Positions 1 to 64,000 of a stretch of DNA of 64,000 nucleotides are shown here, piece by piece. The number at the start of each line of letters is the position of its first letter. Within the stretch, counting starts at the first letter, position 1. Position numbers and translations under genes: made by a program. Origin of the DNA: Stegostoma tigrinum (taxonomy: Eukaryota); the NCBI RefSeq assembly GCF_030684315.1, contig NC_081379.1, positions 23,032,637 through 23,096,636 on the forward strand, in the 5' to 3' direction. The notes below the pieces were generated by a model. It did not search any database. It was not told the DNA's origin and saw only the letters and a program-made list of their open reading frames with translations.

Positions 1-161
1 CACAAAAATAATGGGTTAAGTGGTCAGAAGGAAGTAAACATCTGCTGACATTCTATGTGCATGAGGCATTACCACTGTAGATTGTGATTGTTTCCAGCAT
101 GAATTATTGTGAGCATGTTTGGTACTTTCTGGAGAAAAGCCAAAGAACAACTTGTACCTTA

Positions 162-518
<357 letters not shown>

Positions 519-1454
519 TTATCTGCAAGAAATAGAAAATAATTAGATTAAGAAAGTTGATTCAACGATTTTAAGCAAATATCACCTTTAAGTTGTAATT
601 TAATGTAAATACAGTATTGTTTACTTTGTACTAACCTTATAAAATATCTGCTACCAGATTAAAAATATTTTCACACGACTTAATGCACAATATGATCTAC
701 AAATTATTGCAAGTATAAGTCTACATACAAAGCAGTAATATTTAATATGTTGGCAGTTGCTGTCAAAAGAATTGACAGAATTTTACACGAACCACAGTGA
801 TAATGAACGTTCATAGTTTTCCAGTAGTGCTGGTTTACTAATATCACACATGACAATAAAAATATCTGCCCAACAGCCATTACTACTAATATTTATGTTT
901 CCTAAATGAAAGAATTAGGCATGGAATTCAATTTTTGGGTAATTTAAAAAATTATTTCCTGAAGTTAATAGTTGTTTATTAACAATAGGATTTAATGGAA
1001 CTGATGGAGGGGGAAAATGCAAGTCCCTTACACCATGCTTTATATGCAGAAATTGCAACCATTCTAACAGCTTTCTGATTTATAATTCTGCAGTAGAATG
1101 TTGTATTGGAGTAATCACAATTCTGTAGCCTTGATTGAGAACAAAACCAACTACTGTTATAGATACAAAAGCATCTTGGTAATTTCTGCATCTTGCATAA
1201 ATACTTAAAAAGATCCTTCTTTACATTATTTTTCTGGAGGAATTCAGTGGAAGGAGGGATGACAGAGGAAATTAGATAAGGCTCATTATTCATCGTCCAA
1301 GAAGTTGAAGTAGTTGTTTGGGGCTGACAAAGAGAAGAAAAGATTATATTTGGCAGCAGTGTCTTCTATTGTTTAAAAAAATCTGCTCACACGATGAAAG
1401 AGTCAGTTGGACGAAGAATCAACAGTTAGCATGTTCATGGGCCTTCTTGGGATT

Positions 1455-1753
1455 CAAATACTAGGTCGTATAGGTTTAAGGTGAGGGGGCCAAGTTTAAA
1501 GGAGATATGCGAGGCAAATTTTTATTTTTACACAGTGGGTGGTGCGTGCCTGGAATGCACTGCAAAGAAGAGTGGTTAAGCAGACACAACAGCACTGTGT
1601 AAGAGGCATTTAGACAGACACATGAACAGGCAGGGAGTAGAGGGCTAAAGACTATGTGCAGACAGATGAGAATAGTTTAGAACAGCATCATGGTCAGCAC
1701 AGACATGTTGAGGCAAAGAGCCTGTTTCAGTGTTGCACAGTTCTATGTTCTAT
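1455..1753 (+). mobile_element. CR1-type LINE 3' end
   Basis: Degenerate ORF2 C-terminus (FTQ.VV.AWNAL-like) and tail ...gttctatgttctat shared with the young copy at 30559-31600. Confidence 0.75.
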
Positions 1754-1754
1754 C

Positions 1755-2575
1755 TTCCGACATCAGGAAAGATGGACCAAAAGCAGCATTTCCCAAGTCA
1801 ATTTGTCCAGCATCATGACTGATCAATTAAAACTAGCTCGATGAGGTAAGACATGTTGTTCATAGCCTGACACCAGGCTCCTGAAGCAACTGCTCTACTC
1901 AGAACTTGCTTATAAGAACATAGGAACAGGAGTAGTCCTTTGAACTTGATCCACCATTCAATGAGACATGGCTGATCTGTGGCCTAAATTCCCACATACC
2001 TATCTTTGGTCCACATCCCATTAATACCTTTGCTTAACAAAAATGTATCTACCTCAGATTTAAAATTGGCTACTGATTTAACATCAATTACTGTCTGCAG
2101 AAGAGTTCTAAACCTCTATCACCCTCTGTGTGTCTAGACGTGCTTCCTAACACCTCTCCTGAATAGCCTGCCCCTAACTTTTAGACTACATACTCCTTGT
2201 TTGAAAATTGCCAGCCAGCGGAAATAGTTTACCTTATCTATTCTGTTGCAAAAGGAAGACTGTGGAAATGCTTTAGGCAGTCCTTAAAACACCCTTAAAG
2301 AGGTCAAACATTCCCCTCGACCTGGCTTGTGTGGGAACCAAAATAAGAAGATTCATTCAGGAAATCGCTGAACACATGCAGAAACCTTGTTGAGACGAAG
2401 TCAAGGTTTTGGGTAAAACCTCCAAACGATTCCTGCACCCCCAGGCAGTCAGTCAGTCAGTCAAACAGCACCAACTTTGCCCCACATGTAACAGACTTTG
2501 CAAATGGGTGCATTGGACTGCTTGGACATTTGAGAACCAATGGAAGTGAGTCAGCATCAGTCCCAAAGCACTGCC
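1755..2575 (+). mobile_element. Degraded RTE-clade LINE 3' portion, split by a CR1 insertion
   Basis: Translates to HVV..PDTRLLKQLLYSEL (~1850-1906) and a C-terminal CPTCNRLC...IGLLGHLRT motif (~2478-2538). Confidence 0.6.
1912..2245 (-). mobile_element. CR1-type LINE 3' end nested in the RTE fragment
   Basis: ataagaacataggaacaggagtag... is the reverse of a CR1 tail; similar to 22015-22340 and 16478 onward. Confidence 0.7.
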
Positions 2576-3086
2576 TCAGATGGAATAGTATCTAGAGGGG
2601 AGGTTGGGGGAAGGGACATTGCGGTGGAAGGAAGAAGCACCTTGAGGAAGTTTAAGGGAAAAGCACTTCAGGAAGGAGAAGGAAACCTCAAGCAGGAGGG
2701 GGATGGAGGACGAATCACCTCGAGGAAGGGGAGGGAAACACATCCTCAGAGGGCGGGTGTGGAGAAGAGGAGCACCCCCAACGGACGTGTTTGGTCATGG
2801 TGGGGGGGGACGGGGGGGACGGCTGCATTTCAAAACCTCAAAGCACCCACGCCCCCCTCCGCATCCCACTGAGCCGAAATTTGCCCCATATTGAATAAGC
2901 AATGAATCATTCATTTGTTAGCACCAGGGTTCCAAGCCCAAGATATATCGCGGCGGCAAGAAGTGGCATGATGGGAATACGCTGGACAAATAATTTTAGG
3001 TATGAAGTCCTAGAATCAAGTTTCACCGACTCCAAAGGTGCGCCTGATGAGGTTGATTCAAACTTCGTCACTGAGCCTGTACCTAC

Positions 3087-3483
3087 CTGCGATTGACCGT
3101 TAGCTTCACTCCGGCTGTTGACTACGTGCTGTCATGGACGCACGTAACGTAACTGTAACGTCATCGTGCGTTTACGTACCTGCTCGTCATAAGACGTAAG
3201 GACTGTGCCAGGCAAACTAACAACAAACACGAGACTTTACCGTTCAAACATAATAAAAACAGTATTATAAGAAAAGTAGTGAATAATTAAACGGTGGTGA
3301 GAGATGGAAACCGAATTAAATGTGTGGGAAGAACTTTTATGTTATGTGCATATCCCATTTCCCCCCCCCCATGAAGAGGTGGATGGTGCGGGCCGTAGCC
3401 GCCATCTTGTTTAGCCCGAGTTTTGTTCGCGGAACGGCTGGGGTGGGGGATTGCACTTCTAAACCCTGTTCGGTGCCGAAGCC
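3087..3483. promoter_or_regulatory. Bidirectional CpG-rich promoter of CCDC157/SF3A1, with a putative non-coding CCDC157 exon 1 ending at 3087
   Basis: CpG enrichment; minus-strand donor GCAG|gtaggt at 3086; cluster of ACGT/CGTCA motifs 3124-3198; YY1-type GCCGCCATCTTG at 3398-3409. Confidence 0.7.
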
Positions 3484-3537
3484 ATGCCGGCCGGACCTGT
3501 ACAGGCGTTGCCGCCACCTCAGACTGAAAATAACCAG
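3484..3537 (+). CDS. SF3A1: Splicing factor 3A subunit 1, exon 1
   Basis: gccATG; MPAGPVQALPPPQTENNQ; donor CAG|gtgggt. Confidence 0.93.
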
Positions 3538-3809
3538 GTGGGTTTTAAAACAGAAAGAGGTTTCAAAAAAAAACCTTGGCCCGGTGTGGTGCCCCCCCCC
3601 CCCCCCCATCCATGCCAGAATAAGAGAAAACTGAGGCCTCCAAACCGCAGGCTCTGGGCCTGGAACTCGCATATTGGTCTTGGATCCCCGGATTCCGAGC
3701 TCGTGGCTATTATCCTTTCTCCAGGCTGTATTATCTGTTGGTTATGCAAGCTGAGTCCTGGAAAAATCTGTCAGGCGCACGATCAAATAATTCACACAAA
3801 ATTAAATGC

Positions 3810-3932
3810 GAAAGAACTGTGGATGTTGTAAATCGGGGACAAAAACAAAGTTGCTGCAAAAGCTCAGCGGGTTTGGCAGCATCTGTGAAGGAAAAAAAGC
3901 GTTAATGTTTCTGATCCGGTGACTCTTCCTCC
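3810..3932 (-). mobile_element. PLE family 2 3'-end fragment with decayed hammerhead motif
   Basis: Reverse complement resembles the right arm and tail of the element at 23326-23555. Confidence 0.55.
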
Positions 3933-5149
3933 AAATGTGTGTAAATAATCCACACGTTGGCGGAATGTTAGTCTGATTTATCACAAGTGTCCGGTCGTTC
4001 AGAGGCAACAAGGGCTGTGTTTATCATGCATTAAAATCGGCCGTGTTGTCAGCCTGCAATCCGGATGGTTATACGTTACTTAAATAAATCCCTTCGTCCA
4101 GCCTGCACACATTCGTAAACAGTTGATAATGGGAAATACGATACTTTGAAGTGCTGAATATTGTAAAACAGCTTATGTTAAAAGACTTTAGTATTACAAC
4201 TATTACTGATTACTTTTATAGCATTATGGTATTGTCATTAAAGTAGGTGCGGATAAAAGTTTATCTGTCAGTTGGACGGAGAAGATGGAGGTGAACAAAG
4301 TACACTACAGGGCACCTAAATTGTAGTCAAATTGTATATTCTCGAGTTCATATGGTCCAGATGTGCTCGATCCCAGTACAACAGTAAATAATTAGCATGG
4401 ATCTTTACGGAACTAACAAGTTTTCATTTGCCCAATACAGTATAGGTAGAAAAACTGAAAAGAATGCACGTGTTCCAAGTCCAAAAATCTTAGGCAAAAA
4501 AATCCAAAAAGTAATATTGTTTGCTTTGCGGAGGGGTGATGGCAATTTATGATGAGTTAAAATTGTGCAGTCTACCATCACAAAGCACTGAAATATACTT
4601 TGCTGCTTGCCCAGGTAGACCACCTTTGTAGCATATTGACTGTAATGATATCTTCAGCTAACTAGGGAGAATTCTGTACCCCTTTGGCAGCTGTAATCCA
4701 TCAATGAGACAGATTAGCATAGTGCTTTGGAGTGCTGTGCACTTGTCTGGTTTTAGTTTTTGCAGTATTTGAAAATGTTGTTCTCAGATATGTGATTTTG
4801 GAGCTGTATTAACCTGTTTACTCCAGTCCAGACCCCAGCATGATGATTGGACAACTGGTATGTCAAAACAGTTGGGGAGGTAGCGACTTCCTATAATTTA
4901 CCTCAACGGCTTGGTCATCAGCATAAATTGTGCTGAAGTATATGTGCTGTTGCCATCCTAACATAGCATGAGTGTTTTTATTTCAACGAATGATGTGTTT
5001 TGGCGGTTAATTGGAACAAAAGTGTCATTTCTACAATCTGATTCTGTCATCTGCAGACATGAACTTATGATTATGATAATTTTTAAAGTCATTAAGCTGC
5101 TTAAAGATGATTAAGAATTTAGTGACACTTGTTTAATTTTCTTTTAAAG

Positions 5150-5262
5150 TTGCCAGAAGAAACAAAAGATGAATCTGCAACATCCAAACCCATTGTTGGT
5201 ATTATTTATCCTCCTCCTGAAGTCAGAAACATCGTAGATAAGACTGCAAGTTTTGTAGCGAG
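5150..5262 (+). CDS. SF3A1: SF3A1 exon 2 (start of SURP1)
   Basis: LPEETKDESATSKPIVGIIYPPPEVRNIVDKTASFVAR; ag/gt boundaries. Confidence 0.95.
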
Positions 5263-5350
5263 GTGAGTGCTAAATTCCAACAACTGCATGTTGTATTTGC
5301 TATACTAAACCCTTTGAGTTTAAAAGTGCAAATCATTTTGCTTTGATTAG

Positions 5351-5552
5351 GAATGGTCCTGAATTTGAAGCTCGAATCCGTCAAAATGAGATAAACAACT
5401 CCAAGTTTAACTTCTTGAATCCAAATGATCCTTACCATGCATATTACCGGCACAAGGTTAATGAGTTCAAGGAGGGGAAAGGACAAGAACCTTCAGCTGC
5501 TATACCGAAGGTTATGCAGCAGCAGCAGCAGCAACAACAGCTGCCGCAGAAG
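5351..5552 (+). CDS. SF3A1: SF3A1 exon 3 (SURP1 and Q8 tract)
   Basis: NGPEFEARIRQNEINNSKFNFLNPNDPYHAYYRHKV...QQQQQQQQLPQK; follows an 88-bp intron. Confidence 0.97.
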
Positions 5553-6039
5553 GTGAGTAATTTGACGGTAATGATAGTTTGTAATTATGTAAATACTTCT
5601 TAACAGATAAATGTCTTGAAACATTTCACATGAGTATTAATAAATGAAATTTGACACTGAATATTCTGAGTAAATATCAGGATGGCTAATCGACAACTTG
5701 ATCAAAAAGGAGGATTTTGGGGAGCATCTCAAGGGAAAAGAGAGCATTTAAGGCAGTGGCTTACAGAGGGAATTCCATACTTATAGCCTTAGCAATGAAA
5801 ACATGGCTGTGGAAGGTGGAGTAATTAAGATTAGGAAAAGGAGGACAGAATTGAAGACACAGATTTTGGAGGGTGTAATGCTGTTAGAATCCTCTGAAAT
5901 GGGAGGGGTGACTCCATGAAGTTATGGTGTAAATTTTATATGAAAACTAAAAATGCCGTAATTACTCAACAACACTGGCAGTATCTATGGAGAAGGAAGA
6001 AAGATTTAACATTTCAGTTCTGACTTTGAACCACCAAAT

Positions 6040-7998
6040 TTTTATTACAATGGAGAGTGCAGGAGGGCATGCCATAAGCAGCACCAGGCATACCTAAAAA
6101 TGAGGTGTCAACCTGGCAAAGCTACCAAACAGCATGAGCAGCAAGTGATAGACAGAGTTTTGTGACCCCGCAATCAATATATTAGATCTAAGCTCTGAAA
6201 TCCTGCCACTTGACATCATGAATTGAGATGGACAACCAAACAACTCACTGGAGGTGGAAGCTCCATGAATATCCCCATCCTCAATGATGGAACAGCCCAG
6301 CACGTCCGTGCAAAAGATAAGGCTAAAGCATTCACAGCAGTCTTTAGCCAGAAGTGACAAGTGGATGATCTGTCTCGGTTTCCTTCAGTGCCCCCTAGTA
6401 TCACAGATGCCAGTCTTCAGCCAATTTGATTCACTCCACATGATATCAAGAAACAGTTAGAGGCCATGGCTACTGCAAAGACTTAGGGCGCTGACAACAT
6501 TCCAGCAACAGTACAGAAGACTTGTGCTCCAGAGCCTTCCACTCGCCCAGCCAGGATGTTCCAGTACAGCCAAAGCACTGGTATTGCTGATAATGTGGAA
6601 AATTGCCCAGGTATGTTCTGTACAAAAATCAGGGCAAAATCAAACAAGCAATTACCTACCTACTTTTGATCATCAGTAAAGTGATGAAATGTGTCATCAC
6701 CAGTGCTATCAAGCAGCACCTGTTTGGAAATAATCCACTCACTGATGTCCAGTTTGGATTCTGCCAGGGCCATTCGATTCCTGACTTCATTAGAGCATTG
6801 GTTCAAACGTGGACAAAAGTGTTGAATTCCAGAGATGAGGTGAGGGTGACAGCCCTTGACATCAAGGCCGTGTATGACCTAGTGTAGTATCTAGGAGACC
6901 TAACAAAACTGGAATCATTGGGAATCGGGGGGGCAAACTCACTGCTGGTTGGAGTCACACTTGACACATAAAAAGATGGTTGTAGTTTTTTTTTAAGAGG
7001 TCAGTCATCTTAGTTCCATGAGATCCTCAGGGCAGTGTCCTAGGCCCAAGTACCTTCAGCTGCTTCATCAATGACCTTCTCTCCATCATAAGGTCAGAAG
7101 TGGGGATGTTTGCTGATGGTTGCATAATGTTCAGCACCATTCCGGACTCCTTAGGTACTGAAGGACATTGATAATAGGTGTTCTGTTGATGGTAACACCG
7201 CTGAATGTCAAGCAGTTTAGTTAGATTGTCTCCTATTAGAATTGGTCATTGCTTGGCATTTGTGTGGCATGAATGTTACTTGTCATTTGTCAGCCCAATC
7301 CTGGATACTGTCCAGACCTCGTTGCACTTGTTCAAAAACACCCACTATCAATGTCCTATGGGTTACCATTGACTAGAAGTTGAATTGGACTCACCATATG
7401 ATCGCAGTGTTACAAGAGCAGGTCAGAGGCAAGGAACACTGCGGTGAGTAACTCGCCTGACTCCCCAGAGTTTGTCCACCATCGACAAAGCTCAAGTCGG
7501 GTGTAATGGAATACTCCCCACTTGATGTACTAATGACATTTATGAAGCTTGACATCATCAAGGACAAAGCAGCCAACTTGATTGACAGCATAACCACAAA
7601 CATCCACTCCCCCCTCCACCAGTGCTTCGTAGTAGTAATATTAATATCTACAAGATGCACTGCAGAAATTCACTAAAGATCCTCAGACATCAGTTTCTAA
7701 ACTTGCAACCACATCCTTCTGAAAGGACAAGGGTAGCAGATACATGGGAACACCACTGCCTCCAAGTTCCCCTCCAAGCCACTCACCATCATGGCTTGGA
7801 AATATATCGCTGTTCCTTCAGTGTTGCTGCATCAGAATCTTGGCATTCCCTCCCTAATGGCATTGTCAGTCTACCTACAAAACATGGGCTGCACCAGTTG
7901 AAGAAGGCAGCTCACCACCACCTTCTTGATGGTATTTGGGGTCAGGTAATAAAAGTTAAGACAGCCAGTGACACCCATGTCCCGCAAATGGATAAATA
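6040..7998 (+). mobile_element. Degraded CR1/L2-group LINE (RT region to 3' end) with an internal inversion
   Basis: QFGFCQGHS...ALDIKAVYDLV, PQGSVLGP..F..FINDL and MFAD motifs with stops and frameshifts. Confidence 0.8.
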
Positions 7999-8009
7999 AA
8001 CAATAAAAT

Positions 8010-8450
8010 AATTGAGGCATAGACAGTGTTGGAGGTATACAAATTAACTGGGGTAGGGATAATCCACAAATTGGGCAGTGTGATTTTAGACAAGCTCCAG
8101 TATAGTGGAAAATGGGAGACCAACCAGGAGAGCATGGACTGATTAAGTCAAGATGGAACAGGCATGGATTGTGGCTGGAGTGGAGATGGGCACTGTTATA
8201 TACAGTTTGGGTGGTGGGCCAGAAGCTTATCTGTGGACCAGATGCAATACCAGTGTTGTGTGTGTGGTCTGGTAGGCTCTGAGGGTCACATGGAGAAGAT
8301 GGAGGCAATAAATAGATAAGAGTCTGTGTGAGGGTTTGGAGATAACACCTTTTTATCTTTCCAACATTTAGTTGAAGGAAATTTCTCCTTGTCCAGCACT
8401 GGATGTCAGACAAAGGGGCTGGATAATTTACGGACAGTAGAGGGATCAAA
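8010..8450 (-). mobile_element. L2-type LINE fragment
   Basis: LSDIQCWTRRNFLQLNVGK motif in ORF 7871..8449. Confidence 0.55.
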
Positions 8451-8666
8451 AGAGGAAATAAGCGGAAATTTTTTTAATATAGGCGAAAGTTCACAAACAA
8501 CATTGATGTTATCACAAATCTTTGAATGTGTTTTCTTTCCTTTTTAAGTTGCAGCATTGAATAAATTATATGTTTTTAATATCTCTTAGCTAAATAAAGA
8601 TCTTTTAAATCTTGTTTGTGAAATTATAAATTGAGAATTTATTTTCTTTCCTGTCTATATGAATAG

Positions 8667-8924
8667 GTGCAAGCACAGGTAATTCAGGAAACAATTGTTC
8701 CAAAGGAACCTCCACCCGAATTTGAGTTCATTGCTGATCCCCCATCAATCTCTGCCTTTGATTTGGATGTTGTGAAGTTAACTGCTCAATTTGTTGCAAG
8801 AAACGGCCGACAGTTTTTGACTCAGCTGATGCAGAAAGAACAACGTAACTATCAATTTGACTTTCTGCGACCACAGCACAGTCTGTTCAACTATTTCACC
8901 AAACTTGTGGAGCAGTACACCAAG
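8667..8924 (+). CDS. SF3A1: SF3A1 exon 4 (SURP2)
   Basis: VQAQVIQETIVPKEPPPEFEFIADPPSISAFDLDVVKLTAQFVARNG...VEQYTK; ag/gt boundaries. Confidence 0.97.
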
Positions 8925-9039
8925 GTATTTAAAGGTCAAGGATAGAATCTGTCCTATGTAAGTGTGTAATTGTTGAGTACTGTGGATCAAGCTGAAATTG
9001 TGTTCTTGCATATTGAAAGTGGTTGTGAGGTAGTTGATG

Positions 9040-10510
9040 TGTTGCTTTTAATTTTCCAAAATTCCCTAAATTTTGGGAAAGGTTCCATTTGGTTGGAACG
9101 TAATGATGTAACTCCTTCAATCAAAAAGAGTAGGAGGCAGAAAGCTGGAACGAGGCCAATTAGCTTAACAGCTGTCACAAGGAAAATGTTAGAAAGTATT
9201 GTTTGTTTCAGGGCACATTTGAAGAAAAATGATTTGATCAGGCAGATCAACATGGTTTGTTTTACCAATATATCAGATTTCTTTGAAACAGTAATGTATT
9301 CTGGATAAAGGAGAATTGGTGAATACGGTACATAGAAGGCATTTGATAAGCCCAAAGGTTATTGTGGAAGATAAAACTTACTGGTGTAATTAGCATGAAT
9401 AAAAGATTGTCTACTATTGGGGAAACAAAATAGGTGTCAGTGAGTCATTTTCTGATTAGCAAAATGTAATGAGTGGCATGCCACAAACATTGGTGCTGGA
9501 GCCTCCACTTCTACGTTTTATATAAATGACTTGTATAGAAGGACCAAATGTTTGGTACTAAATTTGCTGACTTTTTTTTATTCATTAACGGGATGAGGAC
9601 ATTGGCTTAGCAGCATTTATTGCCTATCCCTAATCGCCCAGAGGGCAATCTAGAGTCAACCACAGTGCTGTGGATCTGGAGTCACATGTAGGAGACATAG
9701 GAAAGTAAGTTGTGGAAAAAGACAGAAAGATGCTATAAGTAAGTGAGTAGTCAAAGATTTGGCACATGGCATATAACATGGACAATGTGCAATTGTCGTT
9801 TTGACATGAAGAATAAAATGTATTTTCTGAATGGTGAGAGATTGCGGACCTCTGAGATTGCAGAGGGATTTGGATGTCCTCTGAACAAATTGCAGAAGAA
9901 AAGTTAGTTCACAGGTACAGCAAATAATAAGAATGGTAGTAGAATGCTGTTGTTCGTTAAGAGGATAATTGAACACACAAGTAGGGAAATTATGCTTCAG
10001 TTGTGAGGGGCATTGGTGAGAGCACATCTGGAGTACTATATAGGTTTTGGAGAAGGATGAAAACACACTGGAAGCAATCCAGAGAACATTTACTAGACTA
10101 ATAACTGGAATAGTTGCATTGTGTTATAAGGTAATGTTGGGCAGACTAGGCTTGTATTTGCTGGAAAGATGAGTAAGAGGCAACATTATTGAAACAGTTA
10201 GCATCCTGAGGGGTCTTAACAATTGGACTATAGAGAGGATGTTTTTCCTGGGGAAAATCGAGAACTCTGGTACCTCACTTAAAACTAAACGGTCAACTGT
10301 TTAAGGCAGAGATGAAGATTTTATTTCTCAAGAGGGCTAAGTCTTTGGAACTAATCTTCGAAAGGTGGTGAAAGCAGAGTTTTTGAAATTTTTTTAAGAC
10401 AGTTGTAGAGATATTCTTGGTAAGAATGGGATTAAAGGTTACTGGAGACGGTGGGAATTTGAAGTTGCAATCAAAGCAGCCATGGCTCAAGTTTCCTGCA
10501 CCTAATTTGT
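9040..10510 (+). mobile_element. Degraded CR1 LINE ORF2 fragments with a SINE tail inserted at ~9572-9692 (minus)
   Basis: RPISLTAVTRKMLESIV, KAFDK and KFAD remnants. Confidence 0.7.
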
Positions 10511-10535
10511 GTACACATGATAGGATTGACTGTTA

Positions 10536-10640
10536 GGTCTCTTATGGTGCAGCAGTGATGCCTCTGATTCTGAGCCAGGAGGCCGAGGTTCAAATCCCAC
10601 CTGTTCTGGAGACTTATAATAACATCTCTGAACAGGTTGG
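10536..10640 (+). mobile_element. tRNA-derived SINE head
   Basis: A-box-like tggtgcagcagtg and B-box ggttcaaatccc; related to 26622-26705 (+) and 27195-27281 (-). Confidence 0.5.
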
Positions 10641-13600
10641 TATTAAGAAAGTAACTAGGATTAACTATTAAAGTTCAGTGCTGTAAATGGAACATGCAGC
10701 ATCTACGTGTCTGCAATTGTGCGGTATTTCTTATTTGCGGAAGCAAATGTTACAGATTTTATGATGCCAAGTGTTTGTAATGGTCATTGAATGCATTTGG
10801 GCTGTAATCCAATTCTTTCTTTTCCTGTGACCATTATAAATGTTTGGTTGATCAGGGAAATCTGTTGCATCTCAAATAAATTCTCCTATTTCTATTTTAT
10901 GATCCTTGTAGAGGACTTTTTAGAAAGAGATATGAATTTCCTAATGACTGACTCAGAGAATCTCAGGAAAAGACTTCATGTTTTAAGACTTCTGTTGTGA
11001 CAAACACACTAAAGTCAATGTCGATTGAACATTACTTAGTGGACAACTAATACACAAGAGAGGTTATTTCACTATCAGTTAGTTAACACAATAGAGCCAC
11101 TGTATGCTATCAACAAATATGTAGCTTTGTAGATTCTAGTCTAAATCCCTCCTGGTATTTTAGCAGGCTGTCCTGTCCCTGCCACATCAAAGTAAGTTTG
11201 TCACTGTCATTTTTTGAAGTTACTTCACTCAATCTTCTGAGTATGCATGAATAAAACCCACTTTGGTGACTTCTTGATTATTTTCCTTTTCCTCCAGGGT
11301 TAAGGCCAATTATCTTTGTGTGCAGGATTTAAAATGTGCACCTTATTTTCAATATCCTTTAATTTTACTCCTATCCCTGGCAGCCAGGCAGATTTCATAG
11401 ACCCTCTCCAAACTCCTCCACTTTTCCCTAACTTAAAGGAAACTGTTTAAAACATAACCATCTTGTATAGTCTTATATTTGAAACAATTTCAGATATCTT
11501 AGATGTCTACATTAAATTTAATGACTTCAGGGAACGTCTCCCAGCTTCAGTGTTTCTGACTTATTTTCTAAATGTTGAGTGCATAAGTGAATGCATACAA
11601 ATGGCATGCAGAATGTTGGTTCTAATTCTATACGGTTGTATTTTTGGAAAAATCTGTAAATCATGAGATTTTGCTTTGTTGGTATAAAGTGAAGGATTTT
11701 ATGATGTATGCAAATCGTTATGGCTTTTAGAACTCATCACTTCCAATTTAATAACGTTTTTAAATGATAACTTGGTTGCACACTGAAAATGTTTGAGCTT
11801 CAGATAGGACGCACAAGATTTATCACCAGTAGTACACTGTTAACTCTGAAGATGTTTTGCGATAGTACTGTAGCTCTTTCTTAGTCAAACGTTCCAGCAG
11901 AGAGACCTGCTGAGATTGTGCTGAATTCCGAAACACTGATGCTGGTATTGAAGAAATGATAAATAAAAATGTTACCTAAATGCTCGTTACAGAAGGCAGT
12001 CACACTGCTTAGGCTAACTGTTTTGTTCTGTGATCTGGGCATGAAGGGTGTAGCTCTGCCTGGGGCAGATATTGCAATGAAGAAGGTAAACCTGGGGGGA
12101 CCTCAACCTTCGGAATTGTCCGACAGGTTCAAGATTCTTTTTTGACTGAATGTGGGTGAGAGGCTGCAGGTTGGCTGACTGGACTAACCAGATACCCATA
12201 GTATAGGAAGCTATTCAAGCAGGGATCATTGGGTGTGGGGTCTTAAATAAAAATATAGTGGTTGTAGAGGAACGTATAATTAGTTGGATAAACATGGTTC
12301 TTCACAGCCAAGAATGAGAATCCAGGCAGCTATGTGTCACCCATCTAGCCACAAGCTATCCTGACTTGGAACTGTATTGCTGTTCCTTTTGTATCACTAG
12401 GTTAGAATCCTGGAACTCCTTTCCTGACAACACTGAGTGTTTCTACACCTCAAAGACTGCAGTAGTTTGAGGCAGCTCAGCATCACCTTCTCCAAGCTAA
12501 CCAGGGCTGTGCAACATTGTTGGCCTATCCAGTAACACCCACATCAACAAGTTCAAACTAAATTCCTGTGAATTTGTTGTGCATAGCAGACTCGTGAAGG
12601 TTATTAACCAGCTCAAATCTGTTATATTTACTGTCAGCTTCAGTTTAACTTATTTTTCACAAACATGATTTTGTACAACTGTCTTGAAGTTCAGTGGAGC
12701 ATGTATTTAGTAATTGTGTTTAAGTTTTGATGGTTTTTTTCTCCCAAATCTCTGTGACAACCTTTTCCTTGGAAACACTACCGTAGGGAAAATTTGTAGT
12801 TGCTTTGAAATTAATTATCAGGGGATTTGTACTTTTTTTGAAAATAATTTAAGAGTTTGCATAAGTTGTAAAGGAATCAATGGTAATTTTCCTGGATAAT
12901 AAACATTGGTTCATATGTCTTGGGGAGCCTGGACCTGAAAGTTATATCCACAGGATGAAAGAAGAAAGCAGTAATGCTGATGGCAGAAAAGTCTTTGACA
13001 GGAAGGGACAGAGGAGCTTTTGGATATTGTGTGAGAACTTGCTAAAACAAGAAGTGACAAAGCCAGGAACCTGAGGTATTAATTGGTTGATTAAAAAGGA
13101 ACTCTTTTAAAAAGTTACACCATTTGTCCTGTTGTGATAGTGAGAATGTTTCAAGAAGAATGCTTTGCTAATGATAATAGTATCTGTGAAGCTCAAAGAT
13201 AAACGCCTTTGTCAAATAGGTGCTCTAACCTAGCCTGTGCAATTAAAAAGCAGCAATTGTGGAACCGATTTGGTATGTAGTGCCACTACATCAAGCAAGG
13301 ATGCGACCATGTTTGTGATTGTGTCACAGATATCTTTGCCTGTTTAAAATGACATTTACTTTTCAGCTTGAAATATCATTTGCATTTTAATTTGAGTAAT
13401 TTGAGTTGGTTCTGATTTATTTTAAAGTGAAAGTGACAAAAAGTGGAATCTGTTGATTTTTTTTTCTTTTGGCGTTAATTGTTATTTGGCAAATTATTTT
13501 TGGTTTACAGTTCCCCTAAGGAGGTTGAACATATGAGGGACAACAAATATGTAATTTGAGTAAAGTGTTGCAGAAGACAGTCTTCACGAATCTAAGATGA

Positions 13601-13678
13601 TTTAAACAAAAGCATAGATAATAAAGTGTGAAGCTGGAGGAACACAGCAGGCCAAGCAGCATCTCGGGAGCACAAAAG

Positions 13679-13710
13679 CTGACGTTTCGGGCCTAGACCC
13701 TTCATCAGAG
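13679..13710 (-). ncRNA. Minimal type I hammerhead ribozyme motif (PLE A inverted arm)
   Basis: Reverse complement ct-CTGATGA-a-gggtctaggccc-GAAA-cGTC-ag. Confidence 0.75.
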
Positions 13711-15604
13711 AGGGGGATGGGGTGAGGGTTCTGGAATAAATGGGAGGGGGGGGGGGCAGACCGAAGATGGAGAGAAAAGAAGATAGGTGGAGAGTAGAGT
13801 ATAGGTGGGGAGGTTGGGAGGGGATAGGTCAGTCCAGGGAAGACGGACAGGTCAAGGAGGTGGGATGAGGTTAGTGACAAAGGATGAGGTGCAGCTTGGG
13901 GGGAGGAAGGGATGGGTGAGAGGAAGAACAGGTTACGGAGGCAGAGACAGGCTAGGCTGGTTTTGGGATGCAGTGGGGGGAGGGGACGAACTGGGCTGGT
14001 TTTGGGATGCTGTGGGGGAAGTGGAGATTTTGAAGCTGGTGAAGTCCACATTGACACCATTGGGCTGCAGGGTTCCCAAGCGGAATATGAGTTGCTGTTC
14101 CTGCAACCTTCGAGTGGTATCGTTGTGGCACTACAGGAGGCCCATGATGGACATGCCATCTGAAGAATGGGAGGGGGAGTTGAAATGGTTCGCGACTGGG
14201 AGGTGCAGTTGTTTATTGCAAACCGAGCGGAGGTGTTGTGCAAAGCGGTCCCCAAGCCTCCGCTTGGTTTCCCCAATGTAGAGGAAGCCACACCGGGTAC
14301 AATGGATGCAGTATACCACATTGGCAGATGTGCAGGTGAACCTCTGCTTAATATGGAAAGTCATCTTGGGGCCTGGGATGGGGGTGAGGGAGGAGGTGTG
14401 GGGGCAAGTGTAGCACTTTCCTGCAGTTGCAGGGGAAGGTGCCGGGTGTGGTGGGGTTGGAGGGCAGTGTGGAGTGAACAGGGGAATCACGGAGAGAGTG
14501 GTCTCTCTGGAAAGCGTTCTAATGCCACCACTCCCGCACATCCCAGATGTGCAAGTTCTTCAATGACCGCAACTTTCCCCCCCAACAGTGGTCGAGAACA
14601 CCCTTGACCGCGTCACCCACACTTCCTGCAGCACATCCCTCACACCCCGCCTCTGCCACAACCGCCCAAAGAGGATCCCCCTCGTTCTCTCACACCACCC
14701 CACCAATCTCCGGATTCAACGCATCATCCTCCGACACTTCCGCCATCTACAATCCGACCCCACCACCCAAGACATTTTTCCATCCCCACCCTTGTCTGCT
14801 TTCTGGAGAGAACACTCTCTCCGTGACTTCCTTGTTCGCTCCACACTGCCCTCCAACCCCACCACACCCGGCACCTTCCCCTGCAACCGCAGGAAGTGCT
14901 ACACTTGCCCCCACACCTCCTCCCTCACCCCCATCCCAGGCCCCAAGATGACTTTCCATATTAAGCAGAGGTTCACCTGCTCATCTGCCAATGTGGTATG
15001 CTGTACGCATTGTACCCGGTGTGGCTGCCTCTACATTGGGGAAACCAAGCGGAGGCTTGGGGACCGCTTGGCAGAACACCTCCGCTCGGTTTGCAATAAA
15101 CAACTGCACCTCCCAGTCGCGAACCATTTCAACTCCCCCTCCCATTCTTTAGATGGCATGTCCATCATGGGCCTCCTGCAGTGCCACAATGATACCACCC
15201 GAAGGTTGCAGGAACAGCAACTCATATTCCGCTTGGGAACCCTGCAGCCCAATGGTATCAATGTGGACTTCACCAGCTTCAAAATCTCCCCTTCCCCCAC
15301 AGCATCCCAAAACCAGCCCAGTTCGCCCCCTCCTCCCACTGCACCACACAACCAGCCCAGCCTGTCTCTGCCTCCCTAACCTGTTCTTCCTCTCACCCAT
15401 CCCTTCCTCCCACCCCAAGCCGCACCTCCATTTCCTACCTACTAACCTCATCCCACCTCCTTGACCTGTCCGTCTTCCCTGGACTGACCTATCCCCTCCC
15501 AACCTCCCCACCTATACTCTACTCTCCACCTATCTTCTTTTCTCTCCATCTTCGGTCTGCACCCCCCCTCCCTATCTACTCCAGAACCCTCACCCCATCC
15601 CCCT

Positions 15605-15636
15605 CTCTGATGAAGGGTCTAGGACCGAAACGTCAG
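15605..15636 (+). ncRNA. Minimal type I hammerhead ribozyme motif (PLE A forward arm, sense to SF3A1)
   Basis: ct-CTGATGA-ag-ggtc-tag-gacc-GAAA-cGTC-ag. Confidence 0.72.
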
Positions 15637-16114
15637 CTTTTGTGCTCCTGAGATGCTCCTTGGCCTGCTGTATTCATCCAGCTTCACACTTCATTATCTT
15701 GGATTCTCCAGCATCTGCAGTTCCCATTATCACTTAAACAAAAGCATGCTGGCTTGAACTTTGATATCAGAGGGAGAAGTGTAATATTGAACAAGTGGAA
15801 GTTTGTAAAATTTAACAATTTGTATAATGTGCTTTATAAAGAAGTCATTTCAGGGTACATCAACCAACTTGTAAAGCTTAGTTCAGTTTATGATAGGACT
15901 CTTGTGATTTTGATTTTTAAAAATCTAGAGCGTGTTTTGGAATTTGAGTCAGGCTGTACTATTAATAGTGTGCTGGGGAAAGTGTCCAATTGGACTGCAA
16001 GATATGCTAGAATTGCAGCATTATCAGGTGAATACTGATTTTTAACTTCCCCCTTTCAAAGGGGCAAAGCTTATTTATTTTTTACGTTTTACATAACATA
16101 TATTTTCTTCACAG

Positions 16115-16189
16115 ATCTTAATACCTCCAAAGGGATTGCTTCAGAAATTGAAGAAAGAAGCAGAAAATCCTAAAGAAGTTTTAGATCAG
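16115..16189 (+). CDS. SF3A1: SF3A1 exon 5
   Basis: ILIPPKGLLQKLKKEAENPKEVLDQ; cag/gt boundaries. Confidence 0.96.
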
Positions 16190-16477
16190 GTGAGACAATA
16201 AATGCTACGATAATAGGCAAAAGTTATGAGCCACATTAATTGCATGCATAATTGAAATGTAATTAATATGTTTTTGTATAAAGTGTATCCATAAGGCAAT
16301 AATAACTTTGTATAGCACCATTGGGAATAATTAATAATCCTTTACTATATGGCAGAATGTCCCTAAATACTGTAGTGTTTTTATTCATTAACCCCACACC
16401 CCTCAGGAATACCTAAAAATATTACCTTGCCCTTTACCTCATCCATATAATGTTTTGGTAATCTTTCCCAAGGTGTG

Positions 16478-17330
16478 GAACATAAGAACAGGAGTACAGT
16501 ATTCAACTCCTCAAACGTTCCACTGTTTAGTTAGCTCCAAGTATTAATCGGATCCTAATCCCATCAATCTGCATCTGTGAGTCTGTGCCATATATATCAT
16601 TTTATCTGTACACATTTTTGAAGCTTTCAATTGACTTAGCCTCAAGTCTTTTGGAAGAATGTTGCAGATTTATGCAATCCTTTGTCTGAAGTAGAGTTTC
16701 CTTATATCATCTCTGAACAGCTGAGTTCTAATGTTATTGTTATGTTCTCATGGTCTGGACTCCCACACCAGAGAAAGTAGTGCAATTTCTATCAACTTTA
16801 ATTATCTTAAACACCTCAAATGCATCACTCCTTAACCATTAATGCTTGAGGAAATGCAAATTTTGTACATATATATTCCTGTCGATATAATTTGCAACTT
16901 TTAGCCCTGGTTTCATTCTGATTCATCTTTGCTAAACTTGCTTAAAAGCCATTGTATCTTTCCTGAGATGAGGGGATCAATATTGAACCCTGTAATCTAG
17001 ACTGTAATATAACTTCCAGCACTTTATATTCCAGTCCTCTTGAGACTGTGCCCCAAGTTCCATAACCATTTTAAATTGTTTAGCTTTCCACTAGCTTTTA
17101 ATGATATCTGTCTTTGGGTCGTATATATCTTTGTCCCTTGGTTCCAACCCTCAGACTGTTTTTAAAAAAAAAATTCAGGTACATCTATCTTTTACTCCAG
17201 AATGGGTGACCTCATATTTCCCCACATTGAACTTCTTTCTGCCACAGTTTTACCTACCCGGTTAGATTAACAATGCCCCTTTGTAATTTTGTACTACTAT
17301 CTATCCACTGTGCTGCTTAACTTTCATTAT
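16478..17330 (-). mobile_element. Old CR1 LINE 3' fragment
   Basis: gaacataagaacaggagta tail and decayed ORF2 similar to 22015-22900. Confidence 0.6.
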
Positions 17331-17607
17331 TTGAAAAGTGGACTTGCCATTCTCTCAGGTGCAGTTGATTTCTGACCCTCTGCTCATTCATGATGCCACT
17401 TTACACATGCATGTTAATAGTGCCCACCTACACAACTCTTCCATCTCTCTCTTCCCTCTGCCCTCACATTTGGTGATGAGCATCTAATATGTGATTATGA
17501 AATTTGCATTTTCAGGAGTGTAGAAGAGTGGGAAGTCTGTCTCTTATGCTTAGAAGAAATGTCAATTGCTGATTCGACATGTAAATGATTTTGATTGTAT
17601 GAAATAG

Positions 17608-17758
17608 GTGAGATACCGAGTTGAATGGGCCAAATTTCAGGAACGTGAGAGGAGGAAAGAAGAGGAAGAACGGGAAAGGGAAAGAGTAGCCTATGCACAG
17701 ATTGACTGGCATGACTTTGTGGTGGTGGAAACAGTTGATTTCCAGCCCAATGAACAAG
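17608..17758 (+). CDS. SF3A1: SF3A1 exon 6
   Basis: VRYRVEWAKFQERERRKEEEE...AYAQIDWHDFVVVETVDFQPNEQG. Confidence 0.96.
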
Positions 17759-19611
17759 GTAGTGTTGTTACTGTACAATAGCATGAAATATTGAGTTGGT
17801 TTAATCTTGTAATGATTGCATTCAATGTTTAATCACTTTCACTCTGATCATTGTTTTTCCAACATACTTTCCTTTGAATGTTTCTTGGCTTGCATTTGCA
17901 ATTACAGTAATTTGAATTGAAATGTTACTGAAAGATAACTTGAGGATAATCTTGGAGGACTTCGATGGAATAGGTTTCTTCTCTGTACTACCAAACACCA
18001 CCTTTAAAACCCTGGTCTCCAACCTTTTGAACCCTGCCTCGGCAACATGAAATGGCCAAAGAAAGATGGGAACTATCTGTCAGCATTTTTTTGTTCATTT
18101 TCCCTAATTCTTAGTTAACCTAACCTACTGTCAATTACTAATCCATCCAAACATGAATTCAACTCTTTACTTTCTTTGTATCAGTTTCTATGCTGTTGTT
18201 AAGTTCAGCTCATTTATAAGGCTTAGACAGTCCCATCTAGATGCCTTCACACTGCCCCTCTGGTTCTCGTGCTAGCTGACATTGTGAATAGTTCTGATCT
18301 CTCTTCCCACATTCTACATAAACTCGTGTACATTTTTGCCCTTCAGATCTGCGCTCATTTCACTCTCAAAGTTGTTAGCATCTATGCAAACAGATTTTCT
18401 CCCCTCTCATTTGAAAAGGTCTTAATCACAATTAGGTAATGATATTCAGAGATTGGGGTGCATTATCATTTCTTAACCTGTGGGAATTCTTCAATATGAT
18501 CAATCTCCTCCTCTTCCATTATAAAATGTAATGTAACTATCTTTGTTTATTCCAAGCTCAGGAGTTGTAGCTGAACTATTTTTGGGAATAAATAATATTT
18601 GTAGGAGACTTTCACCTCAAGTTCATCAGAGATTCATCCTTAGCTGTTATCTTTTCCTCAGTTACCTGTTGTTATTATGGCAGCTATTCTAGACATAGTT
18701 CTGCTTGCGTTTGCACATTAGTGAACCCTACCTGTATGGTCCTGTCACTTTATCTTGATTTCTGTCTCCATGTTATTAGATTATTTCTTTCTCAACACTT
18801 GTCTTGGATGATCAATGCTTTCTTGAGCTAGAAGTTGAGAGAAATCAAAACTATCTTCTTCAATCCTGGCGCAAACTGTGTTAACAGTAACTCCAACCTT
18901 AGTTCTGCTAAAGTTTATAGTTGGATTATTCACACTATGTTCCATTGGACTTCAAGCTGAAATGCTGATCTCTATTCCTTTTCCCTTCATAAAGCCAGTC
19001 CAGCCATTTTTTTACCTCCATAGTATCACTTGCCATGACTCCTGTTTCAGTTCATCCAACATTTAAAGTGATCATTTGAGCTGATTTCCCAATGATGTTC
19101 TAAGCAGTCTCTGAAATAAATCCTGTATTAATTTCAGCCTGTTCAAATTTGCACTCCCCCCTGTTCCCTGTCCCACTTCAAGACCGGTTTATTCATTGTT
19201 CCTGCTGTTTCTGGTTCCTCAGCACAGTATACGTAATGTATATTATCATTTGGGTTTAGATTTTGCTACTGGCTTATATTTCCCTATCTCTAACTTCTTC
19301 CAGCAGTACCATGCCCCTGTCGTTTTGAAACACTTCATTGATTTTGGCCACATATACACCTTTCTCTTCAACATACTGATTTTGGGTATATCTTTAGCCA
19401 CTCAGATCCTATGCAATGTAAATCCCTCCCAAATGCCTTCATTTTCCTCCTTCAGGGCCTTCTGCTAAACCCATCTCTCTGAAGAAAGCTTTGGTCCTAA
19501 TCTATTCTTTGACAAAACCTGATTCTTCCTCTGCCTCATAGTCCTGGGGATGTTTAAAACATTGTTTTATACAAATGCAAGTAACTGTTGTAGGTAACAC
19601 AAATCATTATA

Positions 19612-19922
19612 CAGCAATCTTTGTTTTAACTGGCACCTTATGAACCAGCACTTTCGATAAACTGGCAAAAATTATATACCTGAAGTACTGAAATTTTACT
19701 GTATTATCGCGATGTCCAAGTAGTCAGCTGAGAGTGCATATGAGAAGGCTGTCTACTGGTAAGTTTTATTTAAGGCAAAGTTCTGTTATTATTTAAGTGT
19801 TTTATGCTATAAATCAAGTAAAACAGTGAAACCTGCGTTAGGTTTCTATTACCTAGTGTGGACCTCATGATAAACTGTCACCACCCTGGTCCCATTGCTG
19901 CCATTTAATAAAAAGTTTGCTG
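19612..19922. mobile_element. Tc1/mariner-pogo (Tigger-like) MITE
   Basis: Imperfect ~24-bp TIRs cagcaatctttgttttaactggca / tgccatttaataaaaagtttgctg; TA on the left flank, TG on the right; internal repeats of the aactggca motif. Confidence 0.6.
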
Positions 19923-20433
19923 TGTTATATTACATTTATCAATGTAGTGTTTATATATTGATCTTAAAGCTTTTTTTTGTCATTTTGACATAATTGCTGG
20001 CCTTTGAATCAGACGTTGTAGGTTTGAGACTTGTTCTGTCTGTGCACATAATGTAGCATTATATCAAATTAAAGTGTTGAGTGAGCACTATGATATTGTT
20101 ATTCAGCAAAGCTCAACTGAGACTTCATCTGCCTGTTCCAGTGGGGAAGGTGTTGTCGAAGATCATGACAATTTTAAAAAAATACATTGGGAGTTCCGAT
20201 GTATATTCTTTTCTTAACCAGCGTTCTTGCCAGGCATAAAGTAGCTGCCAAATTTGTCTACCTAACAGTATTTCTTTGTCGTTTAGATAATTGAATTTTG
20301 TTCTCTATTTTCTTCTTCATCCAGAAGAATTTATACTATAATCGAGTGTTATTCTTCTGTTGGGACAGAAGTGGGAAAAGTAGATATGTGGTGGCAGTGA
20401 ATCTCAACAGTTGCTTAACCTTTCTAATTACAG

Positions 20434-20630
20434 GGCATTTCCCTCCTCCGACCACCCCAGAAGAACTTGGAGCTCGTATTTTGATGCAGGAGAGATATGA
20501 GAAGTTTGGGGAGAGCGAGGAAGTTGAAATGGAGGTGGAATCCGATGATGAAGTTGAAGAAACTGAGGATAAGCCAGAAGAGACTCCATCACAGTTGGAT
20601 CAAGATACACAAGTACAAGATATGGACGAG
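20434..20630 (+). CDS. SF3A1: SF3A1 exon 7
   Basis: HFPPPTTPEELGARILMQERYEKFGESEEVEMEVESD...QVQDMDE. Confidence 0.96.
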
Positions 20631-21613
20631 GTAAGATATAAAATGATCCTGGTTATTGATGTAAAAGTTTGAGTATATTGTAGTTTATCTTCATTATCTA
20701 AGGATCGTAGCATAATTGCTGTCAACTTTGCAAATTGCTTCCAGCATCACTGATTTAACTGTTGAAAGTCTAATGATGCCTTACGAAGACTTCAAAAATA
20801 TTGGTAAAGTTGGCAAAAAGGAGGTAATAACTATTGTAATGACAAATTTGGCTTATAAATGTCCTTGAATTGTGAATTAAGCAATAGTGATAATATTCAA
20901 TTCAGTACATTCAGCCTATTAGCAAGTCATATTAGATGCTGAGATGTCTTTCAGATAAATTGTGATAAGTGATTCAGCCATGGCCAGGAGCTAGTCTATT
21001 AACGTGACAAGGTTTTAGTTTTGAAATTAGTTTGTTTTTTTGAAAACTTGGAATTAATGCTGAATTTCACTTTAAGCAGACTTTGAGAAAACATTGCAGT
21101 TTTAGGCATTTGATATCTATAGTGTCACAGTGAACTTCTGTTAAAGTTTTAAAAACATGCATAATAATATAAATCATAGTATGTTTCTAAAGGGCTAACT
21201 TGATTTTCATGTTTCAAACTATAACTAACTTCTGGTAAAATGCCAAGTAAATATTAAAATGAATTGACTGTTCATCATCATAATATCAGTTTTAAGATTT
21301 CAACTACATGTCTCAATATTTATAAGCAATCTCAATCCACAAGAAATAATCTTACCGTATAGATTTGGAAAACAAGCGCTGGTCCAAATATATGTGGTTT
21401 TGCCTGACTTGGGTTTTTGTTCGTGGACTCTGTTGCAAGTTTTTTTTTGAAATGACTGGATTTGCTGAAGGTTTAAAATTTTTTCTCACATGGATATTTG
21501 CCCCCTTGACAATTCTGGAGATAGCACCAAGTAACTTTTGATTTGATCAATATCCTAAAAATGTGACATCAAGTCGTTGGTTTCCTTCAAGAACCTAACA
21601 TTTATTAGGATAA

Positions 21614-21720
21614 GGGTCTAGGATCTTTATTAGAAAGATCTCGGCCCGAAACATCAGTTCTCCTGCTCCTCTGATGCTGCTTGGCCTGCTGTCTTCATCC
21701 AGCTCTACACCTTGTTATCT
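21614..21720 (+). mobile_element. 107-bp PLE family 1 mini-insertion
   Basis: Matches the PLE 3' end from hammerhead stem II to ...ttatct; perfect TSD CATTTATTAGGATAA at 21599-21613 and 21721-21735. Confidence 0.8.
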
Positions 21721-22014
21721 CATTTATTAGGATAACTTTTTGTTTATGTATTGCATGACACAATCACAGGCATCATATGAAATAAACAAGGAAGTACTTA
21801 CTGTTTTCTGCACATGGGTCACTATATCGTGAATTCTTCAGTTTAACTGTTCCTTTGGTCAAAGATTCAAAGCACTTGCCCATAGGAGTGGGATTAATGA
21901 GTTTGAGCATCCATGTTATCAGTAATGATTTTCCTAGACATTTGGAAGCTCCGTCTTTTTTTTTCCCTAGCGTAGGGAAGAAAATACGAAATCGTTGGGG
22001 AAAAGCCATTCTAG

Positions 22015-25000
22015 TAAGGGCAGAGGGATGGGAGTAGGCCATTCAGCCCCTTGAGCCTGTTGCACCACTCAAGATCATGGCTGATGTGTGGCCTAACTCC
22101 ATATCTTTGCCTTTAGCCCATATCCCTTAATATCGTTGCTTAACAAAAAGTTAAATCTAACAACTGAGCAAGTATCTACTGCCATTTGTGGAAGAGAGTT
22201 CTAAACGTCTCCCTCACCTTCTATATAAATGTGTTTCCTAACATCTCTCATGAATGATCTGAACTGAATTCTCTGACAATTACTCCGCTGATTCTCAAAT
22301 TCCCAACCGATGGAAATAGTTTATCTACTCTGTGTTTTCGTGTTAATATCATGAACTTTTAGAACAGATTCTGCCCCCTTTAAATTCTGGAGAAAACAGG
22401 CCTAATTTCTATAATCCTTCCTACTAACTTAATTCCTGAAGTCCAGGTTTCATTCTTGAAAACCTGTGTTGTACTTCCTTTGGATCCATTGTATGCTTCC
22501 TATAGTGGTGCCCAGATCCGTAATCAATACTCCAGTTTGGGGCTAACCATGGTTTTGTATAACTGCAACATCAATTTTCCATCCTTTTACTCCAGTCCTC
22601 TAGATATAAAAGCTCGCATCCCCATTAGCTTTCTTAAATATTTTCTGTACCGATTTGCGACATTTTAAAGGTCAGTGCACTGGAACCCCCAAGTCTCTTT
22701 GAATATTAATTTCATACCAACTAGAAAGTATCCTGTTCAATCCCTTTTTGGGCCAAGATGGATAAGATCTCACTTGTTTGTGTTGAACTCCATCTGCCGC
22801 AGTTTTGCCTATTCACTTAGTCTATCAATATACCTTTGTAATTTTATGCTATTACTATACTGTCTACAAAGTTGCCTTACTTTATTATCATCAAATTTGG
22901 GTAAGTAACTTTCTTTGCCATTTAATAAATATGTGAATAATTTGTCCTTGACACAGATCCTTGTGGGACGCTACTGCTCGTACCTTTCCATTAATCCTAC
23001 TTTCTGTTGCCTGCCACTCGACCAATTTCCCAGCCACATCAGTAATGTCCCTTCAATTCCATCGACTTCTACCTTAACTAACAGTCTTTTACATGAGACC
23101 TTATCAAATGTCTTCTGGAAGTTCATATAAACAATATCCATAGACGTTCCCCTGTCCACTACCTTAGTCACTGCTTCAAAAAGTTGAGTAAGATTTGTCA
23201 GGCATGACATATCTGTCATGAATCCAAGCTGGCCATTGCTGATTACGTGAAAATTTTCAAGATTTTCAGTTACTTCATCCTTGATTTTAGACTCTAACGA
23301 TTTTCCCACCATAGATGGTTAGGCTCAAAAGCAGAAATTGTTGGAAAAGCTCAGCAGTACTGACAGTGTCTGTGGAGAAAAATCAAAGTGTTTAGGGTGT
23401 AGTGACCCTTTTTCAGACCCTTCTATGAAGGACGGTCACTGTACCCAAAATGTTAACTCTGCTCGCCAAAGATGCTGCCAGACCTGCTGAGGTTTTCCAG
23501 TAATTTCTGTTTTTGTGTTTGATTTCCAGCATCTGTAGCTCTTTCAGCTTTTTGTATAGGTGTTTGGCTAACTTGTCCTCCCTCGTTTTCCTCATCTGCC
23601 ATTCTTAAAGAAAAATGGAGTGACGTGCAGATTTCCAGTTCAGGGGCATGAATCTTGTATGAAGAGAACTGTGAAAGATATTAGTAAGGGTGTCAACAAT
23701 ATGCTCCTCTATTTCCTTTAACACCTTTTGGATGGAAATCGTTAGGCCTTGGAGGAATTTGTCACTCTTTAATTCCATTCATTTCTTCATTGCCAATGTT
23801 TTACTTGTGTTAATTTTATTCAATCGCTGTTCCTGATCCACGAGTAATTACCTCGAGACTTCGGCCAAGCAAGCTGACTTTTCTACTGTAAATTCTGAAG
23901 CAAATTAGTCATTCAACGTCTGCAATCTTTCCCATTGTCATTGACAATATCCCAACTTTCAGTTTTTAGTGCACCAACATTGCTCCTGACCATCCAGTTT
24001 CCCATTATGTGGCTAAAAAATTTCTTGTTGATTTTGTTTCATAATCCCTTTTAGTAGCTCTCATAAGCTGCTTTCTGGCCCTTTGTTGGTCTTTGTATCT
24101 TTCCCATTCAGCAAGATCTGTGCTGTTTGTTGACATTTTGTAAGCCCTTTCTTTTAGTATTTTGCTGTCCCTTATTTCTTTGGCTGCCCATGACTATGTT
24201 TTCTTTGAGGAATTTTTCCCTTTTGGGGTACATATGGATTTTAATGTTTAATGTTCCTTTAAACTTTCTCCATGTTTTTCCAGCTGTTTTACCCATTAGC
24301 AGATTTTCCCAGTTTACTATGAACAGTTTCTATCTCAGTTTGTTAAAACAAGCCGTACATAAATCATTTAATTTATTCCTTAACTCTCCACTGGTATGCA
24401 GAACTCTTATCTGGGCCATACACTGAAACCTATCCCTCAGTACTGATGCTTTATTCACCTGTTTATTATTTCTCTCTTCTGGTTTAATTGATACACTTCT
24501 TATAATTTTGCCATTACCTGCTATACTTGAAGTAGGATTCCAAACTGTTTCTTTACTCTGTCATGTTACTTGATTTTGAAACTGTATTGACTTCTCAAGA
24601 ACCCTCCCTGCCATTTATTGGTTTAAAGTCCTTGTGACCAACCTGTTTAACTTTTCAGCTAGGACACTGGGGATGTACTCCATTTGGGACCAAAGGTGCA
24701 GTTCTTTCCTGTCCCAATACTGATGTCAGTGCCTCACAAACGGGAATTCCCCTTTCCCACACTACTCCTTTAGCCATTCACTTAGTTCCCTAATTTTCTT
24801 ATCTCTGTGTCAATTTGCATGTGGCTCAGGTAATATTTCACAGATTATAAACCATCAGTTCCTTTTCTTTAATTTTTTTTCCTAATCCCTGATATTACCC
24901 AAATAGGATCTCTTGCCTATGTTGTTAGTCCCAACATGGGTCACAACAACTGGACCCTCCCCCTCCCCCTCCCATATCCTTTCAAGCTGGTTCAGAATGT

Positions 25001-25530
25001 CCCTTACCTTGGCACTAGGCAGGGAACACACCTTCACACCATACAGGGCAGTCAATCCAGCTTTCAGTTTCTGCTTTCATGTACTATTTGATGTACTTAA
25101 CCTACAGCGTGTGACTGCCTCCTGAAACGCAGCATTCAGGCAACTCTTCCCCCTCCCTAAATGTCGCGGTGTTTGACACTCAGAATCAAGCTCACCAACC
25201 CAACATTTTCTATAGGTATGTTTGCTGTGAACCACAGTAGGGTTCGCCAGCTTCTACATCACGTGGATGCATCACATTGCCTGGCCCTGCATCTCTTAAA
25301 TTATTTAAATTAGCTGTCAGTTCGTATTTTAAAATTTTCTGCTGGTCTTAAGGTTTTAATCTGTAAAATATTTCTCCAATTTACCTTGAACCTGAAAGCA
25401 ACTTGGAATAGATATTCAAATTACTTACCAACCTTTTTCTGTGATGTCACTTTTTCACTGTTTCTGATCCCTGAATCTCCTCCCCTGCTGGCCTGTCTCT
25501 CTGTCTCAGCTCTCAGGTAAGTCTGTAAGT
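22015..25530 (-). mobile_element. Long, internally deleted CR1 LINE retaining ORF1 esterase, ORF2 and 3' end remnants
   Basis: RT: QLGFMTDMSCLTNL...DIVYMNFQKTFDKV; ORF1 SGNH-like VCSLPSAKVRDILNQLERI...VVVTHVGTNNIG at ~24912-25031. Confidence 0.8.
23326..23555 (+). mobile_element. PLE family 2 non-coding fold-back mini-element nested in CR1
   Basis: Imperfect inverted arms ~23326-23416 and ~23422-23515, then tail gatttccagcatctgtagctc; decayed TSD atagatggttaggct / ataggtgtttggct. Confidence 0.65.
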
Positions 25531-25783
25531 TTGAAGACTTGGCCTTGTATTTTATTTCCTACTCAGACTCACCTCCTGCAGGCTCCTCTTCTCCTTCTGC
25601 CCCAAATTCCCACAACCTTACTTTCTTTTATCGAGCAGAAGCACTCACCAATGAGAGAAAAGGAGCAACCGATCACCCCTCCCCCACTTTTATCTAACTC
25701 CCTGTTTCATCAAACGGTTTAATTTATTTTAAATGCAATGCACAGTTCAACTTATTTTGACTTGTGTGATGGTTTGTTTTAAG

Positions 25784-25901
25784 GGATCAGATGAAGAAGA
25801 TGAAAGCCAGAAAGTCCCACCACCTCCTGATAATCCAATGCCTCCACCACTTCCTCCTACTCCAGACCAGGTTATCATTAGGAAGGATTATGATCCCAAA
25901 G
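25784..25901 (+). CDS. SF3A1: SF3A1 exon 8
   Basis: GSDEEDESQKVPPPPDNPMPPPLPPTPDQVIIRKDYDPK. Confidence 0.96.
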
Positions 25902-28898
25902 GTCAGTGTGCAAAAACTAAGGGAAGCTTGTGTAAATGCTATTGATTGGTCTCAAAACACTGATTTATCTCACAATTATTTTCATTAGGTTGCATTATTA
26001 GTCAGGAAGAAGTTAATGGAATCAAACAAATAGACAGTGTATTTCCCTGACAAAATGAACAATTTTCGAATTGGTATTGTAAAATTAAAAATTGAGGAAT
26101 TTATTTATCTTGATCTTGATCTTGGTGCTACCTTTATATTGTAACTATTCACTATAAATCAGCCATACTGTTTCCTTGTTCATTTCATCTATCTGGCATA
26201 AAACTAGAGAAGAATTGAGGAATTGACGATCTTTGCAATTTTATCATACACAGTAACAACTCTTTTAAAAAATCAAAAACCATGCCTTAAGAATATTTTA
26301 TGAAGCACTCAGTAAGAAGTATGCCACAACAGGACCACCTCTGACATGAAAAGATTGTCAGAGCTGGATTGATTCCATTAATTTTTTTGATAAATTTGTT
26401 CACAGGATGTCAGTGACTCTGGCACTTCAGACAGTGATTATATTTACTTATGATGAAGTGAAATAAGTTTGTTTTAATACATTAATTATCTTGTAAGTTT
26501 TGATAACTCACTCCCACCACTATCAGTTCTGAGCCAAAAAGTTGGAGGCAATGTAATGTGGGAGCTGAATCTTAAGTTGACACCTAGATCCATGTAGAGG
26601 GATAATTTGCAGCATTCACCTGGGCTCTTGTGGCATAGTATTAGTGTCCCTACCTCTGGGCTACAATATCCAGGTTCAATTCCTAACTGCACCAGCCATG
26701 TGTCTCTAGTAGTGGCAAGGGCCACTACAGCCCCCTGCTAAATTCTCCATGGTGAACTTGTTAAGTTTGAGGAGAGTAATGAATGTAAGCAGCACTTTCT
26801 AAGTGTGCTGTTGAAATAAAATGTTGAGAACCCCAAGCCATTAGGTTGTGGGAAAAAATCGCTATTACAATAGGCAATAAAACTCACTTGGATTTTCCAC
26901 ATGTATAAGTATAAAACTGACACCATGCTGGTGCAATTTTTGTAAACTGCAAATTCAGAGACTTGTATTTTCAGAGGTGGAGATCAAAGGATCAGTGTGC
27001 GATGATGAAGAACTTCCAGCTGTTTGGTTCTGAAGTTCGTTTTAATGATGGAACAAATTATTATTCACACTGCACCATCAAATCCTGGTTTCCACTTTTT
27101 AGTCTGATGTTCTTGCCCATCGATCATGGTGACATTGTCTTCACATCCTCCCATCCCCAGTCCTAGAAATTTCTAATCACCCTGTTCAGACAAATTCAGA
27201 TGCATGTCTTGAGGCAGGTGGAACTTGACCCTGGATCTTCTATCCCATGGGTAGGAACCCCAGCACTGTGTCAAGAGCCCAGTTGAATGCTGCACTTTAG
27301 CCCAGTGCATAGCTGGAGTCTTCATTTTCTGATGCTACTCACCTCATTTCCTGCCAAACTTTAGCACTGCCCACAGTTCCTACCTGCTGCCACTAAATTC
27401 CTTCAAATGATTAAAGGCCAGTATTTTCCTCAAACCTGCAAACCCTACCCTCACACCAGAAAGAGTGAATTTTATACGAATTAGTAGTGCATATGTCAAC
27501 TTCACTTGCTTTATAAAACACTTGGCCTCTGAGCCGACAGGATTTGCATTCACGATCCATTACAGGGTTTGACCATGTAAGCCAATACAATTGTTAACTG
27601 GCTACAAATAGCTATTTAGCATGCACTCAACTCAGCAGAATATATTTCATATACCTGTTAACTTAATAAACATCATTCACCACTCAGTAACTAAAGAAAT
27701 AAAATACTTTCACAAAGATCAAAAAGGACTTGCACTGTCTCACCTCAGCATTCTCCAACAGCCAGGCAACGGTTACACTGCAGAAGCATGCAAATTAATT
27801 GTGCACACTTGGTTAACAGCAGTGTTTGTAACATTCTTTTACGGATTAGAAATACAGTAAGTTACGTTAGGGTTCCTAATTATCTGTGTGTGTGAATAGT
27901 TCTAACACATTGGCCCCTCCTAATTAAGATAACACTTATACTGCATTGTTGCAGATGCTGTCTTTAACATCAAACTAAAATTTTATGAACCTCTTCATGT
28001 GGCCGCCCATGTTGGAAGAGAAGATGCTCTTCTAATGTCCTAACCAATGTGTATTTAAATCACCTGAAAGACATGCCATTTATCTTATTGTTGTTTATGG
28101 GAGTTGCCATGTAATATGTTGCCTTAATTGTAAGAACAAATGTAAGACTACATTTCTTACCCTTTCCTCATTGCCACAATTGCATTTCAAGTTGAACATT
28201 ATGTTGTTTTGGGTCTGAAGTTAGATGTAGGCAAGAGCTTGTAGGACTGATGAGATTCCCCTTACTAAGGGACATTAGTGAACCAATTGCGTTTTACGAC
28301 AATCCATCTAATGACATCTAAATTATAGCAGTGATTGCATTTTCAGAGTAAAGAGAATGTTAAAAAGCAAAGTTAAAATATTTATATAAGATATGTTTAT
28401 ATGATTTCATATATTTAGTGCAGTTCCAGTGTTCTGTCAGACACTTAACAGGTTGTCATTTAGTTTATTTAAGAAGTACTAGTGTGTATAGCTCTGAATT
28501 CAAAGTTTCTGTGCATCAGATTGATTTTGTTTTTGTGGTATGTATACATTTACACTACAATGTTTCATTTGTTGGCCAGCTGCATAACCTGAAATTAGAT
28601 TAATAGTTAATTTTTAATGTATGTTGTTTTATGACTCTTCATGGCATCAGGCATTATTTCTACTGTATAGATGCAAAGCTAAATAGAATGGCACTGGACT
28701 ACAATTTTGCAGTCTCATTTTGACCTGTGCTGGGAGGCTATAGCATATGTACTTCACTTTTTTGAAATGTAAAGAAACAAATCCATTTAATATCTTGTGA
28801 ATTTGCACTTTGATTTGTGAGCTTAAATATGTGTCTTTTATTCAATTACTGAAAAGTTTCATCTAAAATATGTATATATTTTATTTATACTCCTTTAG

Positions 28899-29084
28899 CT
28901 TCAAAACCAGTGGCTGGTACACCTGCACCTGATGAATATCTCATCTCTCCAATCACTGGGGAAAAGATTCCTGCCAGCAAAATGCAAGAGCATATGCGTA
29001 TTGGGCTGCTGGATCCTCGCTGGTTGGAGCAACGTGAACGTTCCATTAGAGAAAAGCAGAGTGAAGATGAAGTATATGCTCCAG
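28899..29084 (+). CDS. SF3A1: SF3A1 exon 9 (followed by a GC donor)
   Basis: ASKPVAGTPAPDEYLISPITGEKIPASKMQEHMRIGLLDPRWLEQRERSIREKQSEDEVYAP; CAG|gcaagt. Confidence 0.95.
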
Positions 29085-30558
29085 GCAAGTGTTGCTTGTG
29101 ATGCTGCAGGAAACTGGGAAGAGGTGCAAGGATAGCTCTGTCAATTAAGAATGACAGCAGCATATAAGAGTGAAATGGCTTTCGTTTTGGAGATCAGACT
29201 ATAGAGTCAGTTTGGGAAGAGATGAAAAATAGTAAAGATAAGAATTTACTGTAGGATTGGTTTAGAGGACCACTGGCAGCTACCTCACTGTACAATAGGA
29301 TATACAGCAGAAATCATGGTGGCTTGCGAGAAAGGTATGGAATTTAATACTGGAGGATTCTAATTTATAAATAGGTCGGATGAATCAGATTGGCAAGGAT
29401 AACCTGGATGATGAGTTCATGTTTTCTGGATGGCTTCTTAGAGAACTATGTTCGAGAGACAGTCAGAGAAGAGCACACTGTACTGGATTCGGTAATGTGC
29501 GAGTTGGAGTTAATTAATTAGCTCTTTTAGCCTGAGGAAGCGAAGAGTGAATTGAACTACTCGGGATAATTTTGGGGCACATAGAGCTGGCTAAAGTGAT
29601 CTAGAAAATTAGGTTAAGGGATAAATCACTAGAGACAGTGACAGACATTTAAAAAATACTGAGAAAAGATGCATTCCAGTGAGAAAGAAAGATTTTAAGG
29701 AAGAACACACCAGCCCTAAAACAAGAGAGTTTAAAGTTTGTATCCAAGTGAAAGAAAAAGTTTATGATTTGGCAAAGTGGGTGGCAGAACAAAAGATTGT
29801 ACAGAATATGAATATCAGCAAAGAATAACACTAAAAGGGTGAATTTGAACTGCAAGAGACATGAATGGCTGTGATCTTATTGAATGGTGGTGCAGGCCAA
29901 AGGGGTCAAATGGCCTACTCCAGCTCCTAATTTGTATGTTTATTTATTGTATGTATGTATGTTCTTATGTTGCGTTTTATTTCTTAGATTTGACTGTAAT
30001 TGTCCCAGGAAATTCCTTTCCCTTGAATGTGCTTAAGATTGAGTGAACTTATTACTGTCAGCGGCTAAGTTTGAAAATAGAAACATATTTTCAGTTCACT
30101 TAAATTTCTGAAAATATTCTCATAGCACAAACCCAGTTTGTCCTCTTGATCTTACACATTTTGCAAACAACCCTGCATCTGTCAGTGCCAATTTGTAACC
30201 AGTAGAGGGTCTGGAAGAACCACTTCATCACATCACTGCTTAAACTCAGAATTCACACAGCAAGCGTTTAATGTTTCACTTGATCCTGTTAAATATAAGT
30301 GTGCCCTCTTTTTAGCATCCTAAAACACACTCTAGTCGTTGGCTCATTGTTAATGTGATCTTTTTGTTTTAAAATGGTCACTTAAAGACAGTGTAGGAAC
30401 AGCAGTTGTAAGCCTTGGTTGATGTTAAATTTTGTTCCATTGACTAATTGATGAGGAATGCTACCTGCTGTGCTCTCTCTAGACCATTTTCTTTTAATCT
30501 ATAAAACAGTAAATTTTAGTGAAAAATTATGCAAGTTTTGAGATTTTATTATTGACGT

Positions 30559-31600
30559 ATGGCCAACAGAAGACAGCGAGTGGTAGTAGAAGGAAAATAT
30601 TCTGCCTGGAAGTCAGTGGTGAGTGGAGTTCCACAGGGCTCTGTCCTTGGGCCTCTACTGTTTGTAATTTTTATTAATGACTTGGACGAGGGGATTGAAG
30701 GATGGGTCAGCAAGTTTGCAGACGACACAAAGGTCGGAGGTGTCGTTGACAGTGTAGAGGGCTGTTGTAGGCTGCAGCGGGACATTGACAGGATGCAGAG
30801 ATGGGCTGAGAGGTGGCAGATGGAGTTCAACCTGGATAAATGCGAGGTGATGCATTTTGGAAGGTCGAATTTGAAAGCTGAGTACAGGATTAAGGATAGG
30901 ATTCTTGGCAGCGTGGAGGAACAGAGGGATCTTGGTGTGCAGATACATAGATCCCTTAAAATGGCCACCCAAGTGGACAGGGTTGTTAAGAAAGCATATG
31001 GTGTTTTGGCTTTCATTAACAGGGGGATTGAGTTTAAGAGTCGTGAGATCTTGTTGCAGCTCTGTAAAACTTTGGTTAGACCGCACTTGGAATACTGAGT
31101 CCAGTTCTGGGCGCCCTATTATAGGAAAGATGTGGATGCTTTGGAGAGGGTTCAGAGGAGGTTTACCAGGATGCTGCCTGGACTGGAGGGCTTATCTTAT
31201 GAAGAGAGGTTGACTGAGCTCGGTCTCTTTTCATTGGAGAAAAGGAGGAGGAGAGGGGACCTAATTGAGGTATACAAGATAATGAGAGGCATAGATAGAG
31301 TTGATAGCCAGAGACTATTTCCCAGGGCAGAAATGGCTAACACGAGGGGTCATAGTTTTAAGCTGGTTGGTAGAAAGTATAGAGGGGATGTCAGAGGCAG
31401 GTTCTTTACGCAGAGAGTTGTGAGAGCATGGAATGCGTTGCCAGCAGCAGTTGTGGAAGCAAGGTCATTGGGGTCATTTAAGAGACTGCTGGACATGTAT
31501 ATGGTCACAGAAATTTGAGGGTGCATACATGAGGATCAATGGTCGGCACAACATTGTGGGCTGAAGGGCCTGTTCTGTGCTGTACTGTTCTATGTTCTAT
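30559..31600 (+). mobile_element. Young 5'-truncated CR1-type LINE
   Basis: GVPQGSVLGPLLFVIFINDLD...KFADDTK; two same-frame ORFs separated by one TGA (31096-31098); tail gttctatgttctat. Confidence 0.92.
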
Positions 31601-31643
31601 TTTTCATATAGATTTTGATCTTTTGAGCTGTTTTTTCCGTCAG

Positions 31644-31765
31644 GTCTGGATATTGAAAGTAGTTTGAAGCAGTTGGCTGAACGACGTACTGACATCTTTG
31701 GTGTGGAAGAAACAGCCATTGGTAAGAAGATTGGTGAAGAAGAAATCCAGAAACCAGAAGAGAAG
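31644..31765 (+). CDS. SF3A1: SF3A1 exon 10
   Basis: GLDIESSLKQLAERRTDIFGVEETAIGKKIGEEEIQKPEEK. Confidence 0.96.
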
Positions 31766-31844
31766 GTATAAACATCTATTATTGAGAAAATCTTTTGTTA
31801 CTCACAAGTTGTTCAAATGATGTCTTGATGCAGTTTTTTAAGAT

Positions 31845-32440
31845 TATATTCATGGGATGTGAGCAACACTGGCTGGACCAGCATTTGTTTCTTTGAGAAA
31901 ATAGTGATTAGCTGCCTTCTTGAACCTCAGGAAGCCATTTGCTGTAGATAGACCCTCAATGACATTAAGGAGGGCGTTTCAGAATTTAGGAATGCCAATA
32001 AATTTCCAAGTCAGGAAGGTGAGTGGTTTGGAAGGGAGGAGGTGGTGTTCCTATGTATCTGTTCCCCTTGTCCGTCTAGACGGGAATGATTGTGGATTTG
32101 GAAGGTGCTGTCTGATTAGTAAATTTCTACAGTGTATGTTGTAGATGGTACATGCAGCTGCTACAATTGAGCCCCACCAGTGGAAGGAGTCAACTAGCTG
32201 TCAAGCATCTTGAGTGCTGTTGGAGCTGCACTATTTAAGCAAGTTGGGAGTATTCCTTAGTACTCTCGTCGTATCTTGTAGATGATGGACGGACGATTGG
32301 AAGTGAGGAGGTGATTTACCACAAATCCCAGTCTCTGACCTGCTGTTATAGCCACAATATTTGTATAGCTAGCCCAGTTCTGATCAATGCTAATTGACAG
32401 TGGGGAACTTAGTGATTGTAATGCCATTGAATGTCAAGGA
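31845..32440 (-). mobile_element. CR1/L2-group LINE 3' fragment (same family as 6040-7998)
   Basis: Reverse complement resembles 7350-7998. Confidence 0.6.
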
Positions 32441-32958
32441 TTTCCTGATGTTGCTGCTTATTGCAATTTCACAATGTAACCATAAACTTTCCCTTGCCTT
32501 TATTACACATAAATACCTAGCATACCAGTGTAGTATATATAATTTCATTCAACAGCTATTCTCTCCCAAATAGTCATAGCTGCATAGGAATGAGTACATT
32601 TGATTAAATGTATTTTTTGAATTTTAGTGAAGCCCTTTTATATTTAAAGTAAAGCTTGTAAAATAAATTAAACTATGGAAATTAATGCCATGGTACAGTG
32701 TAAAGTGATAATGCTAGGTATGGCCTGCTTATTCAATTTGGGAAAACATTTGGGAATAAAATAATAATTGTCTATTGCAACAGTTAATGTGGGATGGTAA
32801 AAAATATTTCCTACAAATCAATTTAGAAATTGAAGGCAAAGTTACTCTGTAATGATTATTCAATATTGCAGCCATGCTATTCATTGATTGTAATTATTAA
32901 ATACATAAACAGGTTAATTAGAAATGCCTCTGTTCATTGTTTTCTTGCTTTGGCAAAG

Positions 32959-33204
32959 GTTACTTGGGATGGTCATTCTGGCAGTATGGCCCGAACACAA
33001 CAAGCCGCACAAGCTAATATCACTCTGCAAGAGCAGATCGAAGCCATCCACAAGGCCAAGGGATTGGTTCCGGAAGATGACACGAAAGAGAAGATTGGAC
33101 CCAGCAAACCCGTTGATTTACCTCCACAACCCCCACCTCCTTCATCTGGATCAAATTCTTCAATGAATGCTCCACCAATTACATCAATGCCTCGACCACC
33201 TTCT
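32959..33204 (+). CDS. SF3A1: SF3A1 exon 11
   Basis: VTWDGHSGSMARTQQAAQANITLQEQIEAIHKAKGLVPEDDTKEKIGPSKP...PRPPS; donor gtaagt. Confidence 0.96.
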
Positions 33205-34125
33205 GTAAGTTCTAACAGCTATCTTGAAAATGGTTCAGGCATTTCAGAATTGAATGGAATAGTAATGTAGAAATAAATCTTGATCTAAGCAATGTGCTAG
33301 TTAAGACCCTACACTTAAAGCATATTAGCTACAGATCTGTTATCTAACAATTTGCTATTTGATTTTTCAATAGCCACTAAGTGGAACTGTACCATCTCCC
33401 ATTTCTGTTGTTGAGGGTTCATTGACATTCATTCTATTTCTGTTTTTGAATCATGTTTCCATTGCAATACAGTACTTGGCAATGAACCATGTGATACAAT
33501 ATAACAATGTTATTGATTTTCCCTCCGCAAGCACAGGCAGAGGAAATCATCAAGAATGAACTAATCAGAAAATTGTCAGAATTCATTTGTATTTTCAAAC
33601 TTTGTCTTCTGTATATTTTATGATCAATTACAAAAGCAGAAAATGTTTAACAAGGCTTTTGAAAATCCTACCTGGCCACTCTTAACCGAAAAATAAAACG
33701 TGACAGTTGCACGTCATGATTTGTAAAGCTTCAGTAACACTTGGAAGTAGGTCTGACAAAACTTGGCGTAACAAGGATGATGTTGCAGTGACATAACACA
33801 TGGGAAAGTCAAAATCAAGCTGAGGTGGATTGCAAAACAGGGTAATAGGATCATATCCTGTTTTGAATGTTTTTAATTTGTTATGACATTGACATAAATT
33901 TAAAATATTAATTGTTAACTAGTGAAATGTAAGTGCTCCAGTGCCATTACTGGGAGAATGAGATTGTAGCATGACTAGTTTGCAAAGACAGTATTTCATA
34001 TGCACGTTGTCATAGAAATTGAAATGAGAAGTTAAACAGTGTTGGAGGTTTGGTTCTGTGTACAGGAAAAGTGATGATTTGTTTTTAGAGACACAGTACG
34101 ATTAAACATTTCTCTAATTATTTAG

Positions 34126-34333
34126 ATGCCTCCCCCAGTGCGGAATGCTATGTCATCCATGCCAGTTCTTCCCAGGCCGCCAATGTCTCCTGTTATCCGA
34201 TTAGCGCCTGGACCTGTTATAACAGCTCCTATGCCACCTATGATCCCTGGACCTCGAATCAACGTAGTGCCAATGCCTCCATCAGCACCACCAGTTTTAA
34301 CTCCGCGCCCGCCACCAATGGTGGTACCAGCAA
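34126..34333 (+). CDS. SF3A1: SF3A1 exon 12 (proline-rich)
   Basis: MPPPVRNAMSSMPVLPRPPM...PRPPPMVVPA; phase-1 donor A|gtaaaa. Confidence 0.92.
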
Positions 34334-35364
34334 GTAAAATTATTTAAAATATTTTACAGTTTTACACTCTAAATTGATTTGCAAATATGAACCCAAATAT
34401 TTTGTTATTTGTTTCTCATTTAAAGCTTCCAACGAATATTTGCACATGTTCATGTAAAGAAAGTCACAGCATTTGTAATATAATTGACTGACATGGGAAA
34501 AGAATCTTCACTGCATCTCTAAAATTTATGGAGTGGAACAGAAGAGACACTACGTTTGGTTTTGAGCAGTAGCAACTAGGAATAATAACCAATAAAAATA
34601 GATTTTCATTTTTTTTAAATCCAAGCAATCTGTTGTAAGGTGTCAGTTATGGGACAATTATTGGCTCACTCTTCTCTTGAGGATTAGAAGCCCCAGTGCT
34701 GAATCTAAACCAAATTATCCAGACTGACATTGAAGAAGGGAGTTCATCATATTTGGAGGTGCTGCCCTTTGGATGATGGGATAGACTTGGAATTCTTCTG
34801 CCCTCTCAGATGGGCATGAAAGATCTAATGGTAACTTTTCAAAAGATCAGCTGGGTATTAACCTGATGTTTTCAACATTTTCTGTCCCAACAAATTACCT
34901 GATTACCTTGCCATTTGTAGGCTTGCCAAGTATAAATTTGTTACCACATTTCCAACATTACAACAGTGATTACAATCAATTATGTACTTTTTGAAGTAAA
35001 ATGCTTTAATACAGACTGAGGTTTTTAAAGGTGATATACCAAGGGATAATTGTTTCTTCTAATGTTTCTTACAGTAAGTTAGAGAATGCATTGTTTTTAG
35101 ATCAGGGATGTTACATTAGTAGCTAAAACGTAATTTTCTGTCCCTTTAAGGTGATATCGTTTCTCATAATCATGAAACTGATTTGATAAATTACTGTAGT
35201 TGATATGACTTGTTAGAGGCACTATCTGAGTCTTGGCTTGATGATGACTGGGTTCCATGATGGCATGTAGCACGAGTGTATTTTACAAAAAGTGAGCCAC
35301 ATATATGTTTACTTAAGTTTTAATTTTAAAAAAATTATGACTTCTTCATTTCTGTTACGTTCAG

Positions 35365-35513
35365 CATTTGTACCTGCACCTCCAGTAGTTCCTGCCCCAA
35401 TTCCTTCTTCCCTTCCTCGCCCTCCACCCCCACTGGATGATGAGCCAGCAGCCAAAAAGATGAAAAGTGAGGATAATCTTATTCCAGAGGAAGAGTTTCT
35501 ACGGAGAAACAAG
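35365..35513 (+). CDS. SF3A1: SF3A1 exon 13
   Basis: FVPAPPVVPAPIPSSLPRPPPPLDDEPAAKKMKSEDNLIPEEEFLRRNK. Confidence 0.95.
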
Positions 35514-35764
35514 GTATATTGTACCCACTGTTTAAAAATCATGTTCAATTCAGATTTAAGAACATGTTTGGGCATGCCCTTTAACCTTGTTTGTTTGTTT
35601 GTTGCTGAATGAGCTAGCACGTATTTATTTACACTATTTTATTCAACTAACTAACAACAAAATGCTATTTGAATTTTCACTGAATCTGAGTCTTTTTCAC
35701 AGTTCTCTAATGGAGTTTTTTGCATTATGGAAGGAACATTGATGATCACGGAACATGATATCAC

Positions 35765-36230
35765 ACAGATGATTCCTGGAATGTTAGGTTTAATGAACGG
35801 CTGAGGATCCTGGGATTGTATTCCTTAGAGTTTAGAAGGTTGAGGAGAGATCTAATAGAAACTTAGAAGATAATGCATGGCTTAGATAGCGTGGATGCTG
35901 AGAAGTTGTTTCCATTAGGCGGGGAGACTAGGACCCGTGGGCACAGCCTTAGAATTAGAGAGGGTCAGTTTCAAATGGAAATGAGACATTTCTTCAGCCA
36001 GAGTGGTGGGCCCGTGGAATTCATTGCCGTGGAGTGCAGTGGAGGCCAGGACGTTAAATGTCTTCAAGATGGAGATTGATAAATTCTTGATCTCACAAGG
36101 AATTAAGGGCTACGGGGAGAGTGCAGGGAAGTGGCGTTGAAATGCCTATCAGCTATGATTAAATGGTGGAGTGGACTCGATGAGCTGAATGGCCTTCCTT
36201 CCACTCCTATGTCTTATGGTCTTGTGGTCT
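35765..36230 (+). mobile_element. CR1 LINE 3' end
   Basis: MHGLDSVDAEKLFPLGGETRTRGHSLRI; tail cctatgtcttatggtcttgtggtct. Confidence 0.8.
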
Positions 36231-37375
36231 AACATGCAGTACCTAGATATATTTATGAATCCATAGATATTTAATAATTTTGACACTTTAAGCAAATGTT
36301 TCTTATTTTAATAAAGACTTCCTCACATCCTGTTAAGCTGTACAAATTCGCAGTGCATTCGGAGGGAATTCATATCATCTGACTGGAGCATACTAAAACT
36401 GACCTGTTGCATTGATCTCTTACACTCACCCCTCCTGTATCATGTACTTTAAATATTTGCCCAGGTTTCCATTACAAGATGTAATCTCTACTTAAAACAC
36501 TTATTGTGTTAAAATTGTTCCATGCTTTCAACAACAATGCATAGATAAATTTCTTCAAAACTGTTCTGATAACTTATAATGGTCATCATTTTAACAATTA
36601 ACAACCTGATTCTCCAACTGAACGAAGTAGTCGCTCCCTAAAAATACTTAACCTTTAACAAAAAACTCTGCTAAATCCCCTTTCTGTTGCAGTTCAAATG
36701 TATCTCAAATCACTGTAGCCATCTGTAATTTGCCATCACTCCTCATTTTACACTGTACACATTCTGTGGCTTACATATCCTTTCTGTGTTGAGAAACTAT
36801 ATATACTTGCTCTATATACTTGCTGAGACCTAATCAGAGTTTTGAACAAATTGATCTTTTTAATTTACTTAGTACTAGATCTAGCTAATTATCTATTTAG
36901 AATGCTCTTAATTTTGACTTTTTTCCAGTTTATGCTTGTGCTTTCAGCAATTTATATACTGGAACTGCAAGTTGGCTTTCCATTGAATATATCATATGCA
37001 CTCCTATTTCTTGTTTCTCCTCCCAAAAATAATTTAGCACAATCATATTAAATATACTTGCTGTGAAAGTCGCTACATTGCATGCACTAGCACAACCAAA
37101 CATTACACGTTTTCTATTTTTAAGTTTATTCCAACATTTATGTACTTTGTTTCTTTTAAATTTGTTTTTGATTCTTGCTTTCAAGTTTATTGTATTAATT
37201 TAAGATTAACAATTCCTCAAAATAATATAATGTATGTGTATTTTGGTGCTGCTTTAGCTAGACGTGCAACTCTTATGCTTTATTTTAGAAAGTAATGCAT
37301 TTTAACAATGTAATTTTTTTTATTTTAATAAAGCAACTTTGCAAATTCAAATGTGATCAATTGTTTTGCTTTAAG

Positions 37376-37477
37376 GGTCCAGTTACAGTCAAGATACAGG
37401 TCCCCAACATGCAAGATAAATCTGAGTGGAAACTGAACGGCCAGATCCTCGTTTTCACCCTACCTCTAACAGATCAG
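37376..37477 (+). CDS. SF3A1: SF3A1 exon 14 (ubiquitin-like domain)
   Basis: GPVTVKIQVPNMQDKSEWKLNGQILVFTLPLTDQ. Confidence 0.96.
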
Positions 37478-37624
37478 GTATGGGTAAACTATGGAATTGT
37501 AATATATGAATGATTAGCAACATGGATTCAATATAGCAAGATAATATGTTAAAAATTTGAAAAGGAACAAATGTTTGATCCTGTGCTACTTCACTTAACC
37601 CTGTGTGTATGTCCTTCTGATCCG

Positions 37625-38095
37625 CTCTTGTCTGTCATAGACCCTTCATTCCAATTAGTCCATGCCAAACATAACCCCAAACTAAACTTGTTCCACCTGC
37701 CTGCTCCTGGCCCATACCTCTCCAGATCTTTCCTATTCGTGTACCTATTTAAGTGTCTTTTAAACGTTTTAACTGAGCCTGCATCTGCCACTTCCTCAAA
37801 GTTCATTCCACATGCGAGCCACCCTCTGTTTAAAAAATAATGCTCCTCATGTCTTTTTTAAATCTCTCTCCTCTCACCTTAAAAATATGCCCCTTGTCTT
37901 GAGATTCCCCCATCCCAGGAGGAAAAAACACCTACCATTAACCCCTCATGATGTTATAAACCATTCTAAGGTCACCTCTCACCCTCCTAAGCTCCAGTGA
38001 AAGATAACTCAACATATTTAACCTTTCTTTTGAAACTCAAACCTTTCATACTAAGCAGTTTCCTGGTAAATCTCTTCTGGATGCTATCTAGTTTA
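37625..38095 (-). mobile_element. CR1 LINE 3' end
   Basis: EEVADAGSVKTFKRHLNRYTNRKDLERYGPGAGRW. Confidence 0.7.
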
Positions 38096-38333
38096 ATAAC
38101 AGGGTTTGAAGGCTTTTTTGTTATCCACCTCAACTACTACTTAGTACCTCAACTATTTAGTAGCAAATTCCACATTCTAAATACTCTGTGCAAACAGTTT
38201 CTTCTGTACGTCTTATTGGATTGTTCAGACCATTCAAAAATTTGCTGGATCATATTTATATGAGCTTTTGATATTGTTTTTTTAACTTGGAATCAAGTAT
38301 TAGTGGGATTGATTCACACATTGTTTCTTTTAG

Positions 38334-38405
38334 GTGTCTGTTGTCAAGGTGAAAATTCATGAGGCTACAGGGATGCCTGCTGGTAAACAGAAACTTCAAT
38401 ATGAG
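38334..38405 (+). CDS. SF3A1: SF3A1 exon 15
   Basis: VSVVKVKIHEATGMPAGKQKLQYE. Confidence 0.96.
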
Positions 38406-38538
38406 GTATATAATCAATGTACAAAATCAAGCAGGAATTGAGAGAAAATGTTTCTAGTTACACTTTTATGTACATGCTTCTGTCAGAACTAACACTTCTG
38501 GAGACATTTTGTCTTTTATCTATGTTTTTCTGTGTATT

Positions 38539-38757
38539 GGGGGTCAGTTAGCTTAGTTCGTTGGGCAGCTGGTTTGTGACGTAGAGTAACACCAACAACA
38601 TGGGTTTAATTCCCACAGCAGTTGACGTTGCCATGAAAGACTCTACCCCTCAACCTCTCCCTTTGCCTAAAGCATGGTGATGGTCAGGATAAACCAGCAC
38701 CAGTCATCTCTAATGAGAGAACAGCCCTTTCGTCCAGTTGGACTGTGGTAACTTTAA
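38539..38757 (+). mobile_element. tRNA-derived SINE
   Basis: ggggtcagttagcttagtt (A box-like) and gggtttaattccc (B box-like) followed by a non-tRNA body. Confidence 0.5.
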
Positions 38758-39112
38758 AGATATGATATAAATGTGTGACACTTACTGTGATCCAACAGTA
38801 AGGAAGTAGTCTATCTATTCTACTGACTTGGTATAAAATTTGCCCAAGCTTTGCTTGCATATCAGTGGATAAAATTATGTAGATTTTTCTTTGTGGTCCT
38901 ACCCTATTCAAGTGATTAGTAGTTTGAAGTGTTTTTACTGTTGTCTGCCTCCCATTTGAATTGCTGGAGAGTTTGCAGGTTTTCCTGGAATAACTGTTTG
39001 ATGCTGCTAGTAACACAGCACAACTGAATGTCATATAAATTGTGGTTGAATTGAGAAAGAAAATTCTGGTTTTAAAAAGTCATTGCAGTCTCACTTCTTT
39101 TTTTAATTTTAG

Positions 39113-39214
39113 GGTATCTTTATTAAAGATTCAAACTCTCTGGCCTACTACAATGTGACTAGTGGCTCAGTTATCCACCTTGCCTTCAAAGAACGAGGAG
39201 GTCGAAAGAAGTAG
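39113..39214 (+). CDS. SF3A1: SF3A1 exon 16 (final coding exon)
   Basis: GIFIKDSNSLAYYNVTSGSVIHLAFKERGGRKK-TAG. Confidence 0.97.
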   Translation, partial: GIFIKDSNSLAYYNVTSGSVIHLAFKERGGRKK

Positions 39215-39613
39215 CATCTGGCTACAATTAGAACTGTCTTTTTACATCTAAAGGATTGTGAATTTAACTATCTGTTCTTAAGATTCAGAACATTGGAATT
39301 GTTAACTTTTTCAACAGAAAATTCAGACTTGTGATATCTTTTATTTAGAAGAACGTAAATGTGGGTTACGTAAGAAACATTTCTGTCTACAAGTTAAAGG
39401 ACTTTATGTTAAAAAGTCAAAGTTGTGTACTTATTTTCATAATTCATTCAATTTGATAGAATTCTGTAAAAAGGTCTGTAAAAAAAAAATAGAGATCAAA
39501 CAAAATTTGGTGTTTAACTTCTGAGGACCAGCATTCACAAAACCCATGTTGGTTAAATTATCTTCCCTGCTCCTTGTGCGATTATTGCATTTAGCTTTCT
39601 GTAGAATAATTTT

Positions 39614-39619
39614 AATAAA
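39614..39619 (+). terminator. Probable SF3A1 polyadenylation signal
   Basis: AATAAA ~400 nt after the stop, followed by a U/GU-rich tract (tttttgtgtctttgg). Confidence 0.6.
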
Positions 39620-41534
39620 ATTGTATCAATTTTTGTGTCTTTGGACTTTGATTTTAAATAATATGTATTTAAATTTTTTTTAACTAACAGCAAGGGATGT
39701 GTTTGAGATGCATCTCATTCTTCATCCATTTAAAATTCTAAGATTGTTCTGTTGCAATATCTAACTGCTGTTGAAATTATTCTAGACATCTTCCTTAACT
39801 ACTCTATCCGTAACATTATTCCATATAGCAATCACTCTGTATGAATAAGATTTTCATGATATCAGTCTTAAAATTACTTTTTACTAGTTTGAATCTGTGA
39901 CCCTAATTTCTCTCCAGTTTAAAGTAATATTCTGGATGAGCTTCCTATACCATCAACAAACCTTTAAACATTCTTTATCAACTAATTTTATCCTTGTTTA
40001 TTGTTATTACCAAAGCTACAGGAGTTCATTGGACCAGCTGAACTGGTCATAACATACAGTTAAAAATATTTTTTCCCCAGTTAAAGAGTGCCAATTAAAA
40101 CCTTTATCTCTTTTGGATCTTAAATAAAAAGATCTCTATCAACCATATTCTTTTATAATAAATGCAAAATTATTTGGTTTATTAAGCACATCTGAGTAAA
40201 TGAAGAAAATACAAAACTGGATAACACATATAATATTAAAGTATCGGGTAAAGGGTAAGAAAACCAATTTCTCCACAGAGATTGACTTTTAAGGGGAAAT
40301 AAAATCTTCACCAAATGAAGAGGAAAAAGATCAGGTATGAACTGTTCCTATTTAATTTTGTCTAGTAGGCTGGTACTCCTAGCTTATCAAACATATGGTA
40401 GACATAGTTTGGTAAGAAAGTACAGTATTCAGGTGTTCCTTCAATCAACCCATCAAATCTTCCAGAAAAACAAATAGACATTACCACACCCTGGGATGTA
40501 GGGGTACATCAGGGCCTAATAACCAGGGCTTGGGTAGGCACAGATGATGAGCAGCACTGCAGCTCTTGATTTCTTTCGCCCTGACTGTTAAAGCATTCTC
40601 ATTTATGTATAAACATGGAAGATCAGCTGAACAGCCTCTTCCTTACGGGCTTTCACTACAGCTGAAAACCAGAACAAACTATAAACCAAACACTGCTCAA
40701 ACAACCCTTAGCAGGAAGTCTCCAGCAAAAAAGCAGTTAGTGCATGTTAAGTAATTCCTAATATGATGTGAAATATGTGATTATATATTTTAATATAACT
40801 TACTTTATAAAGAGTTTGGATTTTCTAGTGGCATGTTGTCAGTATTTCTAGAGCCAGTTTATTCTTAACTAGTATGAGAATGGAAACCTCTAGAGTAATG
40901 ATGGGAATTAGTTTGCATTGCAAGATAATAAATGTAATTCAGGCATATATTCTTTTAAACGTGAACCATTATTCTACCGTCAACACCTTTAATATGCTTA
41001 CCCAATCCATTGTTGCCAAATTGTGGTCCATACTCTTACAGTTTCCTATATTTAAGTTTAGGAGCCTAGATTTGAATTTGACTCCTTCATTCTCCATCTT
41101 AAAGAGGAATTCTATCACATAATGGTTGCTCTCTCCCAAGTGACCCCCCCCCCCACAATAAGATTGTTAATTAATCCAAATGTACCCAGTTTAGAACACT
41201 TTTATTCCTCAACATATTGGTCTTAAAAAATGTTGTGTACACACACCAGGACATCCTTGTCCTCTATTATTGGTAATTTGGTTTGTCCAGACTATATGTA
41301 AATTTAAAATGCCCATGGTTACAGTTGTACCCTTAATGCATGCGTGTTTGAATTCTGGCTGAATGTCTTCCCTTACGTCTCTGCTACTGTTTGGACAACA
41401 CCCAACAATATTTCTTACCTCCACCCCTACATATCATGACTTTCCAAGCTGATTTCTTTGCTATTTCATTTAACTCCTTAACAATGCAACCTATATCCAT
41501 CCTTTTATTGTCTGTCCCTTCTAAAGAGTGAATA

Positions 41535-42320
41535 CTCACCTTCTTCATAAGGTCAGAAGTGTGGTTCAGCACCATTCAAGACTCCTTGGATATTGAAGTA
41601 GTCCATCTGGACAATATCCTGACAAGTAGCAAATAACATCCTTGCCACGTAAATGCCAGACAACAACCATGTCCAATAGGAGACAAATAACAACTGTCCC
41701 TTGACATTCATTTACCATCACTGAACCCCTGCTACTATCAACATCTTTGGGGTTAACATTGACAAGAAACTCAACTCGACTTGCCATATAAATACAGTAG
41801 CTACAAGAACAGGTCAGAGACTAGGAATACTGTGGCAAGTCATTCCTCTGCCTTCCTCAAAGCCTGTGTACCATCTACAAAGCACAAATCAGTCCCCACT
41901 TGTCTGGATGAGTGTAGCTGCAACAACACTTGGAAGCTTGACGCATTCAGGACAAAGCAACCTATTGACACAACATCCACTGCCTCCGCTTATGTTCAGT
42001 AGCAGCAGGATGTACTATCTATAAGATGCACTGCAGAAATTCATTAAATATCCTTAGCACCTTCCTAACCCATGGCTGTTTTTTCTAGAGCAACAAAGAC
42101 AGCAGATACTTTGGAACACTATCAGCTGCAATTTCTCTTCATTGTCGCTGGGTTAAATTTCTGGAATTCCCTCCCTAAGGATATTGAGAGTCATCCTTCA
42201 GCACATGAACTACGGCGGTTCAAAAAGACAGCCTAACACCACCATCTCAGGGACAACTAGAGATGGGCAATAAATACTGGCCAGACAGCAACACCGATGC
42301 CCCACAAGTGAATTAAACGA
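41535..42320 (+). mobile_element. CR1/L2-group LINE 3' fragment inside a minus-strand CR1 remnant (~41080-42640)
   Basis: Colinear with 7086-7998 apart from the inversion there; flanks encode endonuclease-like NIQNKVDELAVQMDLSEYNVVVISDSWL. Confidence 0.7.
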
Positions 42321-42692
42321 AAAGTTTAGTTCCCATCCTTGGTAACCCTGCAGCCATGAATCTGAAATCACAACTACATTATATTCACTTAAGTCCATTT
42401 GCACTGCTAATTCATCTACCTTATTTTGAATGTTCATTCACATTAAGACACAAGTCTTTAACCTTGTCTTTTCTAACCATGTTAATCATCTTGGCTTTAT
42501 TTTGCATTACAGCCACATTTTTTTCTGTCTTCCACATTTGCCTTTTACTTTTGTCTTTTGTTTCTATACTTGTTTCTCCCTTCTGTCATCTTGCTAAGGT
42601 TCTCAGCCCCTTGCCATTCTAGTTCGAAGTGTCCACTTGCTCTTTGCTTTTTGTAATTGTCAACAGTGTGATATATATATACAGTGTGATTG

Positions 42693-42720
<28 letters not shown>
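42693..42720. repeat. (AT)n microsatellite
   Basis: About 14 perfect AT units. Confidence 0.95.
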
Positions 42721-42723
<3 letters not shown>

Positions 42724-42789
42724 TGTCATTTTGTTTATTCTAGTCTTCAACTATATGCAAACACCTTAAAATATAATAAATTTTAAAAC

Positions 42790-43146
42790 TTGTTTTATGG
42801 GATTTAGACAGTGCTCGCACTGTTAGTATTTGTTTCCCATCCCTAATTGCTCCTTGAACTGAGTGGCTTGCTAGACCACCTCACTAGAAAACAGTTAACA
42901 ATCAATCATATTACCTTGGGTCCAGAGTCACATGTACACTGGACTAGGTAGGCACAGCAGATTTCCCTTCCTGAAGGATATTAGTGAGCAAGATGAATTT
43001 TTATGATAATTGTTACTAGTTTTACAGTCTCGGTTATTGAAGGTAGTTTTCAATTCCAGAATTATTAATTTAATTTAAATTCCACCAACTGTCATCATTA
43101 GCCTGGGTTTGTGAATTGCTAATCCAATAACATTACCACTATGCCA
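42790..43146 (-). mobile_element. tRNA-derived SINE with LINE-like tail
   Basis: Reverse complement resembles 48810-49111. Confidence 0.6.
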
Positions 43147-45110
43147 TCATTACCTAAATAAGCTGCAGATGGAACAGAAATTCCAGCCGTTCTCAATGCC
43201 GCAAACTCCAGTAGCTCCAAAAATGTACTGTTAGATCAAAAATAATGGGAAGTTGACAAATATTTTTTTTTAAAAATTAACATGGGCAAAGGGACAAGGA
43301 AATTTGATTATGTAAATAACTTGGGTGTAATGGCTTACTCTGTTATAATATTCAAATGATGTTGGCAACCTTCCGTCCCAGTGCCTTGTTCCCTCAACCA
43401 AGTTGAGCCCATACGCCTTGCTCAACAAGGGCATAACCCAACCTCTGTCTCAGTCATGTGCATTGCAGCAACTTCTAAACAATACCACCCTCGGCATGAC
43501 TTTCTTGTCTTAGCAGAATCCACGTCTAGCCTAGTAATATTTTCTTCAATATTGCAACATGTGCTCTATTGTTAAAAGTTTTGAAAATCAGTTTGAGGAA
43601 TTCTATAACGATGAAACACATATGACACATAAAGGAAGAGAAACTTGAGTGGAAGAGAAGTGGAAAATAATTGGTTCAAATATGAAGAGTTGTCATTACA
43701 CCATACCCCAGTCAGATTCAACACATTTAAGAATAGAGGTAGGCAATGGAGGGTAAAAATTAGCAAAAGAACATGGCATGTTATACCTCTGCAAAATAAT
43801 GTACTTTTTTTCTCTCTACTCATGGTTGAAATTTTGCTTTGTGAGAAAGCTTTCCATTATTTAAAAGGTGATCTTCAATGAATCATATGATTAAGTTTCA
43901 TTTAGTTCCTGTTATGAGTAAGACCAAGTCTTCCAGTGTCACTTTCAATAATTAAATAATTGAACAGGAACTCAAGTGAAGTAGAACTGACGATACTTTT
44001 TTTAGATTTGTTTAAAAAGTTACAATTGATTCACATTCTTTCAGTATTTTGCAGGCATTTGTTCCTAGACTTGCCAATGTACAAGTAGTGAGTTGTTGGA
44101 TATATATGTGACCAGCTCAAGAAACTCACAGCATTATTTAGAACCACCCTCTGTGGCACAGCCAAAATACCCACACCTTATGGGCATTAGATATAATGTA
44201 AAAAGATCACCACCACAGCAAATTTATTACTTTGGAAAGTGTCATGAGATGACATTTGAAGTGTAGTGAAATGGGAAAAAGCAGTGTTTTAGTAATGTGG
44301 TATAATGTCCATAGACTATATTTATTCTGGTCTATCTTTACAGAAAATGTCATTGTGAATGTACAATGCAGAAACCATTAACTAAGCTTGCTTGCATTAG
44401 TGAGTGGCAGATAAGGTTTGTGTGTTAAAGTACGAAAGATCACATCCTGCATAGAACCAAGTCACTATGCTAGCTAATTTTCAATTTTTTGATGATAATT
44501 GTGTTACGTTTTGTGTAACAAGTTGTGTATGGATTAAATGTAGAATTAATACCTACCAATGCATTAAAAGAAAATAATATGCAAAAACATTTGAAATTAT
44601 ATTATTAACCAGAATTATAAAGTTTACAAAAAATACCTGAGTACCAAGGAAATACAAGTGCCTTGAATGCCATCTCAAGTTTTGTTTCATGCTTAATACC
44701 TTTTTGAAGTTTTCATGTTGAAGTTTTACAAGAACTCTTCATATTTTCCATGATCTTTGCCAAGCTTCTATTGTGCAATTTAAGAGATTATTTTAGAACA
44801 ACACTACATCAGCCATAAAATAAGAACTGCAGATGGGAGAAAACTAGCTTTATTGATGAAACACAGAGGGATAACATCCCTGAACATGTTGTAATGTCAT
44901 GCTTAAAAATGTTAAGCATATCCCGTTGTCTTGTCGTTATTATAAAGAAAAATAATGTGAAGGAAAGAAAGAACATTTCGCTATTTTCCTTAATCTTTTT
45001 TGGCAAGAATAGACTCATATGCATAATCGGCAGTACATAAGGAAGCAGACAACAGGCTCTGGTCCCAACTATACAGTTTCTTTCTTTCCTGAAATAGACT
45101 GTATTCTGAC

Positions 45111-46295
45111 TTTTTTTCTAATAATAAACTTCTTTATTTTGGCAAGACTTATTTAGGCCTGGCCAACTGGGTTTTAACGAAACAAACCAAAGCTCATATC
45201 ATCATCCGATTGTTCAGACTCTTCCTTCTTTAACTTCTTCACTTCCTCTTTGACAACAGCTGGAGAACCCTCAACCACGGGGGCCACAAAAGTCAACAGA
45301 TTAGCCAAGGAAGCCATCACGTTTTCAGCTAATGGGAAACAGTAATCTGTCTCTAAAGCAATAGTTAGCACCATCGTGTAGCTGTTGATGGAGTGTTAAA
45401 TAGAGGCAATGATTAAATAACCAATCTGCAGCATACATCAGAGAAGCAGGAAGTCTGATGTTTCGGGCCTAGACCCTTCTTCAGAAACGTCAGCCTTCCT
45501 GCTCCTCTGATGCTGCTTGGCCTGCTGTGTTCATCCAGCTCCACACCTTGTTATTCTCAGATTCTCCAGCATCTGCAGTTCCTCCTATTTCTGCAGCATA
45601 CACTGGTCATGTTTGCAAATTCCATTCAGGAAACATTTCTGCAGTTTCTTTAGAGATATCCAGGACCTTACGGTTGTACACACGGCTATTTTCATAAACT
45701 TGCATGATCAGCAAGGCCATTGGAAAAAGGACAGATGGTCAACATTATCAGCAGGTGGCTTCACTAGCTCCCAAATTGTCAACAACCTTGATGAGGTGTA
45801 CATCACTCAAAATTTCAGTGGTACCTCTGAAGATCTTAGTGGTGACACCCAAAGTTTGGCAGAAGGACGTTTTCTCAGGATCTAAACTCGTATTTTAACT
45901 TGACACGGTAAACTCACAAGGGACAATCACCATGTGCAGCAGCTGGTCACGGACTTCACTCAAATCCTCCTTGATGAATACAAAGTCAATGTTTCTACGC
46001 ATATGTAATAGAAGTGTTTCCAGACCAAGATTATTCTCCAGATGTCCTCAAATGGCATTGCACATTATGGTATTCTTACCCATCAGTTCAATGACCTTAT
46101 CACACAGCGATATCTGTATAAGGGCTGCATCTGTTTAGATCCAACATTGCTAAACATTTTGGCTAGTCATCCAACAGTTAAAAGTTTTCAAAAAGTTGTT
46201 AGACTTCCACATAGTTCTGTCTTCCGTGGGCATCTTTATGTGCTTCCAAGGATTGCCACTGACTGGTATAAAGACAAGATTTTACTTGAGCTCCA
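45111..46295 (-). pseudogene. RPLP0: Processed pseudogene of 60S acidic ribosomal protein P0
   Basis: ATG at 46233, MPTEDRTMWKSNNFLK...KNTIMCNAI.GHLENN...EESEQSDDDMSFGLF (stop 45174-45176); intronless, frameshifted; AATAAA at 45133-45138 and short poly(A) remnant. Confidence 0.93.
45438..45589 (+). mobile_element. 152-bp PLE family 1 micro fold-back inserted into the RPLP0 pseudogene
   Basis: Inverted arm 45438-45484 carrying the hammerhead core on minus, forward arm starting at GAAACGTC plus tail; TSD TCTGCAGCATACA at 45425-45437 and 45590-45602. Confidence 0.85.
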
Positions 46296-46650
46296 GACAG
46301 AAATATTTTTATAATATTGAATTAAATATAGCTATGTGGAAGTTGTTGTTGGAATATCCTGCAGGAGGAGCTAAGTCCAAAGCAAAACTAAAATATCACT
46401 AGTCAAACTGTTAATTATTTCTGTATATTCAAATTGAAGTTCAGCACTTACTATTCTAGTTAATAGTTTATTATTTGTGAAAATAATTCATGTGATCATG
46501 AGCACATATTTCTAGAAGCCAGCCGACAAATCTAATTACACCACACCATTGACCCAAATGAAAACTGATTTAGCATTTTCACAAATCCCTTAGCCCTATC
46601 TTAATATCTGCAGATTATCTTCTCTAAAACTAATCTGCTTCCATTGCTTC

Positions 46651-48710
46651 AGAGATAGCAGGAACTGCAGATGCTGGAGAATCTGAGATAACAAGGTGCA
46701 GAGCTAGACGAACACAGCAGCCCAAGCAGCATCATAGGAGCAGGAAGGCTGACATTTTCAGCCTAGACCCTTCTTCAGAAATAGTGGAGGGAAAGGGGGT
46801 TCTGAAATAAATAGGGAGAGAGTGGGAGGTGGATAGAAGATGGAAAGCAGAGAAGATATGTGGAAAGGAGACAAACAGATCAAAGAGACGGGGATGGAGC
46901 CAGTAGAGGTGAGTGTAGTTGGGGAGGTAGGGAGGGGATAGGTCAGTCCAGGGAGGACGGACAGTTCAAGGGGCCAGGAAGAGGTTAGTAGCTGGGAGAT
47001 GGGGGGTGGGGCTTGGAGTAGGAGGAGGGGATAGGTGGGAGGAAGGACAGGTTAGGGAGGTGGGGACGAGTTGGGCTGGTTTTGGGATGCAGTTGGGGGA
47101 GGGGAGATTTCGAAGCTTGTGAAATCCGCATTGATACCATTGGGCTGCATTGGGCATGCCTGCATCTTCATAGGTTATGTGGAACAATCCCTCTTCTGTA
47201 GCTACACTGGCCCTAATCCCCACCTCTTCCTCCGTTACATTGATGACTGTATCGGTGCTGCATTGTGCTCCCACAAGGAGATCGAACAGTTCATCCACTT
47301 CACCAACACTTTCCACCCCAACCTTAAGTTCACCTGGGCCATGTCCAATACTTCTCTCTCCTTCCTGGACTTCCCTGTCACCATCTCTGTCAACACCTAG
47401 AAACCGATATCCATTTCAAGCCCACCAACTCCTACAGCTACCTAGAATACCCCTCCTCCCACCCACCTTCCTGCAAAAATGCCATCCCCATTCTCAATTC
47501 CTTCACCTCTGCTGCATCTGCTCCCAGGATGAGGCATTTCACACCCATACATCTCAGATGTCCTCATTTTTCAAGGACTGCAACATCCCCACTTCAGTGG
47601 TCGAGGACACCCTTGACCATGTGTCCCACATTTCCCACAACTCATCCCTCACATCTCCTCCCCGCAATAACAACTAAAACAGAATCCCCCTCATCCTCAC
47701 GTACCACCCCACCAACCACCGGATCCAAATCATCCTCCAACACCTCCGCCATCTGCAATCCAACCCCACCACCAAAGAGATTTTTCCCTCCCCACCCTTA
47801 TCTGCTTTCCGGAGAGACCACTCTCTCTGTGACTCACTTGTCTGCTCCACACTCCCCTCCAGCCCCACCACACCCGGCACTTTTCCCTGCAACCGCAGGA
47901 AGTGCTACACTTGCCCCCACACCTCCTCCCTCACCCCCATCCCAGGCCCCAAGAAGATTTTCCACATCAAGCCAATGTTCACCTGCACATCTGCTAATGT
48001 GCTATACTACATCGCTGTTCCTGTTGTGGCCTCCTCTACATCGGGGAAACCAAGCGGAGGTTTGGGAATTGCTTTGCAGAACACCTACGCTCAGTTTGAA
48101 CAAAACAACTGCGCCTCCCAGTCACAAACCATTTCAACTCCCCCTCCCATTCCACAGACAACATGTCCACCCTGGGCCTCTTGCAGTGCGACAAAGATGC
48201 CACCCGGAGATTGCAGGAACAGCACCTCATATTCCGCTTGGGAACCCTGCAGCCCAATGGTATCAATGCGGATTTCACAAGCTTCTAAATCTCCCCTCCC
48301 CCAACTGCATCCCAAAACCAGCCCAGCTCGTCCCCGCGTCCCTAACCTGTCCTTCCTCCCACCTATCCCCTCCTCCTACTCCAAGCCCCACCCCCCATCT
48401 CCCAGCTACTAACCTCTTCCTGGCCCCTTGAACTGTCCGTCCTCCCTGGACTGACCTATCCCCTCCCTACCTCCCCACCTACACTCACCTCTACTGGCTC
48501 CATCTCCATCTCTTTGATCTGTTGGTCTCCTCTCCACCTATCTTCTCTGCTATCCATCTTCTATCCACCTCCCACTCTCTCCCTATTTATTTCAGAATCC
48601 TCTTCCCCTCCACCATTTCTGAAGAAGGGTCGGGGCCCCAAATGTCAGCCTTCCTGCTCCTATGATGCTGCTTGGTCTGCTGTGTTCATCCAGCTCTGCA
48701 CCTCATTATC
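46651..48710 (+). mobile_element. Penelope-like element B: short tailed arm on minus (46651-47149), long tail-less arm on plus (~47156-48710) with RT C-terminus and GIY-YIG
   Basis: FLRYIDDCIG...FTNTFHPNLKFT...LSFLD; endonuclease remnant; TSD tctgcttcc(a/t)ttgct at 46634-46648 and 48711-48725. Confidence 0.9.
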
Positions 48711-48809
48711 TCTGCTTCCTTTGCTATTCTGAGTTCTCTGTGTTTTGGTCCCTTGACTCCTCTGCAATTGGCTGAGCTATTAGAAGTCTCAGCTTGGCAC
48801 TTGGAGGAA

Positions 48810-49111
48810 AGGACAGTGATGGCCTAGTGGTATTATCACTAGACTCCTAATTCAAAGACCTTATGTCTGGTCATGTTCTGGGAACTTGGGTTCAAATCCC
48901 CACTATGGAAAATTTTAAATTTAATAAAAATCTGAAATCAAAATTGGAAAATCTCATTTGGTTCACTAATGTCCTTTAGAGAAGGGAAATCTGCTAACCT
49001 TAGTTGGTATGGCTTACATGTGATTCCAGACCTACAGCAATGTGACTCTTACCTTCTGGGTAATTAGGGATGGGCAGTAAGCGATGCCAACATTCCATGA
49101 ACAAATAAAAA
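48810..49111 (+). mobile_element. tRNA-derived SINE with LINE-like tail
   Basis: tggcctagtgg (A box), gggttcaaatccc (B box); tail gggatgggcagtaa...ccatgaacaaataaaaa resembles LINE ends at ~7990 and ~42300. Confidence 0.65.
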
Positions 49112-50234
49112 CAGCTTGTCAAAACCCTACCGCATGGCAATTTCTTCCACATGATGCTTATTCAAAACAAATAGTTTTCCAATGGCTGACCTTTTGATTC
49201 CTTCCATGATTTCAAAAGAATACATTTGGACATCCTAGACTTCATAATTCATTCATTTGCCTTGTTCCCACTGATGGAGTTTTTACCCAACATTGTTTTG
49301 AGTTTTCAGTAGTGCAGATGTGATAAGCTCATTTCATGCATATCATACAGTTAAAAAATTAATGTTGTAATGCAGTATTTTCAGCATTTATCTTTCAAGT
49401 TATGCAGTTAATAAATATTTGAACTGGCTACCTTTCTAAGGATGAATTGCTGAAAATAAAACAGTGTTTTGCCTTTCTAGATCAGTTTGCCAATTTTAGA
49501 GAGAAAAGGGAAATCAGTGGTGGAATTCTTTCGTGCACTGCTCAATTATTCCTTCAGTGGAGTAGCCAAGACTGAGAGGAGTTGCTAGCATTTGGGAGCA
49601 TCATGAAATAGATCTGTCTAGCTTCCCTGTTTCTGAAGGCAGTGTGGTCAAAGAAACTAATGAAAGAAAATGACACAGGGAAAGTCAGAAAACAGAAACA
49701 GCTATTCAGGTTTTTAAAATATATTATTGTGACTAGTATTTACTGTATATTTGACCAAACTTTTAGATTTGATGCAAAGATTTATTTTAAAGTATTTAGA
49801 TTTAGAATTCTATGATGGAGATACATGGAGCTATTAATATGACTTCAAAATATGGCAGAAAGTAATTGTGTTGAAAATAATAACCACACTTCGAAATAAT
49901 ACAAGATGTATTATGTTGAAAGCAAGCAGGCAAATTAGCAATGGTGCACTGAAAATATGTAATTGAATAACTGCAAATGTATTCGCCACAAATACACAGT
50001 ATTCTCTAATTGTCTTTGATTTTGTTGTCTTATCAATCATGTAGCAGTATTATTCTGTAGTGACTGATTCATATAATTTACAGGAAGGCATATACTTCTG
50101 CTCTTTGGAATTAATCATTGATCATATAGGACACTTTCACTCAGATATCTTGACATTTTTCTTGCTAAACTCCCATTCTTTACTCAGCATAAACTCAAAT
50201 TTGTCTAGAATATTGTGGATCAAAGTAACTGTAC

Positions 50235-52770
50235 GTAAGACCAGAAGACATAAGTGCTGAATTAGGCCATTCAACCATCAAGTCTGCTCTGCCAGTCGAT
50301 CACAGCTGATAGGTTTCTCAACCCACTTTCCTGGCTGCTCCTTAATCCCCTAACTAATCAAGAGCCTATCTGTCTCTGTCTTAACTACACTCAAAGACTT
50401 GACCACCACAGCCGTCTGCAGCAATGAGGTCCACAGTCATCACTGTCTGGATGAAGAAATTCCTCCTCATCTCAGTTCTGAAGGGGCGTCTCTTTAACCT
50501 GAGGCTATGCCCCTGGGTCCTGGTCTTACCTCCTAGTGGAGGCATCTTCTCCACATCCACTCTGTTTTTGCCTCTCAGTATCCTATAATTTTCAATCCCC
50601 CATTCCCCTTCATCCTTCTAAACTCCATCAAGTACAGACCCAGAGTCCTCTTCATATGACAAGCCCTTCAATCCTAGGACAATTGTTGTAAACCTCCCGT
50701 GGTCACCCACCAATGCCAGCACATCCTTCCCTAAAAATGGGCCAAAACTGCTCACAATCTTCCAAACTCGGTCTGACCAGAACCTTATACAGCTTCAGCC
50801 ATACATTTCCACTCTTCCATTCCAGCCCTCTTGGAATGAATGTTAACATTGCATTTGTCTTCCTAATCACCAATTAACCTACATGTTAACCTTAAGAGAA
50901 CCCTGAACTGGGGCTCCCAAGTCTCTTTGCACTTCAGATTTTCAAAGCCATTCCCTGTTTAGAAAATAGTTTATACGTCTATTCTTCCTACTAAAATGTA
51001 TAACCTCACACTTCACCACATTATATTCCATCTGCCACTTCTTTACCCACTCTCCTAGCCTGTCCAAGTCCTTCTGCAATCTCCCTGCTTCCTCAACACT
51101 ATCTGCCACTTCTTTACCCACTCCTTTAGCCTGTCCAAGTCCTACTGCAACCTCCCTGCTTCCTCAACACTATCTGCCACTTCTTTACCCATTCTCCTAG
51201 CATGTCCAAGTACTTCTGCAACCTCCCTGTTTCCTCAACACTATCTGCTCCTCCATCTGCCTTTGTGTCATCTCCAAACTTAGCAACAATTCTCTTAGTT
51301 TCTTTGTCCAGATCGTTAATGCGTAATGTGAATAGTTGTAGTTCCAAAACTGACCCTGGAAAAGCTCCTCTAGTCACCGGCTGCCATCTTGAAAACAATT
51401 CTTTTATCTCCACTCTCTGTTTCTCCCAACCAGGAAATCCTCTATCCATGCCAGTACCTTGCCTCCTAACACCATAGGTTCTAATCTTATTCAGAAACAT
51501 CTTGTTTAAGGCCTGCTGGAAATCCAAATAGATTAAATCAACTGGCTGTCCTTCGTCTAATTTCCTCATTACATCCTCAAAGAATTCTAACAGATTTGTC
51601 AGGCATGACTTCTCTTTGACAATGCTACACTGACTGCACCCTATTTTATCCTGCACTTGCAAGTATTCTGCAATATTAGCCTTAGAAATGGACTGCTAAA
51701 ATCTGACCAATGACTGAGGTCAGACTAAATGGTCTATAGTTTCGAGTCTTCTGCCTGCCTCCCTGACTCCAATGATTCCTGAAAGATCACCACCAATGCC
51801 TACACAATATCCTCATCTATTTTCTTCAAAACTCTCAGGATGTAATCTATCTGGTTTGGGTGATTTATCCACTATTAGATTTTCAGCTTCCCCAGCATCT
51901 TCTTCTTACTGACGGTCACTACCCTCATCTCTGCCCCGATTCTCCTGAAGTTCAAGTATGTTGCTGGTGTCTTTCACAGTGAAACCTGATGCAAAGTATC
52001 TATTCCTCTGTCAGTTCTTTGTTCCCTGTTACTACTTCACCAGCCTCATTTTCCAGCAGTCCAATGTGCACTCTTGCCCTTGTCTTACCTTTTAGATATC
52101 TAGAACACTCTTGCAACTTTCTTTCTTGTTGCTAGCTAGCTTATTTTTATATATCATCTTCTCCTCCTCTTACTGCTTTTTCAGTTAACCTCTGCTGTTT
52201 TTAAGGTGTTCCCAATTCTCTGGCTTCTTGCTAATCTTCACCACATTGTATGCTTTCTCTTTTGCTATTGTAGTGTTCCCAACCTTCTTTCTCAGCCAAA
52301 GTTGCTTTATCCTCTCTTCAATATGTTTTGTCTTCCTTAGGAGGAATTCCTGCTGTACCTCCCAAATTACCCCCCAGAAACTCCTGCCAATACTGTTCCA
52401 CTGGCTTTCATCCCAGGCTTTCCTTCCAATCAACTGTGGCCTGCTGTTTCTTCATGTTTTTGTAGTTACTTTTACTCAGTTCTAATATTGATACATCCGA
52501 CACATTCTCTCTCTCTCAAACTGCAGGGTGAATTCTATTATGTTATGGTCACTGCTGCCTGGGGTTCCTTCACCTTCAGCTCCCTATTCAAGTATGCCTC
52601 ATTACACATCACCAAATCCAGAACTACCTGTTCCCTAGTGGGCTGTACCAGAAGCTGCTCTAAAAAATCCATCTCTTAGACATTCTGTGAATTCTTTTTC
52701 TTGAGAACTGCTACCAGCCTGATTTTCCCAGTCCACCTGCATATTGACCACATGATTATTGTAATAGTGC
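50235..52770 (-). mobile_element. CR1 LINE, ~2.5 kb of decayed ORF2 plus 3' end
   Basis: KSCLTNLLEFFEDV...VDLIYLDFQQALNK...KFGDDTK. Confidence 0.85.
51030..51248. repeat. Three tandem copies of a 71-bp unit within the CR1
   Basis: atctgc recurs at 51030, 51101, 51172 and 51243; units differ by a few substitutions. Confidence 0.9.
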
Positions 52771-54181
52771 ATTACATGTGTATTACCTGTACGACATTCA
52801 ATGTTGTATCCACAAACTGAATGTTTTTTAGCTAGTGAATATCGCTGTGCATTATTTGTAGAATGGATCTAACATGGAGGATAATGATTTGCTGTGAGAA
52901 TAATTAGGCCCTACATGTTCCCACCAGTGGTGAGACAAAGAATTAGATGCCAAGGAATACAGAGATATTGAAAGGCTACTGAGATAAGGAAGACAAAGTC
53001 ACTGAAGGACTAAAAACAAGGGCAGACTTTTAAATTTTGAGGTATTGATTCAGTTTTCTACAAAAGTTTACCTTCAAGATACAAGTGAGTGGCATTATAT
53101 TCCTCCAGCTTGTATCTTCAGTTATGTGTTCAGATTAGAAAAGCTAAGATCGATCACTCCAAAGCAGAGAAGATAAAGTGGAGATTTAATAGAGGTGCTC
53201 AATATTATGAAGATTTTGATCAAGCATTGGGAGATACGGTTTCCAATGCCAGGTGGGTCACTAACCAGGGGACACAGAATTAAGATAATTGACAAAAGAA
53301 CAAAATAGTGGATTCGAATTTTTTTAATATATGAGTGTTGGAATCTGGAATCTGACCTTCTCTTACTCCTAACTTACATTAATATTGAATCCACTGTTAG
53401 GGTGGTGGAAGCAGATTCAATAGTAATTTTCAAAGTCAAATTAGATGAATATGTAAAAGAAAGAAAGGACAGAGGGATTAAAACTAATTTTCTAGGTGCT
53501 GCTGACCGCCACTCACAAGGTCCTCACCTCACATTCTCCTCTTTAATGATTTTTTGAAATCTTCTTTTTCAAGCAAAAGAAGAGACCCAACTTGCTTATC
53601 TTTCCAAATATGTGTGCTCTCACATCTCTGGTATCATTCTTGTAATTACTCTTCATTCTCTCCAATGCTTATGATATGGCACCCAGAATTGCACACAGTC
53701 CTCTAAATGTGGTCTAACCAAGAGTCAATACAAGTTTAGCATGATGTCCCTGCTTATCATTTTTTTGTAGCTTTTTATGTTATGGCCTTTCTAATCAGTG
53801 ATTGATGTACTTTTACACTGAGATCTCTTTGTTTCTCTACCCTCCTGGTCTGATTATTCCAGTTTATAGAATAACACACTAGACAGGTCAGACTCTAGAG
53901 ACTTGACACACCAATTTTAGGTATAGCTCATATTTTCCCTTTTAAATTTCTTACCCAACAGATAAGGTTGTAAATGTTTTATTTTGGCAACCTTCTGTAC
54001 ATTCGGCAGACGTGATTCTCTCAGTGTCTCCTCAAGACACATAAACAGGCTAACTGTCTGGCTTTTCTCTGATGTTGACTAATTTGAGGATACTAAAACC
54101 ACTTAATACTTACATCTAAGATAATAAAATGTGAGGCTGGATGAACACAGCAGGCCAAGCAGCATCTCAGGAGCACAAAAG

Positions 54182-54213
54182 CTGACGTTTCGGGCCTAGA
54201 CCCTTCATCAGAG
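54182..54213 (-). ncRNA. Minimal hammerhead ribozyme motif (PLE C inverted arm)
   Basis: Reverse complement ct-CTGATGA-a-gggtctaggccc-GAAA-cGTC-ag. Confidence 0.78.
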
Positions 54214-55285
54214 AGGGGGATGGGGGGAGGGAACTGGAATAAATAGGGAGAGAGGGGGAGGCGGACCGAAGATGGAGAGTAAAGAAGATAGGTGGAGAGG
54301 GTGTAGGTGGGGAGGTAGGGAGGGGATAGGTCAGTCCAGGGAAGACGGACAGGTCAAGGAGGTGGGATGAGGTTAGTAGGTAGCTGGGGGTGCGGCTTGG
54401 GGTGGGAGGAAGGGATGGGTGAGAGGAAGAACCGGTTAGGGAGGCAGAGACAGGTTGGACTGGTTTTGGGATGCAGTGGGTGGGGGGGAAGAGCTGGGCT
54501 GGTTGTGTGGTGCAGTGGGGGGAGGGGATGAACTGGGCTGGTTGAGGGATGCAGTGGGGGAAGGGGAGATTTTGAAACTGGTGAAGTCCACATTGATACC
54601 ATATGGCTGCAGGGTTCCCAGGCGGAATATGAGTTGCTGTTCCTGCAACCTTCGGGTGGCATCATTGTGGCAGTGCAGGAGGCCCATGATGGACATGTCA
54701 TCAAGAGAATGGGAGGGGGAGTGGAAATGGTTTGCGACTGGGAGGTGCAGTTGTTTGTTGCGAACTGAGCGGAGGTGTTCTGCAAAGCGGTCCCCAAGCC
54801 TTTTGTCCATCATGGGCCTCCTGCACTGCCACAATGATGCCACCCGAAGGTTGCAGGAACAGCAACTCATATTCCGCCTGGGAACCCTGCAGCCATATGG
54901 TATCAATGTGGACTTCACCAGTTTCAAAATCTCCCCTTCCCCCACTGCATCCCTCAACCAGCCCAGTTCATCCCCTCCCCCCACTGCACCACACAACCAG
55001 CCCAGCTCTTCCCCCCCACCCACTGCATCCCAAAACCAGTCCAACCTGTCTCTGCCTCCCTAACCGGTTCTTCCTCTCACCCATCCCTTCCTCCCACCCC
55101 AAGCCGCACCCCCAGCTACCTACTAACCTCATCCCACCTCCTTGACCTGTCCGTCTTCCCTGGACTGACCTATCCCCTCCCTACCTCCCCACCTACACCC
55201 TCTCCACCTATCTTCTTTACTCTCCATCTTCGGTCCGCCTCCCCCTCTCTCCCTATTTATTCCAGTTCCCTCCCCCCATCCCCCT

Positions 55286-55317
55286 CTCTGATGAAGGGTC
55301 TAGGCCCGAAACGTCAG
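55286..55317 (+). ncRNA. Minimal hammerhead ribozyme motif (PLE C forward arm)
   Basis: ct-CTGATGA-a-gggtctaggccc-GAAA-cGTC-ag. Confidence 0.78.
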
Positions 55318-56093
55318 CTTTTGTGCTCCTGAGATGCTGCTTGGCCTGCTGTGTTCATCCAGCCTCACATTTTATTATCTTGGAATCTCCAGCATCTGCA
55401 GTTCCCATTATCTCTAATACTTACATCTAGTTCTGTTGGTCTGAAGACTTACACTAACTAAACTGCCCTTCTGCTGGGATGGATTCTTATCTTTTCAGCT
55501 CAACATTCTTGTGGCCCCGTGGCCTGCCCTTCTCTGGTAATTAAAACTCAAGTCAACCAGAAGCAGCAAATACATCTTAAGTCATAAGACTTTTCATAAA
55601 GATTACCTTTACCTCACAATTTGAAATGAAAATTTCTGGCCCTTACGTAAAATAAAAGACCTTCATACCACTGAAATCCAAAATCTTGCTTACCTTTACT
55701 TTAGAGTCCAAGTCCTTAAAATAATGAAAATATATAACGAACTTGTCTTACAATGTATTTTCATCTTCCAAGTAATGTGACCTCCTTGTACTTCTGACCA
55801 AAATGTACATTCTCAGATTTATCTATGTTGTACTTCACTTGCCAATTATTTGCCCATTCTGTAATAATGTAATCCTGTATTTTGTTGCAATTGATTATTT
55901 CCTCCTCAATATATTCCGCTTCCCAGTTTGATTCCATTTACAAATTTAGATATTGTGATTTTGATTTCAAAGCTCATACCATTAATATAAATGGTCAGCA
56001 GTGGTGGCCCCAGCAGTGGTGATCCTTCTGGAACACCACTTACCATTTGCCACTTACCTTGAATAACTGCCTTTTACACCCAGTCTGTACTGC

Positions 56094-56306
56094 AACACTG
56101 GGAATTTTGGGTTTGGGTTTGAACAGCACATTGATGTGGACAGCAAATTTGATCTTAGAATTGGAATTTATGGTCTGGATTTCTATGTGATCATGGGATG
56201 GTCTGGTTTTGGCATTTCTGACAATAATGTAGAAAGGGGACACAAACAAAATTTTCAAGGAAAAATCAATGAGGTGGTTTCAGGAATCCTCCTGCCTGGA
56301 AAATAA
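56094..56306 (+). pseudogene. RPL11: 5'-truncated processed pseudogene of 60S ribosomal protein L11
   Basis: NTGNFGFGFEQHIDVDSKFDLRIGIYGLDFYVIMGWSGFGISD...KEKSMRWFQ...ILLPGK-stop; no introns, frameshifts. Confidence 0.85.
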
Positions 56307-56472
56307 TGTGAAGAGCCCATGTAAAACATACTGTTTCATCTTGTAGTTCTTTTGGAAATCTATTCTTCTGAATGCCTCATTATTTTGTATTACCTGTCTT
56401 CATTCAGTTAAGGATACTATATTAAATTACGTTTGTTGCACGGCAACTACCTGTTCACTCTGTTCCTGCCCC

Positions 56473-56558
56473 AAGGGTCTAGGCCCGAAGCATCAGTTTT
56501 TGTGCTCCTGAGATGCTGCTTGGCCTGCTGTGTTCATCCAGCTTCACACTTTACTATC
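56473..56558 (+). mobile_element. PLE family 1 3'-end fragment starting at hammerhead stem II, tail-less
   Basis: aagggtctaggcccgaagcatcag...gcttcacactttactatc matches 15613-15698. Confidence 0.8.
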
Positions 56559-57149
56559 AATGGATTGGTGAAGATTTTCAATTATGAATTTCAGATAGCC
56601 CTTGAATTGTTATTTATTTTCGCTTCTGTTCTCTTAATCCCATTAATTTTTCATAATACCAATGTTAAGGTGACTGAAGTGTTTTTATCCATCTTCAAGA
56701 ATGATCTCAAACAGTAACATAGTACTAAACCCTTTTCTAACAAATAAGGCATGTCTTTGCAATCTTTTCCCCAGATTCTTTTAAAATGCATGGGTGCAAT
56801 TCTTCCGATGAGTTTTATCCTTTTCGATTCCATCTACTTTGACAGGAATTTGAGCTGGAACATACTGCGTTTATTTCAAAAACGGGTGGCTAACCGTTAT
56901 GTGTAACTGGCGATTTGAAAAAATGTAATTTAGAAGTCGCAAAAATATTCATCAATCTTTGGCAAAATGAAATTTAGCAGTTCACTTTCGTCTATCTGTA
57001 AGACCGATTGTTTGTTGTCTATTAACTTTCACCCATCAGTCAGGATGCTATTTTCTGCTTCAGATGCTTTGGATTTTGTATATGTGTGCTGCTAAAGTGG
57101 TGATAATCTTATCTGTGATTTGTTATTTCAGGAACATGCCCTGAAGCAA

Positions 57150-57544
57150 TTTTCCTTTAGCTCAGGGTTGGGGGCGGGGTCTACAGCCCAGATCACGCAC
57201 GCGCAGCTGCTCTTCCCCCTCCTCCACCTCACCGCCGAATCGAGACTGTTTTCTTTGCGACCAGCGGGAGGTAACCGATTACCGTCAAGGTCTGAATTTG
57301 TGGTACGGAAGCAGTTGGCTTATCTTTTATTTCAGAGAAAGCGAGCGATGCAACCGGACTGTGGAGAGCGACGCGGCGAGAGCCGGGAAAACTCGAGCGG
57401 TGCGGGGAGTGTCTGAGAGTCTGGGTGGCGACGGCGAGTTGAGGAGGGGGAAGCAGGTCCCGGCGGAACGCTCCCCGGGGATTGGGGGCGGTGGAGTGAG
57501 AGAGATTCGTTCCGCGCTGGCAGCGAGCCCAGGCGCCGACAGCC
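57150..57544 (+). promoter_or_regulatory. CpG island promoter and 5' UTR of TBC1D10A
   Basis: CpG-dense; GC box ggggcgggg at ~57171. Confidence 0.7.
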
Positions 57545-57762
57545 ATGAAGAAAAGCCGGGAAGACGATCTGACGAACGCGGCGCTGGAAGCGGCGTCACC
57601 TCCCAGGGGCACTACCGAGAGCCTGGTGGCCGATCCCGACTCCGGCCCGCGGGGAGACCTCAGCTCGATCGGCTCCGACTCCGAGATCAACGGCTTTGTA
57701 AATGGGGACCAGAAGATCGACAAGTATGGCTTTGTCGGCGGTGCTCAGTACACGGGAGACCT
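57545..57762 (+). CDS. TBC1D10A: TBC1 domain family member 10A (EPI64, Rab GAP) exon 1; rest of the gene beyond the window
   Basis: gccATG; ...GTTESL...DLSSIGSDSEINGF...KIDKYGFVGG resembles TBC1D10A N-terminus; donor CT|gtgagt; synteny with SF3A1. Confidence 0.85.
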
Positions 57763-59991
57763 GTGAGTCTGAAGGGATTTTTCTCTTTTCTCCCTTTCCA
57801 GCGCTCGGGCCACGATCCAAGCTTTCCTTCCAACCGCAGAAATCACAGTCGCAGCGCCGAGGCAAAACTGCAGTTCGAAGTTTTACATAACTTTCCTTAG
57901 TTTACTCCCTCCCCTGTGTGGTCCAGCGTCAATGAAGCAAATTCCAAGTCGTCTTCCCCGCCCCCAAAAGCTGTTTAACATTATTTTTGTGTGTGTCTGT
58001 CTGCCTCCCTCGGGCTGCTGTACTTAGTGAGAAAAGTGTGTCTTTTAACGTAACATGTTTTTCCGAATGCGCTGAAGGAATAGGTGCAAAAAGGGCCCAA
58101 AATCTGGTAACTGACTGGATGGTAGAGCAACCAGTAACCCCACCTCTAGGAACCCGAGGGGGAAACTCGAAGGATATCCCTTAAACCATTGGCGTTATAA
58201 ACGTAGCCATTACTGTGGGGGAAAAAAGGGGCTTTTCGAATTTGTAAAAGCTCGAGAAAAATATACCATGTGCAATGATAATGGGAAGTATTAAAGCTTT
58301 TTAAAAGCAGTGAAAATGTAGCAGTGTTTCTCAAAGTAGTTATGGTGATGACGTGGGAATCGTTGGCGTTTTAACAAGCTGGGAAAATACATGTTCCGCC
58401 CAGTCCTTTTTATCTCGTGGGTAGAAAGCTCCCACACGTACGTTTGAAAGTCTGTGTGTGAATATGTTTTACTAAATAACTGACCGTTTTAGCTTTGTAA
58501 TACAGAATCTTGGTTTAGTTTGTAGCTTGTCTTCCTAGAGGACCTTAGGATGAAAGACCAAGATAGTAAAGTTGAAGAATGGGAATTGTGAATTGATATG
58601 TAGGTGGTCTAATCAGGTTTAATATGGTAAGGCTACTCCTAGCTCTTAAAACAAAAGGAAGTAAAATAGAATAGTTTTCTTTAAACAGGACTTGCTGCCT
58701 CAATTCTGAAATCTACTAAAATGTTTGAAAATATAACACTTTTTTTTGAAATTGTAGTCTTGTAAAATTTATTGTATTATGAATTGACTATTGGAAAAAT
58801 GAGTAAATTAGCTGGAGTAATCGATTTTAAGCTGAGTCAATTTTCCTATTATTAAAGGAAACAAACAGGAAACATGGCAATTCACAAGATAACTACGCGT
58901 CTTACTTTACAGCTAATAAAATACTTCTAAAGTGTGGCCACTGTTGTGGCAGTTAACTTTGCACACAGCCACGTGCCACGTTTTAATAAGACAGTCATGG
59001 TTTGCTTCTCTTTTTTTCCTTTTCCTACTCTCTACTGCCAAAAGTTTGTGTCAACTTCTGTTATGTTACAATTTCACCAGTGCTGGTTCCTTTTTGGCCT
59101 TTTCCAAAATGACCGTTCTTGATTTGAATGAAGATGGTGTTCTTTGATCACTACTACTTCTTTTGAAGTGAGAAGTTGATCGCAGTGTATCCTACATCGT
59201 GTACAGTTTCCATCTGTTGGTTTCTGAATCAAATGCAACTGCTTTCCTTAATGTAGAGATATTGTGGATAATAACATATGCCACCTTACCTTGGCAGTGA
59301 GGTCTTTAATATATTTTATTAATCTGGAATTATACCTAATATATAACTGAGATCTCAGACAGGCTAGTGAAAAATGCCTGTTTTGTTAGTTTGGTCCAGA
59401 TTTGATCTTTTATTTTCCTCACTCCCGTGTATTCATATACTTTTGGTTTGAAGGTTGCCCCAAATTGTCGTCAGTATTGAGTTTGCAAATACTTGTAAAT
59501 GACCCTTTCTGAACTTCTGGTCTATTAGCTCTTTGTTTGGGACAATCCATTGGAGCCACACTTGCTATCTGGAACTCGTGGGGTCAGAGACAATGAATAC
59601 AGATTTGTATCCCATGCTATGCTGCTCCATCAGGTCACTAAGGATGCCTGTTAATTTGTTCTCAGTGAATTCTGAACAACAGAAGAAAAGAAAATAGAAT
59701 TATCCATCTTGCTTCAGTCATTAAGAATAGGAATTCTGAAAAGGTTTTTGAAAATGTTATTTAAGGCAGTCAAACTTAAGTGGATAGGCCCACAAAAATA
59801 CTGTAGCTGCAGGACCAAATTAGAAGCAACAATGATGTTGCAAATGAAATATAAAAGTAAATCTTAATTAAGAAATGTACGGTTTTATAAACCCTTGATC
59901 CCCTCATTGAAGGTTGAGTGCATACTTTTGAAGATAATATACTTAAGTAAAAGTTAACTTTGTAGGGCATTAATGTTAACCATAATATTTG

Positions 59992-60324
59992 TAGAATCAC
60001 AATGCCTGCAGTGTGGAAACAGGCCTCTGGCCCAACAGGTCCATGCTGACCCTCCAAAAAGCATCCCACCCAGACCCATCCGCTATCCTATTCCTGTAAC
60101 CCTGCATTTCCCATGGCTAGCACAGCTAATCTACTCCTCAATACTAAGGGCAATTTTAGCATGGCCAATCTACCTAGCCTGGGAGGAAGCTGGAGGACCT
60201 GGCAGAAGCTCATGCAGACACAGGGAGAATGTGCAAACTCCACACACAGGCTGAGGCTGGAAATGAGCCTGGGTCCCTGGCGCAGTGAGGCATCAGTGCT
60301 AACCACTTAATCACTGTGCCGCCC
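59992..60324 (-). mobile_element. HE1-like V-SINE
   Basis: Reverse complement gggcggcacagtg...ggttagcactg...tgtggagtttgcacattctccctgtgtctgc (V-domain) with CR1-like tail. Confidence 0.75.
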
Positions 60325-60384
60325 AATTTTTTTCTCCTTAATATTACACCCATCTTTGTAAATGGGTGGGTCTGCTTTTAACAA

Positions 60385-61520
60385 TTTAGAAAAAAATTGA
60401 GGATGTGAGCCTTTCTCGGAGGACTAGCATTTCTTCCCCATCACTAATTCTCATTGAAAACAGAGAGAGTTAGCATCTTGAGCCACATGAATCCATGTTG
60501 AAGGCACCTACACTGTGCTGTGGGGTAGAGCATACTGAGATTGTCATCCAGTGATAAAGGCATGGCATGTATTTCCATGTTAATGTATAATTTAGAGGGG
60601 AACTTGCTATTGTCTCTGGCTCTGTTCACTTGCCGTTGGGAGTCAGGAGACGAGTCTCTTGCGATCAAATACTAAGTTTCTGACCTTGTCCTGCAGCTAC
60701 AGTATTTGTCCAGTCAATTATGACCTCAGTGTTAGAGACTGTCAGCGCTTGACATTCGTGTTGGTGAATGCTACTTGCCCAAGTCTGATTATTGCCCATG
60801 TCTTAGTACAGGCAGGCATAGACACCTTCACTTCTCTAACAGATTTATTATTGAAACTGTGTACTGCAGTCATTGGTGATTCCATCCTACTCTGATCTTA
60901 TGATGGAGAGCAAGCCATTGAAGAAGCTGAATGATTGGGTTGAAGATGCTGTACTGCAGTACTGTTGCGGTGCAGTATTGCTGACCTGCAGTGATACTCC
61001 TATCACTAAGTATTTAAAGAGGCCGTAGTTTTTTTTTTTGAAAGTGAGCATTGAGGGCTAGGGAGAACTGGCGTGAAAGTTATTGAGGCCTGGGACAGAT
61101 CAGCAATATCTTTTAAGAATGGTCAGGCAGGATTGTGGGGATGAATGCCTATTTCTTGTGATCTGATCCAGTGATGTCCTGGAGCCCCAGGACTCTCTGA
61201 CTGCCGATCGCTAACTTCTGCTAGGTATGACTCTAACGTGCCCAATCCCCATTGATCTCCATTTTATTGGAACTTTTTGGTAGCCATTCTCACCTCATTT
61301 CTAGAATTCAGCTCTGGTCCAAACATGGATGAAGTCTGAAGCCAAGTGGTCTGAGGTGCACCCAAATTGAACATCGATCATAAGGTTTGTGTATATAATT
61401 ACCCCTTGATCACCTTTTGAATGGCATCTTCCGTTGCTTTGTTGATTAGGCTGATGGAATGTACTTTAGATTGTGCAAAAGGTCTGCCACATTTTTTTGT
61501 TTTATGGACAGGACATATTT
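60385..61520 (-). mobile_element. Old CR1/L2-group LINE fragments
   Basis: Patchy similarity to 31845-32440 and to the reverse of 6040-7998. Confidence 0.45.
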
Positions 61521-64000
61521 GGACAATTAAACATGTAACAAGTTATCAATTATTTGTTACCTCAGTCCTCTTAATGACTCCCTCTCCCTAGTATTCTTTG
61601 CCAGGGCTTCATAAATGACTATTTAACAATCTAGGAGAAGAATGCAGATTTGAGTAATATACCTCTGCTGAAAAGATGCTTCATGTCTAATTCATTATCT
61701 AAACCAGATGAATGGAATGATCAAAATTAACTAAGTTTTTGCATGTGATTTTAAAAAAAATCTCCATTTTATATAGGTTTTTGTAGCTATCTCAAAGCAC
61801 TTCTGGCACAGTTGCTTGGAGGTGCTGTTGATTTTTACAATGTTCTGAATTTTGCAGCCCTTTTGCATGCAGCATCTTTCAAGCAGCAGTTACATGAATG
61901 GCCAGGTGATCTGTTTCAGGAGGTATAATTAAGAATATTATTGTTTCTTTCTTTTGGAGATTTCCCTTCCCTGCTCTTTAAAACTAGTAAGGTACCATTC
62001 AATGTCCACATTAATAAGCAACTGAGCATTTCATATGAAAAATGATACCTCTGACAACGTGCTTTACCTTGTATTTCATTGCGATGTCGGCTAATTTGTG
62101 CTTATGTCATGGATGGGAACTTGAGCTAAACCTTTTGAGTCAGTGACTTGAATAACTAGTAAATGTGTCAATGCAATTCACATCAGCGTGTTACTTTAAC
62201 TTTTTTTTAAGCATCTTCTTAAAGTGGTGGATTGTTCAAGCATGTTTTGATTTGTTGAGAGGTCTTTGTAGATAGACAGCAGTTTTTATTGGACAGTCCT
62301 ATTTCAATTACTATTGATGTGTTAATTTCCCAGTCACTGATCTTTCTGTTGACCAGAGTGACAATGTAAACAAAAATAGTGAGCAACTGCATCTGATGAT
62401 CTAAAGGTTATGATGTGCAAATAATGGACTTGAGCCATAGGTGCATTTTATATGTTTGTATAGGAGGCCCAGATTACTGTTGTCCAAAATTTTGGCATTT
62501 ACCCAGCAATTGCGTTTTTTAAAATTGATGGATGAAGACTAAACTAGATGCATTGAATAGGTTAGTTTGACTGTGTTAAAATAGCCACTGTCTTAGAGAT
62601 GTACTATAGCCAAGTGTACAGATAGCACAAAAAATAGTGGCAGGGCAAATGGTGAGCATCTCCACAGGGTGCAGAGGGATATAGGCAGGATTAGCAAGTG
62701 TATGAAAGCTCTGTACATGGAACATAATGTGGGTGCCTGTAACGTTAACCACTGTAGAAGAAGGAGAGTAGCTGAATTTATTTAAATAGATAAAGACTTG
62801 AGCTCCAAAAAGAGAACATAATCTCAACATAAGGTTGCACATATAAAGTGGATGAAGAGGAGATTCTTATGAGGGTAGTGAATCTGTGGAAGGCTGCTGA
62901 GGTCACATCATTAAGTACATTCAAGGCTGAGACAATGTTTTTAATCAGCTCTTTACTCAAAGGTTACAGTGATAATGCAGGAAAGTGAAGTTTGAGGGTT
63001 TTCAGATTTGCCATGATCTTACTGAATTGCAGAGTAGACTCAACGGGCTGAATGTCTTGCTTCTGCTCATGTAGGTGACTTTCGTGACAAAAGTTGATGC
63101 ATGAGTTCTTACGTGGAGCGTCACAGGATTTTCTTCTGGCTGTAGCTAATTTGAGAAAAACGAACTTCCAGTAAATTTTACACCACTATATCCATTAGCT
63201 GTGTATATTGTTAGCTAGGCCAAGAGAAAATGCAGTACCCTGTTGCAAACGGATGCATGTAGCGTGATACTTAAGTATTTAGTAGAGGATTCTATTAAAG
63301 TGTACCTGAAAACATTTTATCTAACAGTAGCAGTTGTAAATTTTCAAGGGCTCACCTATTAATTAAAAGCTTACCCTTAACATTCCTTCCTCTTCAACTG
63401 CTGACTTGGTCCCAATCTTCTGTACCTCAAGAGATTCCAGAACATGTCAGTTCTGTGGATTCTTGTTCTGATCTAAATGCTTTGCTCTTGTTTCTATGCC
63501 AGTGACAGTTCAGATCATTGTGGTAAAGAACCTTCCATGTAATTAACCATGTACTTCATTGTCCTTCCTATATCAAATCACCCATTCAGTGTTTCATTGC
63601 TGTTTGTCTTTTTGTTGTTGAAATCCACATCCATGTCTTTTTCATCCCAGTCTCTCAATTTACTGATGCCTTTTTGCCAGCCTGCCAAGTTTCATCCTCC
63701 TTTAAATACCAATTAATCCATAGTGCAATCAATACTCTATTCTACACAAAGTCCTGTTGACTTGAACCCATACCATTGCAGGTTTCGGTTGGTATCCCCT
63801 CTACGTTGTTCAAAATGACAGGGTACAAATCTTTTCTCTAGCCACATATGCCTGCTTGAAGCTTCTGTTTTCCAAATTTGCCTTTTGCATTTATCCTCAG
63901 AACTACCACCATTTGGCCACTGAAGTCATTTTGAATTCAAACTCTAAGACTTCACAAACCTGTTCATCTTGGTATATTTGCTATACCCCTTAGTTTCACT

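Follow-up and report, generated by a model that had tools for sequence, protein, structure and literature searches.

Three large insertions in a 64,000-nucleotide stretch of Stegostoma tigrinum DNA, here called the window, pose a specific question: how does a retroelement come to be inserted as a hairpin that carries a short tail on only one of its arms? By self-BLAST of the window and junction analysis, E1, E2 and E3 are head-to-head fold-backs with outward-facing 3' ends (Table 1). The common plan that an earlier note had read from these letters (outward 3' ends, a target site duplication (TSD) of 14-15 bp, a single tail) is borne out, with tails of 34-37 nt, as is its count of at least six family insertions in 64 kb, which the three smaller copies in Table 1 complete. 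Three details needed adjustment. The E2 fold-back stands, with its left end two bases before the 46651 first given; a hammerhead on both strands holds for four of the six E1-E3 arms, where the core is intact, and not for the two E2 arms, which fail the core pattern; and the supposedly fixed tail-less boundary is fixed within a few bases and not to the single base, ranging, among 30 young pairs whose TSDs are exact, from -10 to +1 with a single case at -29, shared bases being assigned to the TSD.

Table 1. Fold-backs and smaller family copies in the window, with their parts (window positions).
Feature	Position	Strand	Details
E1 fold-back	13616-15733		arms 94% identical over 905 columns
E1 TSD	13602-13615 / 15734-15747		14 bp, exact; sequence match
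E1 tail-less arm	13616..14515	-	3' end at 13616; hammerhead, 3' UTR, EN domain; ~937 reference bases
E1 inner junction	14516..14528		13 bases; no BLAST match to either arm
E1 tailed (right) arm	14529..15733	+	5'-truncated; RT thumb end, Cys linker, GIY-YIG EN, 3' UTR, hammerhead, tail
E1 Cys linker CxxxxCxxC	14882-14908	+	
E1 EN motif YIGET	15032-15046	+	
E1 right-arm minimal hammerhead motif	15603..15640	+	core start 15607; predicted cut after 15634
E1 mirror hammerhead motif		-	core start 13708; predicted cut after 13681
E1 tail	15700..15733	+	34 nt; stretch between two putative RT start sites
E2 fold-back	46649-48710		arms 94% identical over 471
E2 TSD	46634-46648 / 48711-48725		15 bp, 1 mismatch
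E2 tailed arm	46649..47149	-	older subfamily; 35-37 nt tail leftmost, decayed hammerhead, 3' UTR
E2 tail-less arm	47150..48710	+	longer than tailed arm; RT catalytic YIDD region, linker, frameshifted EN, 3' UTR, decayed hammerhead
E3 fold-back	54119-55414		arms 99.8% identical over 581
E3 TSD	54104-54118 / 55415-55429		15 bp, exact
E3 tail-less arm	54119..54801	-	682 bases; hammerhead core start 54211
E3 tailed (right) arm	54804..55414	+	EN end, 3' UTR, hammerhead, tail
E3 tailed-arm hammerhead		+	core start 55288; predicted cut after 55315
E3 tail	55381-55414	+	34 nt
Tail-less solo copy	21614..21720	+	older subfamily; 15 bp TSD 21599-21613 / 21721-21735; disrupted hammerhead
Mini fold-back	45438..45589		minus arm from hammerhead start (45487), tailed plus arm; 13 bp TSD 45425-45437 / 45590-45602
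Short tail-less solo fragment	56473..56558	+	no TSD found

The fold-back insertions are not a product of chance, since TSDs of at least 12 bp flank 65 of 88 fold-backs and none of 150 random flank pairings. That they were manufactured by the assembly is an idea we consider hardly worth entertaining. The short-read contigs nowhere span a junction of the window with 31 letters on each side, and they derive from one sample, possibly the assembly's own; on the other side stand the TSD counts, the average difference of 2.5% between arms, the one-sidedness of the tail, and the fact that these ends and joints recur among the short-read contigs, which enter the outer junctions of E3 and E1 by 21-27 bases. 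The hairpin insertions are thus confirmed as genuine truncated copies of an abundant Penelope-like element (PLE) in the shark genome. The sampled blocks hold 127 clusters per Mb, in keeping with the very abundant system expected from the window, and the genome contains some hundreds of thousands of element copies. Palindromes had been called the default product, which overstates a true tendency: among insertions in unbiased blocks that retain a 3' end, about half (48/92) are fold-backs and 44/92 are one-armed. All 98 clusters in these blocks are fold-backs, solos or two-piece clusters, and non-LTR retrozymes, which are tandem arrays of short hammerhead-bearing monomers (10.64898/2026.07.22.740005), were ruled out because no array is found among them.

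The arms derive from a 3.6 kb unit (3,602 bp in copy L137) with reverse transcriptase (RT), Cys linker and C-terminal GIY-YIG endonuclease (EN). One natural copy, L011, has a frame open over 898 aa that matches RVT_1 (E 6.6e-6) and GIY-YIG (E 0.015), both under the Pfam cut-offs; homologues at 50-53% identity have an RT as well as a GIY-YIG domain, and no named PLE reference protein was returned among them. DKG and YIDD motifs are present in the RT, and a CNRRKCYTC linker lies upstream of YIGET in L011 and E1. An uninterrupted start-to-stop ORF is absent from all seven full-length copies translated, and a 1,186-codon frame in L012 was rejected as a low-complexity expansion. Pfam found no RT or EN match in the window fragments, and a PDB sequence search gave 0 matches. 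In 12 of 20 near-full-length loci a direct upstream repeat forms a pseudo-LTR by partial tandem. Single-frame RT and GIY-YIG, pseudo-LTR, internal tail, inverted 5'-truncated copy and TSD are therefore all in place, and the identification as an EN+ PLE stands. So does the Neptune-type linker: CX2-5CxxC between RT and C-terminal EN, with DKG and YIDD, is the arrangement of the Neptune clade (PMC8557442), an assignment by linker that does not separate Neptune from Nematis, which also carries it. The Penelope/Poseidon group is ruled out by the Zn-finger-like linker, and Naiad/Chlamys by the C-terminal EN and the hammerhead motif.

Exactly one tail is present in 81 of 88 complete fold-backs, and in 77 of 84 once the window's own four are removed; the exceptions comprise six tail-free and one two-tailed. 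Independent choice of end would yield a single tail in at most 50% (P ~2e-17). The rule extends to hammerhead-cut minis (18/20) and to near-full-length copies with both outer ends (10/11, read from BLAST ends), and one-armed insertions are divided evenly, 20 tailed and 19 tail-less of 39. Some apparent one-armed insertions conceal a very short second arm (L037, L015). The tail itself is internal sequence: it lies in the 5' UTR, ~38 bases ahead of the ATG, and runs on into 5' UTR and ATG in 7/7 full-length copies printed. Both boundary sites, the tail-less end and the tail end, finish in TTATCT, and the tail-less boundary contains ATT.

How the two arms are related can be judged from their sequence variants and lengths. 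They diverge by 2.5%, as against 5.1-5.2% between insertions, and at source variants in the upstream region (264 polymorphic calls) they are concordant 211 times and discordant 53 times, a sharing that could partly reflect later gene conversion, E3 being a case of near-identity. Lengths are matched as well: of 45 complete fold-backs in unbiased blocks, 36 are minis with each arm at most 130 nt, six are long in both arms, and three are mixed where 12.5 are expected (P 4e-4). Among 27 long pairs, the tailed arm is the longer in 11 and the tail-less arm in 16. Near-identical arms, and the many symmetric mini junctions, are what one would expect if a single cDNA or antisense template folded back and copied itself into an inverted arm, as proposed from junction palindromes of rotifer PLEs (PMC3846280). 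Simple copying of one arm from the other is excluded, however, given that 81/88 are single-tailed and that in 16/27 long pairs the tail-less arm has extra upstream sequence yet no tail, so that neither is a subset; long junctions, moreover, are mostly asymmetric, with overlaps of -7 to +2 bases or short inserts. For the long class, self-copying is largely refuted unless a longer double-stranded intermediate served as template and was later cut, and we regard it as very improbable.

The two arms might instead come from two RNAs that differ at the 3' end, a tailed one and a tail-less one, each priming one target end, as first suggested for this locus. Two templates would account for the two end types, and two RNAs could pair through the palindromic helix III (PMC4209133). 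The opposed priming events of this proposal are upheld by the single tails and by the longer tail-less arms. Its separate templates are not: the tail continues into 5' UTR and ORF, source variants and length class are common to both arms, and random pairing would give mixed ends in at most half of cases. As the tail is internal and leads into the 5' UTR, tailed and tail-less RNAs are not needed, and we consider them improbable; two internal start sites on one RNA likely fit the one-sided tail better. The strongest competitor, though still unlikely, is that both ends were tailed at first and EN trimmed one arm at the tail-less boundary during resolution. EN-mediated resolution has been proposed for the tail (PMC8557442), the anole enzyme prefers ATT, which lies within the boundary here, and recognition by the Drosophila EN depends on the tail (PMC11167929); trimming would likewise yield one tail and common variants. 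Against it, RT starts at both tail ends in vitro (PMC11167929), and the 14-15 bp TSD next to the tail-less end is intact, so that any trimming would have had to leave it unharmed.

Overall, we believe that the one-tailed Neptune-type fold-backs arise from a staggered 14-15 base cut, with both target ends primed on one RNA at two internal sites ~35 bases apart, and we put the probability of this reading at roughly 70%. A single RNA carrying two internal start sites is preferred because it is simpler and matches the anole element, in which two internal RT start sites bound the tail, both strands are cleaved and extended, and a dimer is predicted (PMC11167929). The element protein would make the staggered cut, perhaps as a dimer bound to the two similar TTATCT-ending sites; each target end would be primed at a different start site, and both cDNAs would extend 5'-ward before their ends are joined head to head. 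We counted against this mechanism the one-armed insertions, the rule-breaking fold-backs, the finding that start sites in the anole element are alike on both strands, the absence there of a need for hammerhead cleavage and of RNA-seq ends at the cut (PMC11167929), and, in the shark element, the inactive predicted folds and the commonness of starts at -57.

Where the arms end is informative about the template. Counting from the tail-less end, arm ends concentrate at -96, the 5' border of the hammerhead, with 5,927 exact junctions genome-wide; of 140 arms, 56 stop between -99 and -90 as against four between -100 and -130, and -96 joints also top the table from short-read contigs. The excess at the predicted hammerhead cut (after C17, at -64) is less clear, with ~570 junctions against 21-110 at control sites; among non-symmetric arm starts it is no commoner (~1,410) than -57 (1,380). 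A splice acceptor at -96 was ruled out, no AG preceding it in either subfamily. There was no sign of template switching between RNAs at the hammerhead, across which linkage stays high (r2 0.67-0.88, main subfamily sites, 51 arms). At 200 sites a lone G or C stands at -94, possibly a cap-derived extra base at the junction, or alternatively an untemplated addition.

The motif itself is a minimal type I hammerhead, with core boxes, helix II, palindromic helix III and short helix I. Its core has 65 matches in 800 kb as against 0-3 in five shuffles; the first four pairs of helix II are kept in 164-168 of 171, and helix I has two pairs in 161-163, the third in 11 and the fourth in 31. Predicted folds of one or two copies did not give the active hammerhead, the folding stability of the end region is no greater than that of shuffles (z -0.7 to 0.4), and Rfam at gathering scores returned 0 matches. 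No evidence was found that a hammerhead on each strand has a purpose; it follows from fold-back geometry, of which the second hammerhead would be a by-product.

The ~220 bp fold-backs might be thought to form a MITE- or SINE-like family in their own right, multiplied as units from a few masters. Minis are indeed very common, and some junction forms recur, one at 200 sites, with single contigs at high depth. Their junctions, however, differ base by base, they occur in several subfamilies with the arms agreeing each time, and in TSD length and in keeping to the one-tail rule they match the long copies, so that we give this idea scant credence.

Under priming from one RNA, the state of the template would determine arm size. 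An RNA beginning at about -96, the likely transcript start, would give the ~220 bp minis and a hammerhead-cut RNA (-64) the smaller minis, whereas an RNA that continues upstream, be it a unit-length circle or a read-through transcript copied from its 3' repeat, would give the partial tandems and the long arms found in the window. A cDNA running off the RNA end may also jump to another position. A more specific version is tentative, and we would not bet on it at even odds: a dimer primes one strand per RNA site in nearly every two-armed event, cDNAs stop at the transcript start (-96) or the ribozyme cut (-64), and either end-to-end jumps or a continuous unit-length RNA, possibly a circle, give rise to the long copies and the partial tandems. 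If it is true, stops at -64 would be genomic evidence of PLE hammerhead cleavage in vivo, and continuous RNA or end-to-end jumps would explain how the pseudo-LTR is regenerated.

In LINE-1 twin priming, too, both target ends are primed on one RNA, and the inverted pieces do not overlap; in the shark element, by contrast, a single 3' stretch is copied into both arms, starting at two fixed sites. Strong-stop transfer in LTR elements likewise begins with a short cDNA that has run off the 5' end of the RNA and is able to jump; unlike those elements, the shark element involves no tRNA primer or integrase. Closer parallels lie among PLEs. The canonical EN+ unit consists of a pseudo-LTR, an adjacent inverted 5'-truncated copy and an optional 30-40 bp tail (PMC8557442, PMC3846280), and the shark element shares its head-to-head arm, often one-sided tail, TSD, 5' truncation and partial tandems. 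It differs in that the tail, optional or often one-sided in those accounts, is one-sided in 81 of 88 fold-backs here, in a TSD of 14-15 bp as against 8-10 bp in the rotifer cases (PMC8557442, PMC3846280), and in that most shark fold-backs lack any ORF. PAc, a Poseidon element of the green anole, also has a tail bounded by two sites, a hammerhead in the pseudo-LTR and tandem organisation (PMC11167929). Its ORF starts inside the hammerhead and its tail is coding, whereas the shark tail lies in the 5' UTR; its start sites are in an AC-rich stem-loop rather than ending in TTATCT; and the available text of PMC11167929 reports no one-site-per-strand pairing, finds hammerhead cleavage dispensable and sees no RNA-seq ends at the ribozyme cut. 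Metazoan PLE hammerheads share the shark design (core boxes, an extra base between 9 and 10.1, G10.1-C11.1, palindromic helix III, short helix I), and opposite-strand pairs 100-700 bp apart have been noted in Schistosoma (PMC4209133).

Inverted arms, the one-sided tail and minimal hammerheads are thus already published for PLEs; what is new here lies in the counts. We found no paper on the insertion structure of shark PLEs, or counting PLE tail pairing or run-off sites, in a literature search that had subscription papers, Repbase and Dfam outside its reach. The value of this genome lies in copy number, the element and each of its features being of known kind: it turns questions about one start site per strand, template ends and ribozyme cutting into counts, and gives base-level predictions at -96, -64, 0 and +35 for RACE and in vitro tests. 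It is also a genome seeded with very many short perfect palindromes.

Three further observations concern individual subsets of copies. Helix I is 2 bp long in the young shark subfamily, the length also seen in D. virilis Penelope, and rarer relatives have 4 bp. In partial tandems the 5' and 3' copies differ by 2.4%, as against 2.8-3.1% between loci (11 loci). Finally, in L131, L140 and L132 a -94/-96 unit is fused to an internal ORF position.

The fold-backs bear out the opposed primings that the earlier note proposed: a single tail is present in 81 of 88 complete fold-backs (42/45 in unbiased blocks, 35/39 at anchored loci, 4/4 in the window), and the tail-less arm is the longer one in 16 of 27 long pairs, the tailed arm in 11. 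Hairpin copying of one cDNA could not yield a longer tail-less arm next to a shorter tailed one. Independent tail choice at each end would give a one-tail share of at most half; the exceptions are six fold-backs with no tail, several of them old or at a locus edge, and one with two. The sample comprised the window, four unbiased 200 kb blocks, one of which holds ~186 kb of CA-rich satellite devoid of Penelope-like element (PLE) copies, and 40 loci anchored on young GIY-YIG endonuclease (EN) matches, 20 of them selected for long frames and the other 20 by rank. The counts omit 11 fold-backs without an outer end and all but the first copy of a 24 kb segmental repeat that occurs three times within one block.

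Positions are given in element coordinates, with 0 the last base of TTATCT at the tail-less boundary, the tail end at about +35, the hammerhead C3 at -92 and the predicted cut following -65. The last element base lies at +31 to +43 at tailed ends and at -10 to +1 (one at -29) at tail-less ends, and a TTATCT-like motif closes both sites, following CCAGC in the window insertion E3 and a similar stretch in E2. Target-site duplications (TSDs) of at least 12 bp flank 65 of 88 fold-backs, whereas shuffling the flanks gave none in 150 pairs. An exact TSD of 12-17 bp is present in 30 of the 46 young pairs, and in 19 of those 30 it measures 14-15 bp. Single-arm copies are tailed in 20 of 39 cases and tail-less in 19, and only 6 of the 39 have a TSD of at least 12 bp; some of these apparent single arms hide a very short second arm. 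Palindromes as the default product proved an overstatement: the blocks hold 98 PLE clusters (127 per Mb), and fold-backs make up 48 of the 92 clusters with a 3' end. Across the 3.2 Gb genome, a first look for the EN domain returned 247,936 candidates, a figure distinct from copy number.

The assignment to PLEs holds. One natural copy, L011, is open over 898 aa, with RT and GIY-YIG matches (both under Pfam cut-offs) and the motif order DKG, YIDD, CX4CX2C linker, YIGET, and the nearest named protein relatives are from carpet sharks (Chiloscyllium, Rhincodon, Stegostoma; 73-93% identity). A Cys linker ahead of a C-terminal EN is described as a mark of Neptune and Nematis in the available part of PMC8557442, and by its linker sequence the element would be of Neptune/Nematis type, as a pair rather than either singly. 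Twenty loci picked for 5' sequence supply the whole unit, which in L137 spans 3,602 bp from tail end to tail end. In all seven full-length copies translated, the tail continues into the 5' UTR, with the ATG ~38 bases on; none of these seven has an unbroken ORF. A direct upstream repeat occurs at 12 of the 20 loci, ending at -27 to -91 in five and reaching -163 to -1609 in seven. In three 5' repeats (L135, L147, L148) a short upstream frame, at about -50 to +50, begins just past the hammerhead, crosses the tail and stops ahead of the main ATG.

At the same time, the two RNA types of the earlier note, one tailed and one tail-less, are probably wrong, since the tail is internal and the arms share variants. 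Divergence is 2.5% between arms versus about 5% between insertions, and of 264 polymorphic calls lying upstream of the hammerhead the two arms of a pair share 211. The short end region agrees more weakly (39/74), and later gene conversion may contribute to the agreement between arms. Where both arms are long (25 pairs), their lengths are uncorrelated. Block pairs are both short in 36 cases, both long in 6 and mixed in only 3, against 12.5 mixed expected; the two arms thus receive their length class jointly, which is what copying from one RNA site would predict. In the available part of PMC11167929, the anole PLE is described as cutting and extending both strands, with a pair of internal RT start sites flanking the tail and a predicted dimer; no difference in start site was seen between the strands, pairing within one target lying outside that study.

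Where, then, does the template end? Arm ends fall at -99 to -90 in 56 of 140 cases versus only 4 at -100 to -130. Exact head-to-head junctions at this pile number 5,927 genome-wide, and the best-supported joints in short-read contigs coincide with it; among the first 50 junctions, inserts vary and the main subfamily retains at most two of the five C bases preceding -96. Because the stop lies beyond the hammerhead, already crossed by RT, run-off fits better than pausing. We take -96 to match initiator-type motifs in both subfamilies, such matches being weak in pyrimidine-rich DNA. In D. virilis, Penelope transcription starts inside its own pLTR (PMC2377424, available part). Three loci (L131, L140, L132), in which a -94 or -96 unit is fused with a position inside the ORF, read as jumps following run-off. 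Long arms and partial tandems cross -96 with no scar; they could arise when a transcript reads through the 3' repeat and in-register jumps follow, or from a circle, an idea found in the available part of PMC4209133, and both routes fit. In rarer, older relatives from the blocks and anchored loci, helix I is 4 bp long and shows paired changes, and helix II is longer; the 5' strand of helix I thus coincides exactly with bases -96 to -93. The mini junction joining window positions 13710 and 15693 through a three-T insert appears in 1-2 contigs whose depth is 130-170 in each of the three runs, compared with 5-7 where the flanks are unique; this exact form is therefore multiplied.

A candidate second end coincides with the predicted ribozyme cut. 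There are 751 junctions near -64, and 38 of the first 50 (~570 overall) are symmetric about the four bases after the cut, compared with 110, 38 and 21 at three other four-base palindromes, using patterns unequal in length and CpG tolerance. Twenty -64 minis represent at least three subfamilies, both arms agreeing, with one tail in 18 and two in 1, and L164 has a tandem restart at -64. Arm starts number 3,288 at -64 versus 316 at -66. Of the first 100 starts at -64, however, 57 have the symmetric form; this leaves ~1,410 non-symmetric starts, equal to the 1,380 at -57, which counts against a cleavage end. Folding-program output for one copy or two gave no active hammerhead structure, and the available part of PMC11167929 reports cleavage as dispensable in vitro, with no RNA ends at the cut, for the anole PLE. 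We put in vivo cleavage at -64 at about even odds.

The element and its features belong to a known kind, its tail, TSD and inverted-arm plan being in print: inverted copies, often with a tail at one end, and TSDs appear in the available parts of PMC8557442 and PMC3846280, and opposite-strand minimal hammerheads in that of PMC4209133. In this context, the fold-back counts supply base-level tests of an open transposition mechanism. The hammerhead core is intact in four of the six large arms of E1-E3; the role proposed for the second hammerhead was overstated. By self-BLAST of the window, these three insertions are head-to-head inverted repeats with 3' ends facing out, each tailed on a single arm; three further family fragments include a mini fold-back of 152 bp, whose TSD is 13 bp long.

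Features in the window and side observations at loci elsewhere in the genome
Feature	Location	Observation
E1, fold-back PLE	window 13616-15733	TSD 14 bp, exact
E2, fold-back PLE	window 46649-48710	TSD 15 bp, one mismatch
E3, fold-back PLE	window 54119-55414	TSD 15 bp, exact
Exon-like frames of a splicing-factor gene, which we take as likely to be SF3A1	window 20295-35612	weak PRP21_like match, E 0.001
PLE fragment	window 21614-21720	between exon-like frames of the splicing-factor gene
RT fragment of a different retroelement, LINE-like in appearance	window 30556-31518	RVT_1, E 7e-14
Frames resembling this RT fragment	window 22971-23318 and 51126-51695	
71 bp unit	window 51030-51248	three tandem copies
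Satellite, ~186 kb	L071-L089 (G000:C5:60.00-60.19 Mb)	strand-biased; A 48%, C 41%, T 1%
24 kb segment, three copies	L094-L099 (G000:C14:30.03-30.09 Mb)	all three share the same PLE insertions
3' UTR of one copy	L012:47-2940	grown to ~2.9 kb of purine/pyrimidine-skewed tandem repeat; frame left open over 1,186 codons
Two tailed inverted arms in tandem	L133:3538-4032	equal length (-160), ahead of a long tail-less copy
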